DNA of 64,000 nt from a virus. Each line of letters starts with the position of its first letter. Within the stretch, counting starts at the first letter, position 1. This document shows, piece after piece, positions 1 to 64,000 of this stretch. The stretch spans positions 2,650 through 66,649 of IMG/VR virus record IMGVR_UViG_3300032224_001411. The stretch is one strand, 5' to 3'. The translations under genes were made by a program, and so were the position numbers. Under the pieces are notes generated by a model. That model was not told the origin of the DNA. It ran no database searches and worked only from the letters and a program-made list of their open reading frames with translations.

Positions 1-523
1 CGTGGATTACTTTTCCATCACCGATATAGATTCCGGTATGTGATGCTACCGAGTAACCCCGGTAGTAGTATGCAACAATATCACCTGGGACTGGATCATT
101 GACAAAATGACCCCGTACAGATTGAGCTGCTGCACTATGAGGAAGACGTACTCCCATTTGTTTGTACGTCCATGCAACAAGACCAGAGCAGTCCCAACCG
201 GCGGGAGTAGATCCGGAGAATGCATACCATGTTCGGCCTACAGTTCTCTCGAGTCTAGTTAGGACTTTCTTCATCTTGCTTGCGTTCTTCTGCTCTAAGC
301 GAGCAATTTTCCTATCATGTTGCTCAGCAGCTATTCTCGCTGCCTCGCTTTCTTGAAGGGCTTGATACTCTTCGGGACTCAATAAGAGATCGATGAGATC
401 TGTTTGCTGACTACTAGAGTCAGCTGCGTATGTTACTTCAGGTTTTACTATAGATAGTGCCGTGCTGCTACATGCTGTAAACAACAATGACATTCCCATA
501 GCCGTAGTTACAAACCTTTTCAT
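1..523 (-). CDS. NlpC/P60 family cell-wall peptidase with N-terminal signal-like segment (3' end outside window)
   Basis: Manual translation MKRFVTTAMGMSLLFTACS...WYAFSGSTPAGWDCSGLVAWTYKQMG..LPHSAAAQ...PGDIV....HTGIYIGDGKVIH; DCSG and H-x-GIYIG motifs; absent from ORF track because it is open at the edge. Confidence 0.9.
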   Translation of the reverse strand, partial: MKRFVTTAMGMSLLFTACSSTALSIVKPEVTYAADSSSQQTDLIDLLLSPEEYQALQESEAARIAAEQHDRKIARLEQKNASKMKKVLTRLERTVGRTWYAFSGSTPAGWDCSGLVAWTYKQMGVRLPHSAAAQSVRGHFVNDPVPGDIVAYYYRGYSVASHTGIYIGDGKVIH

Positions 524-642
524 TTAGCGCCTACCTTTCCTTTGAGAGTAATTTCTCGGCGTTTATTGTCTGGGTCTCCCTTACGGTTTACCGATCTGGC
601 AAAACGTTGTTCCAGTGTACACTACAAGTCTTAGAAATCAAA

Positions 643-665
643 AAGCCAACCGCGTTGGTTGGCTT
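643..665 (-). terminator. Intrinsic terminator
   Basis: AAGCCAACC-N5-GGTTGGCTT stem followed by a T-run on the minus strand, just after the 682 ORF. Confidence 0.7.
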
Positions 666-681
666 AGAGATCCGAGCAATA

Positions 682-906
682 TTAAAAATTTGACAGATGT
701 GCAGCAATTAGGCGTCTAAACGTAGTAAGTTGGGGCTTTTCTACGTAATTTAAGTACTCATAAGACATCTCAAAAGCGTTTTGAAGCCGTACTAGATCAA
801 GAATAGAAAGTGTTTTGAGATCTAGCTTACCGCGCTCATAGTCTGTATAAAAAGAGTCGATAAAGTCAATTGATGATTGAATCAGGGGAGGAATAGATTT
901 ATCCAT
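682..906 (-). CDS. Hypothetical protein
   Basis: ORF MDKSIPPLIQ..., followed by a terminator. Confidence 0.55.
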   Translation of the reverse strand: MDKSIPPLIQSSIDFIDSFYTDYERGKLDLKTLSILDLVRLQNAFEMSYEYLNYVEKPQLTTFRRLIAAHLSNF

Positions 907-1149
907 ATGTATAGTATACACGGTGGTGCGGGGGGTTGGGGGCGAAGCCCCTCCCGAGCGTAGCGAGGGTCTCCGCGCTGCCCGATCGGAGCGAAGCGAC
1001 GCCGGGCCGCGCGGTTGGGTTTGGGTTTGGTTTTGGGTTTACGGTTTTCTACGGTTTTTACGGTTTTTCCACACGCACGATTCCGCTACGCTGCGCGTTC
1101 GTGTAGCGAAGCGAAACGGATCGCGCCGCGTGGCCGGAATCGAAATAGG

Positions 1150-1183
1150 GCGAGCCCGACAACCTTTCGGCTGTCGGGCTCGC
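1150..1183 (-). terminator. Terminator hairpin (first of a series)
   Basis: GCGAGCCCGACAGCC-GAAA-GGTTGTCGGGCTCGC on the minus strand; similar hairpins follow cassette ORFs at 1689-1722, 2365-2393, 3068-3093, 3744-3767, 4469-4491, 4939-4970, 5647-5671, 6311-6343, 7447-7479, 8129-8154, 9493-9516, 10131-10158, 12021-12056. Confidence 0.8.
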
Positions 1184-1195
1184 GGTGGACACAGA

Positions 1196-1501
1196 CTATT
1201 CCTCGTCTGCCTGTTCGGGGTCGTAGTCAACCATTTTGAGAAAGGCAACATTGTCTCGAGAGCATCCGTAACATTCAAACTCAAATGTCACTTCGCCATC
1301 AAAGTAGCACATCCGACCTTTTTGCTGCTCAAGCACTCCGTAGTCGGGACATCCTTCGTGAGCACATTCCTCGTCACGGAACACTTCGTATGAACCGTTC
1401 GGAATTTCCTCGGGTGGCTCGCCAAAGACAGCAACCTGAATTTCTGCCTCTAACGCTGGGTCGGTGTGTTCCTGCGGTCCGAGCAATTCGGGGTCTATCA
1501 T
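1196..1501 (-). CDS. Hypothetical acidic Cys-containing protein (cassette gene)
   Basis: ORF between promoter 1561 and terminator 1150; RBS GAAAGGA. Confidence 0.75.
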   Translation of the reverse strand: MIDPELLGPQEHTDPALEAEIQVAVFGEPPEEIPNGSYEVFRDEECAHEGCPDYGVLEQQKGRMCYFDGEVTFEFECYGCSRDNVAFLKMVDYDPEQADEE

Positions 1502-1727
1502 GTCCGTTCCTTTCGTTGGGTACTGGTGGACATCTCCATTTTCGCATACAGGACATTCGTTGTCAAATGAGTCGGGCGGGCGCTTTGTTTTTCGAAGTGC
1601 GGGGTTTTGCCGTGCTGCCCGTCGGAGCGAAGCGACGCCGGGCCGCGCGGTTGGGTTTTACGGTTTTCTACGGTCTTACACAAATAGGGCGAGCCCGACA
1701 ACCTTTCGGCTGTCGGGCTCGCAGTGG

Positions 1728-2069
1728 TTACTTGCTGAAGAAACGGCGTTTGCTAATCGCCTCTGGTTCGTAGTAGTAATACTCATCTACCAATTGGACA
1801 CACTCTCGGCAAAGAGTGTGGGGCGGTTCGACATTACGGTACTCACACTCTCCGCAAGGGCGTAGGTGTCGCGTTCCGACATTGTAACCGAACAACGCTG
1901 ATGCCAAGATGACGCTTCCAAAGATGGAAATAATATCAAGGGTTTTGTCGTAGGTCGGGTACATTTCCGCGTAGTGTTTCATACTTACTGCGATTGCTAA
2001 TGCGAATATGTATAAGACTGTCGCAAATGCGGCGCGGTATCCTCTTGATTGGTCACTAGTTCCGAACAT
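1728..2069 (-). CDS. Hypothetical membrane protein with C-terminal CxxC...CxxC motif
   Basis: Two hydrophobic segments, then PCGEC...LCREC; RBS AGGAG. Confidence 0.75.
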   Translation of the reverse strand: MFGTSDQSRGYRAAFATVLYIFALAIAVSMKHYAEMYPTYDKTLDIISIFGSVILASALFGYNVGTRHLRPCGECEYRNVEPPHTLCRECVQLVDEYYYYEPEAISKRRFFSK

Positions 2070-2399
2070 TGTTTTCTCCTATTTCTTTAGGTAACCAGAT
2101 TGGATTATTGCCAACAAATACCTTTCGGCGTTTGGTGGTATTGGTGTTTTTGTGGACATTTTCCACTCCTCTCTGTCATCTCTATCCTCTCAAACTCAAG
2201 GTTCTTTGTCAAATGAGTCGGGCGTGTTTTGTTTTTCGAAGTTGGTTTTGAGGGGGCGCAGCCCCTCCCGAGCGTAGCGAGGGCGGCACTGGCCGGTACG
2301 CGCGAAGCGCGATCCGGCAGTGCGGGTTTTGGGGTTTATGGTTTTACGGTTTTAGACGCGCGAAAGCCCGACAACCTTTTGGGTTGTCGGGCTGTCGGG

Positions 2400-2900
2400 C
2401 TATCCCCAGGTGACTGCCACTCCGCGTGACTTGGCATCCTCACAGACGGTACGAAGGTCGGCAAACTTCTGGTCGAAGTATCCCGCGGGGTGTCCACCTT
2501 CGATGATACGCGGACCGAATGACGGGTGCGAGATATCAACGGCGGGGCGTCCATCGTCCTCGGGCATCAAGGCGATTACCGTAAGTACTCGTCCGAGCAT
2601 GTCCTCGGCTGGTAGTGCGCCGACACAGGCATCCGAGAAATCGTTTTCCGTGGTTAGGATGCCGAGCATCTCCAAGAGCTCCGCGGCGTTTCCGTTGGCG
2701 AGTTGGCACTCGGGCGCAGTTCCCTCAACGGCTGCTCCGTAGGGGTCGCAGTATTCATCGCCACATGCGGCAACGAAACGCTGGGAGTGGTGGACTGCCG
2801 AAGTGTAGTCGGGGAAACGCATTGGCGTGGTCTTGCCGCAGATACAGGTGACGGAGTGCTGGCGCGTGTTCCAGTCAGCGGGAGAGAATGTTACAGACAT
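2400..2900 (-). CDS. Hypothetical protein (cassette gene)
   Basis: Start moved to MSVTFSPADW behind RBS GAAAGGA; the ORF-track extension runs through the promoter. Confidence 0.75.
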   Translation of the reverse strand: MSVTFSPADWNTRQHSVTCICGKTTPMRFPDYTSAVHHSQRFVAACGDEYCDPYGAAVEGTAPECQLANGNAAELLEMLGILTTENDFSDACVGALPAEDMLGRVLTVIALMPEDDGRPAVDISHPSFGPRIIEGGHPAGYFDQKFADLRTVCEDAKSRGVAVTWG

Positions 2901-3104
2901 GGTGAGTTCCTTTCGGTTGTTGCGGGTAGATATCTCAATTCTGGCAGACGAAACTATCTCTGTCAAATCGCGGCAGGGCGGGGGTTTGTTTTTCTTGGGT
3001 TGGGTTAGGGGTTCTCCGCGTAGCGGGGGTTTTGTTTTTGGGTTTACGGTTTTACCACGCGCCAAAAAGCCCCAGCGCGTTAGCGCCGGGGCTTTCAGTT
3101 GAGG

Positions 3105-3287
3105 CTACTTGGTGCGTATTGAGTAGTAGCCTTTGGATTTGAGAGCGCGAACATACTCGCGTCCTCGGTGGTTCAAGCGTGGTCGGTCTTTCAAGAGATA
3201 CCGCATATTTATTACCAACAGCGTGGTTGCGATACCCGTCAAGAAACTCACGATAAATCCGAGAATGATTAGCGTGTTATTGTCCAC
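3105..3287 (-). CDS. Small single-TM membrane protein
   Basis: Hydrophobic N-terminus, basic tail; RBS GAAAGGA. Confidence 0.65.
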   Translation of the reverse strand: MDNNTLIILGFIVSFLTGIATTLLVINMRYLLKDRPRLNHRGREYVRALKSKGYYSIRTK

Positions 3288-3344
3288 GATAGTCCTTTCG
3301 TCTTTTGGGTGGGCAGTTTTTGACGTACCCAGGTCTGGGAATGG

Positions 3345-3566
3345 CTAGATAACAACCATTTTGGTATCAAACTTGATACCGCGCTGACGAAGTTCCGTCA
3401 GGACATCGAGTGCTTGGTACTCACTCAGGTAGACAAACTTACCTTTTGTGAGTATCGTGCGCCAGCGTGACGGCGAACCATTGGAGATTGCCTTCAACTG
3501 CTTCGCTTCGATTTCCAGCAACCAAGCGGTGTGCTTGGCATTGGTGAAGTTACGGAGAATTACCAT
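3345..3566 (-). CDS. Hypothetical protein
   Basis: ORF downstream of promoter 3640. Confidence 0.65.
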   Translation of the reverse strand: MVILRNFTNAKHTAWLLEIEAKQLKAISNGSPSRWRTILTKGKFVYLSEYQALDVLTELRQRGIKFDTKMVVI

Positions 3567-3775
3567 ACTTCATTTCCTCTCGATTTTGAGGTTTCCCCTT
3601 TCGGGCTGATACTTCAATAATCTCATATAAAAACAATTATGTCAAGTAAGACAGGCGGGCTGGTTTTTGTTTTTAGTAGTTTGGTTTTCCTCCGCGCAGC
3701 GGGGGGTTTCAAGGTTTTGGTTTTACGGTTTTACCGCACACCAAGCCCGACCCTTTCGGGTCGGGCTGGCGTTGG

Positions 3776-3970
3776 TTAGATAGTAATTGGTTCGTTGTTG
3801 ATTTTTCCAGTAGCGCAAGCAAGGAGATATTCCGTAACCATTTTTCTTGCGTTATCAACGACAATAAAGTTTGCGCCTATTCCCTCACCAAAAATACCTT
3901 CTTCGGTAATTGCTGTTGTGATAAGCGAGTGCGCTAGTTTCAGTATTTCATAATCTGATACTATTTCCAT
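3776..3970 (-). CDS. Hypothetical protein
   Basis: RBS GAGAGGA; followed by terminator 3744-3767. Confidence 0.7.
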   Translation of the reverse strand: MEIVSDYEILKLAHSLITTAITEEGIFGEGIGANFIVVDNARKMVTEYLLACATGKINNEPITI

Positions 3971-4054
3971 TATTTCCTCTCGGTTGGGTTGTTAGTCAGT
4001 TTTGCGACTTGACTAGGTCGGGTTGGTCACTCGGTGACGCTGAAGAAGACTACG

Positions 4055-4162
4055 CTAATCTTGTTCTTCGTCTTGTTTTCCACAAACTACGCACTCTCTC
4101 AGATGAGGCTCTCCACACTCATCGCAGGTTAGCCAGTGATTCCATTCGTGCTTGTGTCCCAT
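4055..4162 (-). CDS. 35-aa Zn-ribbon microprotein
   Basis: MGHKHEWNHWLTCDECGEPHLRECVVCGKQDEEQD; start overlaps the upstream stop (TAATG). Confidence 0.6.
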   Translation of the reverse strand: MGHKHEWNHWLTCDECGEPHLRECVVCGKQDEEQD

Positions 4163-4293
4163 TAGTCTTCCTCTTCGATTAGTTGGACAATGCTTGCGAT
4201 ATCTCCGACCTCTTCGAGTACCACGCTCAATCCTTCAGCGTCAATATCAGGGTCATCAACTCTCATAATGATTTGGAAAAAAGGCACTTCCAT
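4162..4293 (-). CDS. Small acidic protein
   Basis: Start moved downstream of promoter 4351 and its leader hairpin. Confidence 0.6.
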   Translation of the reverse strand: MEVPFFQIIMRVDDPDIDAEGLSVVLEEVGDIASIVQLIEEED

Positions 4294-4504
4294 TCCTTTC
4301 GTTTTATCGGGTTGTTCCGATACCCTAATACTGTCAGATTTCCGCACCTAAGTCAAGTGAGGTGGCGGGGGGTTTTGTTTTTATTTGATTTTTGGGTTTG
4401 GGGTTCCACCGCGCAGCGGGGTTTTGGGTTTTCAAGGTTTTGGGTTTTACGGTTTTACCGCACACCAAACCCCCACCCTTTCGGGTAGGGGCTCGGCGTT
4501 GCGG

Positions 4505-4777
4505 TCACTCGGTAACTCCAACATATCGAGCATAAATGGTAGCGCGACCTCTGCCCAGCCCATTGGCTCGTGATACTGCCTCGAAAGAGCCAGCAGGGGT
4601 AAACCCTTTGACTTGACCTCGTCGGATAAATATAGCCATATTGCCTTGCCCATCGCGCCTAACGATTGCCCACTTCCCTGGGTTTTGTCGGAGTACCTTT
4701 GCGATATCAACATACACTCCTTTTGGATAGGCTCTTGATTTCGCAGGAGGTGGCTCTTCCCATTCGATTTCTTCCAT
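4505..4777 (-). CDS. Hypothetical protein (phage-type small basic domain)
   Basis: IEWEEPP...IAKVLRQNPGKWA...FEAVSR...IYARYVG; has its own promoter and terminator. Confidence 0.75.
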   Translation of the reverse strand: MEEIEWEEPPPAKSRAYPKGVYVDIAKVLRQNPGKWAIVRRDGQGNMAIFIRRGQVKGFTPAGSFEAVSRANGLGRGRATIYARYVGVTE

Positions 4778-4980
4778 GGTGTTCCTTTCTGTTGTTATAA
4801 CACTATTCTGTCAGATATTCGCATATAAGTCAAATGGCGGGCGGGGGTTTGTTTTTCTTTGATTTTTGGGTTTGGGGGTTTCTCCGCGCAGCGGGGTTTT
4901 CAGGGTTTTGGTTTTACGGTTTTCCGCGCAGAAATAGGGACTGCCCCAACCCTTTCGGGTCGGGGCAGTCGGTGAGTGGA

Positions 4981-5331
4981 TTAGGACGGCGAGCCAGCGT
5001 GGAGAATGTTGTCAACCAATTCCGCAACCTGCTCGTCAGTCAGTCCGAGAGTTTCACCCTCATCATCCGCGCCACCCGTGATGATAGCGTTTCCGACGAT
5101 AATGTCGATACCCGAACCGAATGCCGAAGTGAACAATTTAGTTGCGTAATCGTTCACAGGAAGTCCGTCCATCTTGCCTTCCTCGTTCACCCAGAGCGTC
5201 AGACCGCTTGGAAGCGTGACCGCTTCAATCATTCCGCCGACCGCACGAGAGAGCGTCGCGTACGACACAAACTCGTTCGTGTCCTCCTCAACCTGGATTG
5301 TGTTGTTTGTTTTGAGTACCAGAGCCTTCAC
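4981..5331 (-). CDS. DUF3846-like protein
   Basis: VGGMIEAV...LWVNEEGK..GLPVN..AT...DIIVGNAIITG pattern typical of DUF3846. Confidence 0.75.
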   Translation of the reverse strand: MKALVLKTNNTIQVEEDTNEFVSYATLSRAVGGMIEAVTLPSGLTLWVNEEGKMDGLPVNDYATKLFTSAFGSGIDIIVGNAIITGGADDEGETLGLTDEQVAELVDNILHAGSPS

Positions 5332-5676
5332 TTTCGTTCCTTCCATTTTTGTCGGATTGTTCCGATACTCTAATACTGCCATAAGACGGGCATCGAGTCA
5401 AGTGAGAGGGGGCGGGGGGTTTGTTTTTTCTTTGATTTTTTGATTTTCACCGCGTAGCGGTGGGTTTCCGCCGAGCTGAGTATCTCTTCGATGCCGTGCG
5501 AGAAGGATTCTCCGCGAAGCGCACCCGTAGGGGCGTAGCCCCGAAGGGCACCGCATAGGTTCGAGCGAAGCGAGATCCAATGCGGGGGGTTTTCAAGGTT
5601 TTGGGTTTATGGTTTTTACGGTTTTTACGATTTTAGGCGCGAGAAATCCCCTACCCTTTCGGGTAGGGGACTCGGG

Positions 5677-6114
5677 TCACTCGTAGTTGACTACGAGAGG
5701 CATTGCGGTCTGCCACAGCCAGAGATTGCTGTCAAGACGGTCACCGAAAATTCGTACCCAATCGGCTAGGTCAACCCATTCGTCGGTGGCGAATGTTGCG
5801 AGCATATCCTTGTGGATTTCGACCGGTCGGGCTTGGCTCATTCCGCCATTCGCGTAAAGTGGAACGGAAACAATACGGCTATCCGCATCACTCTGCCAAC
5901 CGACTCCCTCTGTTCCGATAATGGCTACTCGGGGATTTCCCCAAGGGTCTTTCTCAGAAAGTTCGGTGAACACCAATGGCTCGACTATACAATCGTCAAG
6001 ACCAGTAAACTGCCCGTAAGTCAGTTCGAGGATTTTGTGAATGTGTTTGGTCAACCGTTCGCTGTCAATCACTCGCGCTCGATAGCCTTTGGTGCGTTTT
6101 TCATACCTGTCCAC
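5677..6114 (-). CDS. Hypothetical protein (cassette gene)
   Basis: GTG start behind RBS CGGAG; has its own promoter and terminator. Confidence 0.7.
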   Translation of the reverse strand: MDRYEKRTKGYRARVIDSERLTKHIHKILELTYGQFTGLDDCIVEPLVFTELSEKDPWGNPRVAIIGTEGVGWQSDADSRIVSVPLYANGGMSQARPVEIHKDMLATFATDEWVDLADWVRIFGDRLDSNLWLWQTAMPLVVNYE

Positions 6115-6348
6115 GATTTCTCCGTTTCGTGTTTTGGTCGGGTTGTTCCGACATCTAAATACTCTCATCTCTAAGGAACATTGTCAAGTGCGGCGGGCGG
6201 GGGGTTTGTTTTTTCGATGTTTGGGTTTTCGCTCCTGCCGACCTGAGCGCAGCGAAGATCGGCCGGGGGCGGGGTTCACGGTTTTGGGTTTTACGGTTTT
6301 CCACAAACGCCAAATACCCAGACCACCTGGGTCTGGGTATTTGGGTTG

Positions 6349-6483
6349 TCACTCTCCGTTTTCGCACCAACCACAGAGATAATCTCCGCCATAAGGATTG
6401 CCGATGAATGTTCCGTGCTTACAATAGAAATCTGGAACGTTCAGGTCATCTTCGTCAAAGAGTGGGTCGCTACTGGTGGTCAC
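6349..6483 (-). CDS. 44-aa Cys/His microprotein
   Basis: MTTSSDPLFDEDDLNVPDFYCKHGTFIGNPYGGDYLCGWCENGE; start overlaps the upstream stop (GTGA). Confidence 0.6.
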   Translation of the reverse strand: MTTSSDPLFDEDDLNVPDFYCKHGTFIGNPYGGDYLCGWCENGE

Positions 6484-6683
6484 TTTACCGTCACCCATTC
6501 CATTGCGGTACGGAGTAAGTGGTCGTAATCACCTGCGGTGCTTTCGGTGAAGTAGGCATCAACTTCCGACTTCTCAACACCTGCTCGTTTGAGTGCTTTC
6601 TGGACTGTGCCAAGAATGGTAAAGGCGTTTCCGTCAAGTCCAGTCAGTTGGACTACGACTTCGGGATATTTGGGTTCAGACAT
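6480..6683 (-). CDS. Small conserved-looking hypothetical protein
   Basis: VQLTGLDGNAFTILG...AGDYDHLL, a pattern recalled from phage/plasmid small proteins. Confidence 0.75.
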   Translation of the reverse strand: MSEPKYPEVVVQLTGLDGNAFTILGTVQKALKRAGVEKSEVDAYFTESTAGDYDHLLRTAMEWVTVK

Positions 6684-6944
6684 TATTTCTCCATTTCTTT
6701 GTCTGTCGGATTGTTCCGATACCTCAATACTCGCATAGTTCACATTTTTTGTCAAGTGAGGGGCGGGAGGATTTGTTTTTCTGGGTTTGCTTTGGGGTTA
6801 GGGGCGCAGCCCCTCACCGCGCAGCGGTCTCCGCGTTGCTCCGGTGCGCGAAGCGCAACCGGGCCACGCGGGTTTTACGGTTTTTACGGTTTTACCCCGT
6901 GGGGAGTCAGTTTTGCGACTTGACTAGGTCGGTAGGGCTTCTAC

Positions 6945-7070
6945 TTAGTTCCAGTAATTGGCTTCGATTTCAGCATAAATTGCCTCTTGTTCCGCTTGGT
7001 ACTGTTCTTCAGTCATTGAACAGTCGCTAGGCGTTTCGTGTCCACAACAAGGAAAGTCTTCACACGCCAT
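6945..7070 (-). CDS. 41-aa Cys-rich acidic microprotein (CEDFPCCGH)
   Basis: MACEDFPCCGHETPSDCSMTEEQYQAEQEAIYAEIEANYWN; coupled by TGATG. Confidence 0.6.
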   Translation of the reverse strand: MACEDFPCCGHETPSDCSMTEEQYQAEQEAIYAEIEANYWN

Positions 7071-7249
7071 CAGTTTTTGTCTTCCACAAAGTATCCGATG
7101 ACGACTTCTTCATCTGTTGATGACATCTTGTTGATAATCCGCAACACTTCCGCGTTTTGCGGTTCATCGGGATTGGCAACAATTTCGTCAATTCGTTCGG
7201 AATTGAACAGACTGTCCAAGTCCTTTGGGTTGTTCCAGTCGAATGACAT
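7070..7249 (-). CDS. 59-aa acidic hypothetical protein
   Basis: MSFDWNNPKDLDSLFNSERIDEIV...; RBS CGGAG; below the ORF-track cutoff. Confidence 0.65.
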   Translation of the reverse strand: MSFDWNNPKDLDSLFNSERIDEIVANPDEPQNAEVLRIINKMSSTDEEVVIGYFVEDKN

Positions 7250-7484
7250 TATTTCTCCGTTTCTGTCTGTGGCTTGGGAGTTCCCTTGCCTATATCCAGT
7301 CTTTCACCTATCCGCACGAATGTCAAGTAGGGGGTGGGCGGGGGTTTATTTTTCGCAGTTGGGGTTAGGGGCGCAGCCCCTCACCGCGCAGCGGTTCACC
7401 CGAGCGTAGCGAGGGGCTTTTTGGTTTTTACGGTTTTGCCTGCGGGCGACTGCCCACAACCTTTCGGCTATGGGCAGTCGGCGG

Positions 7485-7898
7485 TTACTCCTCCCGAGTG
7501 TCGATTACTACAACAAACGGTGCGCCGAGTTCATCGTGCGATGAACGAACGACAGTCAATTCTTTGTCGTCAAGAGTGAAACGAAGTATCCAAGACGAAT
7601 TGATTGAGAGAGTATCAACCAAGTCTTTCGCTGAAACGCTGGCGTATCCTGAAACTTTGTTCCAATTCATTGCCTCGCTAGAAACGATAATTCGGCTATC
7701 ACGGTCGGCGTTGTTACGCGCCAGCCATTCGTCAAGGACAAACTCATCGAAGACTGCGAGTTCTTCTTCGTAACATTCGTGGCAGTAGTCGCTGGGAATG
7801 GGGTCGCCATTCTCGTCAACCATCTCCTCGCCTGTTTCTTCGTCAAACTTCGTACAAACGCAGTCGTTTGTCAGAGTGAATGTCTGTTTCTCGGTCAC
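7485..7898 (-). CDS. Hypothetical acidic protein
   Basis: GTG start behind AAGGAG; has its own promoter and terminator. Confidence 0.7.
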   Translation of the reverse strand: MTEKQTFTLTNDCVCTKFDEETGEEMVDENGDPIPSDYCHECYEEELAVFDEFVLDEWLARNNADRDSRIIVSSEAMNWNKVSGYASVSAKDLVDTLSINSSWILRFTLDDKELTVVRSSHDELGAPFVVVIDTREE

Positions 7899-8165
7899 GG
7901 TATTCTCCTTTGTGAGATTGTTGATTTGCCTCACATACTAACTCTATAATAAACGGAACATTTAGTCAAGTCAGGGTCGGGGCGGGGTTTGTTTTTTCTT
8001 TGAGGGTTTTAGGGGGCGTAGCCCCCGTCACCCGAAGGGTCTCCGTGCTGTCCGACGCGCGTAGCGCGATCGGCCGCACGGCAGTTTTGATTTTGGTTTT
8101 ATGGTTTTTATGGTTTTAGACGCGCCAACGCGCCTACCCTTTTGGATAGGCGCGAGGCGAGAGGA

Positions 8166-8480
8166 CTACGCGGTGCGAATGTAGTCGTAGGGCGTTACGC
8201 GGAGAGTTTCGGCGTAAGCGACAGGAAACTTCTCTTGTAACATTTTACCGTCAAACGAGGAGTTTTTGCTGGACACGAGAGAGAAAGCCTTTGTACCGTT
8301 CACAGTCGCAACGGTGGCAGTTCCGAGTGCTTCTCGCAGAATTGCTTCTGCGGTAGCCTTGCGCTCTTTTGCCGACTTTTCATCTGCTTTCGCCTGAATG
8401 AAGTCTGCGAGTGCCTGACGGACTTTCTTGTTTTGAGGTTTGATTTCGACAACCTCGGTGGTTTCGGCGTTGTTAGCCAT
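8166..8480 (-). CDS. Hypothetical coiled-coil protein, paralog of 13965-14303
   Basis: Shares REALG.AT..T.NG...FPVAY..T.RVT.YD.I with the 13965 ORF. Confidence 0.8.
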   Translation of the reverse strand: MANNAETTEVVEIKPQNKKVRQALADFIQAKADEKSAKERKATAEAILREALGTATVATVNGTKAFSLVSSKNSSFDGKMLQEKFPVAYAETLRVTPYDYIRTA

Positions 8481-8832
8481 TTCTTTCTCCTTTTGTGGAT
8501 TGTTGATTTGCCCACATAAGAAACATTACGCGGTATCCGCACGAATGTCAAACGGCGAGTGGGGCGCGTTTTGTTTTTTCTTTGATTTTCTAAATAAGAA
8601 ATCCCCTCTCTAACCACCAGTTTCATAAAGTATGGAACTAATATACTTTTGACCAGAAACTTCACCAGCATCTTTCCAGACACTTTGAGTTAGAGAGGGG
8701 ATTTAGGTGGTTTAGCCACGCTTGCGCTACCATATGTGGTCGTAAATTGGTTAGTCCTTAGTAGAGAATAACCTTTACTCGTGTACGCTCTTTGTCGGCG
8801 TACTGACCCATAGGCATACTACTAATATCCTA

Positions 8833-8906
8833 TGGTGGTGTGGGCTATGAGGTTTCGAACCTCGGACTATCACGGTAGTCCACGCCTAGTCTTTCGACCT
8901 AGCCCC
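8833..8906 (-). ncRNA. tRNA-like RNA (non-canonical)
   Basis: GGGCTA/TAGCCC acceptor-like stem, GTC-GAAA-GAC arm, GGACTA-CCGTGA-TAGTCC arm, GAGG-TTCGAAA-CCTC T-arm, 3' ACACCACCA. Confidence 0.55.
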
Positions 8907-8917
8907 TTTCCTGCTAT

Positions 8918-9220
8918 TTAGTTTTGTTCGGCAACCAGACTATTACAATAATCGCAGAAGTGACCCTTGCTCTCAACTTCCTCATCATCGCAGTTGGCGC
9001 ACATTGGAATGTCCTCGAAGTATTCAGGAACAAAGAAGTCCTTTGCGCCATTGGGGTACGCCTCGGCGCAGTCACCGCATAACCAGAAGTAGGTCAGTTC
9101 CTCAACCTTTTTGGTGTCGGTCACTCCGTATGTTGGGTTTGTTCCGATAAGACCTATTGGGTCACCATCGAACCAAGCGGAACAACCATCGCAGTTGATA
9201 TCACTCCAAGATAATGCCAT
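8918..9220 (-). CDS. Cys-rich (four CxxC) hypothetical protein
   Basis: Start moved to MALSWSDINCDGC behind AAGGAG. Confidence 0.7.
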   Translation of the reverse strand: MALSWSDINCDGCSAWFDGDPIGLIGTNPTYGVTDTKKVEELTYFWLCGDCAEAYPNGAKDFFVPEYFEDIPMCANCDDEEVESKGHFCDYCNSLVAEQN

Positions 9221-9523
9221 TTCCGTTCTCCTTTTTTGTTGGGTGAGTAGTTGTTTCCACAGACGCACATACTCAGGTGCGAGAAGTCTTTTAGCGAATG
9301 GAGAAAACGCACCTATCCGACTTCCTAGATAGGATTAGGGCGGTAACTGATGACAACGGTTACATATGTAAATCTATCAGATAGTGAGCCGACTTGTCAA
9401 ATCAGGGGGTCGGGGGCTTTTGTTTTTCGATGTGGGTTTTCTCCGCGCAAAGCGCGGTCACGGTTTTGATTTTTACGGTTTTACACGGCAAAGCCCCACT
9501 CCCGAAAGAGTGGGGCGCAACGG

Positions 9524-9925
9524 CTATCCGTAGACGATTTCGCCGTAGACCATTTGCTGTATCACACAGTCAGAGGTCATAGCGTCAAAGTCAAACTCGC
9601 TGTTGCCGTAGAACGATTGAGCCATTGAGTGACTGGCGTAGGTGTCCTGACTTAGCAGTTCCGCGTAAGCCTCTACCATCTTGTGAATACCAACCTCAAC
9701 GGTAATCGTCTTGTCCTCGTCTTTTGGGTCAAGAGCCGTGATACGAGCCAAGCCGACTTCTTCCCAAGACGAGCCGTTGAGAAACTCCACCGACTTAATG
9801 TGGTTACCAAAGAACTCCCAGCCACCACCGAACACCGAACTCCAAAGTCCACCAGCCTCAACCTTGACTGGAATAATTACCAGTTCCGAGTTGCGTGACA
9901 CTCGTGCTTCTGTTTCCTGTTCCAA
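9524..9925 (-). CDS. Hypothetical phage protein ending ...DCVIQQMVYGEIVYG
   Basis: Has its own promoter and terminator; C-terminus resembles a recurrent phage family (recalled, not searched). Confidence 0.75.
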   Translation of the reverse strand: MEQETEARVSRNSELVIIPVKVEAGGLWSSVFGGGWEFFGNHIKSVEFLNGSSWEEVGLARITALDPKDEDKTITVEVGIHKMVEAYAELLSQDTYASHSMAQSFYGNSEFDFDAMTSDCVIQQMVYGEIVYG

Positions 9926-10167
9926 TTTCTTGCCTTTCCGTTTCAGCGTTATTGCCTTGATATAAATCTATACCCTCGCAGCGGTTCAGTCAAGTCAGGG
10001 TGGTCGGGGCGGTTTTGTTTTTGCGAAGCAAAGGGCGAAGCCCTCACCGCGAAGCGGCCACTCGAGGGGCGAAGCTCCGAGGGGTTTTTGATTTTACGGT
10101 TTTTACGGTTTTACGGTTTTCCAACGCGCAAACGCGCCCCCCTTTCGGAGAGCGCGTTGCGGTTGGT

Positions 10168-10581
10168 TCAGGCTTCCTCAACCTCAAGGCTATCTGTCTG
10201 GTAGCCGTAGGCGAAGTCCATATCGCTGTCTGTGGTTTCGATACTTGCTTCGAAGTAGTCCTCGTAGTCGGAAACATCTTTTCCGAGCGGAATGGTGAGT
10301 GTTCCGCGCCAAGTGGCGGTCACTACGATTTCGACCTCTTGGGTGAGTTCGACACCAAGCGCGTCACATAGTTCGACAATGAAATCATCTTCACCGTCTA
10401 CTTCACCGTTGGCGATTGCGGTTTTGAGAATGTCACTTGCCTTGTCCACCATTTCTCGGTAGAAGTCCAATTTGCTGACTGCGAACTTACGGGCTTCCTC
10501 AGTTGCGATAAGCCTTGCCTTGACTTCTTTCAGAACATCAGTTGCTTCTGTGAGCGTGTTGCTCAATTCGGTGTTGTCCAC
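10168..10581 (-). CDS. Hypothetical acidic protein
   Basis: GTG start after the leader hairpin and CGGAG. Confidence 0.7.
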   Translation of the reverse strand: MDNTELSNTLTEATDVLKEVKARLIATEEARKFAVSKLDFYREMVDKASDILKTAIANGEVDGEDDFIVELCDALGVELTQEVEIVVTATWRGTLTIPLGKDVSDYEDYFEASIETTDSDMDFAYGYQTDSLEVEEA

Positions 10582-10728
10582 TTTTTTGTTCTCCGTTTCT
10601 GTCGGATTGTTCCGACACTCAATAGTCCCACGAATGACCGCCAATGTCAAGTCAAGGTGGGGGGCGATTTGTTTTTTATTTGATTTTTGAGTTGAGCAGT
10701 TTTAGACTTACTCAGGTCTGGGAGAAAC

Positions 10729-11079
10729 TTAGTTCTCGTCTTTGAGGTTGTTGATTAGGTCAGCAAACACGCTGTCGGTTTCTGCTTTCTCGTTTACCTC
10801 GTACCGTTCTAGGATTTTGGTTAGTAACCCACCTAGTTCGTCTTTGACATTTATGGTCGAATGAATGAGTGCTTCACGCCCCATACGCTTTACCCTGCCG
10901 TCTGCTTCTTTGTCGAAGTCTACTTCGGGGTCAAACGCGAGGTGGATACCCATAGCCAGAGAACCAGCCATAACAAAGAGGGCAAAGATTTCGCGGTCAG
11001 TCAAAGCCATCTTGCGAAGTTCGTCTTTGTAGTCAAGGTCATTGAGAGGGTTGTATTCCTCGTCACCTGATTTTGGCAT
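10729..11079 (-). CDS. Hypothetical protein
   Basis: ORF with GGGGG RBS. Confidence 0.65.
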   Translation of the reverse strand: MPKSGDEEYNPLNDLDYKDELRKMALTDREIFALFVMAGSLAMGIHLAFDPEVDFDKEADGRVKRMGREALIHSTINVKDELGGLLTKILERYEVNEKAETDSVFADLINNLKDEN

Positions 11080-11090
11080 TTTCGTACCCC

Positions 11091-11255
11091 CTAGTAGTTC
11101 TCTGCTACGAAATCGGACAGTTCTTTGAGGTTCGCACCGCTACTAATCAAAGCCAGCAGTTCCTCGTTTTCTGACAGTAGTTCGACAGGAACGAAGTGAA
11201 GTCCTGCGAGGATTGAGAGTGCGCCAACCGCACCCCCGAAATAATCTTTTACCAT
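11091..11255 (-). CDS. Small hypothetical protein
   Basis: Start moved to MVKDYFGG behind AGGAG. Confidence 0.6.
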   Translation of the reverse strand: MVKDYFGGAVGALSILAGLHFVPVELLSENEELLALISSGANLKELSDFVAENY

Positions 11256-11351
11256 TTTTTCTCCTATCGAGGATTGTTGTTTTGCCCCCGATATAATAAG
11301 AATACGCCCCCACCAAACCGAAGTCAAGTGGGGGCGTTTTTTTTTTCTTTG

Positions 11352-11588
11352 CTATTCAGCCCAAATACTGCTGTAGCAAGGGTCGCACATTCCTGAAATG
11401 AACCGTTCGCGTTCATAATTGGGTAAATCGGGAAGAATGTCTTGTATCATCAAGATACCTTGATTTACTCCGTACAGTTGTGCGCCGTCGATAGTTGCGG
11501 TCATTCCTGCTAAACCGCAATCGGGGCAGTCGGGAGAAGTAATTTCATACTTATCCTCGTTGAGTTTTTTGAGGTGTTGGATACGCAT
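11352..11588 (-). CDS. Zn-binding hypothetical protein
   Basis: CPDC...IQDILPDL...ERERFISGMCDPC. Confidence 0.7.
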   Translation of the reverse strand: MRIQHLKKLNEDKYEITSPDCPDCGLAGMTATIDGAQLYGVNQGILMIQDILPDLPNYERERFISGMCDPCYSSIWAE

Positions 11589-11836
11589 TAGTTTGCATCT
11601 ATCCAAGGTTCAGCAGGGTCGTATCCTGCTTCTTGGTCTGTTGAAACTTCGTGTGTAATACCGCAGTTGGCGCACTCAACTTCCCAGTCACCCCAATCGT
11701 TGGTAACTACGGTCTGCGCTTCATTGTGCTTGTTGTCGCAGTCTGGGTTTTCGCACTCAAACGCTTCATACTCAAACTCGTCAGCGTAAATGCCTGAACC
11801 CATCATTGACCCTTCGGGGTAGTTGTAACCAGCCAC
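11588..11836 (-). CDS. Acidic Zn-ribbon hypothetical protein
   Basis: CENPDC...CANC; RBS GAAAGGA. Confidence 0.7.
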   Translation of the reverse strand: MAGYNYPEGSMMGSGIYADEFEYEAFECENPDCDNKHNEAQTVVTNDWGDWEVECANCGITHEVSTDQEAGYDPAEPWIDAN

Positions 11837-12126
11837 TTTATTTCCTTTCGTTAGAAGTTATATTTAGTATCTCATTTATAGCAACCAATGTCAAGTCAAG
11901 GGGTGTCGGGGCGGTTTCTTTTTTCAAAGAAACGGTTTTCACCGCGTAGCGGTCACCGCGAAGCGGGGTTTTGATTTTAGGGTTTTACGGTTTTTACGGT
12001 TTTTGCCCCCAGAAATGGGGAAAGCCCCTACAAGCCTAACACTTGTAGGGGACTTTCCAGCCGAGGAAAGTAGGGGAAACCTCGGCTACTGGTGGTGGGG
12101 AAACGGAAATAAACCCACCACCAAGA

Positions 12127-12516
12127 TTAGACTACTTCGGGTTCCTCAACCTTTGACGGTGCTACTATCCGAGTTGCGACAGCAGTTGCCCAGAACAAGT
12201 CGTGACCGATAACCTCTGCTTCGATTTCGACATTTGTACCGACCCTATCATCAGTTGCCCAGTCGCGCACACGCAACCGACCTGAAACGATAATACGGTC
12301 ACCTTTTGAGAGCGAGGGAACGCAGTTGATAGCAAGTTGCTTGTATGCGGTAATGGTGTACCAGTTGGTCGAACTGTCCACCCATTTCAGAGTTGTTTTG
12401 TCGAAACGGCGTTGTGGTGAAGCGAGTCGGAACGAGGTGATAGCAAGCCCCTCGCTGGTTACAATGTGGCGCGGTGTTGTGGCGATAAGCCCTGTGACTG
12501 TGATTATGTCAGACAC
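12127..12516 (-). CDS. ssb: Single-stranded DNA-binding protein (actinobacterial type, short tail)
   Basis: ITVTG.IAT.P...FRLAS..RRFD...W....TNWYT...LA.N...SL.KGDRIIV.GRL..R.W....VEIEA..IGHDL OB-fold pattern. Confidence 0.9.
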   Translation of the reverse strand: MSDIITVTGLIATTPRHIVTSEGLAITSFRLASPQRRFDKTTLKWVDSSTNWYTITAYKQLAINCVPSLSKGDRIIVSGRLRVRDWATDDRVGTNVEIEAEVIGHDLFWATAVATRIVAPSKVEEPEVV

Positions 12517-12549
12517 TATTTCTCCTTTGTTTAGGTTGGTATGATAAAT

Positions 12550-12825
12550 CTATCGGGTGAGAGATATATTGTCAAGTCGGGCGGGGCTGTTTTGTTTTTC
12601 GTTGGAAGTTTGTAGTTTCCACCCTGCCAGCGTAACAATGTCATAGACAGTCACACCAAGACCGTCTGCGATACTTTCTAGCACTTCGCTAGAAACTTCG
12701 TTGTGACCTCGTTCGATTTCCGAGAGGTGAGCGATAGAAACATACTTACTCACATCAACGAGGTTCTTGCGCTTGTCCGTTCGGAGTTCGCGCAAGACCT
12801 CGCCAAGAGCCTCACGATACAGCAT
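12550..12825 (-). CDS. XRE-family HTH regulator, ClgR-like
   Basis: REALGEVLRELR...L.DVS..VS..HLSEIERG..EVSSEVL..I.D.LGV closely follows the actinobacterial ClgR pattern. Confidence 0.75.
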   Translation of the reverse strand: MLYREALGEVLRELRTDKRKNLVDVSKYVSIAHLSEIERGHNEVSSEVLESIADGLGVTVYDIVTLAGWKLQTSNEKQNSPARLDNISLTR

Positions 12826-13211
12826 TAGTAAACCACATCAGGTTCACAGCGCAGGGTTGGTTTGGGGACAGAGCCTTTGGTTTCTACTTCGTAGGTTTTA
12901 CCCTCGTATTCGTAGTGACCATAGTCAGCGTTGATATAAACGGTGGGGCTGTCAATCCAACCTTCGTCACTTCCAGTTTCGGCAGTATAGATACCAAACG
13001 ATACTTCACCGTCATACGCACCGAGATTGACCGAGAACTCGTGGAACAGTTGAGCCGTTAGATACGAGGGGTCACCGACCCGACCAGTCCGAGCCAAGAC
13101 ATTATGAACAGCCTGAACATTGTCCGTTCCTGACCAATGACCGTAGAAGCGGATTTCATTGTCGTTATCAAACGAGTTTGAGCGAATTACGATAAGCGAG
13201 CGATTTCCCAT
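12825..13211 (-). CDS. Hypothetical protein with C-terminal EPDVVY
   Basis: Start moved to MGNRSLIVI behind GAAAGGA; Y-x-HW motif. Confidence 0.75.
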   Translation of the reverse strand: MGNRSLIVIRSNSFDNDNEIRFYGHWSGTDNVQAVHNVLARTGRVGDPSYLTAQLFHEFSVNLGAYDGEVSFGIYTAETGSDEGWIDSPTVYINADYGHYEYEGKTYEVETKGSVPKPTLRCEPDVVY

Positions 13212-13267
13212 TTTTGGTTTCCTTTCGTTGGGGGTACTGCCAAGTCTATATTCGTGCGAAGTTCGTG

Positions 13268-13519
13268 TCAAGTTGGAGTTACTAGGTCGGGTTCTATTTT
13301 TCCTAGTGGCTTGTAACAAATGTCACCTGTCCGAATTACAAACTGCTTACCGCAACATTGACAAGTGAAGTGAACCATTGGTTCACTATTGATTGAGGCT
13401 GTGTAGAGGTTTTTTATTTCGATAATCCGAGGTGCGTTATGTTGTGCCAACTCGTAGCGGGAATATCCTGTGACTGCTGTTACTTCGGCATATTCAGTCG
13501 CTGACCGTATCTCCGTCAT
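13268..13519 (-). CDS. Hypothetical protein
   Basis: Overlaps the upstream ORF end; contains CQCC and EPDLV near the C-terminus. Confidence 0.5.
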   Translation of the reverse strand: MTEIRSATEYAEVTAVTGYSRYELAQHNAPRIIEIKNLYTASINSEPMVHFTCQCCGKQFVIRTGDICYKPLGKIEPDLVTPT

Positions 13520-13847
13520 AGACTACATCACTCTCCTCGCCACAATCGGGGCAGGTCACCTCACCGTCAACACTTTTTGAGCCGTAGTGATACTCCCAGC
13601 AATCCTCACAACGGAACTCGCCAATAACGCTGTGAACCGCGTCTTGCCAGTCCTCGTTGATTTGTTCCCAAGTATAATCACCAATGGTAAAGTTTTCTAT
13701 GACTTGTGCTTGGTGGGCTTCTGTTGCGGTAAAGCCGTTATTTTGGTCATCACCGACTTCGCTACCAGTCCAGTAAAGAAACATAATTGGTTCGTCTGGG
13801 TTCATAGCGGAAAGCGTTTTGATTACATCTGCGACTGTTTGTGCCAT
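13494..13847 (-). CDS. Hypothetical protein with C-terminal Zn ribbon
   Basis: MAQTVADVIKTL...CEDC...CPDC. Confidence 0.7.
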   Translation of the reverse strand: MAQTVADVIKTLSAMNPDEPIMFLYWTGSEVGDDQNNGFTATEAHQAQVIENFTIGDYTWEQINEDWQDAVHSVIGEFRCEDCWEYHYGSKSVDGEVTCPDCGEESDVVYDGDTVSD

Positions 13848-13964
13848 TTTTTTTCCTTTCGACAAGTCTAATCCTATACCATTTGGAGAGGCGAGGCACT
13901 TCCCGAGGGGGGTGAGAAGTGCCTCGCGTGGCAGGGGAAATGGAAGAAACCCTGCCCTACCTAC

Positions 13965-14303
13965 CTACGCCTTTGTGGTAGGGGCTTGGATTGTCGTGAT
14001 GAAGTCGTATTCAGTCACGCGCTTGGTGGCTTCGTAGGCAACAGGAAAGTCAATTTCCAGAGCCTTGCTGTCCACAGTGGTTCGCTTGCGGAAAGCAAGC
14101 GAGAGAACCTGAAAGCCGTTGATTGTTCCAACGGTGGCTTCACCAAGAGCCTCGCGGATTTCTTTTTCCGCTTGCGCTTTGACTTCCTCGGCTTCTTTGA
14201 TGATTTGCTTGGCTTCGACAAATGCCGTGAGAGCCTTACGAGCCTTTGCTTTTAGTTCGACCTTATCGGTCTGTGCTTCGGTTTTGGTTTTGGTGCTAGT
14301 CAT
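13965..14303 (-). CDS. Hypothetical coiled-coil protein, paralog of 8166-8480
   Basis: See 8166; start moved downstream of promoter 14379. Confidence 0.8.
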   Translation of the reverse strand: MTSTKTKTEAQTDKVELKAKARKALTAFVEAKQIIKEAEEVKAQAEKEIREALGEATVGTINGFQVLSLAFRKRTTVDSKALEIDFPVAYEATKRVTEYDFITTIQAPTTKA

Positions 14304-14385
14304 TTCGACTACTTCCCTTCTGTCGTTTTGTCTGGTCGGGTTCGACCTATTAGAAATACTACGCTTGTTGAGAACTCTTGTCAAG

Positions 14386-14619
14386 TCAGTAAATCAAATC
14401 GGGTTCTTGGGCTGTGGGGCTTGGGGTACGAGCATAGACAAACTCCTCAATCTCATCTACATATACATCTCCACCAGACCAGTCACCAAACTCCTCGTCT
14501 GCGTGGTGTCCGTTGTCAAGGAGTTCGTTGCCAAGTTCCTTGGCTTCATCCTCATTGTCAGCCTCAACTTCCACCGAGTACCAGACATAGGCACATTTCT
14601 GAACGCGATACTTTGCCAT
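14386..14619 (-). CDS. Small acidic protein (VEAxxEDEA motif, DpnD/PcfM-like), ends EPDLIY
   Basis: YRV...VEVEADNEDEA; paralog of the next ORF. Confidence 0.75.
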   Translation of the reverse strand: MAKYRVQKCAYVWYSVEVEADNEDEAKELGNELLDNGHHADEEFGDWSGGDVYVDEIEEFVYARTPSPTAQEPDLIY

Positions 14620-14849
14620 TAGTACACCAAGTCTGGTTCTTCTTTGGGGGTTTTGTTTGCTGGGTCGGTGGCGTTCTCGTCAATCAAGTCGGTTTCGCCC
14701 TCATCCCAGTATTCCCCAAAGTCACTATCATCCTCGTCACCGCTGGCAATCCTCTCAACGCCAATGTCATACGCTTCATCCTCGCTGTCAGCGTACACAT
14801 CTACATAGTGGTAACTCGTTGAGCCGAGTGTAATTCGATACAATCCCAT
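14619..14849 (-). CDS. Small acidic protein (DpnD/PcfM-like), ends EPDLVY
   Basis: YRI...VDVYADSEDEA; RBS GAAAGGA. Confidence 0.75.
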   Translation of the reverse strand: MGLYRITLGSTSYHYVDVYADSEDEAYDIGVERIASGDEDDSDFGEYWDEGETDLIDENATDPANKTPKEEPDLVY

Positions 14850-14868
14850 TGTCTTTCCTTTCGTCAGC

Positions 14869-15600
14869 CTAGTAAACTAGGTCGGGTTCTTGTGCGCTGG
14901 GGTCAATGATACCGTTTTCCTTGTTCCAGCGCAAGATTTCCTCGGCTCGGTCGGGGCAGTCCTCGTACCAGTCGTTCGGTTCGTCAGCCCACGCGCAGTT
15001 ACAACTATCCTCGCGGTCACGCTCAACATAGTCAGCGTGGCTGTCGGGGATATCCCACTCCTCGTCAATGACAATGGAACGCTCTCCATTATCATCAGGG
15101 TCGCTGGCAGACCACTCCGCGCCAAAGCCTTGTTCTTCTTCCCAGTTGAGGGTCATATCCAACGAGGGAAACTTGTTCATTAGAGTTCTTAGAAACTCCT
15201 CGGGTGGTGACCAAGGAGTTTGGAACTGAACCTGAAAGAAAGAATTACTGTCCTCGTTCTCCTCTGTCCAGACATAGACTTCGGAACAATCCCATTTACA
15301 ACCCCACTCTGACAAGTTCCAGTTGTACCAGTTGTATTGAGTATTGCCAACTTCCTCGCCATTTTCCCAGCCTTTTTTGCCATAGTATTCCTCGATCTTG
15401 TCGGCAGGTGGAGAAACAAACGCGAGGAAAGAGAACCCACCATTATCGTCATAGCGGAGTTCAGTCCGTTCGCCCTTGTCGTTTTCGACCCAGCCCTGCG
15501 GAACATCTTTTCCAACGAGCGACAGAAACTCAATCATCTCGGGATTATCCGATTTTCCATTGGAACTTACGGTGAGAGTGTTGCTTACCCAGTTTGGCAT
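14869..15600 (-). CDS. DUF1281/Api92-like ferredoxin-fold protein, ends EPDLVY
   Basis: MPNW..N.L...WYNW....WG.KW...F.TPWSPP motifs. Confidence 0.75.
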   Translation of the reverse strand: MPNWVSNTLTVSSNGKSDNPEMIEFLSLVGKDVPQGWVENDKGERTELRYDDNGGFSFLAFVSPPADKIEEYYGKKGWENGEEVGNTQYNWYNWNLSEWGCKWDCSEVYVWTEENEDSNSFFQVQFQTPWSPPEEFLRTLMNKFPSLDMTLNWEEEQGFGAEWSASDPDDNGERSIVIDEEWDIPDSHADYVERDREDSCNCAWADEPNDWYEDCPDRAEEILRWNKENGIIDPSAQEPDLVY

Positions 15601-15710
15601 TTTCGTTGTCCTTTCGTTTGCCTGTTACTGATACTACGCTCGTTCGTTGTTCGTGTCAAGTTGAGGTTGGTGGCAGGGAGAAAGGTGAGAAACGCCCTGC
15701 CACCAAGTTT

Positions 15711-17522
15711 CTATGAGTTCTTGCGACCAATCCGCGACAGAACTTCTGCGCCAGCAGTTCCAATCAGAACTGCCGACTTCTCAATCTCGTCAGCGTTCAG
15801 TTTTACGACCTGACCATTCGTGCCAGCGAGGTAGGGGTCAATGATGTTGGTGTAATTATCGAAAGTCAGCCAGAGAACCGCCACGCCTTTTTTCTCACAC
15901 TCCTGAACCCAAGCCCTTGCCCTTTTGCTTTCCTCGTTCGTGTATTGACCGTCAGAAACGACCACGAGCATTTTTGCGCCCTGACTGTCCAGCAGAGTGA
16001 GGTGGCTGTCCAGAGCGCGGAACGCTTGGTCAAACTTCTCTGTGCCGTCTGGGGCAGACCACACGCGAACCTCGTCAAGTTTCTCTCCAAGTCGAAGTGT
16101 CGGGAATACCCCCGAGCCGTAATAGACCATAGCAGTCCGAGCCTGAACGCGCCGACCTGCGTTGGCGAGAACCCACGCTGTCGTTGCCATAGGGTTCATA
16201 GCCATACCCATTGACCCCGATATATCTACCATTACGCCAATCGTCAGAGTTGGCTCGTCTGTGTGCTTACGAGTTTTGGCTTCCCACGCTTCGACTGGCG
16301 TGAATACGCCCTTGCTCTCCAAAGCCTTTGCCTGAACAAGAGAGCGAGTTCGCAACCGACCAGCAGGGAGAACCGAGCGAACTGTGGTCACATCACGCTC
16401 ACGATACTTTGCCTTTTCCAGAAGTTGCCCGACCTTGACCGAGGCTACGCGCTCGGCAGAAGTTGGTTTACGAGTTTCCACGAGCGTAGAGCCAGAGCCA
16501 TTAGTTCCCTGCTCACCAGTTGATTTCGCAAAGACCTTGCCCTGCTCAACCTTGCCCTGCTGTCGGCGTTTGCCGTCAGCGTTGCGTTCTTTCGCTTCGT
16601 CAGCCCACTTCTCGCTCTGCTCACGCTGGGAGAGGCTGTCGTTGGCTCGGAATGAGGTTTCGTCTGCGCTTTCTGCGATTGCTTCTGCGATTGCTTTGGC
16701 AAGAGCCTTGCCCATTCCCTCGCCCTCACCCTCGCTGGGTTCTCCACCCTCGCCCTCGCCCTCACCCTTTTCCTTTTCGCGTTCGGAAACAAGTTGTTCC
16801 CACTCACGCGCCAGAGCGTACAGAGGTTCTGGGTTCTTGTGTGCTGTGTAGTTTTGAGCCTTACGCCAGATAGCGCGGAGTTGGTCATAGAGTTCTTGAC
16901 CGAGGTTATCCACCGCAAGGGCAATTACATCTGCCACATCTCGCTTGTCCAGAACCCCAGCGTCTATTCGCGCACCGACCAGCGCACCGACCTGCGCGAA
17001 AGCGCGAGTTCCCGATAGTTTGGAAAGTGTTTCCTCGTCAAGTTCGCCCAGCACGATTTCCATAGCGGAAGCGCGGAGAAAGTCACGATTGTCGGGAAAG
17101 GTCAGAACGCCAAGAGCCTCAATTCGACTTTCCTCTAACAAGTGAAGTGCCTTGTTCTCGCTCTCGGAAAGTTCCTTGCTTGCCTTTTCCAAATCCCAAA
17201 GAGTGAACCGAGCGTGTAGTGCTTCGTGGAGAATTGCCCCAGTTGCTTTTGGGAACTCGTACTGCTCGTCACGATTGTTGAGGTCACCGACCCACTTCGG
17301 GTCAGCGATACCAAATGCGTTCTTGGCGTGGATTTCGATTTCAGCCAAGCGAGGGTCAAACAGAGCGATTGAGGTTTTACCGCTTTTGAGGTCACCCCCG
17401 AGGTACACCACCAAATCATTTCGTTCTGCCCAGTTGTTTACCAGTTGCCCGACCTGCGAACCTACCGCAAGCCATTCCGAGGGAGTGTGCTTCACTCCAC
17501 TTGTGTTTCCAAAGTGCGACAT
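15711..17522 (-). CDS. VWA-domain protein (CobT-like partner of MoxR AAA+), with N-terminal HExxH
   Basis: MIDAS VMVDISGSM and VVVSDG; HEALH motif; EG-rich acidic linker. Confidence 0.85.
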   Translation of the reverse strand: MSHFGNTSGVKHTPSEWLAVGSQVGQLVNNWAERNDLVVYLGGDLKSGKTSIALFDPRLAEIEIHAKNAFGIADPKWVGDLNNRDEQYEFPKATGAILHEALHARFTLWDLEKASKELSESENKALHLLEESRIEALGVLTFPDNRDFLRASAMEIVLGELDEETLSKLSGTRAFAQVGALVGARIDAGVLDKRDVADVIALAVDNLGQELYDQLRAIWRKAQNYTAHKNPEPLYALAREWEQLVSEREKEKGEGEGEGGEPSEGEGEGMGKALAKAIAEAIAESADETSFRANDSLSQREQSEKWADEAKERNADGKRRQQGKVEQGKVFAKSTGEQGTNGSGSTLVETRKPTSAERVASVKVGQLLEKAKYRERDVTTVRSVLPAGRLRTRSLVQAKALESKGVFTPVEAWEAKTRKHTDEPTLTIGVMVDISGSMGMAMNPMATTAWVLANAGRRVQARTAMVYYGSGVFPTLRLGEKLDEVRVWSAPDGTEKFDQAFRALDSHLTLLDSQGAKMLVVVSDGQYTNEESKRARAWVQECEKKGVAVLWLTFDNYTNIIDPYLAGTNGQVVKLNADEIEKSAVLIGTAGAEVLSRIGRKNS

Positions 17523-17653
17523 TATTTTCACCTTTCGTTGTCGTTGCTTCGATTGTATGTCCAGACCCCCACTCTTGTCAAATGAGAGAGTGGGGCAGGT
17601 AGCCACCATAACTACCTGCCCCGACCTGCTAGGGGTACAGAAAGGACAAGACC

Positions 17654-18697
17654 CTAGATTTTAGCAGGTACACATTCCTCGCCAAAGACCCGACTAAATA
17701 CTTCGACCACAACAGGGCGGTCATTTTCGGGTGACGAGGCAATTAGGTTTTCGATTGCGAACTTTGTACCAAAGGTGTTGGCGAGGTTGCGGAAAGCAAG
17801 CAGTTCTCGGAACTGTGGTGACCACGAGATTTCTCCTGACTGTTGCTTCTTGGAGAGGTTTTGAGCGCAGGTCACCGCAGTAGCAGGTACGCCCAACTTC
17901 TTTGCCAAAGCCCAGTCAGTTGTCATTTCTACCTGCGCCACAAAGCGCGAGAGCAGAGCCTCTGACAGTCGAACGCCAACAGCGTTGGGGTTCGTAGCAC
18001 CAACGACATAGAAGCCGTCTTTTGCCTTGATTGTGCCACGCTCGGGGTTCTGCGTAATGGTCAGTTCTCGTCTGCCGTCAATCAGTCCATAGACCACCGA
18101 GAGAACTTTGGGGTCAATCAGACCAATCTCGTCAATGAGGAGAACCTTGCCCTGCTCGGCGCAACGAGTGAGTGCGCCGTCAATCCACTCAAAGCCACCC
18201 GAGGGAGTTTGGACATAGCCACCAACGAGGTCAGCGACTTCCGTATCCCCAGAGCCGAGGATTGTTTCCAGTTCCTCACCAAAGGTTGCCTCAACGAGTG
18301 CCGTCTTACCGCACCCTGGCGCACCATAGAACAGAGCGTATTGGCTGGTTTCGCGCAACTTGCGAAGTACCTCAACATCAACATTCTCGGAAGTACCCCA
18401 GTTACGCGAGTAGTAAAGTTCACCATTCGGGCGAGGGTAAGAGGTTTCACCCGATAGGGTTTCTGCTTCCACGATTTTCGCTTTCTTGGTTGTGCCAGTT
18501 CCGCGCTTGGTGAGCGTTCCAGCAATCGGGGTGTGAGCCGAGAGCGTATCGCTGTCAGCGAGGAGTGCGGAGTACCCCTGACCTGCTATCGAAGTCAAGA
18601 GTTCTCCAAGACCCTCATACATTCTATCAGTCGTGGCGATACGCTCTTTTTCTGATAGTGCTTGGAGTTCTATATCTGTAATGGTGTTCGTAGGCAT
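17654..18697 (-). CDS. MoxR/CbbQ-type AAA+ ATPase
   Basis: Walker A GAPGCGKT, Walker B LLIDEI, DLVG..., GATNP, LSEALLSRF. Confidence 0.9.
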   Translation of the reverse strand: MPTNTITDIELQALSEKERIATTDRMYEGLGELLTSIAGQGYSALLADSDTLSAHTPIAGTLTKRGTGTTKKAKIVEAETLSGETSYPRPNGELYYSRNWGTSENVDVEVLRKLRETSQYALFYGAPGCGKTALVEATFGEELETILGSGDTEVADLVGGYVQTPSGGFEWIDGALTRCAEQGKVLLIDEIGLIDPKVLSVVYGLIDGRRELTITQNPERGTIKAKDGFYVVGATNPNAVGVRLSEALLSRFVAQVEMTTDWALAKKLGVPATAVTCAQNLSKKQQSGEISWSPQFRELLAFRNLANTFGTKFAIENLIASSPENDRPVVVEVFSRVFGEECVPAKI

Positions 18698-18712
18698 TTT
18701 GGTTGTCCTTTC

Positions 18713-19216
18713 CTATTCTACGATTTCGGTGATTAGTTCCTCGGGGAAGTTGGCTTCCTTACGAGCGCGACCAATCCTGCGGATTAGTGCTTGTGGTGTG
18801 TTCCAAGAAACGGTGTCAATCAAATCCTCTAACGAGAACTCAATGGCAAGTGGCTTCTCAACTAACGACCACTCGTTATTGTAAAGATTGTTGAGGAGAG
18901 TTGTCAAATCAACAATAGTTTTGTTGGCAAGCGTGAGCGCGTGGTCGGGGTCAGAGAGTTCTTTGATTTCCCCGATACACATATCTTTGCGGATAGCGAC
19001 AACATCTGTGTTCGCTGTCGTGTAGCACCGCCACGGCTTTTTTGGTGACCACGAGGAAATCTGCCTACGCCAAGTAGAAACAGGAACATACTTTCCTTTA
19101 TCGTCAATACCCTCGGGAGTGAGGATAATCTGTGCTGTGTTTACGCCCTTGCGGAACTCCAAGTAGAGTGCCTTGCCAATCAGGTTGGCGTGGTTGGGGA
19201 TTGCTTCATCAGTCAT
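18713..19216 (-). CDS. Hypothetical protein, first gene of the AAA operon
   Basis: RBS GAAAGGA; promoter 19283. Confidence 0.75.
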   Translation of the reverse strand: MTDEAIPNHANLIGKALYLEFRKGVNTAQIILTPEGIDDKGKYVPVSTWRRQISSWSPKKPWRCYTTANTDVVAIRKDMCIGEIKELSDPDHALTLANKTIVDLTTLLNNLYNNEWSLVEKPLAIEFSLEDLIDTVSWNTPQALIRRIGRARKEANFPEELITEIVE

Positions 19217-19295
19217 TGTTTGTCCTTTCGTTTGACTGGTGGATTTTGCTTACAAGTCGAACTTACACTTGTTTGTTGTTCGTGTCAAGTTGAGA

Positions 19296-19868
19296 TTAGT
19301 AGTGGAAATCAACTGGAACGAGATACTGCTTCTGGGGTTCTTTTTCACAACGCTCGGAGAAGTGGGCAAGAGTTGGATAGCCAGTTTCCAAATCAAAGAA
19401 CCTGCTGTCTGCTGTCCATTCTCCGCTCAACATATCAATAACTCTTTTGAGTTGCCAGAACTCCATAGACGAGGGGACTTTGATTGCTGAATAAGAACTG
19501 TATTCGGAAACAAGAGTGTTGAGGTCAATACCAACAGGCATACATTCCCTCATCTCTTGCTTCACATCAGAAGCGAACCGAGCCAGCGTGTATTCCGCGA
19601 GTTCGGGGTTATCTGCGTAGCAGAGGATATCGGGAACGCTCGTGAAAGAGGCTTCATCATCAGTCATTTCTTTCTCAGAGAGTTCTTTTATCTGCGCCTC
19701 TGTGAGGAACACCCCACCAGTCCAGCGACCAGCAAAGGGTGGCATACTGCCAGCGTTGTGCCAGTCAGACCACTCGGGGTTGATGTGTTCCGTAATTTGG
19801 AACTGAACTCTGTCGTATGCTTCCTGCTCGCTGTCTGCTGTGATAAGCATAATTTGTATCGTGTGCAT
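19296..19868 (-). CDS. Hypothetical protein ending VPVDFHY
   Basis: WSDW...GRW motif; long ORF. Confidence 0.7.
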   Translation of the reverse strand: MHTIQIMLITADSEQEAYDRVQFQITEHINPEWSDWHNAGSMPPFAGRWTGGVFLTEAQIKELSEKEMTDDEASFTSVPDILCYADNPELAEYTLARFASDVKQEMRECMPVGIDLNTLVSEYSSYSAIKVPSSMEFWQLKRVIDMLSGEWTADSRFFDLETGYPTLAHFSERCEKEPQKQYLVPVDFHY

Positions 19869-19985
19869 CTCGCGCCCTTTCTGACGGTTAGGTCAAATCT
19901 AGCGCACACGCCGATACTTCGCAAGTCGCAATGCTCACGGTTGAGGTTTTTTGAGGTCTACCTCGCCTGCACTTTTTTTTCAGCG

Positions 19986-20210
19986 CTAGGGGTAGATAAC
20001 AGGTGTATAGCACGCCTCGCAGGCTAGCCACATATCGCGATCGCTCTTGTCGACTACGATCACAAATGAATAAAGCTCTCCGTCTACATATCCAACGTCT
20101 TCTCGGCACGCCTCGCAATGGGGGATGTCGTACTCGTCTAAGTAGCCCGCGGCTTCCGCCTTCATAAGGTCGGATGAAGATGAGACAAGAAAGATATCGA
20201 ATTGCTCCAT
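19986..20210 (-). CDS. Small Zn-binding hypothetical protein
   Basis: CEAC twice. Confidence 0.55.
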   Translation of the reverse strand: MEQFDIFLVSSSSDLMKAEAAGYLDEYDIPHCEACREDVGYVDGELYSFVIVVDKSDRDMWLACEACYTPVIYP

Positions 20211-20250
20211 ACGTATATAGTACCCGATTTGCCGTCGGTCTAGATTTGTG

Positions 20251-20553
20251 CTATGGAGTCATGCCTCGGTTAGAGGCACGCCAGACACTGGCCGAGTGAT
20301 TCTCTTCGATGCTTGCCTTGTGGTCTGCGTCGTCATATAAACGAAGGATGTGAATGCAGGGGTCCCCTCCGTCGGAGAATTCTGCATCTTCGCTCTCGCT
20401 GAGGGGCACACCGTCATGAGTCTCGCATACCGGAACGCCGGCCCATCCGTTGGCATATCCAATCTGTAACCAGGCCTCAAAGTCCATCGGTTCATTGTCT
20501 ACAGGTTCTAGCATGCCTTGCCTTTCAAAATTGTTATCGGTTAAGTACTTCAC
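20251..20553 (-). CDS. Hypothetical actinophage-type protein
   Basis: WL..G..NGW....C.THDG.P...E..EF..G.DPC.H.LRL. Confidence 0.7.
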   Translation of the reverse strand: MKYLTDNNFERQGMLEPVDNEPMDFEAWLQIGYANGWAGVPVCETHDGVPLSESEDAEFSDGGDPCIHILRLYDDADHKASIEENHSASVWRASNRGMTP

Positions 20554-20628
20554 ACTATACCAGGCCGGAAGCTCAAATAAAAAGAAACGCTCTCTACTTT
20601 TGTAGAGAGCGCTCTTGAAGAGAGTTAC

Positions 20629-20766
20629 TTAAGCGGTTGCTTCTTCTTCTTCGTCGCCTTCAACGTCGTCAGCGTCATCTTCGATAACGGCTGCTTCTGC
20701 TTCTTCGATTTCTTCAGCTTCTACTGCTTCAACTTCAACTTCGTGGTCGATGTTCTCTTCGGTCAT
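20629..20766 (-). CDS. 45-aa extremely acidic peptide
   Basis: MTEENIDHEVEVEAVEAEEIEEAEAAVIEDDADDVEGDEEEEATA; RBS AAAGGA; terminator hairpin at about 20588-20613. Confidence 0.7.
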   Translation of the reverse strand: MTEENIDHEVEVEAVEAEEIEEAEAAVIEDDADDVEGDEEEEATA

Positions 20767-20942
20767 GATTTATTTCCTTTTGCTAGGTGTGCGGGATTTG
20801 AAATGCCAAAAAAGATCATTTCACTAAATGATATCACATCTTCTTCTCGTGGCTCTCCAGGTAGATCTAAGCTGCGGTTAACTTTGAATGAACGTTCGTT
20901 GTAAGTTTTGCCGGATGCGGGATGGCGCTGCCGGTAAAACTT

Positions 20943-21728
20943 TTAATCAACGCTCGTAAAAAGTTTTGATGTCTCGGCCAGCTTCCTGAGCGTCCCTGGA
21001 TTTGGGATGCCCGCAGCGCGCTCTCCCTGGAAACCAAGGCTTCGTTCAAAGTTAGCGAAGGCGGACCTGGTCTTGTGATCAAACTCGCCACGGGGTGCAC
21101 CTCGAAGACCAACCACTGCAGAAAGGGCCAGTTGTATAATAACAACACTAGGGTGCTTTAGACCTGGTCGGATGATGGAGCTGTGGACAACGGGTAGCTT
21201 TTGTTCTTTCGTTGAAAGTTCCGGACTTGAGCCGGCCGCGCTCAACTTTGGACGAGCGAATGCTAGTACTTCGTATACGTAACGGGTCCGTCGGTAAACC
21301 CCGTTCTTCGATGAGTTACCTTTTGGCAAGCCTGAGTCGGTTTGGCCTTCGATGCATTGGAACATGCCGTGTTTCGTGAAATGTTCGACGTCCGTTACCA
21401 GGCCAACGTGTGGCTGGCCAAATGGGATTGTGCTCGAATCTGATGACGGTTCAAAGAATACGATATCACCAGGCCGTGGATTTTTGTAGATGCGATTCTC
21501 AGACATGTAACGAGCAAGAATGCTAGCGGTTAAAACATGTGATGCGCATACCAGGCCGGCACGTTTGATGACGACGTCCAGAAAAGCTCCTGCCCAAGGG
21601 ATGCCTGGTTGGCCGACGGTTTGTGAAAACATGTCTGCTTGTTGAAACGGTGCCGTATATCCGATGTACTTTTCAGCCTCGGTTATTAAAAGCGCTGCCT
21701 GCTTACTGGCCCTACTGATCTTTATCAT
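20943..21728 (-). CDS. CHAP-like peptidoglycan hydrolase with C-terminal PG-binding-like domain
   Basis: PWAGAF...PRPGDIVFF...HVGLV...IEGQT; the usual catalytic Cys (WC) reads WA. Confidence 0.7.
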   Translation of the reverse strand: MIKISRASKQAALLITEAEKYIGYTAPFQQADMFSQTVGQPGIPWAGAFLDVVIKRAGLVCASHVLTASILARYMSENRIYKNPRPGDIVFFEPSSDSSTIPFGQPHVGLVTDVEHFTKHGMFQCIEGQTDSGLPKGNSSKNGVYRRTRYVYEVLAFARPKLSAAGSSPELSTKEQKLPVVHSSIIRPGLKHPSVVIIQLALSAVVGLRGAPRGEFDHKTRSAFANFERSLGFQGERAAGIPNPGTLRKLAETSKLFTSVD

Positions 21729-21882
21729 ACAACTGCTCCTCAAGCATGTTGACTAGCTGGGCCGCTTCGTTGGCCCTTGCTGTCAATCTTACATGCTCGA
21801 TGCGGGTTGTGGCAAGTTTTACGTCGTCAAGCATGTGGCGTGCTAAAACTTTTGCGTATTCAAGTAAGGCTGGATTTGTCAT
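21712..21882 (-). CDS. 56-aa hypothetical protein
   Basis: MTNPALLEYAKVLARHML...; ATGA overlap with the upstream gene. Confidence 0.55.
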   Translation of the reverse strand: MTNPALLEYAKVLARHMLDDVKLATTRIEHVRLTARANEAAQLVNMLEEQLYDKDQ

Positions 21883-22880
21883 TCGTTCGTTGTTTCTTTC
21901 TCTTCGGTGCTGTTTGGTTTTTCCTGGATGACCTCGACGTCGATGATCTTTGAATCATCTTCGTTCGAAGTTTTACCGGCTGCGGCCGTCGGATCTCCGG
22001 GAACTTCGATTCCTGCGTCGTGCAATCTTGCCGCTGCACTAGATGCATTCACCGCAAGTCTTGATAGACGTTCGGCAATGACGGACGCTGCGGGACGTGC
22101 GTCGATGTTGATGTTTGCATCAAGCTCGACCCCGCCGCGGACGCCCGCGCGATCGAGGATCTCCGTCGCAGCTTTGAGCTTTACAGGTTCGGACTCTGCT
22201 GTTTCCATCATTTGTTCAAGGACATCGACGGCGTAAGGAGCTGCCTGGGTTAACTTTGCACGAGCTCGTTCGATGTCATCTCCGGGACGGTGCTTGAGTG
22301 ATCTCAAGTGCACGCGGCACAAGCCGTCGTCTGTTAGACGTCCGGAAGACCACAACATGCAACGAAGTCCATCATCCTTGACAGCTGTGCATCTTGTTGG
22401 AAAAGCCAGCGGTTGACGTTTTTTAGATGGGGACGGGCCGCTTTCTTGTTCTTTGATCCATGCGCGCGTTGCACCAATTACCCAAGGGGGAACAAGGTAA
22501 TCGGTTGCCTCTTCTGCGATTAAGTCCAGGCCGGTGAGGTAGTCGGAGTTTTTATTATCAGGATTAGTAAGGATGGGCTTTTTCTCATTGAGAGAAATGA
22601 CGCGCTTCTGCGTGGCCATCTCTTCTGAGACTGCCTGGATGAGACCGGTTGGGATTCCGTTCGTTGCATATACGGGTAACCAGTTTAAGTGGGCGCGCCT
22701 GAGAATGGCACGGTTCTCATATGTATCTTCACACACGCCGCGGTCGGTTTCTTCAATACCGATTGCGGATAAGTCAGGCCGGATGTTCGGCATTGTGTTG
22801 ATTTCAACGATTGGCTTTTCCGGTTCGGGTGTATTGAACGGGTCTAGATCAAGGGCGGTTGATGGCGTGTCTTTTATCAT
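21879..22880 (-). CDS. Hypothetical protein, possibly terminase-small-subunit-like
   Basis: RCTAV..DG.RC...LC.VH, then ARAKL...E.VKLKAATEILDRAG. Confidence 0.45.
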   Translation of the reverse strand: MIKDTPSTALDLDPFNTPEPEKPIVEINTMPNIRPDLSAIGIEETDRGVCEDTYENRAILRRAHLNWLPVYATNGIPTGLIQAVSEEMATQKRVISLNEKKPILTNPDNKNSDYLTGLDLIAEEATDYLVPPWVIGATRAWIKEQESGPSPSKKRQPLAFPTRCTAVKDDGLRCMLWSSGRLTDDGLCRVHLRSLKHRPGDDIERARAKLTQAAPYAVDVLEQMMETAESEPVKLKAATEILDRAGVRGGVELDANINIDARPAASVIAERLSRLAVNASSAAARLHDAGIEVPGDPTAAAGKTSNEDDSKIIDVEVIQEKPNSTEEKETTNE

Positions 22881-23498
22881 ATGAGTTTTACGTACTGTTC
22901 GTTAGAAGTTAGGCCGACGGGATGAAACTTGGGGAGAGGCTGTTCATCCCGTCGGGGTTCGTTGCATCTTGCGTACGTGCATTGCAGCGAAGGGCCTCTT
23001 CCCACGAACTTCGTTAAAAGTTCGATGAGAACATCTTCTCATGGTTTCAAAAAGTTTTTTTCGCGTGAGGAGAGAGATAGCAGGTCCCCTGGTTTAGAAA
23101 CAAAAACAAAAACCCCGTAAAATCAAGGTTTTTGATTTTACGAGGTCTTGTTTAGGAAGTGCTTTGGATTTTACCTATTTACAATCGCAGTGACCACACT
23201 CGCAACTGTTTGCCATTGGCAAAATAGCGCGAACGCTTGGGTGGTCTACACCAGCAAATTGTCCATTGTCTAGACGTATCATTCTTTCAGCTCTTGTACG
23301 AGGATTTTTAGACGCTTTTCCTACGAGTAGGTTTTTTAGCCACAGTTTCAGTCTTAGGAACATTTATATTTTCACCTGCTTCCTGCTTCTCGTATCCAAC
23401 ATTACACTCACACTCACAGATAAACTTGTCAAACTCTCCGACACAGCCTAAGCAGTGGTCGCAACCTTTGTGATGTGAGGTACTGCACCACCCACATA

Positions 23499-24221
23499 TC
23501 ATCGGATTGCGTATCGAGTTTCTTTGTGGTGGTAAATCTTGATTGTAGGGTCAAGCATAATTTTGTATCCTTTCTCTCGGGCATTCATACACCAAGAGTA
23601 ATCTTCTCCTACATTGCACTCAAAGTCAAGTCCGTCCCACTTCACGCCTCGAATCCTGAACCACGGTCTATCGCAATTCTCAAATACGCCTTGCTTCATA
23701 GCGACAAATCCAAACCCTACTCCAAAGACTTCTTGGACTTCTTCATTCATAAAGAAGTCAATTTCATTCACCATCTTAGGTTTTCCACTCTCGTCAAAGA
23801 ACGAAACTGCGACGGTTCCATCTGGGGAGGTTTGATACAAGCCACTAATCACATCTTCATCGGATTGATAGAGCCTGACAAAATCTTCGACGTCCCACTC
23901 AATATCGGAATCAATCCAAATGATTTTGTCGTAGGTAAACTTACCAGCACCAATCTCTCTGGTCTCCCAGTTATTTTTGTATTCATCAATGGCGGTCAGT
24001 TCTCGTGCGCTTGGTACAAAGGAAGATTGCTTTGATAAGAACTTGTAGTCAAGCCCTTCCGAGTTTAGCCATTTAGTTGTCTCAACGAGGCTGTTCACAT
24101 ACTCGGAGTGCATCACCTTTCCTGGTGTTGCAATAACTACGTGATAGTGAGGCTTTGGTTCACTCGATAAATTCGTCATTTGTTGTAGTGCACTGTCCAT
24201 ATGATTTACATCTTTCTTCAT
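23499..24221 (-). CDS. Glycosyltransferase (GT-A fold)
   Basis: VIATP...AR...WIDSDI...GFGFV.MK..VF...GED.SWC. Confidence 0.8.
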   Translation of the reverse strand: MKKDVNHMDSALQQMTNLSSEPKPHYHVVIATPGKVMHSEYVNSLVETTKWLNSEGLDYKFLSKQSSFVPSARELTAIDEYKNNWETREIGAGKFTYDKIIWIDSDIEWDVEDFVRLYQSDEDVISGLYQTSPDGTVAVSFFDESGKPKMVNEIDFFMNEEVQEVFGVGFGFVAMKQGVFENCDRPWFRIRGVKWDGLDFECNVGEDYSWCMNAREKGYKIMLDPTIKIYHHKETRYAIR

Positions 24222-24384
24222 TTAGGTCGCATGAACTACACACCTTGCCATCTCCATCGCAATAGCGGCAGTTAGTCCATTCGTCATTGATTGCTTCGCC
24301 ATCTTCTTCAGACAGCCAGCCATACTTAGGCAACTCGCCAGTACCGTCACAATACTCGCAGTCATATAAGTCTGACCTACTCAT
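24160..24384 (-). CDS. DnaJ-type CxxCxGxG Zn-finger small protein
   Basis: CEYCDGTG...CRYCDGDG. Confidence 0.6.
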   Translation of the reverse strand: MSRSDLYDCEYCDGTGELPKYGWLSEEDGEAINDEWTNCRYCDGDGKVCSSCDLNEERCKSYGQCTTTNDEFIE

Positions 24385-24724
24385 CGTTATCATCCTCATC
24401 TTCTTCTTCAAAGATAGAGTTTTTTCCGTCGCTCATCTCCATCCATGCTTTAATCAGGCGGTTTACTTCCTTGATAGGCATAACAGAGATTTTGTCCCAG
24501 TCCTCGTTATTTATGAGGCACAGTTGGAGAATATCCATAAGCACCACCATCTTTTTATCACCAGGAGTAAGCATGAATTGGCGCATCTGCATCATCGGCA
24601 TCTCTTGTAGTGATATAAGTCTTACGACACCAATGCTGGTCTCAATCGCAACTTGATCGATCTCGTTGTAACTATCAGCGATCATCTTCTCTTGTCGCTT
24701 AGTTAGAGTTTTTCTTATTGCCAC
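24377..24724 (-). CDS. Hypothetical protein
   Basis: ORF; start uncertain. Confidence 0.55.
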   Translation of the reverse strand: MAIRKTLTKRQEKMIADSYNEIDQVAIETSIGVVRLISLQEMPMMQMRQFMLTPGDKKMVVLMDILQLCLINNEDWDKISVMPIKEVNRLIKAWMEMSDGKNSIFEEEDEDDNDE

Positions 24725-24725
24725 T

Positions 24726-24950
24726 TTAATCCTCTTCTGGGTCGAAGTAGTCGTCAAGGTCTCTTTCCCAGCAGACCCCTTCGCCATCGCACGTAAACAC
24801 GTCGTTAAGGCATTCCCCACATATTGTACCTTCTCCTGCACAATTAGGACAGTCAATAGTGAAGTCACGCAAATGAACATCCCAACTTGCCCCGTTGCCT
24901 TCGCAAACGGAGCAGGTGATGAGTCGTTCATATTTACCCTTGCTTGTCAT
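24726..24950 (-). CDS. DnaJ-type CxxCxGxG Zn-finger small protein
   Basis: CSVCEGNG...CPNCAGEG. Confidence 0.6.
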   Translation of the reverse strand: MTSKGKYERLITCSVCEGNGASWDVHLRDFTIDCPNCAGEGTICGECLNDVFTCDGEGVCWERDLDDYFDPEED

Positions 24951-24952
24951 TG

Positions 24953-25429
24953 TCAAATCTCTGTTCGACACTCTTGACACAATAGCGCATTGAGCCCTGT
25001 GTCTTGGTCATAAACCACAATACCAGATTGTGTAACTCCTGTTGGGCTAACTGGGCCTTCTGTTCCACATCTGTCGCACTTGAGTTCGACAATCCATTCT
25101 ACAGAATTTCCTCGCTCAATCGAAGCAAGCATTCCTCGTGACAAAGCATGTTCGGGTCCAGGTCCTAATGTTTTTCGAATAAACAATCGAACATCACTGA
25201 CCTTGATCACTGGGCGTACTTCTTTACATCGGCAATCAATGCGAGAGGGGGTACATAAGACTAGCCCACCATCAAACTTTTGGTGAGAGCTTATTGAGTG
25301 TCCACAGATACAAACTCTCTTGTCTCTATCGGTTCGTCCTGCTTTACGAATTTTTTCGTCAGCAGCTTTCAATTCCTCAATCGTAAAATCAAGAAATTCC
25401 ATAGGGTTATTTTTTTGTTCCATACCCAA
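24953..25429 (-). CDS. Cys-rich hypothetical protein
   Basis: CICGH...CRC...CDRC...CQEC. Confidence 0.7.
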   Translation of the reverse strand: MGMEQKNNPMEFLDFTIEELKAADEKIRKAGRTDRDKRVCICGHSISSHQKFDGGLVLCTPSRIDCRCKEVRPVIKVSDVRLFIRKTLGPGPEHALSRGMLASIERGNSVEWIVELKCDRCGTEGPVSPTGVTQSGIVVYDQDTGLNALLCQECRTEI

Positions 25430-25451
25430 AGTGTATCATAAACTTTCATAA

Positions 25452-25676
25452 AAATCCTAATTTTATAATTGTCAATCGGTTTTTCGGTACCCTATACGCA
25501 CACGCATACGCGTATAGTAAATTCAGTTGACATTTATAATATTAGGATTTATTATTGCCCTACTATCCACTTTGACCAAAAGTTTTTTCCAAAAATGGAT
25601 AGTATTATTTACACCCCTCTATTTTTTACTATTCACTTCTGGTTTTACTTTTTCTCCAAACGTGATAGTATTATTT
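25452..25676. repeat. AT-rich inverted/direct repeat cluster between divergent genes (origin-like)
   Basis: 24-bp arms at 25452-25475 and 25527-25550 (2 mismatches); inner CTATACGC/GCGTATAG; two related TACTAT....ATAGTATTATTT units at 25561-25610 and 25627-25676. Confidence 0.65.
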
Positions 25677-25702
25677 TATCATCAAATCTGAACAGGAGTA
25701 AA

Positions 25703-25942
25703 ATGTCATACCTTGTACTGACAATCGTCTACTTTTTCACTTCTTTATTATACATTTTTTGGCCCATTGCAGTCCTTGTAATGCTCACAAAAGTGTTTAA
25801 TTTTAAGATTGCACTCCCCTCTACAATCGTCATCACCATACTAATTGCTTCCCTCGGACACCCAGCATTCCTTTTTGCAGGAGCCATAGTCTTGCTCATC
25901 AGCATTCTTTTCTACCTGATTGGAGACTACTTAATCTGGTAA
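25703..25942 (+). CDS. Small membrane protein
   Basis: Start MSYLVLTIV behind AGGAG; almost entirely hydrophobic. Confidence 0.6.
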   Translation: MSYLVLTIVYFFTSLLYIFWPIAVLVMLTKVFNFKIALPSTIVITILIASLGHPAFLFAGAIVLLISILFYLIGDYLIW

Positions 25943-25977
25943 AATAGAAGTACACCACCTCAAAACCCCAGAAAGTT

Positions 25978-27843
25978 ATGATGCTACGTCCCATTAGGGG
26001 CGAGGGAGAGCGTCCACAACATCTACTTACAAAGACAAAAAGACCACTGATTTTTACGTCAGTGGTCTTTCTTTTTTGTTTTAATCCGATTACGGCTGCC
26101 GCTTTACCTTTACGGATCGAGACGCAGTTTCAGCCAACTCAGCCTCGTATTTCTTCGCAGCCTTACGGTTCATTCTTGCAGCAAGCACTAGTCCTAGAAG
26201 AAAAAACCCCAGAACTCCTACTGCAAAACCAACCCAGAACGAATCAAGTTCAATTACAATCTGCATATTCAGACCTCCTATCTGAACTCCAGTCTACACT
26301 ACATTACCTTGAAAATCTACTTTCAAACGCAAAAAACTCCGACCCCTTAAACCCAGACCCCGAACTTTTCTCCCAATATAAAGCAGAGATTAGAAATCTG
26401 GAACTTAAGCTCCAGCAACTTCAAACGAACGTCGACGCAACTCAACAAGCATACGAACAGCTACTAGCGTCTCAGATATCCTACGAAGAAGCAACAGCAA
26501 ATAAGCAACAGGCTCAAGAAGTCTACGACGCTGCAGTTATCAACGAACAGCAGTCCCAGACAAATCTCACACAAGCACATCAAAACTTAGACTCAGCAAT
26601 ACAGTCTTACGAACAAGCGCAACAAAACTACCAGCAAGCGCTGCAAGCTTATAACGAAAGCCAGATTCCAGACCCCAACCAAACTAACACGCAACCAGCG
26701 CAACCAGGGTTACAGGCAGATATTTATAACCAAATACAAACAGCAGGTACAAACACTCCCCCACGCTCTACAACTGCCTACAACTTCTGTAAAACTATTA
26801 CGGTTACCCAAATCAACAACAACTGGGGTAGAGGAGATATTGAAGGTTGTGGAAACGACTACGTGATGATCCACTACACGGGATACCTCACTATCCCTGA
26901 AGCAACTCCTTACGGTTATGACTTTCTCAGCATTTCCGACGACGGATGGTACTTTGAACTAGACGGACAAGTAATAAACGATAACTGGTATCCAAAAGGC
27001 TGCTCAGGTAACTGGAGCCAAAAGTTTCCCCTGACCCCAGGACACTCCTACCAAGTAGATGCATGGTGGTATGAGTGGAGCGGAGGGGCCTGTTCAACGC
27101 TCTATTACGATAACGGATACAACTGGGGACCAGTTCCTGCTGCGTGGTTCTCACAGAGCCCCTACACCCCCATTAGATATATCAATGACCCTGCTCTCTA
27201 CCCAGCGGTCATAAGGACAGAACAAGAGCTTCAGGACGCCTTAAATACTAAAACAACTCTCGAGAACAGCCTTAATCTATCTGAAGAAGAATACGCTGAA
27301 TCGCAAGACAAGCTCTTAAGATCCAGCCAACTTTTAACGAACGCAGATACAACGCAATACGATCTACAGCTCCAGCTAACTTTGAACGAACAACAATATA
27401 CTTCTTTATACACAGATACAGCACAACTCGCAGCATTTATCTCCTTCAAAACTATCAACGAAATTCTTACCACACCAGCCCCAGAAATTCCCGCACCCAC
27501 ACCGGAACCATCACCAACTCCAAACGAACCTCCATTAGAAGTCACTCCCGCTCCAGAATCTACCCCAAAACCTACCCCAGAACCAGAGCCAGAAAACCTA
27601 GCGGTTGCAGCAGTTTCAGCAGTAACCGAAGCGTTTGCTCAAGTTTCAGAAGCCATTGCAAATATTGGTTCAGATCTATCACCAGAGGTACGTAAAAAAG
27701 CTCAAAAGGTAGTTATTTCAGCAATTGTTGTTACACAAATTGCAACTCAAGCGGCACAGATTGCAACTCAAGCAGCCGCTGCTTCAGCATCTACAGCAGC
27801 CTCCTCAGCAAGTTCTAGTTCAAGACCAGGAAGGAGGAAATAA
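25978..27843 (+). CDS. Coiled-coil + PA14-like domain + Pro-rich linker protein
   Basis: GLQADIY...INNNWG.G...IHYTGYLTIP....SDDG..FELDG PA14-like pattern; start uncertain. Confidence 0.65.
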   Translation: MMLRPIRGEGERPQHLLTKTKRPLIFTSVVFLFCFNPITAAALPLRIETQFQPTQPRISSQPYGSFLQQALVLEEKTPELLLQNQPRTNQVQLQSAYSDLLSELQSTLHYLENLLSNAKNSDPLNPDPELFSQYKAEIRNLELKLQQLQTNVDATQQAYEQLLASQISYEEATANKQQAQEVYDAAVINEQQSQTNLTQAHQNLDSAIQSYEQAQQNYQQALQAYNESQIPDPNQTNTQPAQPGLQADIYNQIQTAGTNTPPRSTTAYNFCKTITVTQINNNWGRGDIEGCGNDYVMIHYTGYLTIPEATPYGYDFLSISDDGWYFELDGQVINDNWYPKGCSGNWSQKFPLTPGHSYQVDAWWYEWSGGACSTLYYDNGYNWGPVPAAWFSQSPYTPIRYINDPALYPAVIRTEQELQDALNTKTTLENSLNLSEEEYAESQDKLLRSSQLLTNADTTQYDLQLQLTLNEQQYTSLYTDTAQLAAFISFKTINEILTTPAPEIPAPTPEPSPTPNEPPLEVTPAPESTPKPTPEPEPENLAVAAVSAVTEAFAQVSEAIANIGSDLSPEVRKKAQKVVISAIVVTQIATQAAQIATQAAAASASTAASSASSSSRPGRRK

Positions 27844-27846
27844 CAC

Positions 27847-28032
27847 ATGAAAGACTTTTTCAACGACTTAATCTCACAAGCGTGGACTCTTCTCGGAATG
27901 TTCGTTGCATACGTTGTTCTAGAAGGATCGGCCAAGGAAGTAATCGGTTGGTGCATTATTGGAACATTAGCTTTATGGATAGTCACATATCCACTTCGTA
28001 AGCCATCTGACTCAAATCAAGATGACGAGTAA
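27847..28032 (+). CDS. Small two-TM membrane protein (holin-like)
   Basis: Two hydrophobic helices, upstream of an M23 peptidase. Confidence 0.55.
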   Translation: MKDFFNDLISQAWTLLGMFVAYVVLEGSAKEVIGWCIIGTLALWIVTYPLRKPSDSNQDDE

Positions 28033-28075
28033 ACGGTAAAATTAATAGTAAGCCTCAAACAAACAAAGGAATAAA

Positions 28076-28720
28076 ATGGTATCAGATTCAAAAGCACAAT
28101 ATGCAATTGATGGAAATCCAGGTAAGAAATGGAAAGTAACATCATACATGGGTTGGCGTATTCACCCCGTCCTGAAAGAAAAGCGGCATCACAATGGTAC
28201 CGACATTTGGTCTTCACAAGAGCCTTGCTGGATTGAAGCACCTTACGCAGGAAAAGTTATTGCAGTTGGCAACAACCCCTCTGGTTTTGGAAATAGCGTC
28301 ACGTTACTTCACAAAATCAAGGGACAGTGGTATACCACACTGTATGCACATATGGCAAACGGCTCAGTCAAGGTTAAAAAGAACCAAAAGATTGATGCTG
28401 GAACTCCTCTTGGAAAGATGGGATCAACTGGAATGTCAACTGGTAAGCACCTACACTGGGAGCTTCACAAAGGCAAGCAGCACATCTGGAGTGCAACTGG
28501 AGCAGGATACATTGAACCAGTTAAGTTCTTCAAGCACCTCATTGAGTGGGAAAAGTCGATTGCTTCTGCCCCTGTAGAGGCAAAACCCGAAGATCCAGTA
28601 ATCCCAACTCCAACTCACGACGAGGCTGGGTCAGAGGCTGCAGAAGCAAGTCAAAATGCTATTGCTTCAGCCCCAGTAGCCCCTGCAGTAGCCCCAAAGC
28701 CACCAGTCAAAAAAAGATAA
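28076..28720 (+). CDS. M23 family peptidase
   Basis: HNGTD, YAHM, GSTGMSTGKHLHWE. Confidence 0.9.
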   Translation: MVSDSKAQYAIDGNPGKKWKVTSYMGWRIHPVLKEKRHHNGTDIWSSQEPCWIEAPYAGKVIAVGNNPSGFGNSVTLLHKIKGQWYTTLYAHMANGSVKVKKNQKIDAGTPLGKMGSTGMSTGKHLHWELHKGKQHIWSATGAGYIEPVKFFKHLIEWEKSIASAPVEAKPEDPVIPTPTHDEAGSEAAEASQNAIASAPVAPAVAPKPPVKKR

Positions 28721-28817
28721 AGACTTATCGGGATAAAGGTGCATTTATATACATAGCACGTAATAAACAATAGCCGATAGAGAAGGCCCCCCACCACAAG
28801 GTAGGGGGGTTCTTCTT

Positions 28818-29318
28818 TTAGTAGGAGCGACCCTTACCAACTTCACGAAGTAGTCCAAGCGACCTAAAACTTGCTAACTTATCATGCACGGTTCGTACTG
28901 GCATAGCAAATAGCACAGAAAGTATGACAGCAGGGTTTTTAACCCTAAATTGAGTGATGAAGTTATAAAAAAGGATCATTTTATCCTCATCCAACAACTT
29001 AAATGATGTCCAATGGTGATTAATGTGGTCCATCAAGAGCAAAATACGCTTCTCTGGGCTTGGAAATGCATGAATATTAGCATTTCCACCAAAAGATTGC
29101 TCCAAAAAGTCGAAAACAGGGTCTCGTAAGTACTCTAGTCTCTTACTGGCATCACCCTCTGTGAACCCATATACAGGGAACTCTAGGTGCCCAATTATCA
29201 GTAAGTCGTCTCCGTACTTACCAGAGACCCACCATTCGCTCGAAAAACCGCCATTTTCCGCCTCAAAAAGCTCGACGGTTGCATATAAATTACGTCTCTC
29301 AAATGTAATGAGAGCCAT
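28818..29318 (-). CDS. Hypothetical protein (possible C-terminal HTH)
   Basis: ORF; PVRTVHDKLASFRSLGLL. Confidence 0.6.
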   Translation of the reverse strand: MALITFERRNLYATVELFEAENGGFSSEWWVSGKYGDDLLIIGHLEFPVYGFTEGDASKRLEYLRDPVFDFLEQSFGGNANIHAFPSPEKRILLLMDHINHHWTSFKLLDEDKMILFYNFITQFRVKNPAVILSVLFAMPVRTVHDKLASFRSLGLLREVGKGRSY

Positions 29319-29321
29319 AAT

Positions 29322-29924
29322 TTACTTCTTTTTCTTCTCAGTTTTAATAAAAGCGAGGCGCGAGATCTCTTCAGAAGCAGCAAGAACAGCAATTGGAGCA
29401 GATGCAGTGATTGCAACACCAATCCAAAGACGGTAATCACCATTTCCAACACCAATTGTGCTCAAATAGTCAAGCGTGTGTGCTACGTTTGCTGAAATTG
29501 ACACTCCTGCAAAGATAAAAAGCCAGAAAATAGTCCTGAGTGTTCCTTCACCACGCGCTGTAAATACAAAAAGTGCAATTGTATAGGCCAGAATAGCGGC
29601 ATCAATGAACAAAGCAGGTACCCATTGTAGGAATACAGGCAATCCTGTGTACTGCGAGATATCCCAAATACCAGAAAAAGACACAACAAAGGACGAAAGC
29701 ATGAGGATAAACACCAAAATCAGTGCAATCCACAGCGTTCCACGAGAGTCAGGGTTAATACGCTGAGCGTTAGAAGAAGTTGTTTCGACTACAGGTGTAG
29801 GTACGGAAACTTCATTTTGTTCTTCCTCAATATCCATGTCTAACTCCTGCTCATTCTCAATCCAATCATCATCTATGATTTTTGCAAAGCCCCCTCGGGG
29901 GGCAAAAGGTTGGTTAGTATTCAT
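29322..29924 (-). CDS. DUF2637-like multi-TM membrane protein
   Basis: SF..SF.G...P..ID.AI...S..ANVAH...AP. Confidence 0.6.
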   Translation of the reverse strand: MNTNQPFAPRGGFAKIIDDDWIENEQELDMDIEEEQNEVSVPTPVVETTSSNAQRINPDSRGTLWIALILVFILMLSSFVVSFSGIWDISQYTGLPVFLQWVPALFIDAAILAYTIALFVFTARGEGTLRTIFWLFIFAGVSISANVAHTLDYLSTIGVGNGDYRLWIGVAITASAPIAVLAASEEISRLAFIKTEKKKK

Positions 29925-30286
29925 GTCAAAAGTGTACCACATCTTACATAAAAAGCAAACTCCACACACAAAGTTCGAGGCCCCCCTATTTCTAGGAGGG
30001 CCTCGTTGTAGCACATGCATACGGTTTTTGCCGAAACATCTATTAGTTGGTTGATAAAGGTATGAGGTAAATCAACAGTCTCTTTGTGCTACATGTATTA
30101 CTTTACACTATTAAGTTATATTGTCAAATCCAAAACGCCGTTTATCGTCCTTAGTATCAAATTTATATTTTAACCAGGAGTAGGGAACGACGAATGGAAT
30201 TAGCAGGATAATCATCAACACAAAACCTATTGTCCATAGCCATGAACAAATAAGTTTTATTGTATTTATCATCCTTTAGCTTCCTA

Positions 30287-30526
30287 TTAGTACTTTGGAG
30301 CCGAAGCTTTACCAAGAAGCCAACCAGCTGCCGGCCACCGCTGCTCAAGTAAACGAACGAGCGTGTAGTAGACAGCTTGGATAATTCCAGTCAGAGCAAC
30401 AATCGATCCAGCCTGTGTTTCTGCGTCGAGTTCGAGTCCCTGCGTGGCAAGCCACGAAAAGAAACCACCGACAATAATGGGGACCCAAGTACGAATGAGC
30501 CCGATTAGTTGATTATTTAACTGCAT
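30287..30526 (-). CDS. Holin-like membrane protein
   Basis: IRTWVP..VG....WLA...YY..VR.LE.RWP..GWLLG. Confidence 0.6.
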   Translation of the reverse strand: MQLNNQLIGLIRTWVPIIVGGFFSWLATQGLELDAETQAGSIVALTGIIQAVYYTLVRLLEQRWPAAGWLLGKASAPKY

Positions 30527-30537
30527 TTTTTCCTTCC

Positions 30538-31239
30538 TTATGGAGATACCCACCCATTATTACGATATGACTCGTAAGTGAGCGGCATTTTTTCTGCCCA
30601 AAGTTTCTCCATCTGCGCAGCAACCATCTCAATCTCCACTTGCGGATACGAGGGATTAAGTGCATCAGACTTCGATGTTCTTAGGGACAGAAAGTTCATA
30701 ATTCCTCGTGCATTCATCGTCACATACATCGAACTATACAAGTTGACGGGAAGTACCATTCTAGCTACTTCCTTAGCAATGTTGAGGTTAAGCAGTTTAT
30801 TGTATTTAACATAAGACTCGACAGAGTTTGCAAGAATAGCCTCACGAACCTGGGCCTTCTGAAAGTCAGTACCGCTTTCAAACGTGTACATCCCAGGCTT
30901 CCCAATCTGTAGTAGCTTTCTCTCATCATTAGGGACGTAGAAAACTGGATCTAATTCGCGGTAACGACCGCTCTCTTCATTGTAAGAAGCAACTCGATGA
31001 CGCATGAACTCGCGGAATACAAAGATTGGAGCTTCAACATAGAACGTAAAGGCGTTGTGCTCGAACGGAGTCCCGTGGCGCTCACGCATAAGGTAGTTAA
31101 TTAGACCAGCGTCCTTAGACTCATTCTCTAGCGGAGCAGTCTTTGTTGAAACTCGAGCGCTGCGGACAACAGTCAAATCTCCACCCATATGATCAATCAA
31201 CTCAACGGTCATATCTTCACGAATTACTACTTTACTCAT
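30538..31239 (-). CDS. thyX: FAD-dependent thymidylate synthase
   Basis: H.TPFEH, RHR.ASYNEESGRY, KEVARMVLP motifs. Confidence 0.95.
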   Translation of the reverse strand: MSKVVIREDMTVELIDHMGGDLTVVRSARVSTKTAPLENESKDAGLINYLMRERHGTPFEHNAFTFYVEAPIFVFREFMRHRVASYNEESGRYRELDPVFYVPNDERKLLQIGKPGMYTFESGTDFQKAQVREAILANSVESYVKYNKLLNLNIAKEVARMVLPVNLYSSMYVTMNARGIMNFLSLRTSKSDALNPSYPQVEIEMVAAQMEKLWAEKMPLTYESYRNNGWVSP

Positions 31240-31249
31240 GTCCAATTCA

Positions 31250-31939
31250 CTAGCCAATTGGTTCTCCTTTATATGTATTATCAATCTCCCCATCCCACGA
31301 GTTTTCACGTCTAATCTTCAATGACCACTCACCAGACGAAACATCTCCACGCTCTTTCTTTTCAGCAAAGTACTTCTCATTGGCCTTGAAAGTCACCACA
31401 TTACGTCGAACAAAGTAATCTGAGCTACGAATGGTGGCACTCTTCTTATGCAATAAAGGTATTTTAGCCTCAATGACGTCGAAGCCCTTCAGTTCTGTAC
31501 GCCAACGGTAGTCGTCGTCCTCGAAGTTTGCAGGGTATAGCCCCTCATCAAATATCCCCACCTCTTCTATTACCCGCTCACCAATTGAAAAGATCTGAAA
31601 GAAAGGGTACTGGTGTGACACGACAATCCGATCCTCAGCACTCTCGTTAGCCCAAATCTCAATGGATCCAGGCTGAAACATCACATCATCTGACGCGACA
31701 TAGACAACCGAATCGTGCGGAAAACTCTTAATTGCAAGGTTCCAGGACGCTGCGACACCAAGATTAGAGGGCATATTGAGAATCGTGCACTGCTCCACGC
31801 AATCTGGAATACCAACACTATCTAGTTCACCACCATTGTCAATAATCAATAAATGACCAACAGGGTAGTCAATACAACGAACAAGACTCTGAAGAGACTC
31901 GTACTGATTGAGCGTAGGGATTGTTAGGTTAGGAATCAA
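31250..31939 (-). CDS. Glycosyltransferase family 2
   Basis: IIDNG, NLGVAASWN, SDD, FDE..YPA.FEDDDY. Confidence 0.85.
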   Translation of the reverse strand: MIPNLTIPTLNQYESLQSLVRCIDYPVGHLLIIDNGGELDSVGIPDCVEQCTILNMPSNLGVAASWNLAIKSFPHDSVVYVASDDVMFQPGSIEIWANESAEDRIVVSHQYPFFQIFSIGERVIEEVGIFDEGLYPANFEDDDYRWRTELKGFDVIEAKIPLLHKKSATIRSSDYFVRRNVVTFKANEKYFAEKKERGDVSSGEWSLKIRRENSWDGEIDNTYKGEPIG

Positions 31940-31942
31940 AGC

Positions 31943-32404
31943 CTACCCAACCCCCGTAGAACCATAGCCATCAGAGCCTCGGTCAGTAGCATTCTTAGAG
32001 AAGTCTTTTTCAGAGACGAGAGCAAAGTACCCGACCTCAACCTTTTGAATGACCAGCTGAGCAATACGATCTCCAACACCGACAGTAAAGTATTTGTCAG
32101 AGGTGTTGTAGAGAATAACGCCAATCTCTCCGAGATATCCAGCGTCAATAGTTCCAGGAGCGTTCAGCACTGTAATTCCATGCTTGAGCGCAAGCCCTGA
32201 GCGGGGGTGTACCAGACCCACGTATCCACGTGGAATCGCTACGTGCACTCCTGTACCAACGAGCATACGCTCACCAGGAGGAATAATGACGTCGATAGCA
32301 GAGCATAGGTCTGCACCAGCATCACCAAAGTGCGCGTAGTTTGGACGAAGTGCTTCGTCCTCGAGAAACATCTCGATCTTTACAAAAGGCTCGTCATCTG
32401 TCAT
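31943..32404 (-). CDS. dut: dUTPase
   Basis: GDAGADL, PRSGLA, GTIDAGY.GEI, RG..GYGSTG. Confidence 0.95.
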   Translation of the reverse strand: MTDDEPFVKIEMFLEDEALRPNYAHFGDAGADLCSAIDVIIPPGERMLVGTGVHVAIPRGYVGLVHPRSGLALKHGITVLNAPGTIDAGYLGEIGVILYNTSDKYFTVGVGDRIAQLVIQKVEVGYFALVSEKDFSKNATDRGSDGYGSTGVG

Positions 32405-32550
32405 GGGTCAATTTTAGCACGACGTTCCCTCTTTTTAGCCTCATACGCCAATTTCCTTCGAGCAATCTCTTCCTGCTTAATTTCCAACAGACGTCGACGA
32501 GCCTCTACTGAGAGATTAGCGTCCCAGCTACGCCATTTTTTTCTTGCCAT
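32401..32550 (-). CDS. 49-aa basic helical protein
   Basis: MARKKWRSWDANLSVEARRRLLEIKQEEIARRK...; ATGA-coupled to dut. Confidence 0.5.
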   Translation of the reverse strand: MARKKWRSWDANLSVEARRRLLEIKQEEIARRKLAYEAKKRERRAKIDP

Positions 32551-32551
32551 G

Positions 32552-32623
32552 TCCCCCTGGAGAGATTCGAACTCCCGGCCTGTAGGGTAGAAACCTATTG
32601 CTCTTCCGCTGAGCTACAGAGGG
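32552..32623 (-). tRNA. tRNA-Arg(TCT)
   Basis: CCCTCTG/CAGGGGG acceptor, GCTC/GAGC D-arm, anticodon loop TTTCTAC, TTCGAAT T-loop; CCA not encoded. Confidence 0.9.
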
Positions 32624-32633
32624 TATTACGCTA

Positions 32634-32894
32634 TTAATCTACAATAGCAATAATGTCTTCCAAGTTTAAGACAATCATATTCTCTTCACCTACAGCAACT
32701 TCAGTTCCTGCGTAGGGGGAATAGATTACTTTATTCTGGACGTCGACGCTTTCAACTTCAGAGCCTACAGCGATAACTACTCCGTGATTAGTTTTTTCTT
32801 TTTCTGCAACTCCAATAAAGAAACCTGATGCAGTCGCGGTTGGAGCCTCTGCAGGCTTTACCAGTACTCGTTTTCCGATAGGTGTGATTTTCAT
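32634..32894 (-). CDS. groES: Co-chaperonin GroES
   Basis: I.P.G.RVLVK...TASG...G.VIAVG...YAGTEV...DIIAIV. Confidence 0.9.
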   Translation of the reverse strand: MKITPIGKRVLVKPAEAPTATASGFFIGVAEKEKTNHGVVIAVGSEVESVDVQNKVIYSPYAGTEVAVGEENMIVLNLEDIIAIVD

Positions 32895-32896
32895 TC

Positions 32897-33277
32897 TTAC
32901 TTCTTTCTATTAGTTGATTCTAGACTACCACGAGCAACCTCTTGAATAATCTGCTCAATGTTAATATCACTACGATACTTGTAGTAGTTGAGAATTGCAA
33001 GTACACGATCTCGTTCACTTTTAATTAGCATTTGACGTTCGCGCCTCTTATCATTCTCTATGACAGCGAGCTCAATTTCCATTGCTTCATGCTTACGCTT
33101 ACGAGAATAGTGCCTCTCACATAGCCCAGCAGCCTTTACTCCACTACTACAGTTTGACATAGAGCAGGGTATTTTAGCCCTCTCTGCTCTTGACCTAGCA
33201 GAGTAGTGTTTTTGACAAAGGTCAAAAATCAACCTACCTACAGAATCACACTCTGAGCATTTACCTCTACCAGCCAT
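32897..33277 (-). CDS. Cys/His Zn-finger hypothetical protein with ERxR motif
   Basis: LCQKHY and LCERHY repeats; ERDRVLAIL. Confidence 0.65.
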   Translation of the reverse strand: MAGRGKCSECDSVGRLIFDLCQKHYSARSRAERAKIPCSMSNCSSGVKAAGLCERHYSRKRKHEAMEIELAVIENDKRRERQMLIKSERDRVLAILNYYKYRSDINIEQIIQEVARGSLESTNRKK

Positions 33278-33288
33278 TAGTTGTTTCC

Positions 33289-34347
33289 TTATCGGGCATA
33301 ACGACTCAATATAATCATTGGGTCTATAAGATTACCATGTATCTTGATTGCAAGGTGTAAGTGGTCCCCACTAGTCATCCCTGTGCTTCCAACCTTACCA
33401 ATAATCTGCTTAAGTTCAATAGTATCCCCAACAGACACTTCCACAGAACTTAAATGAGCATAGATTGTCTCCATCCCATATCCAGCATCTACAGAGACAT
33501 ATTTTCCTAGGCTATAGTCATAGTCAATTTTATTAACTGTACCAGCAACAACAGCAGGAATCTTTGTCCCATAAGGTACAGTAAAGTCTAAACCTTGATG
33601 GTAAGAAGAACACCCTGAACACGGTGGGGTTCTATAACCCCAGCCATCATTGATAGTCGACTTACTAAATGGATATCGCATTACGGGTATATAAAAACCC
33701 AATGATGGGTTTGGAACATCACTAGCTATAGCATTTTCTGCAGTAAAAGACTGTATTCTCTCCGATTTATTGGTAAAGTCTCCGCAAGGAGCGACACCAG
33801 CATGGGCCGGAGAGCTGCCAATAAGCAAAGTTGAAGCTGCGGCCAACACTACATACTTTTTTGTTTGAGCAGAGGCTTCTTTAGTCCAACTTTGAAAAAG
33901 TCCTAGACTCCTAGCTAACTTACTTGGACCAGGAACTTGCTCTTCAGATAGGACAATCTCCGTTACTGGAGCCGGATCTGTTTCTATCACATCCAGAACT
34001 TCTTTAGGTTTCCTGCGAAAGATACCATAAATTTCGTCTTTGAAATCTTCAACAAGCTTTGTCACAATGTGGTCATCAGGGAAGCTGACAAACGCTTTAT
34101 CAATAATCTCAGCAACCCTATTACGCTCAAAACGAGCAACTTCGTGATGATTACCAATTCCCTCTACATACTCAAGACATTCTGCTTGATATTGCATGAG
34201 GCCGCGCTCATTACCAACGACGCGGATGTAGTTATCTTTACTACGCTTAAGAACGTAAGCAACTCGGTTTCTTTGAGAGATACCCGAATCTAACTTCCAC
34301 TTTTTTCGTAGGCTTTCAAGTTGTTTTCTCTGTACGTTACTTATCAT
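33289..34347 (-). CDS. Protein with C-terminal M23 peptidase domain
   Basis: HQGLD, YAHL, GSTGMTSGDHLH; hydrophobic segment precedes the domain. Confidence 0.85.
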   Translation of the reverse strand: MISNVQRKQLESLRKKWKLDSGISQRNRVAYVLKRSKDNYIRVVGNERGLMQYQAECLEYVEGIGNHHEVARFERNRVAEIIDKAFVSFPDDHIVTKLVEDFKDEIYGIFRRKPKEVLDVIETDPAPVTEIVLSEEQVPGPSKLARSLGLFQSWTKEASAQTKKYVVLAAASTLLIGSSPAHAGVAPCGDFTNKSERIQSFTAENAIASDVPNPSLGFYIPVMRYPFSKSTINDGWGYRTPPCSGCSSYHQGLDFTVPYGTKIPAVVAGTVNKIDYDYSLGKYVSVDAGYGMETIYAHLSSVEVSVGDTIELKQIIGKVGSTGMTSGDHLHLAIKIHGNLIDPMIILSRYAR

Positions 34348-34597
34348 TTAATTTTTCTCTCTCGATAAGTGCAATAGCATTTTCTATAACCCAAACAGTT
34401 TTAGTTCCTGCTTTGGTCCCTGTTGATGCGGCAGTGTTGCTCATTTTTTCTAGTATTGCGATGATGCGCTCGCGTTCTTTACGGATACCCTTTTCGATAC
34501 CCTCCTCTTTGGAGCTCCTAGCGATAGCACCAACCGTCCCCTCCAAGAGTTCACGGCTGTGCTGAGACACCAAACGTTCGTAGTTTCCCTTACTCAC
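34337..34597 (-). CDS. Small hypothetical protein (ERERII family)
   Basis: GIRKERERIIAILE. Confidence 0.65.
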   Translation of the reverse strand: MSKGNYERLVSQHSRELLEGTVGAIARSSKEEGIEKGIRKERERIIAILEKMSNTAASTGTKAGTKTVWVIENAIALIEREKLNDK

Positions 34598-34806
34598 GAG
34601 ACATACCCTTCAGTAAGATACTCAACTAGTTTACTTAAACCCAATTCTGGGTCGTGAGCGTACTCCTTACGGACGTCGATGATAAGTTCTAAAATGCGCG
34701 TACCCTCCTGAGTGCGAACATGCTCAGAATATGCATTAATTTCGTCTACGTCTGCTTCAGAGAATGCATTATTTAGTACCAGCATGTTGTGTTCAAACTT
34801 AATCAT
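34594..34806 (-). CDS. Small hypothetical protein
   Basis: Coupled ORF; EGTRILELI. Confidence 0.6.
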   Translation of the reverse strand: MIKFEHNMLVLNNAFSEADVDEINAYSEHVRTQEGTRILELIIDVRKEYAHDPELGLSKLVEYLTEGYVS

Positions 34807-34948
34807 TAGTAATCCTTTTTTCTAGGTTTGTTGATCAAGTAGCGAATAATCTCATTAGCCGTAGAATACAGAATAACTAGACCAATCAAAATAAAAATAG
34901 CAAGTACCCCATACCCAAACAGCATAAGAGCAGTGTAGATAAACAGTG

Positions 34949-35146
34949 TCATGTTTTTGTATCTCCTTTGATGAGTGCAATGATATCAGAAACGTCTGAA
35001 AACGCATAGTGCCATTCATCCTTGGCTTCGATTAGTGCAATGATACGCTCACGCTCTGCGCTACGTCCAAGGTCATACTGAACTCGACCATGAGCCTTGA
35101 GTTCGAGTTCGAAGACTTCTTCCTCGGTAAATATGCGCCGGATCAT
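34949..35146 (-). CDS. Small hypothetical protein (ERERII family)
   Basis: GRSAERERIIALIE. Confidence 0.65.
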   Translation of the reverse strand: MIRRIFTEEEVFELELKAHGRVQYDLGRSAERERIIALIEAKDEWHYAFSDVSDIIALIKGDTKT

Positions 35147-35346
35147 CCGTCGTATCCGTAAGAGTAGTCTGTTTCAGACTTAGTGTAATCACAGGAATTG
35201 CATGTGGTGATGATATCTGCTTCATAGCGACCCGTCATTTCTATTGAAACGGTACAGTAGGTCAACTCCCCACAGTTTGGGCACTCCCACTCAGAGTCTT
35301 CAAACATGCCTTCATCTGGCGGGTCAATTGGTGCTTGAACTGACAT
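35143..35346 (-). CDS. Small Zn-ribbon protein
   Basis: CPNC...CNSC; RBS AGGAG. Confidence 0.65.
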   Translation of the reverse strand: MSVQAPIDPPDEGMFEDSEWECPNCGELTYCTVSIEMTGRYEADIITTCNSCDYTKSETDYSYGYDG

Positions 35347-35391
35347 AATTTATGTCTCCTTGTTAGTAGTAGCTTTTTGCTACACTAAATA

Positions 35392-35601
35392 TTACTGCTC
35401 CCCAAGCATTTTGTCAAGGTCACGCATTAAACTTTTCATACGAATCTCTACATACTGATCTTCTAAATCTTGAAGCCTCTTTTTTAAATCCCTATCTTTA
35501 CGCTCAATATCATCTAGACGTCGACGTAAATCATTAAGCTTTGCAATATTATCAGGAGTCCAAGGGTTGTTTGGCTCAGGCTCACCCATTTGATTATTCA
35601 T
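35392..35601 (-). CDS. Small coiled-coil protein
   Basis: Coupled ORF. Confidence 0.55.
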   Translation of the reverse strand: MNNQMGEPEPNNPWTPDNIAKLNDLRRRLDDIERKDRDLKKRLQDLEDQYVEIRMKSLMRDLDKMLGEQ

Positions 35602-35797
35602 TGTTGTCCTCCTCGTCCCATCTGTCCATAAGTTTAATCAGACCTACCATTACTAACACATAGCCAATAAACCCGATCAAAGCAAAGATTCCTATAGCAA
35701 TAGATGTCTCCGGCTTAAAGAGTGCAACAAGAAACATTGCAGATATAAAAGGGCCAAGAAATAGATGAACAAGAATAAATACATATTTACGAAGCAA
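35594..35797 (-). CDS. Small two-TM membrane protein
   Basis: Two hydrophobic helices. Confidence 0.6.
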   Translation of the reverse strand: MLRKYVFILVHLFLGPFISAMFLVALFKPETSIAIGIFALIGFIGYVLVMVGLIKLMDRWDEEDNNE

Positions 35798-36113
35798 GTT
35801 TAGGTCCTCTCTTTTCTGGAAGCTTCACAGGCTCAACAGCCTTTCGCTCTCCTTTAATTAGTTTGACAGCAAACCCATTCCCCATACTTACCACAGCTTC
35901 CATACGCTTTGGGTCTTTATCGAAGTTGTGTATTTCCTTAGAGACGTCGACCATTAGTAATTCCTATTTTCAATCTTGCTAATGATTGCGTCATATAGTT
36001 CAACAACTTCGGGGTCACTCTGATTTGACCTATCGTAACGAAGTGACTCAACTAAAGAACGTCTCTCGTTTTCAACTCCGTTAACTAGCCCCTGCATGTA
36101 GGCACTTTCAAAA

Positions 36114-36272
36114 TCATTCACCTTCAACCAACCCATCAATATAGATAAGCATTCTGACTGCATCCTGAGAGAAGTTTTCATCCCAGTTATCAATCATCTT
36201 ATCAATTCCAGTTCTAATACGATTTCGCTCATCTTGAATACCCTGAAAGTATTCACTAATTTGCTCGTCCAT
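36114..36272 (-). CDS. 52-aa hypothetical protein (ERxRI family)
   Basis: MDEQISEYFQGIQDERNRIRTGID...; manual translation. Confidence 0.55.
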   Translation of the reverse strand: MDEQISEYFQGIQDERNRIRTGIDKMIDNWDENFSQDAVRMLIYIDGLVEGE

Positions 36273-36273
36273 C

Positions 36274-36522
36274 TCATCCATTGTCGGACTCCTTCTCTAC
36301 TTCGTAGTCTAAGTCAATACTATCAATAGCTTTCTGAAGGACGTCGACGGGGTTGATCTCAGCAGACTTAGGGTCTTCTAGGTATTCTCCCTGAAGGCTA
36401 TATAGAATGTCTGCAATGCGCTCACGCTCTCGGAGCTCTCCTTCGTGCAGGACAATACCAATAATCATCTCTTGGCTGTCTGTCATGTCTTCCAGAGTAA
36501 GTGTCCTATACTTCTTGGTCAT
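36274..36522 (-). CDS. Small hypothetical protein (ERERI family)
   Basis: GELRERERIADIL. Confidence 0.65.
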   Translation of the reverse strand: MTKKYRTLTLEDMTDSQEMIIGIVLHEGELRERERIADILYSLQGEYLEDPKSAEINPVDVLQKAIDSIDLDYEVEKESDNG

Positions 36523-36693
36523 ACCTCTACTTTACCACGAGATATCTTGAAACTACTTAGTAACTGAAACATCTAACGAACTTCGTTCAAAGTTCATTAT
36601 AACAATTTAGATTTTATTATACAACGTATCATTTTGTACAGAAAAGGGCCCCCGAAGGGGCCCCAATACCTGCGTATAGACTTAAACTTAAGT

Positions 36694-37182
36694 TTATACG
36701 GGCCAGATATAATCGTAGGTTTCAGGCCTATATCCAGGGTCTTCTTCCCATCCAAACTGGGAATACCACTCGTATTCCTTGCTAAGTAGGGCAGTCCGGT
36801 GGCTGGAGGCAATCTCGTCAAAGAAGGACATGTCTCGAATCCAAGCAGGGGGGTCGGAGGGGTGCGATAGGAGGTCAAGCTCTTCAGCACGAATCATCGT
36901 TGCGTGAGCCTTCTCTCCGATAGTCGAGTTAAAGCCTCGACTCTTCCACTCCTTGACCATTGCTTGGATGTAGACATACAAGGCCATCTCGTGACCTCTC
37001 CACATCTTTACTGCTGGGTGATTCTTCCAACCTTTAGCAGGTCTAAAATTTCCCTGCGGGTCAAGCTCGAGAAGAACCATAAGGATCTGCCAGCCCTCAA
37101 GGGCTTGCTTGTTGAGGCGCTTGTTGTCAAGAACCTTGGCGATGTCGTCATACGAATCTGTGAGGGGTACGAATGTTTGCAT
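36694..37182 (-). CDS. Pyrimidine-dimer DNA glycosylase-like protein (MSMEG_6728-type)
   Basis: MQTF.P...LD.KRL.KQ..E..QIL...W.NHPAVKMWRG.E.AL. Confidence 0.75.
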   Translation of the reverse strand: MQTFVPLTDSYDDIAKVLDNKRLNKQALEGWQILMVLLELDPQGNFRPAKGWKNHPAVKMWRGHEMALYVYIQAMVKEWKSRGFNSTIGEKAHATMIRAEELDLLSHPSDPPAWIRDMSFFDEIASSHRTALLSKEYEWYSQFGWEEDPGYRPETYDYIWPV

Positions 37183-37202
37183 ACCCAAATGCTACACAAA
37201 GA

Positions 37203-37973
37203 CTAATCAGATGTCAAGTTAAATTCTGGACGGCGTCGATACCACTCTTCAGGGAACTTCCTGTCCCTAACCCACTGAGGGTAGTTTGCTTGCTCAAGCT
37301 CGATCTCTGTGTAGATATCTCCAGCAAGGTCATGTCCATACACCCAGCAGTGCTCAAGTGCTTCATCTACATACTCTGTCACGAGCTCCTGGTGGGCAAA
37401 CCCACGAACCTTACGAATGAGGTACTGGAGGTCACCCATAGAAGTTAGGTGCCAACCACCAAAAACCTGTGGCATATAGTTCCTCTGCCAACGAACTCGG
37501 TCCAAGTCTTTTCCAGCAACGTCACCATAACGAGCAACAACAGCCGTTGGTTCATTCTTGTGGTACCAGTGGAGGCTCATGTGATACTTAGGCATAGTTA
37601 GTCCTACTGGTCCAGTAATATCTTTGATCTTGTCAAAGTCTACCCACTCGTCTGTATCACAGATTAAAACCAAGTCTTCAATTGAAGGATTGAGGCTCGC
37701 TAGTACACCACTCAGCTGAGCACGCTGGTAATAGTCATTGTCCCAAGCATTGGAAGACTTCTGAGACTGAACCTTATGGTAAATAATTTTGTCTTCAAAA
37801 TCTTTAAATCGTTCGTAATTTTCTTCAAAGTAAAAAGGCTTAGGTTGATTGGCATACATGTGGTCACCCTCAACAATAACAAACTTATCGACAACGTCAG
37901 CGTATGTATTAAGGCGACCCTCGAGCATATCGAGTTCCCCACCAAATGTAATGCAGTCATAAACCTTAGTCAT
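37203..37973 (-). CDS. Glycosyltransferase family 17-like protein
   Basis: YDC..F..ELD.LE.RL....VD.FVIVE...D.DE...GGWH. Confidence 0.8.
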   Translation of the reverse strand: MTKVYDCITFGGELDMLEGRLNTYADVVDKFVIVEGDHMYANQPKPFYFEENYERFKDFEDKIIYHKVQSQKSSNAWDNDYYQRAQLSGVLASLNPSIEDLVLICDTDEWVDFDKIKDITGPVGLTMPKYHMSLHWYHKNEPTAVVARYGDVAGKDLDRVRWQRNYMPQVFGGWHLTSMGDLQYLIRKVRGFAHQELVTEYVDEALEHCWVYGHDLAGDIYTEIELEQANYPQWVRDRKFPEEWYRRRPEFNLTSD

Positions 37974-38301
37974 TTTTAGTTTCTTCTTCTTTCTTAGCTT
38001 TTTGCCTCTGCTTATATTCTACAGCTAAATTTCCAACAGTCTGGTTTTTATAGTGAACAGTTTTTACCATTTCTGGACGAAAACTTCTCCACGTTTCTCC
38101 ACCTTTTGGCCCACCCCACACATCAATCCATTCAGCCCCCGCTGGTGTCATAACGTGCTTGATAAATCTAAATCTTCCACGCACACCCTTAATCTTCAGT
38201 TCCGTTCCAGGAGAGACATTTCTACCGTTAATTTGCATATGGGTAGTAACAGCCCAATCATCATCTAGACGGGGTGTATTAATTTTTCTACGTCTTACCA
38301 T
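37966..38301 (-). CDS. Hypothetical actinophage-type protein
   Basis: G.E.KIKG.RG.FRF..HV...EWIDV.G...RSF. Confidence 0.7.
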   Translation of the reverse strand: MVRRRKINTPRLDDDWAVTTHMQINGRNVSPGTELKIKGVRGRFRFIKHVMTPAGAEWIDVWGGPKGGETWRSFRPEMVKTVHYKNQTVGNLAVEYKQRQKAKKEEETKND

Positions 38302-38409
38302 GCTAGGAGTATAGCACAGAGAAAAACCGCCCTTGCAAGCAGAGGGGCGGTTCTAGGCTTATCCAGTAAAATACTTAAACTACTGGAGGCTCTTTTTACT
38401 CTAAAGTAG

Positions 38410-38877
38410 TTAGCTTTCTACTACCGGTGCAGTTACTTCAGGGGTTGCTACAGCAGCGAGAGCCTTCTCTTCCTGTTTGTTCTTGGCAAACCACTTGTCA
38501 GGGTCGATGAACTTGCCATGCTTGTCAACAACAGATAGGTGGAGGTGCGCTCCTGTGACGGTTGTACCTGTTGCACCAGACAACGCAATCGTGTCGCCTC
38601 GTGAAACTTTCTGACCCTTCTTGACCTGAATTTTGGACAGGTGCAAGTAACGGGTGTGCATACCGTCGGGGTGCTTGATTTCAATACTGATACCAGTACC
38701 GTCTTTTGCTACCTCGTCAGTGACGATTACTTCACCATCAGCACAAGCAAATACCTTTGTACCGGTCGGGCAGTTGTAGTCCAGTCCTGGAATGGATGAA
38801 CCACGCGCAACATGCGCTTTAAAATCGTCGTTAGTATCTTTAGTTTTACAAGGTGCTGAATACTTTACAAAACTCAT
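38410..38877 (-). CDS. M23 family peptidase
   Basis: GLDY, YLHLS, GATG..TGAHLH. Confidence 0.85.
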   Translation of the reverse strand: MSFVKYSAPCKTKDTNDDFKAHVARGSSIPGLDYNCPTGTKVFACADGEVIVTDEVAKDGTGISIEIKHPDGMHTRYLHLSKIQVKKGQKVSRGDTIALSGATGTTVTGAHLHLSVVDKHGKFIDPDKWFAKNKQEEKALAAVATPEVTAPVVES

Positions 38878-38971
38878 TTTATTCTTCTTTCTAAGGGTGG
38901 ATTTAGCCCTATTCAGAGCTACTATCAGTTTATCACAGCGCAAAAACCCCTACCATATTAAGTATTTTCTA

Positions 38972-39168
38972 ACACAAAACCCCCGCCGTAGCGAGGGCCT
39001 TGAGTCGGAAGTCACGCACACCTTTTCGGCTACTACTTCCTTAAGTACATTTTTAAAGCCTCGCTCACAAGTCCCCGCTGAACATACGGTACTGATTTTG
39101 CTTTGCTTCCTAATGCACCCATAAGATGACTTACTCTAGAGTGTTCAGTCTCCTTTGTTGCCACCTAC
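38972..39168 (-). ncRNA. Candidate structured ncRNA between nrdF and the M23 gene
   Basis: No convincing ORF; helices CTGAACA/TGTTCAG, GGAAGT/ACTTCC, GCGAGGC/GCCCTCGC; ends in a GC hairpin + T-run. Confidence 0.45.
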
Positions 39169-39198
39169 CATAATATAACTCCTATGCTACCACACAAA

Positions 39199-42284
<3,086 letters not shown>

Positions 42285-42676
42285 AGTTTTTGAATCCTTT
42301 CGGTTACTTGTTCAACATCATCTGGAGTCCCAAATACCTCTACTCTATAGAGAAGTGGTATCCCGAGCTTATCAGAAATAATCTCCGCAGCAAGACAATA
42401 ATGCTCACCAAAGTTAGTATTTCCTGTCCCGATAACAGCTACAGCGTTGGTTCTGTTCTCAGGAATATTTAAAAATTTAATTACAGAAAGGGGCACCGCA
42501 TAGGTTCCTCTACCTGCCCCATACGTCGGGAGGATCAAAACATATTTTTTGTCAACTAAAAGAGGGCTATCCGCATCCCATTTGACTGGAATTTGAGTGG
42601 CCTTTATCCCTAGCTTTTCTACGAATCGCTTTGTGTTGCCCGAGTAGTTGGAGAAATATACAATCTCCAACTAAAC

Positions 42677-42901
42677 TCACGCAGCCAGAGAAGAGATCAT
42701 GTCGGGACGAAATCCAGACCAGTGCTTGTCACCAGCAATAACAACTGGAGCTGAAGCATAACCGAGAGACTTTACATACGCCATTGCTTCATCGTCTTCC
42801 GTCAAGTCGACTGTGCTAAACATAATTTCGTTCTTGTTCAATAGCTTTTTGGTGCTTTCACATTGAACGCACGATGGTGTTGTGTAGACCGTAACAGTCA
42901 T
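42677..42901 (-). CDS. nrdH: Glutaredoxin-like NrdH
   Basis: CVQC and WSGFRPD. Confidence 0.95.
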   Translation of the reverse strand: MTVTVYTTPSCVQCESTKKLLNKNEIMFSTVDLTEDDEAMAYVKSLGYASAPVVIAGDKHWSGFRPDMISSLAA

Positions 42902-42974
42902 TTCGAACCTCCCGGGACAGATAGAATAGATGTAAAGAGATTACCAGTATATGGCTTTTATGTCAAATTGATTG

Positions 42975-43305
42975 TGGACCTGGGGGTAATCGAAACCCCG
43001 TCCAACTGCGTTCATTCTGGTCTTCTACAAGCTTAGGCAAGTTAAAAAGTGTCCCTGACCGCATGTTTTGCCAGAACGTTCAGGTAATCTCAATTTACGA
43101 TACTGAGCAATCATCCTCATCTATTCAAATCTTTGACGTCCCGACGAGGACTAGGACTTGTCAAAGTGCTTTAACAGTTTTTAGGCTGCGAGAGCGAAGG
43201 CGCTTTTAGCGTTTGCGTTTATTTTTGTGCGACACTTTTAAGAATGCACCGCAGTTTCTGCTTGCTTCATCAGACTTAAGACAGCTGTCGAATCCTGTCA
43301 GGCCC
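42975..43305 (-). ncRNA. ssrA: tmRNA
   Basis: 5' GGGCCTGACAGGATTCGAC, 3' GGACGGGGTTTCGATTACCCCCAGGTCCA with G3.U70 pair; tag ORF 43181-43216 ANAKSAFALAA-stop after the resume context ATAAAC. Confidence 0.93.
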
Positions 43306-43318
43306 TTGATATTTAGTT

Positions 43319-43447
43319 TTATACTACTACAAGACGTCGCTTCTCAGGATCAAATGTCTTAGGGCGCTTTTTATTTGCCTTGCCATTTTTTCGGTCTGAG
43401 TTACTGCCTTTAGCGGGCTTCTGTCCGCCACCTTTTCCTTTTGCCAT
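43319..43447 (-). CDS. 42-aa Lys/Gly-rich basic peptide
   Basis: MAKGKGGGQKPAKGSNSDRKNGKANKKRPKTFDPEKRRLVVV; lies just after a TGCTATGCT -10 (possibly leaderless). Confidence 0.5.
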   Translation of the reverse strand: MAKGKGGGQKPAKGSNSDRKNGKANKKRPKTFDPEKRRLVVV

Positions 43448-43517
43448 ATTTAAAGCATAGCACAAAAAATAATAAATAGTAAGTTGACAAAAAAATTATT
43501 AGTGTTATCATAAAATT

Positions 43518-44003
43518 ATGAAAGACAAACTGACACAAGAGTATGCAGCATACATTGCACCGCATCTCGAACTTGCGAAAAAGGCTTACGGCTCAAGGGC
43601 CACTAAGTCTCCACAGCACGATGCATCTCGTGAATATACGAGACTTCTTGTTGAGTTCTACTCTAAGGGTGGAAGTCTACTACAGCTTGCAAAAGAGCTG
43701 AATGTCACTTATGCAGGAATTAGACGTAGAGTTTTAACTGCAGAAATTCCAGCAAAAAGTAAAGGAACTAATAGCAAATCAACAGAAGCAGAAATTTCTG
43801 ACGCTGCATATAGAATTAAATTTGCACGAGGATTTGCAGATATAGAAGGAGACTCGACTGGTTACCATGAAATTGTCCTTCACATATATGAGACTGAAAA
43901 AGTTTCTTTAAACAAAATTGCAAAAGTTTTAGGTATGAGCTCTGCTAATCCGCTCTACTATGCGGTATCAAAAGCAAAACTAAGACGAGAGCAGATATTG
44001 TAA
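43518..44003 (+). CDS. Putative DNA-binding protein (two HTH-like segments)
   Basis: SLLQLAKELNVTY and SLNKIAKVLGMS; TTGACA promoter immediately upstream. Confidence 0.65.
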   Translation: MKDKLTQEYAAYIAPHLELAKKAYGSRATKSPQHDASREYTRLLVEFYSKGGSLLQLAKELNVTYAGIRRRVLTAEIPAKSKGTNSKSTEAEISDAAYRIKFARGFADIEGDSTGYHEIVLHIYETEKVSLNKIAKVLGMSSANPLYYAVSKAKLRREQIL

Positions 44004-44045
44004 AAAAAGAAAGCCCCCTCAAATGAGGGGGTTTTCTTTTATTTT

Positions 44046-44309
44046 TTAGTAGTTAGACTTTTTTTGTTTTGATAGAGCTGCTTCAGCAGACGAGGCAAAG
44101 GCAATGTTGATTTCTTCCTCATCAAGAACGCCATCAACAACGTATGCACGAGCAAGTGACTCAGCAACTTCCATTACACCAACAAAGGCTGCAACGAGTG
44201 CGGACTGCCAAAGCTCAACTCCAGCAATCGATCCAGCGGCAAGAACACCGCTGACTTTGAGGATAACAAGCGCAATAGTACGCTTGAAGATTTTTTTTGT
44301 GATTTCCAT
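44046..44309 (-). CDS. Small membrane protein (holin-like)
   Basis: Two hydrophobic helices. Confidence 0.6.
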   Translation of the reverse strand: MEITKKIFKRTIALVILKVSGVLAAGSIAGVELWQSALVAAFVGVMEVAESLARAYVVDGVLDEEEINIAFASSAEAALSKQKKSNY

Positions 44310-44374
44310 GTAATCTCCCTAGGGTAGAGGTTTAAATGCCCTCTCCCAGGCGTACATATATATTCTACCTCAAA

Positions 44375-44686
44375 TTAGACATGTCGTCTTGCTGGAATAC
44401 CAAGATTGACAAACTCTCCTCGGCGTATTTTTCTACGCTGTTTTTCAGTAGACATACCCCAAATACCCTGCTCTTCTGGATGGTCAAGCGCATATTCTAA
44501 ACAACGCTTTTGATAGGGACATGTAGAGCATATAATTTTTGCTTCTTTTTCAAAAGAATAAACAGCTCGATTTAGCATTAAGCCATCAATTGGTTCATCG
44601 CAAAAAAAGGCGTCTGGATTTGATTCAGCGCAAGGGGGAGTTCCAAATTCTGTAAAGTTTGGAAAGTCGGAAGAGAATATTTGCAT
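44375..44686 (-). CDS. WhiB-family transcription factor
   Basis: C...DAFF...AK.IC..CP....CLEYAL.....GIWG..TE..RR. Confidence 0.9.
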   Translation of the reverse strand: MQIFSSDFPNFTEFGTPPCAESNPDAFFCDEPIDGLMLNRAVYSFEKEAKIICSTCPYQKRCLEYALDHPEEQGIWGMSTEKQRRKIRRGEFVNLGIPARRHV

Positions 44687-44723
44687 GCGTCATTTTTCTT
44701 TCTGTAGTTAGTCTTGAGCCATG

Positions 44724-44882
44724 CTAAAACCCAACACCATTGTAAATAATTGTTGGTGGGTTATAAATACGTTTTAGTAAGGTTTTACACTTAGGGCATT
44801 CAATCTGCTTTTGATCTTCAGAAATGCTCCGCTCTTCAGTGTAGATGTGTTTTTTCTCACAAATGTATTCGTATGTTGGCAT
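44724..44882 (-). CDS. FmdB-family Zn-ribbon protein
   Basis: MPTYEYICEKKH...CPKC...KRIYNPP.I.YNG.GF; manual translation. Confidence 0.7.
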   Translation of the reverse strand: MPTYEYICEKKHIYTEERSISEDQKQIECPKCKTLLKRIYNPPTIIYNGVGF

Positions 44883-44913
44883 GTCCTCAGTCTATCCTCT
44901 CGTTAGTGTTATG

Positions 44914-45141
44914 TCAAATTGATAAATAAAGTGCATCAAGAGTGTCTTTACATTCTTTACAGACTGGGTACTTCTCTGGGTCGCGGTGGGGTACAAATAT
45001 ATAACCACACAAGGCCATAATTGCTGTCCCATTTACATATGCTTCAGTTAGAATAGCCGCTTCTGCAATGTGAGCAAAAACATTCTCTCCGTCTGAATCA
45101 ACCGTAACTGGCGCATCTTGTATGTCAAGCTCAGCAATCAT
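44914..45141 (-). CDS. DUF3039-like protein
   Basis: H......EA...G....ALCG..F.P.RDP.KYPVC..CK. Confidence 0.8.
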   Translation of the reverse strand: MIAELDIQDAPVTVDSDGENVFAHIAEAAILTEAYVNGTAIMALCGYIFVPHRDPEKYPVCKECKDTLDALYLSI

Positions 45142-46063
45142 TTAAAAGCTCCATAACTTTATCTAGTTTGATTTTACCAAAGTATGAGACTAGGTCTTTC
45201 ACACCAAATGAAACGTACACCATATTGTTCACGACCACAAGTCCAGAACCAAACTCAATCCCAGAAGTTCTAAAATGAAACTCAGATGTTTTTTGAAGAA
45301 TCTCTCCTGACTTAGAGACCCTAATAAATAAGTGAGTGTAATCTCGAGGACAAGTCTTTATAATCCCAAAAGTATGTGGATTGTAAACATACACAGTATC
45401 TACGTAGCATTTATGGGTCAATGCAAGGTAAGTCCCGTCTTCTAACTCCCAAAGATTAGAACTTCCTCTAAGCCCATATAGCTCAGAGTTTTTGTCTTTT
45501 AAACTAATCAATTTTGAATTTTTATATATAATATCTGGGCCATAGATAAAATCAAATGTGTTATTTTCCCCGTACGCCGTCATCCAATTTTTCTCAGTTC
45601 TTTTTGGGTTAGGTGAATCCCATAATTTTATCAAGTGCGCATCACCACCATCTAGCCAAAAACTTGCAATTCTAGGTATGTTGCACCACTCTTCTTTAAT
45701 TACAGTAGTAAATTCCCATCTATTATTTCTCCAATAGATTTTTGGATCTTCTGGCCCTCGTACTAACTTTTCATCAAATCCATGGTAAGTAATCTCTAGC
45801 AACTTAGTTACATTCATTTTTGAATCAAGTATTGAAAAATATGTTTTATTTATCACAGCATTTTCAGCAAGAAGTTCAAGACGTTTACCGTCATCCGCAT
45901 ACCAATAATTAGAGGACCTAAATAGGCAAACAAACCCAATGTCTTTTTGATAGCCAATAGATGGGTTGAAACATGACCACTCCGTGGCATCTGAGTCTGG
46001 AAATCTTAATACTTTCCAAGTTTCTCCACCATAAGTAGAAAACGTCGCTAAATTTTTTACCAT
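45131..46063 (-). CDS. Beta-propeller glycoside-hydrolase-like protein
   Basis: FNPSI, EDPK, EKNW, RGSS, IEF..GL motifs. Confidence 0.55.
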   Translation of the reverse strand: MVKNLATFSTYGGETWKVLRFPDSDATEWSCFNPSIGYQKDIGFVCLFRSSNYWYADDGKRLELLAENAVINKTYFSILDSKMNVTKLLEITYHGFDEKLVRGPEDPKIYWRNNRWEFTTVIKEEWCNIPRIASFWLDGGDAHLIKLWDSPNPKRTEKNWMTAYGENNTFDFIYGPDIIYKNSKLISLKDKNSELYGLRGSSNLWELEDGTYLALTHKCYVDTVYVYNPHTFGIIKTCPRDYTHLFIRVSKSGEILQKTSEFHFRTSGIEFGSGLVVVNNMVYVSFGVKDLVSYFGKIKLDKVMELLNDC

Positions 46064-46154
46064 ATATTACTAAGTTTAAAGCACTTTCAAAAGTTGATAA
46101 CTCGCTTATGCGGTAAAATAATAGAAGGCCTATCTCCCTCTTTTAAGGACTCTC

Positions 46155-46513
46155 ATGACTTGTGCAACAACTGGTGTTTATAACATTACCTGCAACCAGG
46201 GTGCTACTTTTTCGCGCGCAATTACATGGACAGATTCTGCACGAAATCCCTATAACTTGACTGGATACAGCTCGCGTATGCAGGTAAGAGCAAACGTCAA
46301 TTCCTCAAGCACCATTGTCGAGCTTACAACTGGAAACGGAAGAATTGCATTAGGTGCAAACGCAGGAACCGTAACTTTAACAATTGCCGCAACAGACACA
46401 GCGAACCTCACTCCTGGACTTTACGTCTACGACCTTGAACTTGTCTCTTCGGCTAACGTTGTCACACGCCTCATTGAAGGTAACTTTAACGTTAAAGCCG
46501 AGGTGACGCGCTA

Positions 46514-46514
<1 letters not shown>
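46155..46514 (+). CDS. Virion fibre/baseplate-associated adaptor-like protein
   Basis: QGATF...NLTGY...QVR...T..L....YVYDLE pattern; directly upstream of the fibre gene. Confidence 0.6.
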
Positions 46515-50929
<4,415 letters not shown>

Positions 50930-50935
50930 GATTCT

Positions 50936-51859
50936 ATGTATGATAATCGTTTAGTTCCTAAAGGAATGACTCTTAGATATTTTTTTGCTAGTTCTGGGTA
51001 CAGTCCAGGAGAGCAAACACTCGACCTCACTGGTGCCCCTGAGTTTGTTTTTGCGATTGTTGTCGGTGGTGGAGGCGCAGGTGGAAGCACTAACTCATCT
51101 GGTCACTCTGCAGCAGGTGGGGGCGGTGGCGCTATATCCTACGGGCTAGTTCCCGCTGCAAGAAAAGCATACTATGGGGCTGGTGGGGTTCCCGCTTCTG
51201 GAAATAGCCAGGGTGGTGACGGAGGCTCGTCTGCTTATTCAACACTGTATGCCGCTGGAGGACAAGGCGGCGCTGGTGCGGGAACAATCTCAGGTGGTTC
51301 TAAAAACGGTGCTGGGGCTGGGGGCGCTGGCTCGTCGGCAAGCGCCCAAACTAATACTGGCGGAGTTGGGAGCGTTCTATGGTACAACGTTGGTGGCTCT
51401 GGCGGAAATGGAATAGGTAGTGGAAACCCCACAGGAGGAACGGGGTCAACCGCTTCTTCGGGCGGTGGAGGTGGAGGTGCCAGTAACTCTGGAACTACGG
51501 GGTCAAACCCCGCTACTGGAGGAGCTGGAGGAACTGGTTGGACGGGAGGCGGTGGCGGTGCTGGCGTATCTAACGCCGCATCAGCTTCTGGAACTAGCTC
51601 TGGAGGAAACGGTGGAGGTTCGTATGTAGGTTATGCGGGAGGTGTTGGAGGTAGCCTGACAAATAGTACCGACCGTGCCGCAAGTGGTGGGGGCGGGGCT
51701 GGGTATGCAGGAGACGGCGGTAACGGCTCAAGTGCTAGGGCGGGTACTGGGGCTGCTGGAGGTTTTGGAGGAAACGGCGGGGGTGGTGGCGGCGGAGGCG
51801 CTGGGCAGACCTCTTTGGGAGGATACGGTGGAGACGGCTGTGTCCTTATTTATTGGTAA
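50936..51859 (+). CDS. Glycine-rich virion protein, paralogous to the C-terminal domain of the collagen protein
   Basis: [13 protein letters not shown]...G.V.IYW shared with the 46514 C-terminus. Confidence 0.75.
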   Translation: MYDNRLVPKGMTLRYFFASSGYSPGEQTLDLTGAPEFVFAIVVGGGGAGGSTNSSGHSAAGGGGGAISYGLVPAARKAYYGAGGVPASGNSQGGDGGSSAYSTLYAAGGQGGAGAGTISGGSKNGAGAGGAGSSASAQTNTGGVGSVLWYNVGGSGGNGIGSGNPTGGTGSTASSGGGGGGASNSGTTGSNPATGGAGGTGWTGGGGGAGVSNAASASGTSSGGNGGGSYVGYAGGVGGSLTNSTDRAASGGGGAGYAGDGGNGSSARAGTGAAGGFGGNGGGGGGGGAGQTSLGGYGGDGCVLIYW

Positions 51860-51874
51860 AGAAAAGAGAGTTAA

Positions 51875-52078
51875 ATGAATGCATATGCAATAGTTAATCC
51901 AAATCAAGGATACGTGGCAAATATCATTGTTGCTGACAATATAGATCAAGCTCGCTCTGTAATAGATAGTGTGATCGAGGTTACAGAATTAACTGGCCCG
52001 GCAAGAATTGGTGGATGGTGGGATGGAAGCGTTTTTATGGACGAACCACCAACAACTCCTGAAGAGTCAGTGCTTTAA
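51875..52078 (+). CDS. Small fibre-assembly-like protein
   Basis: YAIV...V.NIIVAD...IG..WDG..F. Confidence 0.55.
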   Translation: MNAYAIVNPNQGYVANIIVADNIDQARSVIDSVIEVTELTGPARIGGWWDGSVFMDEPPTTPEESVL

Positions 52079-52289
52079 TTCACAAGCTTTAGCTAACGAC
52101 GGAACTACATAAGTTTTTCCGCATCCAGAACATCGGTATGGATTCTTTGGAGTTATCATTACTACAATTATACCGCGTGTCTGTTGGGCTGTGTGGTATC
52201 CTGTTTATAGACTTAACTTTAAGTTTATACGGCGTTTTTCTGTAAAATGCTGTACAAAATGATACATTCTATTATATAACTGGAGACGT

Positions 52290-53198
52290 ATGAAGCTTTA
52301 TATTGCTGGCCCTATGACGGGTATGGAGGACTGGAACTTTCCTGCATTCTTTGATGCTGAAGAGCAATTAAAAAGTCTTGGATACGCAGTAGAAAACCCA
52401 GCACGGCATGACGGCAATACCGTCGAGGAAGCACTAGCCACTGTCGGTACCTTAGAAAATCCCATAGAAAAATGGGAGTTCTATGTGAAGAGGGACCTTA
52501 AATATTTACTTGAGTGTGTTGGAGTGGTTCTGCTTCCGGGGTGGCAAGAATCCGAGGGAGCACGCTTAGAAGTGCACATTGCAAAAAAACTTAAGATACC
52601 TCTGTTTATTCTTAAAAATGGAATGCTTGCACCAAGAATAACGTGCATCGGATTGTCTGGATATGCTCAGTCTGGAAAAGACACAGTTGCCGAGGTCCTT
52701 GTTGAAGACTTTGGATACAAAAAAGTAGCATTTGCAGATGCCATACGAGAAGCATTGGTTGTCCTTAATCCCCGAATAGAAGTTGCCAACATGGCAATGA
52801 GACTATCATCAGCCGTGAAATCTTTTGGATGGGAGTTTTTAAAAAAAGAAGACACAGGAGTTAGAGAGCTCCTTCAAAGATTTGGAACAGAAGTTGGTCG
52901 AGAGATGTTTGATCAAAACATTTGGGTAGATCTGGCAATTGACTTGGTTCCAGACGGAAGCCGTGTAGTTTTTTCAGACGTCAGATATCCCAACGAAGCA
53001 GACGCAATCAAGTCTGCAGGAGGGTCTGTATGGAGAGTAAATCGTCCAGATATTTTTGGAGTAAACGATCATGAATCAGAGCATGCGCTAAAAGACTACA
53101 AATTTGATATTCAAATTAATAATGTAGACACTGTTGACTTTCTTGAAGATATTGTCACAACAACTATGAAAGAAAACCGACACCTATGGAAGATTTAG
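52290..53198 (+). CDS. Fusion: DUF4406-like domain + deoxynucleoside monophosphate kinase
   Basis: YIAGPMTG...NFPAF...LPGW..SEGA..E; then IGLSGYAQSGKDT...RELLQRFGTEVGR...DVRYPNE. Confidence 0.85.
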   Translation: MKLYIAGPMTGMEDWNFPAFFDAEEQLKSLGYAVENPARHDGNTVEEALATVGTLENPIEKWEFYVKRDLKYLLECVGVVLLPGWQESEGARLEVHIAKKLKIPLFILKNGMLAPRITCIGLSGYAQSGKDTVAEVLVEDFGYKKVAFADAIREALVVLNPRIEVANMAMRLSSAVKSFGWEFLKKEDTGVRELLQRFGTEVGREMFDQNIWVDLAIDLVPDGSRVVFSDVRYPNEADAIKSAGGSVWRVNRPDIFGVNDHESEHALKDYKFDIQINNVDTVDFLEDIVTTTMKENRHLWKI

Positions 53199-53827
53199 CA
53201 TTACTCTATGCCCGCGTGTCTACGCAGCTTCAGGTAAATGATGGCGTCTCACTTGACGTTCAAGAACGTAATTTGCAAAGTGCAGCAGGACTTGCTGGCT
53301 ACACAAATATAGAGTTAGTCAGAGAAGAAGGACGATCTGGTAAAAACATCAGTGGACGTCCAGCATTAACTGACGCCCTAAAACGTCTAGATTCTGGAGA
53401 AGCTAAAGCACTTTTTGTTACTCGAATTGACCGCTTAGCTCGTTCAACTCAGGACTTTTTAAGCGTTGTAGATCGAGCAAATAAAAATGGATGGCGTCTT
53501 GTGATGCTTGATTTAAATCTTGATACTTCAACATATCAAGGTAGGTTTGTTGTGACAATTATGTCAGCACTTGCTGAGATGGAGCGAGGAATTATCGCTG
53601 CTCGTCAAAAAGATGTTCATGAAGATCGACGCAAGCGTGGTGTTGTCTGGGGTGTACACATGGGGCCAATGAACAAAACTCCTGAAGAAGTAAAACAGAG
53701 AGTTACTTCTGAGAGGGCTTTGGGGCTTTCTTACCAGAAGATTGCTGACGGTTTGAATCGAGATCAGGTTCCAACTCAGAATGGTCGGAAGTGGTATCCG
53801 ACGACGGTAAAGAATCTACTGGGATAG
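53186..53827 (+). CDS. Serine recombinase (resolvase family)
   Basis: YARVST..Q, SG....RPAL, DRLARS, AEMER..I; C-terminal IA..LN...PT..G..W. Confidence 0.9.
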   Translation: MEDLALLYARVSTQLQVNDGVSLDVQERNLQSAAGLAGYTNIELVREEGRSGKNISGRPALTDALKRLDSGEAKALFVTRIDRLARSTQDFLSVVDRANKNGWRLVMLDLNLDTSTYQGRFVVTIMSALAEMERGIIAARQKDVHEDRRKRGVVWGVHMGPMNKTPEEVKQRVTSERALGLSYQKIADGLNRDQVPTQNGRKWYPTTVKNLLG

Positions 53828-54578
53828 CTTTTGAAGCTGACTTGTTGACTTGACCATTTAACATAACATCTTGAGCAAAACGCCCGCTAAAGATATATTC
53901 ACCAGCGTGATCTACTGTAACCCAAGGGGCTGCATACACTGACCCACCAATTTTTCGGTACAGTCGACAAAAGTGGTAGTCTTCAGATAGAAGTATCCCC
54001 TCTTCTGTGATTGATGTGGCAAAGTATTCTGTAACCATGTTATCAAAATCAAAAGAAGCATCAGGACCATTCAAAGCATATTTAGGGCAATGAGGTTCTA
54101 GTTTTTCAAAAACCTCACGCTTAATAAACATAAGTCCAGTAGCAACTTCAGTAACTTCAACTGGCTCATCTAGCCTAAATGTTGACACACCTGGAAGCAT
54201 ATTTAATGCAAAAAACCCAGAAAAATCAGCAAGATTTTGTTTACCAGCTTGGACAGCTTTTCTAATATTTTCCCAGTTAATATTCTTCATTGGGTAAATT
54301 CCACCAATAATATCTTTATCTGACTCAATCATTTTAATTACATCATGAGGGTTAAAACCTTCATCTGCATCAACAAAAAGTAATGCATCTGCTGAACTTT
54401 TAATAAATTCATGGGCAAGATTATTACGTGCTCGTGTAATCAAACTTTCATTGTAAATCTTAGAAAAAGAAACTTGATGCCCTTTTTTAGCAAGTTCAAA
54501 AGTAAGACTCATAATTGAGTCAACGTAGATACCTTTACAGTTACCGCCATACATAGGCGTTGCAATTCTGATATGCAC
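53703..54578 (-). CDS. Glycosyltransferase-like protein
   Basis: IATPMYGG, ESLITRARN, FVDAD, TG.M.IKR.VF, SEDY.FC. Confidence 0.8.
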   Translation of the reverse strand: MHIRIATPMYGGNCKGIYVDSIMSLTFELAKKGHQVSFSKIYNESLITRARNNLAHEFIKSSADALLFVDADEGFNPHDVIKMIESDKDIIGGIYPMKNINWENIRKAVQAGKQNLADFSGFFALNMLPGVSTFRLDEPVEVTEVATGLMFIKREVFEKLEPHCPKYALNGPDASFDFDNMVTEYFATSITEEGILLSEDYHFCRLYRKIGGSVYAAPWVTVDHAGEYIFSGRFAQDVMLNGQVNKSASKAIPVDSLPSSDTTSDHSELEPDLDSNRQQSSGKKAPKPSQK

Positions 54579-54716
54579 TAAATACTCCTTATTATGAAGA
54601 GGTCTGACGAAAAAGAGAATCGCCAGACCTCTCTGTGCCTCTCTCCCAAGAGCACTCTCTAATTGTACAACAACTTAAGGTTAAATTTAGAGAAAACGCA
54701 CTAAAATTAAAAAGGT

Positions 54717-57320
54717 TTATTGAGCCATTCGATCAGCAATGCCCCAGTCAATATTTGTGTTAGATACAATTCGGGGGTTAAGAACCCAGTTCTTAACTTT
54801 AGCTCGAGAGCCTTGCCCCTCAATGTTCATACCTCTATCCGTAAGTTTACGCTGTAGAGAAATTTGAGTCATAGCTCGTTCACCACGCTCTTCACTCCAG
54901 ATCCGATAAATCGTGTAAATCTGCTTGATTGCAATCTCTGAACCTTCCGACTCACGCATTTCTTCATTTAAGAACATGCCAATTCGGTCTTCATTCTTGC
55001 GATATATGTCTGCAGCTTCTTTGACAGCAGTACACCAACCAAGAGGATCACGAGCAGAAGAACCAAGGTACTTAATAGCACCCTCTACTGCCCAAGCAAG
55101 AACAGCAGGAAGGCCACCCTCAGCATCAAAAAGATATGCTTTAAGATCAGGATCAGGAGATTCTGGAACGTGTGACCATGGGATAGGACGGATACGACGC
55201 CACATAGCATCATCAGTAATCATTGGTCGGTGGTTTGTGGTAATCCATAGCTTAGCTTGAGCCTTGAACGTAAATGGCTTTTCACCAGGAGAACGTGCCG
55301 AGATTTCGGATGAACCAGTTAACTTCTTGACCGCGTTCTCTTTGATACGTTCCGACTCAGGCAACTCGTCAACCCAGACCATACGACGACCACGAAGTTC
55401 CGCCCAGTGGTAAAGATCAGTAGAGGACGTTTGTCCACCGTTATCAGCAAGAATGCTTGAATCAAGAGGCCAAGCATACTGCTGGGTACCAAGAGCTTTA
55501 ACAAGTGCCTCAACAAAAGTATTTTTACCTGAACCAGGAGGTCCGTATACAAGGAACATAAGGTCTTGGTTATTGAGACCAGTAAGCGTGTAGCCAACTG
55601 CACGCTGAATCCAGTCTTGAAGTTCTTTATCTCCACCAGTTGCAAAGTCTACAAACTGTTCCCATCGGATGTTACGCATACCAGGAGTATATGATACAGG
55701 AACACGCTTTGTAATATGAAGATCGGGACGACCTCGCATAAGCTCACCAGTTCGAAGATTGATAACACCATTCATGACACCAAGGAGATACTCATCGCCA
55801 TCCCATGATTCCACAGGGACAACGACACGAGGATCGGAGTTTGCACTCTCAACCGCAGAGTTCAAACGTCCATTACTCTTTGCTTGATTAGCCCACTTGA
55901 GAACTTCATTCTTTTTGTCTTGGTCTTCATACTTAGCAACCTCGGTGGCAATAATTGGAGGAATTCGCTTAGCAAGTTCTTTCATACCAAGGTCTTCGGC
56001 ATCTGGCTTCCAGTACTGACCTTCCCAGATAAACCAACCAATTCCAGGAGTGTATCGAACTGAAGAACCAAATGAGTCGATCATTCGTCGTCCATTACCA
56101 ATATCAGTCAGTGAGCGCTTACCTGGAGTTCCACCCTCATACTCAGAGATAGCATCAGGGTCTTTAGGAATATCTACGTTGCCACCGCTAAACGCCTCAT
56201 CAATAGATGAGCCACTATGTGCCGCATCGGCAACTGCAGCACCAATAGTCCCAAGAAGTTGAATAGAGGGGTCATCATGCTGCTCGGCAACTTGAGCAGC
56301 GGTGGCTCGAGCCTCAGCCTGGTTATTTTTTGCCCAATCCTGAGCACCTGGCCACAGCATATCCCCAACAGGGTTGTTAGCAACAAAATCAATTGCACGA
56401 CGAACGTGCATGAGAAGACCGCCCTGACCCTCAAGTTCAAGAGGTGGACGAACTTTTTCATGGTTGAAGCGAATCATTAAAGTTTCGACTGCAAGCTTTC
56501 CAGCCTCCGAGTCAACATTCATTTTGTTAGCAATTGCACATGTAAGTTTGTAAACGTCTACTGCACGGGAACCCTCATCAATCCCCTCCTCCAAAAACTT
56601 GTTGATATCAACTCGATCATCGCCACCAAGATCTCCAAGCCAGCTCCAGTCACCGGTACCAAGAGATGTCCCAGTTCTACCGCTTCCTCTGCGCTTGCGG
56701 AGTGCTTCGAGCAATTCTTCGGGTGCTTCTGCCATCTCAACTTCCCAAGGAGCACAGCCAGCAGCCCAATCATAAGTAACACCAGATCCGTGACGGCTAG
56801 GAGCAACCATCACATAACCGTTGTGTTTAATATCAATGCCAGGAAGACCGAAAGACTTGAGATTACCTACAAAATTTTCCCCATCTTGAACACGAAAATA
56901 GATATGACGTCCACGGTTCTGCACTCCCTGATAGGTATAAACACCAGTAAATGCTTCAACAGTCTTAGGAAGTTCAATCCCAATCATATCTTTAAACTTT
57001 TCAAAAGAATCAATACCATCTGAACGAGGGTCGACGTCGATAACAATAAATCCAGACCGCTGACAGTGAACACCAATGTTATTCTCTGGATTACGTTCCC
57101 ACCACGCGGAGACAGTCTCAACGTCGTCAGTAGATCGAGTGGTCCACTCGCCAATCATCGGGTGCTTACCAATGTCTTTAGGCTCTGCGTGTACACCATT
57201 ACATGTGCATCGTCCGCCATCTGTAATTCCAAAACACGGAAGAATCTTCCATCCCTGCTGAGCGTACCACTCAGAACCACGCGCTAGCTTTTCCGTATGC
57301 GTCGTTTTAGCAGATGTCAT
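54717..57320 (-). CDS. Bifunctional primase-polymerase fused to D5-like SF3 helicase
   Basis: N-terminal KHP...NIG...DVD...GRHIYF...GID.K..GYV.VAPS.H; helicase GPPGSGKNT, KLTG..ISAR, TNH.P...D.AMWRR. Confidence 0.92.
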   Translation of the reverse strand: MTSAKTTHTEKLARGSEWYAQQGWKILPCFGITDGGRCTCNGVHAEPKDIGKHPMIGEWTTRSTDDVETVSAWWERNPENNIGVHCQRSGFIVIDVDPRSDGIDSFEKFKDMIGIELPKTVEAFTGVYTYQGVQNRGRHIYFRVQDGENFVGNLKSFGLPGIDIKHNGYVMVAPSRHGSGVTYDWAAGCAPWEVEMAEAPEELLEALRKRRGSGRTGTSLGTGDWSWLGDLGGDDRVDINKFLEEGIDEGSRAVDVYKLTCAIANKMNVDSEAGKLAVETLMIRFNHEKVRPPLELEGQGGLLMHVRRAIDFVANNPVGDMLWPGAQDWAKNNQAEARATAAQVAEQHDDPSIQLLGTIGAAVADAAHSGSSIDEAFSGGNVDIPKDPDAISEYEGGTPGKRSLTDIGNGRRMIDSFGSSVRYTPGIGWFIWEGQYWKPDAEDLGMKELAKRIPPIIATEVAKYEDQDKKNEVLKWANQAKSNGRLNSAVESANSDPRVVVPVESWDGDEYLLGVMNGVINLRTGELMRGRPDLHITKRVPVSYTPGMRNIRWEQFVDFATGGDKELQDWIQRAVGYTLTGLNNQDLMFLVYGPPGSGKNTFVEALVKALGTQQYAWPLDSSILADNGGQTSSTDLYHWAELRGRRMVWVDELPESERIKENAVKKLTGSSEISARSPGEKPFTFKAQAKLWITTNHRPMITDDAMWRRIRPIPWSHVPESPDPDLKAYLFDAEGGLPAVLAWAVEGAIKYLGSSARDPLGWCTAVKEAADIYRKNEDRIGMFLNEEMRESEGSEIAIKQIYTIYRIWSEERGERAMTQISLQRKLTDRGMNIEGQGSRAKVKNWVLNPRIVSNTNIDWGIADRMAQ

Positions 57321-57489
57321 CTGTACCTCCCTTGGTAACTAAAATACTAAACCCTAGGCTGAAATAACTCAAGACAAATAGTCGAGTGTTCGGATTATCG
57401 CTAGTGTAGCACGCCTAGGGCTAATCACCAAATCCGGGTTGTTGTACAATTATATCAAGCAATCTAAGCTTTTATTTTTTAGGATAATC

Positions 57490-57819
57490 GTGGCTCTTGA
57501 GTGGGTTTTTACCACCGCAGCAGTAATCACCGCAATCGGTGTCATTGTTGGCGGTATTGTTGCTATTTATAGATTAGCACACACTATCAACAAATCTATT
57601 GGACTTGATGAAAATGGAAGAACAATTTCTGAAAGACTTAACAAGGTTGAGCACCAGCTCTGGGAAAATGGTGGAACCTCACTTGCTGATAGAGTAAATA
57701 CAATTGAATCACATGCAATAAAAACGACGGCAGAGTTAGAGATTATTAAAGACATTCTAATTGGAGCGCAATCAGTAGACTCTCCAGTACGCAAGCCACG
57801 CGCCAAAAAAGCTAGCTAG
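57490..57819 (+). CDS. Single-TM membrane protein with coiled coil
   Basis: Hydrophobic N-terminus; NGG.SL.D.VN motif. Confidence 0.65.
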   Translation: MALEWVFTTAAVITAIGVIVGGIVAIYRLAHTINKSIGLDENGRTISERLNKVEHQLWENGGTSLADRVNTIESHAIKTTAELEIIKDILIGAQSVDSPVRKPRAKKAS

Positions 57820-57889
57820 TTTCTTTGGTTTTTAGCGTTTTATGCGCTATTATGTAATAACGACGCATTACACACTAAGGAGCTATGTT

Positions 57890-58162
57890 ATGTCTCTTTC
57901 AGAACGCTTGACTTTGGTCAGCAGTAAAGAAAAGAAAATAGCCCTCTGCAAGCTGGGGGAATTAATGACTGGGCCAAAACTAAGCATTGATGACCGAGAT
58001 CAGCTTATCTCAGTAGTTATGATACCAAGCGGAGACTCTCGACGTATTTCAAGTGCCGCTCTAGCATCTGTCCTTTCAGAGGAGGGACATTTTATATCTG
58101 CTACTTCAATCACAACTCATCGGCTGAAGCGATGCTCATGCTTTAGGGGAGGAGCTCAATAA
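57890..58162 (+). CDS. Hypothetical protein
   Basis: C-terminal HR...CSC; RBS AAGGAG. Confidence 0.65.
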   Translation: MSLSERLTLVSSKEKKIALCKLGELMTGPKLSIDDRDQLISVVMIPSGDSRRISSAALASVLSEEGHFISATSITTHRLKRCSCFRGGAQ

Positions 58163-59358
58163 TGAGTATCTCTGATAAACTTACAAACTTAGTGTCTCCT
58201 GGACAGTCAGGATCTGATGTACGATCACTCAACACCCCCGAGGCATGGCGTCCTCGGATGGAGATTGGCTCAGATGGCGGATACATTGTCTCTAGCCCAC
58301 GGAAAGCTGGAGAAATTCCAGATGCAGTAGATATTCTTAAAGAGTTTGAACTCGACCCTAACTCTTGGCGAGTTGTTTCAGTACGAAAGTCTCGTTGGCA
58401 GACATATAATGGAGAATGGCTTGAAGCAGCCAGAGTCTCTCTTGCACCTGCAGACGTATATTTAGGTGACCAACTTGACGTCGAGGCACTCATTGATGAA
58501 ATTAAAAAATGGCGTCCAGAGCGTGGAATTAAAACTTCTACTGGGAACGGGGCATACTTACTCTCACCAAGTGATCAGCAGATTGGTAAAAAATCTGGAG
58601 CAGGCGGTACGGATCTTTCAGTAGAAAGAATTCTCCAACTTACTGGAGCATCAGTTAGCAAGTTTGAAGCATATAAAAAGATGGGCCTCAATCTTGGAAC
58701 AATTGTTCTTGCACTTCCTGGAGATCATGTTGAAGGGAATGTTAGCCAGAATGGTCGCCTACAAGGACAAGCTGCATCCGACCTCGGTATGACCGAGCAA
58801 ATCCGTGTAGCACGTCGACTGCTTATGGCTCAAATTAAGGCGCATGCTCCTCTTGCAGAGAAGATGGTTGTTCCTGTAGTAAATGGAAACCACGACGAAG
58901 TTACTCGTCAGGTAGCAGCAGATCCTGCTGACGGCTGGAACGTCGAGATTGCATCGGCAGTTCAGGATGCTTGCGCCGAGAATCCAGCTCTTCAACACGT
59001 TGAGTTCCGTTTTCCAGAATCAGGACATCAAACACTTACGGTTGATGTTAACGGATGCATGCTTGGAATTTTTCACGGGCATCAAGCCGGACGTGACGTC
59101 ACTAAATATTTGTCAGGACAAGCAGCAGGTCAAACTGCACTTGGTGGGGCTGATGTCTGGATTTCTGGCCATTTTCATAACTTTAAAAGTATGGATATTG
59201 GCGAGCGCCTTTGGGTGCAATGTCCAACTACAGACCCAGGCTCTGACTGGTTTCGTGACCGATCTGGAATGTCTTCAAAGCCTGGTCTTTTGACAATGGT
59301 TATTGGCGGGGACTATGCTCCTCGAGAGTTTATCAGCGTTATTCCAACGAGTATTTAA
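58162..59358 (+). CDS. Metallophosphoesterase (Mre11/SbcD-like fold)
   Basis: SD.Q.GK, GD.VEG, GNHD, HGH, GHFH motifs. Confidence 0.85.
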   Translation: MSISDKLTNLVSPGQSGSDVRSLNTPEAWRPRMEIGSDGGYIVSSPRKAGEIPDAVDILKEFELDPNSWRVVSVRKSRWQTYNGEWLEAARVSLAPADVYLGDQLDVEALIDEIKKWRPERGIKTSTGNGAYLLSPSDQQIGKKSGAGGTDLSVERILQLTGASVSKFEAYKKMGLNLGTIVLALPGDHVEGNVSQNGRLQGQAASDLGMTEQIRVARRLLMAQIKAHAPLAEKMVVPVVNGNHDEVTRQVAADPADGWNVEIASAVQDACAENPALQHVEFRFPESGHQTLTVDVNGCMLGIFHGHQAGRDVTKYLSGQAAGQTALGGADVWISGHFHNFKSMDIGERLWVQCPTTDPGSDWFRDRSGMSSKPGLLTMVIGGDYAPREFISVIPTSI

Positions 59359-59771
59359 TGGCAGTAGTCTATACCGGAGGTACATTTGATTTGTTCCATA
59401 GTGGGCACGTTAACCTTCTTCGCCGTTGCTCAGAAATTGGAACAGTTATTGTTTCTTTAAATACTGATGAATTTATTGAAAAATATAAAGGTAAGCCACC
59501 AATACTTTCATATCATGAGCGAGAAGCAGTACTCCGCGCATGTCGATACGTAGATGATGTAGTTCCTAATATTGGTGGATCTGATTCAAAGATATCAATT
59601 GATCTTGTTAAACCAGACTATATTGTTATTGGATCTGACTGGGCACAAAAAGATTATTATGCTCAAATGCAGTTCGATCAGGACTGGTTAGATGCTAGAG
59701 GAATTGGGCTTATCTATATTCCATACACGAAAGAGATCTCGTCTACGGACATTAAACAACGCTTAAAATGA
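59358..59771 (+). CDS. Cytidylyltransferase (TagD-like)
   Basis: GGTFDLFHSGH, G.DW, ISST.IK. Confidence 0.9.
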   Translation: MAVVYTGGTFDLFHSGHVNLLRRCSEIGTVIVSLNTDEFIEKYKGKPPILSYHEREAVLRACRYVDDVVPNIGGSDSKISIDLVKPDYIVIGSDWAQKDYYAQMQFDQDWLDARGIGLIYIPYTKEISSTDIKQRLK

Positions 59772-60457
59772 TCACACAAATTATCGTTGCATCTAATGTA
59801 GACAGGGAAGACCTTAAAAAGTTAGATTACCCCTATCGTGAAGATGTACGCCACGACTTTTATAGAGTTAAAGGGCTACCTGGACCAGCACTAACTTGGT
59901 CAGAGTACGCTCAGTTTTTTAACTCATTTCCATTAGATAAAAATATTGAAACGTACGGATTAATTCACTATAGATGTGCACTGAATTTTGAGTCTGATCA
60001 AACTGCAATGAAATATGCACAGAGAGATGAGTTTTTTAAGCGACAGCCAGAGCATTTTAAAAACTTTAAAAATAAAATTGTTATTGGAAACAAGCTACAG
60101 CTAGGAGTTACGGCATGGGAGCAGTATTGCTCACCAAGTGAACATGCAAAAAATATTCCTATTATGGAAAAAGCCTGTGAAAAATTTTATGAACTTACTG
60201 GCTATGACGCAAAGCAATACCTACAATCTGTAACTTATTTATATTCAAGAAACATTTTTATTTCTCCAGTGGATTTTGCTGTTAGATGGTATAAAATAGC
60301 ATTAGAGATTGCCACTTATATGAATTTACTAGACTCACCTCATAAAACAAATGACCGGTGGGGAGCATTCATTTTAGAGAGACTATTTTCTGTGTATATC
60401 TCATTTGAGCGTGAATATGAAATTATAGAAAGGCCATTGGTATTTTTTACCGACTAA
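59768..60457 (+). CDS. DUF4422-like glycosylation-associated protein
   Basis: GLIHYR...NIFI...R..AFILERL. Confidence 0.5.
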   Translation: MITQIIVASNVDREDLKKLDYPYREDVRHDFYRVKGLPGPALTWSEYAQFFNSFPLDKNIETYGLIHYRCALNFESDQTAMKYAQRDEFFKRQPEHFKNFKNKIVIGNKLQLGVTAWEQYCSPSEHAKNIPIMEKACEKFYELTGYDAKQYLQSVTYLYSRNIFISPVDFAVRWYKIALEIATYMNLLDSPHKTNDRWGAFILERLFSVYISFEREYEIIERPLVFFTD

Positions 60458-60460
60458 AAT

Positions 60461-60973
60461 ATGAAGAAAGCCATAGTTATCGCTACGTCCGATGGACGAG
60501 AGAATTGGGTACGAGACTGCCTTGAATCGATCCGCGTTCCTATCCCTGTAATTGTTGTTTCTACTGGTGGATACGAGCTAGGTAAAATTGAGTGGGTATT
60601 AGAAAATACTGACATCGATCGATTTATTTTTTTACAAGACAGCGTGGTGGTTAGAAACAACCAGCTACTTATGAGTCTTTTTGACTATGAAGGGTCTGTA
60701 TGTATTATGGATGATCCAGACTGCTTTGGGTCATTTATGGGTCTCTACGAAAGATCCACACTAAACAGCATTGAAATCCCTAAAGTTGATAGTAAAGAAG
60801 AGTCAATTAAACAAGAGTGGTTGTGGACAAAAACATATGTTAAAGCCTGCACAAATCACATCCATCCAGTCCCAGTTCGCCACAAGGTTTTAGACACGGT
60901 TTATAAAAATGGAAGAGAAAACAGACTTTACATAAATGAAATTTATGAAAAGTGGAAAGGTACGTGGATGTAA
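60461..60973 (+). CDS. Glycosyltransferase-like hypothetical protein
   Basis: GYELGKI...F.FLQDS. Confidence 0.55.
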   Translation: MKKAIVIATSDGRENWVRDCLESIRVPIPVIVVSTGGYELGKIEWVLENTDIDRFIFLQDSVVVRNNQLLMSLFDYEGSVCIMDDPDCFGSFMGLYERSTLNSIEIPKVDSKEESIKQEWLWTKTYVKACTNHIHPVPVRHKVLDTVYKNGRENRLYINEIYEKWKGTWM

Positions 60974-62709
60974 TGAAGGTAGCAGTCTATACAATTGCAC
61001 TCAATGAAGAACAGTTTGTAGAGCGTTGGTACGAGAGTGCAAAAGACGCAGACTACCTACTTATTGCAGACACTGGCTCAAATGATAGGACGGTAGAACT
61101 TGCAAAAAAATTCGGTATTAACGTTATTGATATCAGTGTCAAACCTTGGCGCTTTGATGATGCTAGGAATGCTGCTCTCGCTGCTTTACCTTCTGACGTG
61201 GACTATTGTATTTCTCTTGATATGGATGAGCTCCTTGCCCCAGGCTGGCATGAAGAGCTTGAAAAAGCTTATAAAAACAAACTGACCAGGCCGAGATACC
61301 GCTACATTTGGAACTTTAATGCAGACGGTACTCCAGGAATTGAGTTTGGCGGCGACCACATCCACCTCAGACACAACTACCGATGGAAGACTCCGGTACA
61401 CGAAATTGTTGTTCCAGACAGACTTGAAGAGACTGTAGGTTGGATTGACCTAGAAATTCACCACAAAGCAGACGCATCAAAATCTCGAGGGCAGTATCTA
61501 CCTCTACTAAAACTTTCAGTAGAGGAAGAGCCGTATAACGATAGAAACGCTTTTTACTACGCCCGTGAGCTCTTTTTTTACAACATGTATGCCGAAGCAG
61601 CCGTAGAGTTTAAACGTCACTTGAGCCTACCAACAGCAGTGTGGGGAGCCGAAAGGGCAGCATCATGTAGATATCTTGCAAAGTGCGAACCAGACAGAGC
61701 AGAAGAGTATTTGATTAGTGCTATTTCACAAGACCCACAACGCAGAGAAGCTCGAGTGGAGCTTGCAAAGTACTACTACGAGCAAGAAGAATGGTCTTTG
61801 TGCTACACACAGGCAATTACAGCACTGAGTATTAAAGAAAAGCCAATGGACTATCTATGTGAAGATTTTGCATGGCAGTGGCTGCCGCATGACCTTGCCT
61901 GCATCTCTTCGTGGTGGCTTGGTAAGCGTAAAGAGTCACTAGACCATGAGCTAGAGGCACTAAGGCATGCACCAAATGATAGACGAATGATGGACAACTT
62001 TAAACTAATGGTTAGAGAAGTCCACAATGAAAAGATTACGGTAGCAATTCCAAGCAAGTCAAACACCGGTGGTGCCCTTAAAGTAATTCAATCTTTGCAG
62101 CAAGACAAACAAGTAGTAGAAATTGTACTAATTGCAGATGGTGAAGAGTCGTACAAAACATATAAAAAGCTTTTAGATAAATCTGGAGTTACTCTTATTT
62201 ATGTAAAAGCAGAATCAGGTATCCACGCAATGTGGAACGCAGGAATTGGGATTGCAAGAAAGAATGGAACATCGCTACTACTAGTTAATGACGATCTAGA
62301 GCTTGATGAAGGAACTGCTGGAACTCTTGCATCGTTACTTGACTACAACAAAAACATTAGCCTACTATCGACAGGATATGATGCTAAACCGTTCAATACG
62401 CCCATATACAAAGTAGTCAGCAATGCTAGAGGATGGTACAAGCAGGATGAGGGCCTTGCTGGGTGCTGTATGGCACTATCAGCAGATTTAGTCAAAGTTT
62501 ACGATTTTGATGAAAATCTCAAGTGGTGGTTTGGTGATGACGACATCGTGAACTGGTGCGAGGACAATGCATATGGGGTAGGAGTCACAAATCTTGTAGA
62601 GTACCGAGACAACACGTCATACACAACACTCAATGATCCGCCAAAAAACTTTAAAAAAATTACAGAAAATGACAGAAAAACCTTTGAAAAGAAATGGAAC
62701 ATAAAATGA
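60973..62709 (+). CDS. GT2 glycosyltransferase + TPR + second GT-A domain
   Basis: IALNEE, DTGS.D.T, WRFD.ARN, LD.DE, VHE; TPR-like helices; NDD and W.GDDD. Confidence 0.85.
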   Translation: MKVAVYTIALNEEQFVERWYESAKDADYLLIADTGSNDRTVELAKKFGINVIDISVKPWRFDDARNAALAALPSDVDYCISLDMDELLAPGWHEELEKAYKNKLTRPRYRYIWNFNADGTPGIEFGGDHIHLRHNYRWKTPVHEIVVPDRLEETVGWIDLEIHHKADASKSRGQYLPLLKLSVEEEPYNDRNAFYYARELFFYNMYAEAAVEFKRHLSLPTAVWGAERAASCRYLAKCEPDRAEEYLISAISQDPQRREARVELAKYYYEQEEWSLCYTQAITALSIKEKPMDYLCEDFAWQWLPHDLACISSWWLGKRKESLDHELEALRHAPNDRRMMDNFKLMVREVHNEKITVAIPSKSNTGGALKVIQSLQQDKQVVEIVLIADGEESYKTYKKLLDKSGVTLIYVKAESGIHAMWNAGIGIARKNGTSLLLVNDDLELDEGTAGTLASLLDYNKNISLLSTGYDAKPFNTPIYKVVSNARGWYKQDEGLAGCCMALSADLVKVYDFDENLKWWFGDDDIVNWCEDNAYGVGVTNLVEYRDNTSYTTLNDPPKNFKKITENDRKTFEKKWNIK

Positions 62710-63491
62710 CCAAAGAACTAGTAGACACTTTTATTAAAGATCTTGAGCTAGATCCTAACAACGAACGAGCACTTACTTCGTTAAAAGTTGCACTTTTAAA
62801 AACATATAACGAAAAAGTTACTGCAATCATTCCTAGTAAATCAAACACTAGTGGGTTAATTACCGTAGTCGAGTCACTAATGACTGACCCTGCAGTTGAA
62901 CAAATTGTCGTAGTAGCAGACGGAAATATGGCACTTGAGCGCTATAGAGAGCTTATGTATCAATACCCAAAAGTACTTCTTACGCATGTCAGACTTGGCT
63001 CAGGAATTCATGTTATGTGGAATATTGGACTAAACATTGCTAATGGCCAGGGAAATACTCCTATTTTTATTAATGATGACATTATTCCAGGGCCAAACGC
63101 TTGCGGACTTTTAGCTGCGCTCCTAGCTCACAATAGTGAGTACGGAGTAATTTGCCCAGACTATGACGGAAGAGTTTTTACTGAACTAGTCCACCCTGTG
63201 TCCCAGGTATGCGGGGCTCGTTATGACGGAACTGGTGGTCTTGGTGGGTTTTTTATGGCACTAAATAAAGACCTAGCTAAAGAATTCACTTTTGATGAAA
63301 GAATGAAGTGGTACTACGGAGACGATGACATCATGCGTTGGTGTAAGTCAAAAGGACACATTGCTGGGATTGCAAGAGTAGCAACTTGTCGAGGCAATAC
63401 TTCGTTTACAATTGTCCATGACCGACCTGTAAACTTTAGCGAAGATACAATGAATGATGAAATAATTTTTAGACAGAAGTGGGGGCTCTAG
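62706..63491 (+). CDS. Glycosyltransferase (paralog of the C-terminal domain of the upstream gene)
   Basis: IPSKSN, SGIH.MWN, NDD, FDE..KW.YGDDD. Confidence 0.8.
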   Translation: MTKELVDTFIKDLELDPNNERALTSLKVALLKTYNEKVTAIIPSKSNTSGLITVVESLMTDPAVEQIVVVADGNMALERYRELMYQYPKVLLTHVRLGSGIHVMWNIGLNIANGQGNTPIFINDDIIPGPNACGLLAALLAHNSEYGVICPDYDGRVFTELVHPVSQVCGARYDGTGGLGGFFMALNKDLAKEFTFDERMKWYYGDDDIMRWCKSKGHIAGIARVATCRGNTSFTIVHDRPVNFSEDTMNDEIIFRQKWGL

Positions 63492-64000
63492 GTTTCTTCT
63501 AGATTATCCTTATCTTTCTTTGTTATCTCGGCTTCTTTCTTTGCTTTTTTATCTGCCACCATATTGTGATAAGCATTTACAGCATTAGAACTAGTTCTAC
63601 TTCTCCATACAAACTGACACTCATTACATTTAACAAGACGCACTGTTGTCCAACGACCACCTTCAGGATTTTCCGCAATATATGGCTCTAAACTTTTAGT
63701 TGTGCCCCCACAGTTTAAACACTGAGGATATCTATCTCTACGAATCTCTGCTCCGTCAGAGTTTACAGAGAGAGTTCTACGAATTTGATGCTCATCTTTA
63801 CCGCCCCAAATTCCCCAAATCATATTATTTTCTAAAGCCCACTTAGTACATTCTTTACGTACCGGGCATGCCGCACAAATACCTTTAGCAATAGATTTTT
63901 CTCTCGAGTCTTCAGAAAAAAAGAAGTCTTGGGCACTCCTATTTTCTTTCTTAGCACACTCGCCTTCTATTTGCCAATCTTGATTTTTACTTGGTTCCCA
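63488..64000 (-). CDS. WhiB-family protein with C-terminal Zn ribbon (5' end outside window)
   Basis: Frame open to the edge: WQIEGEC...FF...AKGICAACPVRKEC..WAL....WGIWGG, then CLNC...CNEC. Confidence 0.85.
   Translation of the reverse strand, partial: WEPSKNQDWQIEGECAKKENRSAQDFFFSEDSREKSIAKGICAACPVRKECTKWALENNMIWGIWGGKDEHQIRRTLSVNSDGAEIRRDRYPQCLNCGGTTKSLEPYIAENPEGGRWTTVRLVKCNECQFVWRSRTSSNAVNAYHNMVADKKAKKEAEITKKDKDNLEET

Follow-up and report, generated by a model that had tools for sequence, protein, structure and literature searches.

Why a phage should repeat one promoter and one kind of spacer ahead of gene after gene, and whether such a locus implies a dedicated system for moving its genes, is the question raised by the virus contig IMGVR_UViG_3300032224_001411, a 66.6-kb fragment that is 39% complete. 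We analysed a window of 64,000 nucleotides of it, and coordinates count from the first letter of that window. The original prediction had described about 23 self-contained promoter-ORF units and had proposed a dedicated system for acquiring, exchanging or co-activating single-gene cassettes. Judged by its encoded proteins, the source is a large uncultured freshwater (lake) actinophage, kin of DSL-LC01 and of large Microbacterium phages: the AAA ATPase shared 74% identity with its counterpart in Actinomycetia phage DSL-LC01 and 58% with the one in Microbacterium phage Pumpernickel; for the primase-helicase, identity was 66% to the DSL-LC01 protein (over 67% of the length) and 50-54% to proteins of large Microbacterium phages. 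Matches to Pfam or PHROG families of named function were scarce among 31 small ORFs.

Promoters and units of the array

A promoter profile was built from 15 copies and searched against the whole 66.6-kb record, where it recovered 18 copies (E 1.7e-16 to 1.4e-6), namely the 15 seeds and three new ones (1594-1529, 2246-2177 and 11351-11289); the best remaining matches were weak (E 0.0067 and 0.016). All 18 of these class I promoters lie on the minus strand, from 12609 to 1529, and show the same order of modules, an A-tract, a C-rich block, TTGACA/T, N17 and TGn-nAnnAT, with one to three small ORFs after each. The A-run, which gives an A/T-rich upstream region, begins at a constant distance of 20-27 nt from the -35 element, on its upstream side, and the C-rich block of 12-17 nt sits between the two. 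The A-tract falls at about -50 to -62, and positions -38 to -49 are taken up by the C-rich block. Apart from A2 and T6, the -10 hexamers are weak. Four class II promoters have the simpler form CAAC/TGAC-TTGACA-N17-TAGTAT/TAGACT/TAAGTT with no upstream spacer. These are found, all on the minus strand, at 19260..19288 (CAAC-TTGACA-N17-TAAGTT, before ORF 19216-18713), 15631..15659 (TAGTAT, with a hairpin upstream, before the DUF1281_C ORF 15600-14869), 14356..14384 (TAGTAT, before ORF 14303-13965) and 13243..13271 (TAGACT, before ORF 13211-12825). The total is therefore 22 promoters, close to the predicted number, and the predicted continuation of spacerless promoters to 19.3 kb corresponds to the class II sites, which reach 19,288. 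A generic sigma-70 scan of positions 600-20000 found 33 sites compared to 13.2 +/- 3.7 in shuffled sequences.

The class I promoters define 18 units on the minus strand, and the position given for each -35 element is its first base. Unit 1 (12127..12609; -35 at 12575) begins with the first class I promoter, which overlaps the 3' end of an HTH gene (12825-12550), and contains the SSB gene (12516-12127) that heads the array. Unit 2 (11352..12126; -35 at 11894; ORFs 11836-11588 and 11606-11352) has a full spacer with hairpins, including three copies of AAAACCGT at 11975-12003 and mini-hairpins at 11944 and 11958. The spacer of unit 3 (10729..11351; -35 at 11327; ORFs 11255-11091 and 11079-10729) is short and consists only of the A-run and C block. 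Unit 4 (10168..10728; -35 at 10650; ORF 10581-10168) has the leader hairpin TGTCGGAACAATCCGACA, and a pseudoknot-like motif (10683-10722) replaces the terminator hairpin. Unit 5 (9524..10167; -35 at 9993; ORF 9925-9524) again has a full spacer with a hairpin, three copies of AAAACCGT at 10092-10120 and four GCGAAGC cores at 10023-10075. Full spacers are also present in unit 6 (8918..9523; -35 at 9400; ORF 9220-8918), the leader of which is about 150 nt long, unit 8 (7485..8165; -35 at 7969; ORF 7898-7485) and unit 9 (6945..7484; -35 at 7326; ORFs 7249-7070 and 7070-6945). Between them, unit 7 (8166..8917; -35 at 8551; ORF 8480-8166) has a 369-nt spacer that lacks (AAAACCGT)n and holds a cloverleaf-like, tRNA-sized fold at 8833-8906.

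Unit 10 (6480..6944; -35 at 6755; ORF 6683-6480) has two copies of AAAACCGT, mini-hairpins and a pseudoknot-like motif at 6895-6934. The spacers of unit 11 (5677..6479; -35 at 6187; ORF 6114-5677) and unit 12 (4981..5676; -35 at 5401; ORF 5331-4981, a DUF3846 gene) measure 295 and 278 nt, the latter with four GCGNAGC cores. All remaining units have full spacers: unit 13 (4505..4980; -35 at 4833; ORF 4777-4505), unit 14 (3776..4504; -35 at 4356; ORFs 4287-4162, 4162-4055 and 3970-3776, with a pseudoknot-like motif at 3984-4023 between the last two), unit 15 (3105..3775; -35 at 3645; ORFs 3566-3345 and 3287-3105, separated by a pseudoknot-like motif at 3300-3339), unit 16 (2400..3104; -35 at 2966; ORF 2900-2400), unit 17 (1728..2399; -35 at 2212; ORF 2069-1728, with a possible 26-codon ORF, 2159-2079, ahead of it) and unit 18 (1196..1727; -35 at 1566; ORF 1501-1196). 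A terminal spacer (922..1195, minus strand) has a hairpin, three copies of AAAACCGT (1037-1067) and mini-hairpins and leads directly into ORF 921-682, with no A-tract, C-block or TTGACA promoter. The 23 ORFs of the 17 units from 11836 to 1196 are small, and each has a GAAAGGA/GGAGA ribosome site. The units are thus self-contained, as predicted, in the form of promoter-ORF-hairpin cassettes with one promoter grammar, and this common grammar makes their co-activation plausible.

Spacer modules and hairpins

The repetition of the spacer modules is not random. With at most one mismatch, AAAACCGTAAAA occurs 24 times between 1037 and 12003, always on the minus strand, compared to 0.68 copies expected; these copies form (AAAACCGT)n tracts in exactly 15 spacers, in agreement with the predicted number of full spacers. 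On the transcript strand the spacers contain 33% C, 22% G, 29% A and 16% T. The original prediction had placed the spacer modules ahead of the next UP element, and this assignment had to be revised: the last spacer (1195-922) carries (AAAACCGT)n and mini-hairpins but no promoter, and the promoters at 11327, 10650 and 8551 lack both modules, so that we assign them to the 3' end of the preceding unit.

Strong folds were present in 13 of 16 segments of 58-60 nt taken after stop codons (z <= -2.95, stems of 10-16 pairs), the other three being weak, and nine of the 16 have a GAAA loop. The predicted GC terminator hairpin holds as far as the fold is concerned; most of these hairpins, however, lack a T tail, and a canonical terminator scan showed no enrichment (22 compared to 26.9 +/- 4.4). 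The strong ORF-end hairpin sits 80-300 nt upstream of the promoter, neither inside nor adjoining it. At the other end of the transcript, the leader stems covary (TCGG/CCGA, GCGG/CCGC, GTGG/CCAC) across three lineages.

The mini-hairpins belong to a different class. GCGNAGC occurs 49 times in the window compared to 20.3 +/- 3.8 expected, and 31 of these copies lie on the plus strand within 921-12100, where the transcript reads GCTNCGC. All 31 array cores match GCGNAGC exactly, with A, T or C as N, and there are one to five per spacer. Further Watson-Crick pairs, formed by varying flanks, extend 22 of the 31 (21 of them by at least two pairs), whereas two or more extra pairs were found in only two of the 18 copies elsewhere. 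Since the loops of the primary, predicted terminators have GAAA on the strand opposite to GCGNAGC, two distinct hairpin classes are indicated.

This strand preference, together with a GCGGAGC hairpin on the same strand in the relative G003, raises the possibility that the mini-hairpins act on the template (plus) strand in single-stranded or supercoiled DNA, whether as sites where the phage primase-polymerase primes, as hairpin promoters, or as blocks that exclude nucleases or SSB and guard the first-entering DNA. GCGNAGC is described in a review as an extraordinarily stable DNA mini-hairpin that is much less stable as RNA and binds SSB poorly, and that is used at the G4/St-1 priming origins, RSF1010 ssiA and the N4 virion-polymerase promoters (PMC13037366). 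The array shares the identical 7-nt core with the hairpins covered there, 31 times on one strand and often with two to four further pairs, but here the hairpins are clustered in a double-stranded DNA actinophage, with a terminator on one side and a sigma-type promoter on the other. The phage also encodes a PrimPol-D5 helicase and has SSB at the head of the array. N4-type hairpin promoters are read by a virion or phage single-subunit RNA polymerase from a GNA-loop hairpin on the template strand. The array carries the hairpin motif on that strand; PF00940 (T7/N4-type RNA polymerase) was unmatched in four records (G000, G004, G005 and DSL-LC01), although this counts little, as the control genomes were also unmatched. 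Nine of the 31 cores have no further stem, mini-hairpins are missing from G001 and from three units of the array, the single-stranded state of the array DNA is a supposition, and triloop RNA hairpins serving as back-up terminators would account for the identical sequences. Taken together, we consider a signal in single-stranded DNA improbable.

Gene content and order in relatives

In related phages the same promoter grammar recurs at the equivalent place, downstream of SSB, with 14 promoters in G001 and 12 in G003. The consensus of the 44 promoters reads A-tract, C-rich block, (t)acTTGAC, N17, tg, nAnnAT. The additional DNA-level modules that had been pointed out are real, but the far-upstream spacer kit is lineage-specific. 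Different repeated promoters occupy this place in G005 and DSL-LC01, with at least 23 copies of GATTCTAAAGATGTTATAATAGAATC in DSL-LC01. In the soil phage Pumpernickel the corresponding genes form tight operons without spacers.

Homologues of the array ORFs were sought by tblastn (E <= 1e-4) in five related phages and were found for 11 of the 23 ORFs and for none of the other 12; two array ORFs had no close relative in IMG/VR. Eight strongly matched ORFs appear in G001 in the rank order 1,8,5,4,7,3,6,2, with the strand kept in all eight, and the flanks have stayed in place, with SSB at the start and g921 and the NlpC/P60 gene at the end. Content and order therefore differ among relatives, and the identity in both that would have spoken against the original prediction is not observed. 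The relatives compared are distant (25-70% protein identity), so that the permutation could stem from any mechanism over a long time.

Closer relatives were available as assembled Logan contigs from lake metagenomes, 85-99% alike, in which spacers are kept where three ORF bodies stop aligning. Of the 15 joints shown, seven are long-sided (at least 50 letters), five of them within the array. In three of the five the ORF body is replaced between aligned spacers (5669-6112, 7070-7212 and 1788-2072); the other two are a leader change (6699-6750) and a spacer change (8615-8689). In runs X5 and X6, 5669-6112, which spans ORF 6114-5677 from start to stop, is exchanged for 466 other letters and both flanks align, and ORF 7249-7070 has 96 other letters in place of its body in runs X2 and X6. 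Run X5 also shows a 14-nt copy-number change in the AAAACCGT tract at 6870. The replacements are of similar length (466 compared to 442 letters; 282 compared to 283), and the exchanged bodies may represent rapidly diverging alleles rather than different genes. The sides of the other eight joints measure only 21-38 letters; six of these joints are in the array, with both ends in a repeated spacer or leader, and they may be artefacts of contig assembly.

Adjacent spacers have near-identical stretches of 40-45 nt in common, and spacer similarity declines with distance along the array (r = -0.35; one of 5000 permutations was as low), which we take as a mark of concerted evolution by duplication or gene conversion. 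This bears on the possibility that the repeats are purely regulatory, giving strong, insulated and co-regulated early transcription, with spacer similarity held by selection for one polymerase or regulator and with shuffling incidental and unaided by the repeats. Such selection could by itself keep the promoters similar. The features conserved across three lineages (A-tract, C block, -35, TG, A2/T6, leader hairpin and ribosome site) are regulatory while the rest differs, an HTH gene stands at the head of the array, and A/C-rich, G-poor spacer RNA with tandem hairpins suits an insulator. The near-identical stretches exceed any motif, however, and orientation was kept in the eight matched ORFs despite complete reordering; near relatives, moreover, differ by ORF-sized parts between conserved spacers. 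A regulatory role alone is thus rather unlikely, though it is the strongest of the alternatives.

A dedicated, integron-like capture of cassettes, with a site-specific enzyme recombining at the spacer hairpins to excise and insert single-gene cassettes, would agree with the single-gene size of the cassettes, their reordering without inversion, and hairpin modules that are oriented and whose hairpin potential is selected. Integrons likewise line up single-gene units in one orientation, with hairpin-forming repeats between them and a content that varies among relatives. Two joints in the lake contigs also go back along the array (2397->1556 and 4456->3060), but their sides are only 30-34 letters long and lie inside repeats. 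A scan of 33 larger ORFs across the window and of the 31 small ones revealed no integrase or recombinase family, IntI-type integrases included, and each array unit has its own promoter and hairpin, in contrast to the promoterless cassettes that integrons express from a single Pc promoter. The array repeats are terminator hairpins, tandem 8-9-mers and mini-hairpins of 11-15 nt, and no attC-like site or architecture was seen when judged by eye. The hairpin modules are, in addition, missing from three units and from G001, yet the gene order of G001 differs all the same. The dedicated cassette system of the original prediction is accordingly very improbable.

A probable early-gene block and its counterparts

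The whole array lies in a block (1000..20000) in which all genes are on the minus strand, G+C is higher (0.48-0.54 compared to 0.38-0.46 across most of 24-46 kb) and 4-bp palindromes are scarce. Thirteen palindromic 4-mers occur one to nine times per 500 bp inside the block and 24-32 times outside, with edges near 1000 and 20000, and in 2-kb bins the observed/expected ratio ranges over 0.29-0.60 within it, compared to mostly 0.7-1.1 elsewhere. Palindromes have likewise been purged from the syntenic block of G005, which lies 3-19 kb from the start of a contig with direct terminal repeats, a start that we assume may be arbitrary. The purge fits DNA that needs to work before the phage has disarmed the host, and suggests early expression of the block.

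Blocks of small genes with many host-type promoters and terminators are known from the SPO1 host-takeover module and T5 first-step-transfer DNA. The array resembles these regions in its small, function-unassigned genes, and T5 first-step-transfer (pre-early) DNA is also an early block that has lost restriction-type sites. The array promoters are far more uniform, however, and are embedded in long repeated spacers. T5 first-step-transfer DNA is located in a long terminal repeat, at the end of the genome that enters first; the array is known from a 66.6-kb fragment.

The closest likeness is to the PeSLs of T4-type phages, dozens of repeated composite motifs in which a host sigma-70-type early promoter, with A/T-rich sequence ahead of its -35 element, is combined with a stem-loop terminator or attenuator, and which lie directly upstream of small ORFans in variable (hyperplastic) regions (Arbiol et al., 2010, PMC2839356; Comeau et al., 2014, PMC4122927). 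Reporter assays have demonstrated that PeSLs act as promoters and terminators, mini-circles formed by recombination between adjacent PeSLs have been shown as well (PMC2839356; PMC4122927), and PeSL-flanked genes are reported to be gained, lost and replaced between relatives through PeSL-mediated shuffling (PMC2839356). The array shares with them many repeated promoters of host sigma-70 type (18 + 4), an A/T-rich region upstream of -35, and a place in a variable region directly upstream of small function-unassigned genes. In contrast to the compact PeSLs of about 100 bp, its motif is spread over 80-370 bp, and its hairpin is separate from the promoter, whereas the PeSL stem-loop overlaps or adjoins it. 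The array also has a C-rich block between A-tract and -35 and adds oriented modules: (AAAACCGT)n, GCGNAGC mini-hairpins, a leader hairpin and a pseudoknot-like motif. It belongs, moreover, to an unrelated actinophage, and its promoter and terminator activities are predicted from sequence. Intergenic repeats of 29-58 bp also act as promoters in halovirus HF2 (PMC8707807), another tailed virus; this is an archaeal virus with short repeats, and the start of the abstract mentions no terminator or hairpin modules.

We conclude that the array is probably an early-gene hyperplastic region of composite terminator-promoter cassettes, in which ordinary homologous recombination at the repeats does the shuffling. 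Each cassette would start with a host-type (group-1 sigma) promoter, often with a stem-loop where the leader begins, and would continue with a strong ribosome site, one to three small ORFs, mostly of unknown function, and a long GC hairpin. The C/A-rich (AAAACCGT)n tract and the mini-hairpins after it would insulate neighbouring units, which could occur through back-up termination, Rho loading on C-rich, G-poor RNA, or protection of 3' ends. The composite spacers are direct repeats, and homologous recombination between them would duplicate, delete, replace and transpose cassettes with their orientation kept, as described for the PeSL cassettes of T4-type phages. A dedicated recombinase would be unneeded, and the pattern is one that recombination between direct repeats produces.

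The array is best read as the actinophage counterpart of the PeSLs of T4-type phages, a design already known there, although three of its features are not accounted for by the PeSL model, namely the (AAAACCGT)n tract, the C-rich block between -38 and -49, and the mini-hairpins with their strict GCGNAGC form. On this reading, nearly every small early gene of a lake actinophage would be equipped individually with a copy of one promoter and stop signal, and in T4-type phages equivalent repeats are described as also letting genes be shuffled (PMC2839356).

Source phage and repeated promoters of the putative early region

The 66.6-kb virus contig that contains the window (as its bases 2650-66649; 39% complete according to CheckV) belongs to a large uncultured freshwater actinophage, as judged from the relatives of its ATPase and primase, from relatives in IMG/VR and from the labels of the metagenome runs. 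The AAA ATPase (17654-18697) showed 74% identity to its counterpart in Actinomycetia phage DSL-LC01, whose genome (129 kb) comes from a lake-metagenome assembly, and 58% to that of Microbacterium phage Pumpernickel. The primase-helicase, aligned across 67% of its length, was 66% identical to the DSL-LC01 protein; with the proteins of large Microbacterium phages the identity was 50-54%. When the ATPase was used as single query, relatives were found encoded in 191 IMG/VR stretches, and the runs containing parts of the window were labelled lake, freshwater or subsurface metagenomes. For positions 2400-12300, no RNA run was among those listed. Genes for a ribonucleotide reductase, ThyX, a dUTPase, a PrimPol-D5 helicase, a collagen-like protein, an SSB, a tRNA and a tmRNA are present in the window; the tRNA-Arg(TCT) (32551-32623) and the phage tmRNA (42974-43305, tag ANAKSAFALAA) both lie on the minus strand. 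Megablast of positions 1-20000 against GenBank phages gave no match, and DNA-motif searches for close relatives in viral-contig and metagenome-contig collections retrieved single, chance-like matches only.

A profile search of the whole record identified 18 copies of a promoter module, all in the minus-strand interval 12609-1529, with nothing comparable elsewhere in the record. Aligned on the -35 element, the copies all show an A-run (starting 20-27 nt upstream), a C-rich block (12-17 nt), (c)ac-TTGACA/T and, after a gap of 17 nt, TGn and a hexamer whose only constant positions are A2 and T6. Together with four minus-strand promoters without spacers (19288, 15659, 14384 and 13271; CAAC/TGAC-TTGACA-N17-TAGTAT-like), they make up 22 promoters in 19 kb, one per 1-3 genes, which bears out the original prediction of repeated promoter-ORF units on this strand. 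Helically phased A-tracts, which would give a planar bend, were discarded as a candidate, the spacing of the A-runs peaking at 6-9 bp and not at 10-11. The sequence TGTCRGTG, which we take to be the PafBC-type box motif, was matched three times in the window and never in the array.

The region of about 1000-20000 is poor in palindromes, with 1-9 palindromic 4-mers per 500 bp versus 24-32 outside (13 palindromes counted). Its edges are sharp and coincide with those of the array block, where G+C is also higher. Between 600 and 13000, observed over expected counts were 5/47 for ACGT, 4/47 for AGCT, 5/47 for CATG, 2/47 for TGCA and 3/47 for TTAA; CGCG, GCGC and TCGA were spared, and CGCG and GCGC, of which the mini-hairpins described below are made, were enriched. 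The syntenic block of the related contig G005 (about 3000-19000) is likewise purged of 4-bp palindromes. Named families among the small genes of the block are an SSB, an HTH protein, DUF3846 and DUF1281_C. Given the purge of palindromes, the host-type promoters and the small genes of unknown function, the block would suit DNA whose expression has to precede the disarming of the host by the phage. Two paralogous minus-strand ORFs of about 105-112 aa, one inside the array (8166-8480) and one upstream of it (13965-14303), matched phrog_1956 and the C-terminal part of the RecE-like exonuclease family phrog_434.

Modules of the spacers and leaders

The segments that follow the stop codons folded into stems of 10-16 pairs in 13 of 16 cases (z <= -2.95), nine of the 16 carrying a GAAA loop. 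The GC terminator hairpin that had been proposed is thus supported as a strong fold at 13 of the 16 ORF ends, mostly lacking a T tail. Further along the spacers, AAAACCGTAAAA (with at most one mismatch) occurred 24 times versus 0.68 expected; all copies are on the minus strand, spread over 15 spacers. One to five mini-hairpins with the constant core GCTNCGC (GCGNAGC on the plus strand) separate the A-tract repeats from the following promoter. There are 31 such cores in 921-12100, and in 22 of them the core is extended by extra pairs of varying letters (ggg/ccc, cgc/gcg, cacc/ggtg, ttt/aaa); two or more extra pairs were present in only 2 of the 18 copies found elsewhere. The predicted order of the unit was right in that the (AAAACCGT)n tract and the mini-hairpins are both there, and has to be revised in that they go with the 3' end of the unit, since the last spacer (1195-922) has them in the absence of a promoter and the promoters at 11327, 10650 and 8551 are devoid of them.

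The RNA of the spacers is C/A-rich and G-poor (C 33%, G 22%), which together with the tandem hairpins suggests that it could load Rho, protect 3' ends or serve as a back-up terminator. For the G/T-rich strand, G-quadruplexes were rejected as a candidate, with 1-3 motifs per strand and not one per spacer. No Rfam family was matched over positions 1-24000 (E <= 0.1). Unit 7 has a spacer of 369 nt, in which a tRNA-sized, cloverleaf-like fold (8833-8906, minus strand; z = -2.78) was observed. The fold has an acceptor-like stem of 6 bp and three arms, GAGGTTCGAAACCTC among them, and its tail ends in ACCACCA; it corresponded to no Rfam family, and ARAGORN called no tRNA in 8500-9000.

Six units carry the inverted repeat TCGGAACAAYCCGA where the leader begins, immediately after the -10 hexamer (for example at 10616-10633, 6149-6170, 5345-5367 and 4300-4322). 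In the related contigs G001 and G003 the corresponding position is occupied by GCGG, an A/C-rich loop and CCGC. Covariation of the stems across the window, G001 and G003 points to a predicted 5'-terminal RNA stem-loop rather than an operator.

A further motif, conserved and about 28 nt long, reads nnAC-C-TGAGC-AA-GTnn-(n)AAAAC-(T)GCTCA and has two interleaved, pseudoknot-like helices. It was found in 15 copies from four phage lineages, on the sense strand every time: in the window (10683-10722, 6895-6934, 3984-4023 and 3300-3339, minus strand) and in the fetched loci L298 (2381-2420, 9114-9153), L299, which is G005 (265-304, 2869-2908, 5348-5387, 6001-6040, 8200-8239), L014 (9656-9695) and L300 (2532-2571, 2640-2679, 6609-6648). 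The copies are placed past stop codons that have no GAAA hairpin, or between co-transcribed ORFs. As many as 97% of the cells were paired, versus 24-35% when the partners were slid, and both sides had changed in five of the nine pairs; Rfam gave no match to the motif in positions 1-24000 (E <= 0.1).

Related phages and reordering of the units

In four related contigs the array is bounded as in the window, by the SSB gene at its start and an NlpC/P60 gene at its end. G001 and G003 contain 14 and 12 promoters, respectively, built on the same plan (A-tract, C-rich block, TTGACN, N17, TGn-nAnnAT, leader hairpin, GGAGA), and a CCGCCCCGACCCC-like core of the C-rich block, between A-tract and -35, is common to all three lineages. 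Far upstream, each lineage has a sequence of its own, namely AAATTCAAAATAAAA..AAAAATAAGAA in G001, and GAAATTGAAATT, a GCGC-TCC-GCGC hairpin and AAACAGAATAA in G003. G005 and DSL-LC01 have other repeated promoters at the position of the array, and in Pumpernickel, a soil phage, the corresponding genes are instead arranged in tight operons. Within the syntenic small-gene region of DSL-LC01 (15200-36000), at least 23 copies of the promoter GATTCTAAAGATGTTATAATAGAATC were observed; an inverted repeat frames its extended -10, and the conserved ribosome site ACGACGAAAGGACAA follows. In G005, a long tandem array of 6-14-nt units of the GGCTCA/CAGGCTCA type (15264-15655) adjoins the putative early block, in a region that also has 15-nt GGTTAGGGCTAATGC repeats. 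The promoter profile gave nothing better than E 3.5e-4 on the fetched loci: one weak match (L009) in the set of 199, one 30-nt match in that of 120, and none in those of 205 and 58. The words 'promoters' and 'repeats' do not occur in the main text of the DSL-LC01 genome paper (PMC10611076), and a full-text literature search found no such arrays in actinobacteriophages.

Homologues in five relatives were found for 11 of the 23 array ORFs, leaving 12 without any. In G001 the eight strong matches (E < 1e-10) have the rank order 1,8,5,4,7,3,6,2, all on the same strand and between fixed flanks; such reordering without inversion is the expected outcome of direct-repeat recombination (duplication, loss, excision-reinsertion). 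The similarity of the spacers declines with distance along the array (r = -0.35, as low in 1 of 5000 permutations), neighbouring spacers have near-identical stretches of 40-45 nt in common, and those at 4833, 4356, 3645 and 2966 are especially alike. The boundaries of blastn blocks between G001 and G003 were rejected as evidence for breakpoints, since at about 70% identity they simply track ORF ends.

Contigs of near relatives, 85-99% similar and drawn from three studies (four runs), were aligned to positions 1-20000. Seven of the 15 joints listed, that is, breaks in these alignments, had a long side (50 letters or more), and five of the seven fell within the array. At three of these the body of an ORF was replaced and both spacers were still aligned (5669-6112, 7070-7212 and 1788-2072); the first is the exact start-to-stop span of ORF 6114-5677, and its replacement was seen in two studies. 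The replaced stretches have similar lengths, so that fast-diverging sequence may be an alternative to replacement. The other two comprised a replaced leader and the loss of 73 nt (8615-8689) from the spacer of unit 7, downstream of the cloverleaf-like fold; at 6870 the (AAAACCGT) tract was longer by 14 nt. The remaining eight joints, with sides of 21-38 letters (e.g. 1136->2360, 1601->7367, 2397->1556 and 4456->3060), were set aside and do not figure as recombinants or circles; in the six that fall within the array, each end is in repeated spacer or leader sequence. No contig covered 2002-4669 in run X3, or 7338-9338 and 10673-12006 in run X5, where cassettes may be missing or merely diverged. 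ORFs 6114-5677 and 2900-2400 had no close relative in IMG/VR by a pattern method that detects close relatives only.

Proposed mode of exchange and significance of the array

We regard it as probable that the array is a hyperplastic early region of autonomous cassettes, in which composite terminator-promoter spacers would insulate each unit and, being direct repeats, would act as substrates for homologous recombination. This corresponds to the model outlined in PMC2839356 and PMC4122927 for the promoter-early stem-loop cassettes (PeSLs) of T4-type phages. Features in common with PeSLs are host-type promoters in many copies, an A-rich tract upstream and a location ahead of ORFans in a variable region. 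The array departs from PeSLs in the clade of the host, in how long and modular its spacers are and in its extra oriented modules. No integrase family was found among 33 larger and 31 small ORFs, and each cassette has its own promoter, which sets the array apart from integrons. The same two features, together with hairpin modules that some units and lineages dispense with, tell against the dedicated exchange system of the original prediction, and nothing was seen that calls for a dedicated recombinase.

The PeSL reading leaves the C-rich block and the GCGNAGC mini-hairpins unexplained, and these, as well as the covarying pseudoknot-like motif, call for an explanation. The mini-hairpins have the strict GCGNAGC form on the template strand. 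According to the review PMC13037366, this sequence forms a DNA mini-hairpin of extraordinary stability, is far less stable as RNA, and is used at G4-type priming origins, at RSF1010 ssiA and in the N4 hairpin promoters. On the strength of this form and these uses, we allow a slim chance that the extra oriented modules are signals at the level of DNA and not of RNA, each spacer being a landing pad and preferred seam of exchange. The pad would consist of the template-strand mini-hairpins and the (AAAACCGT)n tract on single-stranded or supercoiled DNA, and could serve in priming, in hairpin-dependent transcription or in exclusion of nuclease and SSB from first-entering, restriction-proofed DNA. 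The T7/N4-type RNA polymerase family PF00940 was not found in four records, a search in which the control genomes were silent too. If true, this reading would turn the array into a self-contained platform for cassettes, with no described counterpart among PeSLs.

As a probable hyperplastic early region with PeSL-like spacers, the array carries the idea of regulatory repeats as seams of gene shuffling beyond the T4-type phages, whose hosts are Gram-negative, into a clade of freshwater actinophages that is abundant and uncultured. In this clade the design of the cassettes is far more regular, and each lineage rewrites its spacer kit and keeps the grammar. The array and its relatives also provide 44 aligned natural promoters, with leader hairpins and predicted hairpin terminators, usable for actinobacterial hosts, and the array delimits about 35 small genes as the likeliest holders of host-takeover and anti-defence functions.

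What the first reader, a model, noticed from the sequence alone, without database searches (positions are those of the whole stretch)
939..11966. Strand-specific ssDNA mini-hairpins (C-GNA-G triloops, tandem G.A pairs) on the template strand upstream of cassette promoters
Seen: on the + strand, nearly every spacer carries GC-GNA-GC hairpins. Examples are GGGGC-GAA-GCCCC (939-951), CCC-GA-GC-GTA-GC-GA-GGG (953-969), CG-GA-GC-GAA-GC-GA-CG (about 987 and 1623), CCGC-GTA-GCGG (3016, 5450, 11942), CCGC-GCA-GCGG (3692, 4409, 4884, 6817) and CCGC-GAA-GCGG (10047, 11956). Stems vary while the G-N-A loop and C:G closing pair are kept. Known: d(GCGNAGC) hairpins and tandem sheared G.A pairs are exceptionally stable in DNA, and their reverse complements are not. 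N4 virion-RNAP promoters use such template-strand triloop hairpins, and integron attC and HUH targets are read as folded ssDNA. The neighbouring terminators instead have GAAA tetraloops on the RNA strand. Inference: the + strand is selected to fold as ssDNA or cruciform, for example as recombination, priming or transcription-activation signals. An SSB gene sits at the right end of this block.
Basis: partly seen in the sequence, partly recalled or inferred. Interest (0 to 1): 0.85.

Follow-up and report, generated by a model that had tools for sequence, protein, structure and literature searches.

The report
Template-strand DNA mini-hairpins before phage promoters
An uncultured freshwater phage carries about 34 copies of an unusually stable DNA hairpin motif, all on one strand just upstream of its early-gene promoters, which suggests that folded DNA rather than plain sequence acts as a control signal there.

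Summary
GCGNAGC occurs 31 times on the + strand and 2 times on the - strand in 4,613 spacer bases; shuffles give about 1. The window is part of a 66.6-kb phage record. Bases 908-12126 hold about 20 one-gene cassettes on the - strand. Each has a terminator, phased A-tracts, GC hairpins, an A-tract, TTGACA-17-nAnnnT and the gene.

Stems vary but stay paired. Loop G and A are kept and the middle base drifts. Seven hairpins carry tandem G.A pairs that exist only on the + strand. A relative of 85-91% identity keeps the hairpins under purifying selection. More distant relatives with the same cassette design have one such cluster, in the last spacer of the array.

My best reading (0.4) is that these are template-strand DNA hairpins that extrude as cruciforms and act in early transcription. 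They share the physical class of phage N4 promoters but fail N4's defining tests. No function is shown. This is a new variant of a known kind.

The parts
908..12126 (-). Array of about 20 one-gene cassettes of small proteins, mostly of unknown function. Each has a terminator, phased A-tracts, GC hairpins, an A-tract, TTGACA-17-nAnnnT, often a 5'UTR hairpin, a Shine-Dalgarno site and the gene.
938..1016 (+). Spacer S1 cluster: GGGGGC-GAA-GCCCCT (938-952), CCC-GA-GC-GTA-GC-GA-GGG (953-969) and a roughly 42-nt long hairpin (975-1016) with apex CG-GA-GC-GAA-GC-GA-CG. This spacer has no TTGACA; a -10-like TATACT lies 6 nt before the ATG at 906.
   Evidence: It is the homologous position of the single cluster in G001 and G002.
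1078..1142 (+). About 65-nt imperfect hairpin with a GC-GAA-GC apex, lying between the T-tracts and the terminator of S1.
   Evidence: The close relative also has it in its S2.
1609..1650 (+). S2 long hairpin. Its outer stem CCGTGC/GCGCGG has a T.G pair, and its apex is CG-GA-GC-GAA-GC-GA-CG.
2252..2327 (+). S3 cluster: GGGGGC-GCA-GCCCCT, CCC-GA-GC-GTA-GC-GA-GGG and a long hairpin with CGCGC-GAA-GCGCG.
3013..3029 (+). S4 single hairpin TCTCCGC-GTA-GCGGGGG (2 G.T pairs), followed by TTTTGTTTTT.
3688..3706 (+). S6 single hairpin, CCGC-GCA-GCGG core.
4409..4419 (+). S8 single hairpin CCGC-GCA-GCGG.
4882..4896 (+). S9 single hairpin CTCCGC-GCA-GCGGGG. The middle base is C here, T in L038 and L100, and A in L068.
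5446..5584 (+). S10 cluster of 6 hairpins, including TC-GA-GC-GAA-GC-GA-GA inside CCGCAT/ATGCGG.
6231..6271 (+). S11 long hairpin with apex CT-GA-GC-GCA-GC-GA-AG. An outer T.G pair here is C-G in the relative.
6800..6871 (+). S12 cluster: AGGGGC-GCA-GCCCCT, ACCGC-GCA-GCGGT and a long hairpin with TGCGC-GAA-GCGCA.
7367..7415 (+). S13 cluster of three hairpins.
8012..8080 (+). S14 cluster: GGGGGC-GTA-GCCCCC, ACCC-GAA-GGGT and a long hairpin with CGCGC-GTA-GCGCG.
9443..9457 (+). S16 variant CCGCGC-AAA-GCGCGG. The close relative has GAA here.
10018..10083 (+). S17 cluster of four hairpins. The last is CTC-GA-GGGGC-GAA-GCTCC-GA-GGG; its G.T pair is G-C in the relative.
11941..11966 (+). S20 pair: ACCGC-GTA-GCGGT and CCGC-GAA-GCGG.
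682..906 (-). Last gene of the array (74 aa, no family). Its positional homologues in G001 and G002 are the only genes preceded by a hairpin cluster there.
12127..12516 (-). SSB gene at the upstream (right) edge of the array.
4828..4833 (-). Example of the -35 hexamer (TTGACT). Loop centres lie 33-167 nt beyond the -35 hexamers, with no helical phasing.

Best explanation
The GC-rich palindromes are DNA-level structural elements. They are mini-hairpins of the d(C-GNA-G) class, often extended by tandem sheared G.A pairs, and they lie on the template (+) strand. They belong to the upstream module of the phage's host-type early promoters, about 70 to 200 bp before the start site.

The mechanism is inferred, not shown. 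Negative supercoiling, from gyrase or from RNA polymerases firing at the strong promoter just downstream, would drive these short palindromes to extrude as cruciforms. Short palindromes can do this at physiological superhelicity only because of the C:G-closed GNA loop, as shown for phage N4. The template-strand arm is the stable, SSB-resistant one. The extruded state would then either tune the neighbouring promoter as a torsional buffer or insulator between tandem cassettes, or be read by a strand-specific factor that is still unknown.

Ancestrally there was one cluster, in front of the last early gene, which has a weak promoter lacking a good -35. In this lineage the cluster spread with the promoter module to most cassettes.
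For: - Excess and strand bias: 31 against 2, with about 1 expected.
- Structure rather than sequence is kept. Stems vary and co-vary. On seven long hairpins 74.7% of cells pair against 23-51% with slid partners, and the covariation score is 0.255 against 0.108, reached by 0 of 500 shuffles.
- Purifying selection against an 85-91% relative: stems differ at 2.5%, loop G plus A at 1 of 62, other spacer positions at 8.3%, and the middle base at 25.8%, which is not below the 14.7% of third codon positions. The one AAA loop in the window is GAA in the relative.
- Folding of the + strand specifically: all 7 tandem mismatches listed (8 with one more read by eye) are GA/GA on +. The GA-capped form recurs with different outer stems here and in G001 and G002. 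C-G, T.G and T-A occupy one stem position in S1, S2 and S14.
- DNA rather than RNA: the RNA hairpins of the same spacers (terminators) use GAAA tetraloops, and none of the GC hairpins does. From passages of PMC13037366, GCGNAGC melts at 70-76 C while r(GCGAAAGC) melts at 39 C, and mini-hairpins bind SSB poorly.
- N4 precedent, from passages of PMC4496689: the C:G closing pair and the loop 5'G and 3'A are what allow extrusion at sigma -0.035 with Mg2+, and the template-strand loop resists single-strand probes. In the N4 genome GCGNAGC lies on the template strand before gp1, gp2 and gp15.
- Place: always between the distal and proximal A-tracts of a promoter module, and never in the coding sequence of the array.
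Against: - No experiment of any kind bears on this, and no RNA run was found.
- About 30 cassettes in G001, with the same architecture and TTGACT promoters, work without hairpins. The hairpins are therefore not needed for such promoters.
- Five spacers in the window also lack them.
- Loop centres show no helical phasing with the -35 hexamer (resultant length 0.06-0.24). That argues against a face-of-helix contact with RNA polymerase.
- Nearest-neighbour DNA parameters give no difference between strands (-220 against -218 kcal/mol over 15 segments). The claimed asymmetry therefore rests on published oligonucleotide data, not on my computation.
- Pure extrusion does not need the GNA loop on one particular strand. 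The uniform orientation may simply be inherited through duplication.
- A single ancestral cluster per genome fits an origin of replication equally well.
Confidence: 0.4

Rival explanations
1. The hairpins are N4-type promoters. A hairpin-specific RNA polymerase, packed in the virion or made early, starts transcription a fixed distance from each template-strand hairpin. The cassettes would then have two promoter types.
For: - The heptamer, strand and position upstream of early genes match N4.
- The ancestral cluster precedes a gene with no good -35. In the window the nearest loop is 38 nt from its ATG, and N4's heptamers lie 24-61 nt from their start codons.
- Tandem arrays of GCGNAGC hairpins upstream of genes occur in IMG/VR contigs that are probably N4-like, such as L162, and L123 whose TerL is phrog_38 like N4 gp68.
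- The genomes held are only 39% and 71% complete.
Against: - The middle base is a pyrimidine in 18 of 31 hairpins, and N4 needs a purine.
- No conserved start base at a fixed distance: G at position 8 after the heptamer in 12 of 31, against 3 of 3 in N4.
- Sixteen spacers already have a TTGACA/T -35 hexamer, 15 of them with an nAnnnT hexamer 17-18 nt on, between the hairpins and the gene.
- No PF00940 match, and no tblastn match to N4 vRNAP even at E 10, in G000, G001, L094, L038, L111 or L014.
- The large ORFs of G001 are tail proteins, RNR, DNA polymerase, a helicase or unknowns.
Confidence: 0.12
2. The hairpins are single-strand initiation signals or an origin. They would mark where the phage's primase-helicase primes on exposed + strand DNA, as in G4 oric or RSF1010 ssiA with RepB'.
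For: - Mini-hairpins lie in G4, St-1 and alpha3 complementary-strand origins and in ssiA, which is read by RepB' (passages of PMC13037366).
- The phage encodes a primase-helicase (54717-57320, phrog_1156, E 7.8e-115) and an SSB.
- Distant relatives have a single cluster per held contig, inside an AT-rich intergenic region.
Against: - In the window, 15 spacers carry hairpins that are each under selection, which is odd for an origin.
- The hairpins are on the transcription-template strand. That is the leading-strand template if forks move with transcription (established reasoning, not tested here).
- The rest of the genome has no such signals.
- No iterons or initiator sites were identified.
Confidence: 0.12
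3. The hairpins act as + strand RNA structures. They would be antisense terminators or insulators that stop transcription running against the cassettes.
For: - On + each cluster is followed by G/T-rich runs. One (3013-3029) meets the terminator scan.
- RNA parameters favour + over - (-404 against -372 kcal/mol).
- G.U pairs and tandem G.A pairs are also stable in RNA (established knowledge).
Against: - Only 1 of 15 clusters passes the simple terminator scan, and terminator-like sites are no more frequent than in shuffles (16 against 17.0).
- No systematic + strand promoter precedes the clusters.
- The phage's own RNA hairpins use GNRA tetraloops, while these never do.
- No Rfam family matches.
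Confidence: 0.1
4. The hairpins are binding sites on duplex DNA for a phage or host regulator, for example one that shuts off early genes, in the manner of the one-orientation repeated sites of some actinophages.
For: - They are repeated and sit in one orientation, in promoter regions, and are lineage-specific. Distant relatives instead have a different, highly uniform AT-rich module, as expected if sites co-evolve with a phage protein.
Against: - A sequence reader does not explain arms that differ in sequence yet stay complementary, or GA/GA mismatches kept with co-varying outer stems.
- The constant core is only C-GNA-G.
- The number and spacing of sites vary widely.
Confidence: 0.1
5. The hairpins are recombination or selfish elements: folded-strand targets of a nuclease or recombinase that shuffles cassettes (like attC or REP), or palindromes that spread on their own.
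For: - Cassette content differs between close relatives, and one long hairpin is replaced by another type (S1).
- Contigs from other lake runs join different spacers (with short flanks).
- The hairpins are on one strand, like attC.
Against: - No PF00589 or PF01797 match in the held parts.
- The cassettes carry their own promoters.
- The hairpins always occupy the same slot of the module and are absent from other intergenic regions.
- Relatives without hairpins have equally modular arrays.
Confidence: 0.07

Closest known systems
Early promoters of coliphage N4 (Schitoviridae) read by the virion RNA polymerase
   Same: The GCGNAGC heptamer is flanked by inverted repeats of variable sequence, lies on the template strand and sits upstream of early genes. 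The C:G closing pair and the loop G and A are the constrained positions. I verified this in the N4 genome at 93, 562 and 4551 and in passages of PMC4496689.
   Different: N4 has 3 hairpins per genome, one per promoter, 24-61 nt from the start codon, with a purine in the loop centre, a fixed start site and no host-type promoter. Here there are 34 hairpins, up to 6 per spacer, and 18 of 31 have a pyrimidine centre. There is no conserved start position, a TTGACA-17-nAnnnT promoter lies downstream, and no such polymerase was found.
d(GCGNAGC) mini-hairpins at single-strand initiation sites (G4, St-1 and alpha3 oric; RSF1010 ssiA)
   Same: The same extraordinarily stable motif occurs in phage or plasmid DNA near initiation sites, and it is SSB-resistant (passages of PMC13037366).
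   Different: Those replicons expose single-stranded DNA as part of their life cycle and have one to three hairpins at an origin. Here a double-stranded phage has an 11-kb array tied to promoters.
Integron attC sites
   Same: A cassette array in which a folded single strand, always the same one, carries imperfect hairpins between genes.
   Different: attC sites follow promoterless genes, have conserved R and L boxes and need IntI. Here the cassettes have their own promoters and terminators, the constant part is a GNA triloop, and no tyrosine recombinase was found in the held parts. The attC features are recalled, not read here.
One-orientation intergenic repeats of actinobacteriophages (stoperators of cluster A, 17-bp palindromes of cluster O)
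   Same: Many copies of a short element in small intergenic regions of an actinophage, tied to promoters.
   Different: Those are fixed sequences bound by a repressor or of unknown role. Here the sequence varies and the fold is kept. These families are recalled from memory; my searches returned no paper on them that I read.

Membership tests
DNA mini-hairpin d(GCGNAGC) / C-GNA-G triloop motif | A G-N-A loop closed by C:G, with the second pair usually G-C. | tested here: met
   There are 31 GCGNAGC and 3 CC-GNA-GG on + in the spacers. GNA makes up 31 of 58 GC-NNN-GC words.
DNA mini-hairpin d(GCGNAGC) / C-GNA-G triloop motif | It actually folds and is unusually stable as DNA, more so than its complement. 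| not testable with these tools
   ViennaRNA DNA parameters give -220 (+) against -218 (-) kcal/mol. To my understanding they hold no bonus for this loop. Melting of oligonucleotides is needed.
N4-type virion-RNAP hairpin promoter | A GC-rich heptamer with flanking inverted repeats on the template strand upstream of early genes. | tested here: met
   for the window, and for N4.
N4-type virion-RNAP hairpin promoter | A purine at the loop centre (-11 A/G). | tested here: not met
   The middle base is A 13, T 9, C 9 and G 0 of 31. The requirement comes from PMC4496689.
N4-type virion-RNAP hairpin promoter | A conserved start (+1, template C) at a fixed distance from the hairpin. | tested here: not met
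   N4 has G at position 8 after the heptamer on the coding strand in 3 of 3. The window has G 12, A 10, C 7 and T 2 of 31.
N4-type virion-RNAP hairpin promoter | A cognate giant T7-like virion RNA polymerase gene. | tested here: inconclusive
   No PF00940 match and no tblastn match to N4 gp50 at E 10. However, the held genomes are 39% and 71% complete, and PF00940 sees N4 gp50 itself only at E 0.007.
N4-type virion-RNAP hairpin promoter | Dependence on gyrase-driven extrusion and SSB. | not testable with these tools
   An SSB gene is adjacent, but that is not a test.
Integron attC / cassette system | A tyrosine recombinase IntI, and promoterless cassettes ending in attC. | tested here: not met
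   No PF00589 match in G000, G001 or G002 (incomplete genomes). The cassettes have their own promoters and terminators.
REP/RAYT or IS200/IS605-type HUH targets | A Y1 (HUH) transposase, and hairpins dispersed in intergenic DNA. | tested here: not met
   No PF01797 match in 5 records (incomplete genomes). The hairpins are confined to one slot of the promoter module.
Single-strand initiation signal / origin | Lies on the strand exposed at the fork, and priming starts next to the hairpin. | not testable with these tools
   A primase-helicase is present. Fork direction is unknown.
Intrinsic terminator (+ strand) | A GC-rich stem followed directly by a T run. | tested here: not met
   The scan flags only 3013-3029 among the 15 clusters. 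In total 16 sites were found against 17.0 in shuffles.

The most novel reading that the evidence does not exclude
A lineage of large freshwater actinophages, unrelated to N4, uses folded template-strand DNA as a regulatory code. Arrays of supercoil-extruded GNA mini-hairpins, many capped by tandem G.A pairs, would be read by an unknown hairpin-specific polymerase or factor. This code would have spread from one ancestral site to nearly every early promoter. The same GA-capped hairpin recurs in many unrelated phage contigs, so hairpin-DNA signals could be far more common in phages than the single N4 example suggests.
Probability: 0.15. Interest if true: 0.85.

Novelty: new variant of a known kind. 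Interest (0 to 1): 0.62.

Why it matters
Proven cases where a folded DNA strand, rather than duplex sequence, carries a regulatory signal in a double-stranded genome are very few. N4 promoters are the textbook case.

This locus offers 34 natural variants of the same fold, together with their evolutionary record: conserved G and A, a free middle base, co-varying stems and strain-to-strain changes. They sit in a simple, portable promoter context that can be cloned and probed directly.

If the hairpins extrude and affect expression, that would show the N4 principle is used outside Schitoviridae and alongside host-type promoters. It would also give a compact, supercoil-sensing part for synthetic biology. 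If they do nothing in such tests, the strong purifying selection on them still needs another explanation, such as priming or nuclease protection.

My five literature searches on the motif, on N4 and on phage intergenic repeats (a sixth, only traced the relative DSL-LC01) found no description of such arrays. The 2026 review of mini-hairpins says natural examples are 'still limited in number'.

Tried and rejected
- G-quadruplex reading of the G/T-rich + strand: there are 0 canonical motifs (loops up to 7) in 900-12126 on either strand. Dropped.
- Known RNA families: no Rfam match worth noting in 1-13000. The two weak rows are far below gathering score.
- Thermodynamic asymmetry by computation: none with DNA parameters. 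Not usable as evidence either way.
- Expression data: no RNA holder was listed for 900-10800.
- Laying contigs of 4 DNA runs: the tables were cut to the best-supported rows and gave nothing usable on hairpin positions. Parts without cover are not interpreted.
- Named relatives: DSL-LC01 (primase 66% identical) has 39 GCGNAGC forward and 50 reverse, against 90 and 55 for the control pattern. Its small groups lie inside CDS near TerL. Pumpernickel has 52 and 61 with no cluster.
- Scans that found no relatives: megablast of 900-12000 against phages, the T-tract pattern (L009-L012 unrelated) and a two-hairpin pattern in viral contigs (0 stretches).
- Background for the GA-capped pair pattern: my control scan was ill chosen. 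I therefore give no enrichment figure and rely on the internal test.
- Contig-end enrichment of such pairs: 9 of 30 whole contigs have the pair within 600 nt of an end. This is weak and may reflect assembly breaks.
- Orientation relative to neighbouring ORFs in 118 IMG/VR loci, with crude ORF calls: upstream on the template strand 34, upstream on the non-template strand 21, downstream antisense 27, downstream sense 12, inside called ORFs 41. This is only a mild lean.
- Chi-like or exonuclease-roadblock idea (AGCGG lies within CCGC-GNA-GCGG): considered from memory only and not tested.
- Supplementary files of papers were not opened.

Full report
What the region is. The window is bases 2650-66649 of a 66,649-base IMG/VR virus record that CheckV rates 39% complete. 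It encodes an SSB, a primase-helicase, ribonucleotide reductase, a collagen-like tail fibre, a tRNA and a tmRNA. By primase similarity its nearest named relatives are large Microbacterium phages (about 50% identity) and the lake phage DSL-LC01 (66%).

Bases 908-12126 hold about 20 one-gene cassettes on the - strand. They encode small proteins that almost all lack a family; the exceptions are DUF3846 and a few PHROGs of unknown function. Read in the sense direction, each spacer has the following parts:
- a terminator, with a C-GAAA-G loop in 8 of them;
- phased A-tracts (AAAACCGTAAAACC);
- the GC-rich palindromes;
- GAAAAACAAA followed by a C-rich block;
- TTGACA/T, 17 nt, nAnnnT;
- in 5 cassettes a conserved 5'UTR hairpin;
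- a strong Shine-Dalgarno site.
Promoter-like sites number 25 against 10.9 in shuffles.

GCGNAGC occurs 31 times on + and 2 times on - in the 4,613 spacer bases, 0 and 2 times in the 6,832 coding bases between them, and 8 and 6 times in the remaining 51,874 bases. In 1000 dinucleotide shuffles of the spacers the mean is 1.07 and the maximum is 5. Three further hairpins are CC-GNA-GG, and one has an AAA loop. Hairpins occur in 14 of 20 spacers, or 15 with the AAA variant. The middle base is A 13, T 9, C 9 and G 0.

Is the fold, and the + strand, what is selected? Four lines of evidence say yes.
- The arms differ between families (GGGGC, CCGC, CGCGC, TGCGC, TTTGC, ACCC, and nested long hairpins of about 42 nt) yet stay complementary. 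On an alignment of seven long hairpins, 74.7% of cells pair against 23-51% when partners are slid. The covariation score is 0.255 against 0.108 in shuffles, reached by 0 of 500. One stem position reads C-G, T.G and T-A in S1, S2 and S14. That path runs through a pair that exists only on +.
- The script lists seven hairpins that carry the cap GA-GC-GNA-GC-GA, with outer stems CCC/GGG, CG/CG, TC/GA and CT/AG. An eighth tandem GA/GA, in the last hairpin of S17 (CTC/GGG around a longer inner stem), is read by eye. All tandem mismatches are 5'-GA/GA-3' on +. On the - strand they would be T/C clashes.
- The metagenome scan brought in a syntenic relative of 85-91% identity (L094 plus L038, one 137-kb contig) and four small contigs. 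Over 14 homologous spacers the two phages differ at 244 of 2927 ordinary spacer positions (8.3%) and at 7 of 283 stem positions. They differ at 1 of 31 loop G, 0 of 31 loop A and 8 of 31 middle bases. The binomial tails are 3.8e-5 for stems, 0.030 for G plus A and 0.0032 for the middle base. Third codon positions of 10 shared genes differ at 14.7%. The middle base is therefore at least as free as a silent site, while G and A are held tighter than second codon positions (4.0%). The window's lone AAA loop is GAA in the relative. One hairpin (4882-4896) has C, T and A as its middle base in three strains. Two G.T pairs in the window are G-C in the relative.
- The RNA hairpins of the same spacers use GNRA tetraloops, whereas none of the GC hairpins does. 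Passages of the 2026 mini-hairpin review give Tm 76, 73, 71 and 70 C for N = A, G, C and T, only 39 C for r(GCGAAAGC), and poor SSB binding.

Caveats on that evidence:
- Generic DNA energy parameters show no difference between strands.
- G.T pairs next to stems are expected at some rate on a G/T-rich strand.
- The clusters share an internal order, so the uniform orientation is probably inherited rather than 31 separate choices.

Where the hairpins came from. Relatives found through SSB (53-60% identity) have the same cassette design. In G001 about 30 spacers share a near-identical AT-rich upstream module, TTGACT promoters and GAAA terminators, and they have no GC hairpins.

Whole-record pattern counts then showed one tight cluster in each of two such records. 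G001 has 5 GCGNAGC at 4165-4237, and G002 has 7 at 2815-2973, again on the template strand. Both clusters lie in the spacer before the last gene of the array. That gene encodes a 73-76-aa protein of no known family and is the positional homologue of window gene 682-906. In all three phages this spacer lacks a good -35 hexamer. In the window a TATACT lies 6 nt before the ATG, which suggests a leaderless message (inference).

The GA cap recurs in those clusters with new outer stems (GCT/AGC, GC/GC, GT/AC, CC/GG). Downstream follow an NlpC/P60 peptidase, an endolysin-like gene and TerL. The likely history is one ancestral cluster at the end of the early array, which spread in the window's lineage with the promoter module to most spacers.

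What it is not.
- N4 itself has exactly three GCGNAGC on the template strand, at 93, 562 and 4551 before gp1, gp2 and gp15, each followed 8 nt later by G.
- The window fails N4's requirements. The loop centre is a pyrimidine in 18 of 31 hairpins. There is no fixed start base (G in 12 of 31). There are up to six hairpins per spacer. Host-type promoters lie between the hairpins and the genes.
- No RNA polymerase was found: no PF00940 match in five records, no tblastn match to N4 gp50 even at E 10, and nothing among the large ORFs of G001. These genomes are incomplete, and PF00940 barely sees N4 gp50 itself.
- No Y1 transposase or tyrosine recombinase was found in the held parts.
- Only one cluster passes a simple + strand terminator scan, and no regular + strand promoter precedes the clusters.
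- Loop centres lie 33-167 nt beyond the -35 hexamer, without helical phasing.

Most likely mechanism. I commit, at about 0.4, to DNA-level hairpins that extrude as small cruciforms under negative supercoiling and act in early transcription.

What is shown:
- the motif;
- its strand;
- its selection;
- its place in promoter modules;
- from the literature, that this exact loop is what lets short palindromes extrude in vivo and resist SSB.

What is inferred:
- that extrusion happens here;
- that it buffers or insulates torsion between tandem strong promoters, or offers a platform to a strand-specific reader;
- that this benefits expression.

The rivals are an N4-like polymerase (0.12), priming signals or an origin (0.12), + strand RNA structures (0.10), a duplex-binding regulator (0.10) and recombination or selfish elements (0.07). 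The remainder is left open.

A wider pattern, followed only partly. Of the 317 caps in those loci, 68 have three or more further Watson-Crick pairs outside the GA/GA, against 6 when the partner is slid by two. Contigs of 28-70% GC are represented.

Some of these loci hold tandem arrays of 5-12 hairpins in intergenic DNA (L123, L162, L159, L135). I scanned neighbouring ORFs in 14 loci, which I chose for many hairpins or for lying near contig ends, so they are not a random sample. Five of them have TerL next to the cluster. Three of those TerL fall in phrog_38, as does N4 gp68, so part of this signal probably comes from N4-like phages. My reversed-word control was flawed, so I give no enrichment figure.

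Verdict. The finding is a real, strongly selected, strand-specific structural DNA motif array. It is closest in kind to N4 promoters and to mini-hairpin initiation sites, but it differs in number, context and rules. Its function is open and directly testable.

Noticed in passing
IMG/VR loci L112-L229 (for example L123 300-500, L162 5588-5710, L159 498-590, L135 1828-1920): The GA-capped mini-hairpin xx-GA-GC-GNA-GC-GA-x'x' with co-varying outer stems recurs in many unrelated viral contigs of 28-70% GC, sometimes as tandem arrays of 5-12 in intergenic DNA. Of 317 caps, 68 have at least 3 outer pairs, against 6 in a slid control. In 5 of 14 loci that I chose to look at, TerL is adjacent. Three of those TerL are phrog_38, like N4 gp68.
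   Followed up: partly
L110 (G001) 4165-4237 and L111 (G002) 2815-2973: Distant relatives with about 30 hairpin-free cassettes have one cluster of 5-7 template-strand GCGNAGC hairpins. It replaces the proximal half of the AT-rich upstream module in the last spacer of the array, before a 73-76-aa gene of unknown function.
   Followed up: yes
window 4308-4320, 5353-5365, 6139-6151, 6707-6719, 10603-10615: A conserved palindrome (on the sense strand TCGGAACAAYCCG) lies just after the -10 in five cassettes. It has 5 exact matches against 0.13 expected. It may be a 5'UTR stem-loop or an operator.
   Followed up: partly
window 3997-4021 and 6908-6932: An identical 25-base element (CAGTTTTGCGACTTGACTAGGTCGG on +) sits in two short gene junctions that lack the usual promoter module. 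Looser look-alikes occur near 3315 and 10697, and the close relative has its own version. It may be a second kind of intergenic signal.
   Followed up: partly
window 8590-8900: The spacer before gene 8166-8480 has no GC hairpin. Instead it holds an AT-rich insert with a long inverted repeat and a tRNA-like piece (a GAGGTTCGAAACCTC arm on the - strand) that ARAGORN does not call. The close relative lacks about 190 nt of it.
   Followed up: no
window 42974-43305 (-) and 32551-32623 (-): The phage record encodes a tmRNA (tag ANAKSAFALAA) and a tRNA-Arg(TCT).
   Followed up: no
window 46514-50929 (+): A 1471-aa collagen-like tail-fibre gene. Its repeats account for the five GCGCAGC words at 47844-48333 outside the array.
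   Followed up: yes
window 11990-12126: Three strong hairpins in a row follow the SSB gene, apparently a triple terminator before the first cassette module.
   Followed up: partly
window 900-12200, contigs of runs X2, X3, X4 and X9: Contigs from other lake metagenomes join different spacers of the array, for example 1136 to 2360 in two runs and 1601 to 7367 in two runs. This suggests cassette gain and loss by recombination between spacers. The flanks are short (28-38 letters) and likeness was set to 80, so the evidence is weak.
   Followed up: no
window 15711-18697 (-): A MoxR-type AAA ATPase (AAA_5) lies next to a 632-aa protein with a weak VWA/CoxE match, downstream of the SSB block.
   Followed up: no
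G000 record start, G001 contig start: The window's record and G001 both end a few hundred bases past the TerL stop codon (165 and 686 nt). This could mark a physical genome end or a recurrent assembly break. The close relative's 137-kb contig runs on.
   Followed up: no
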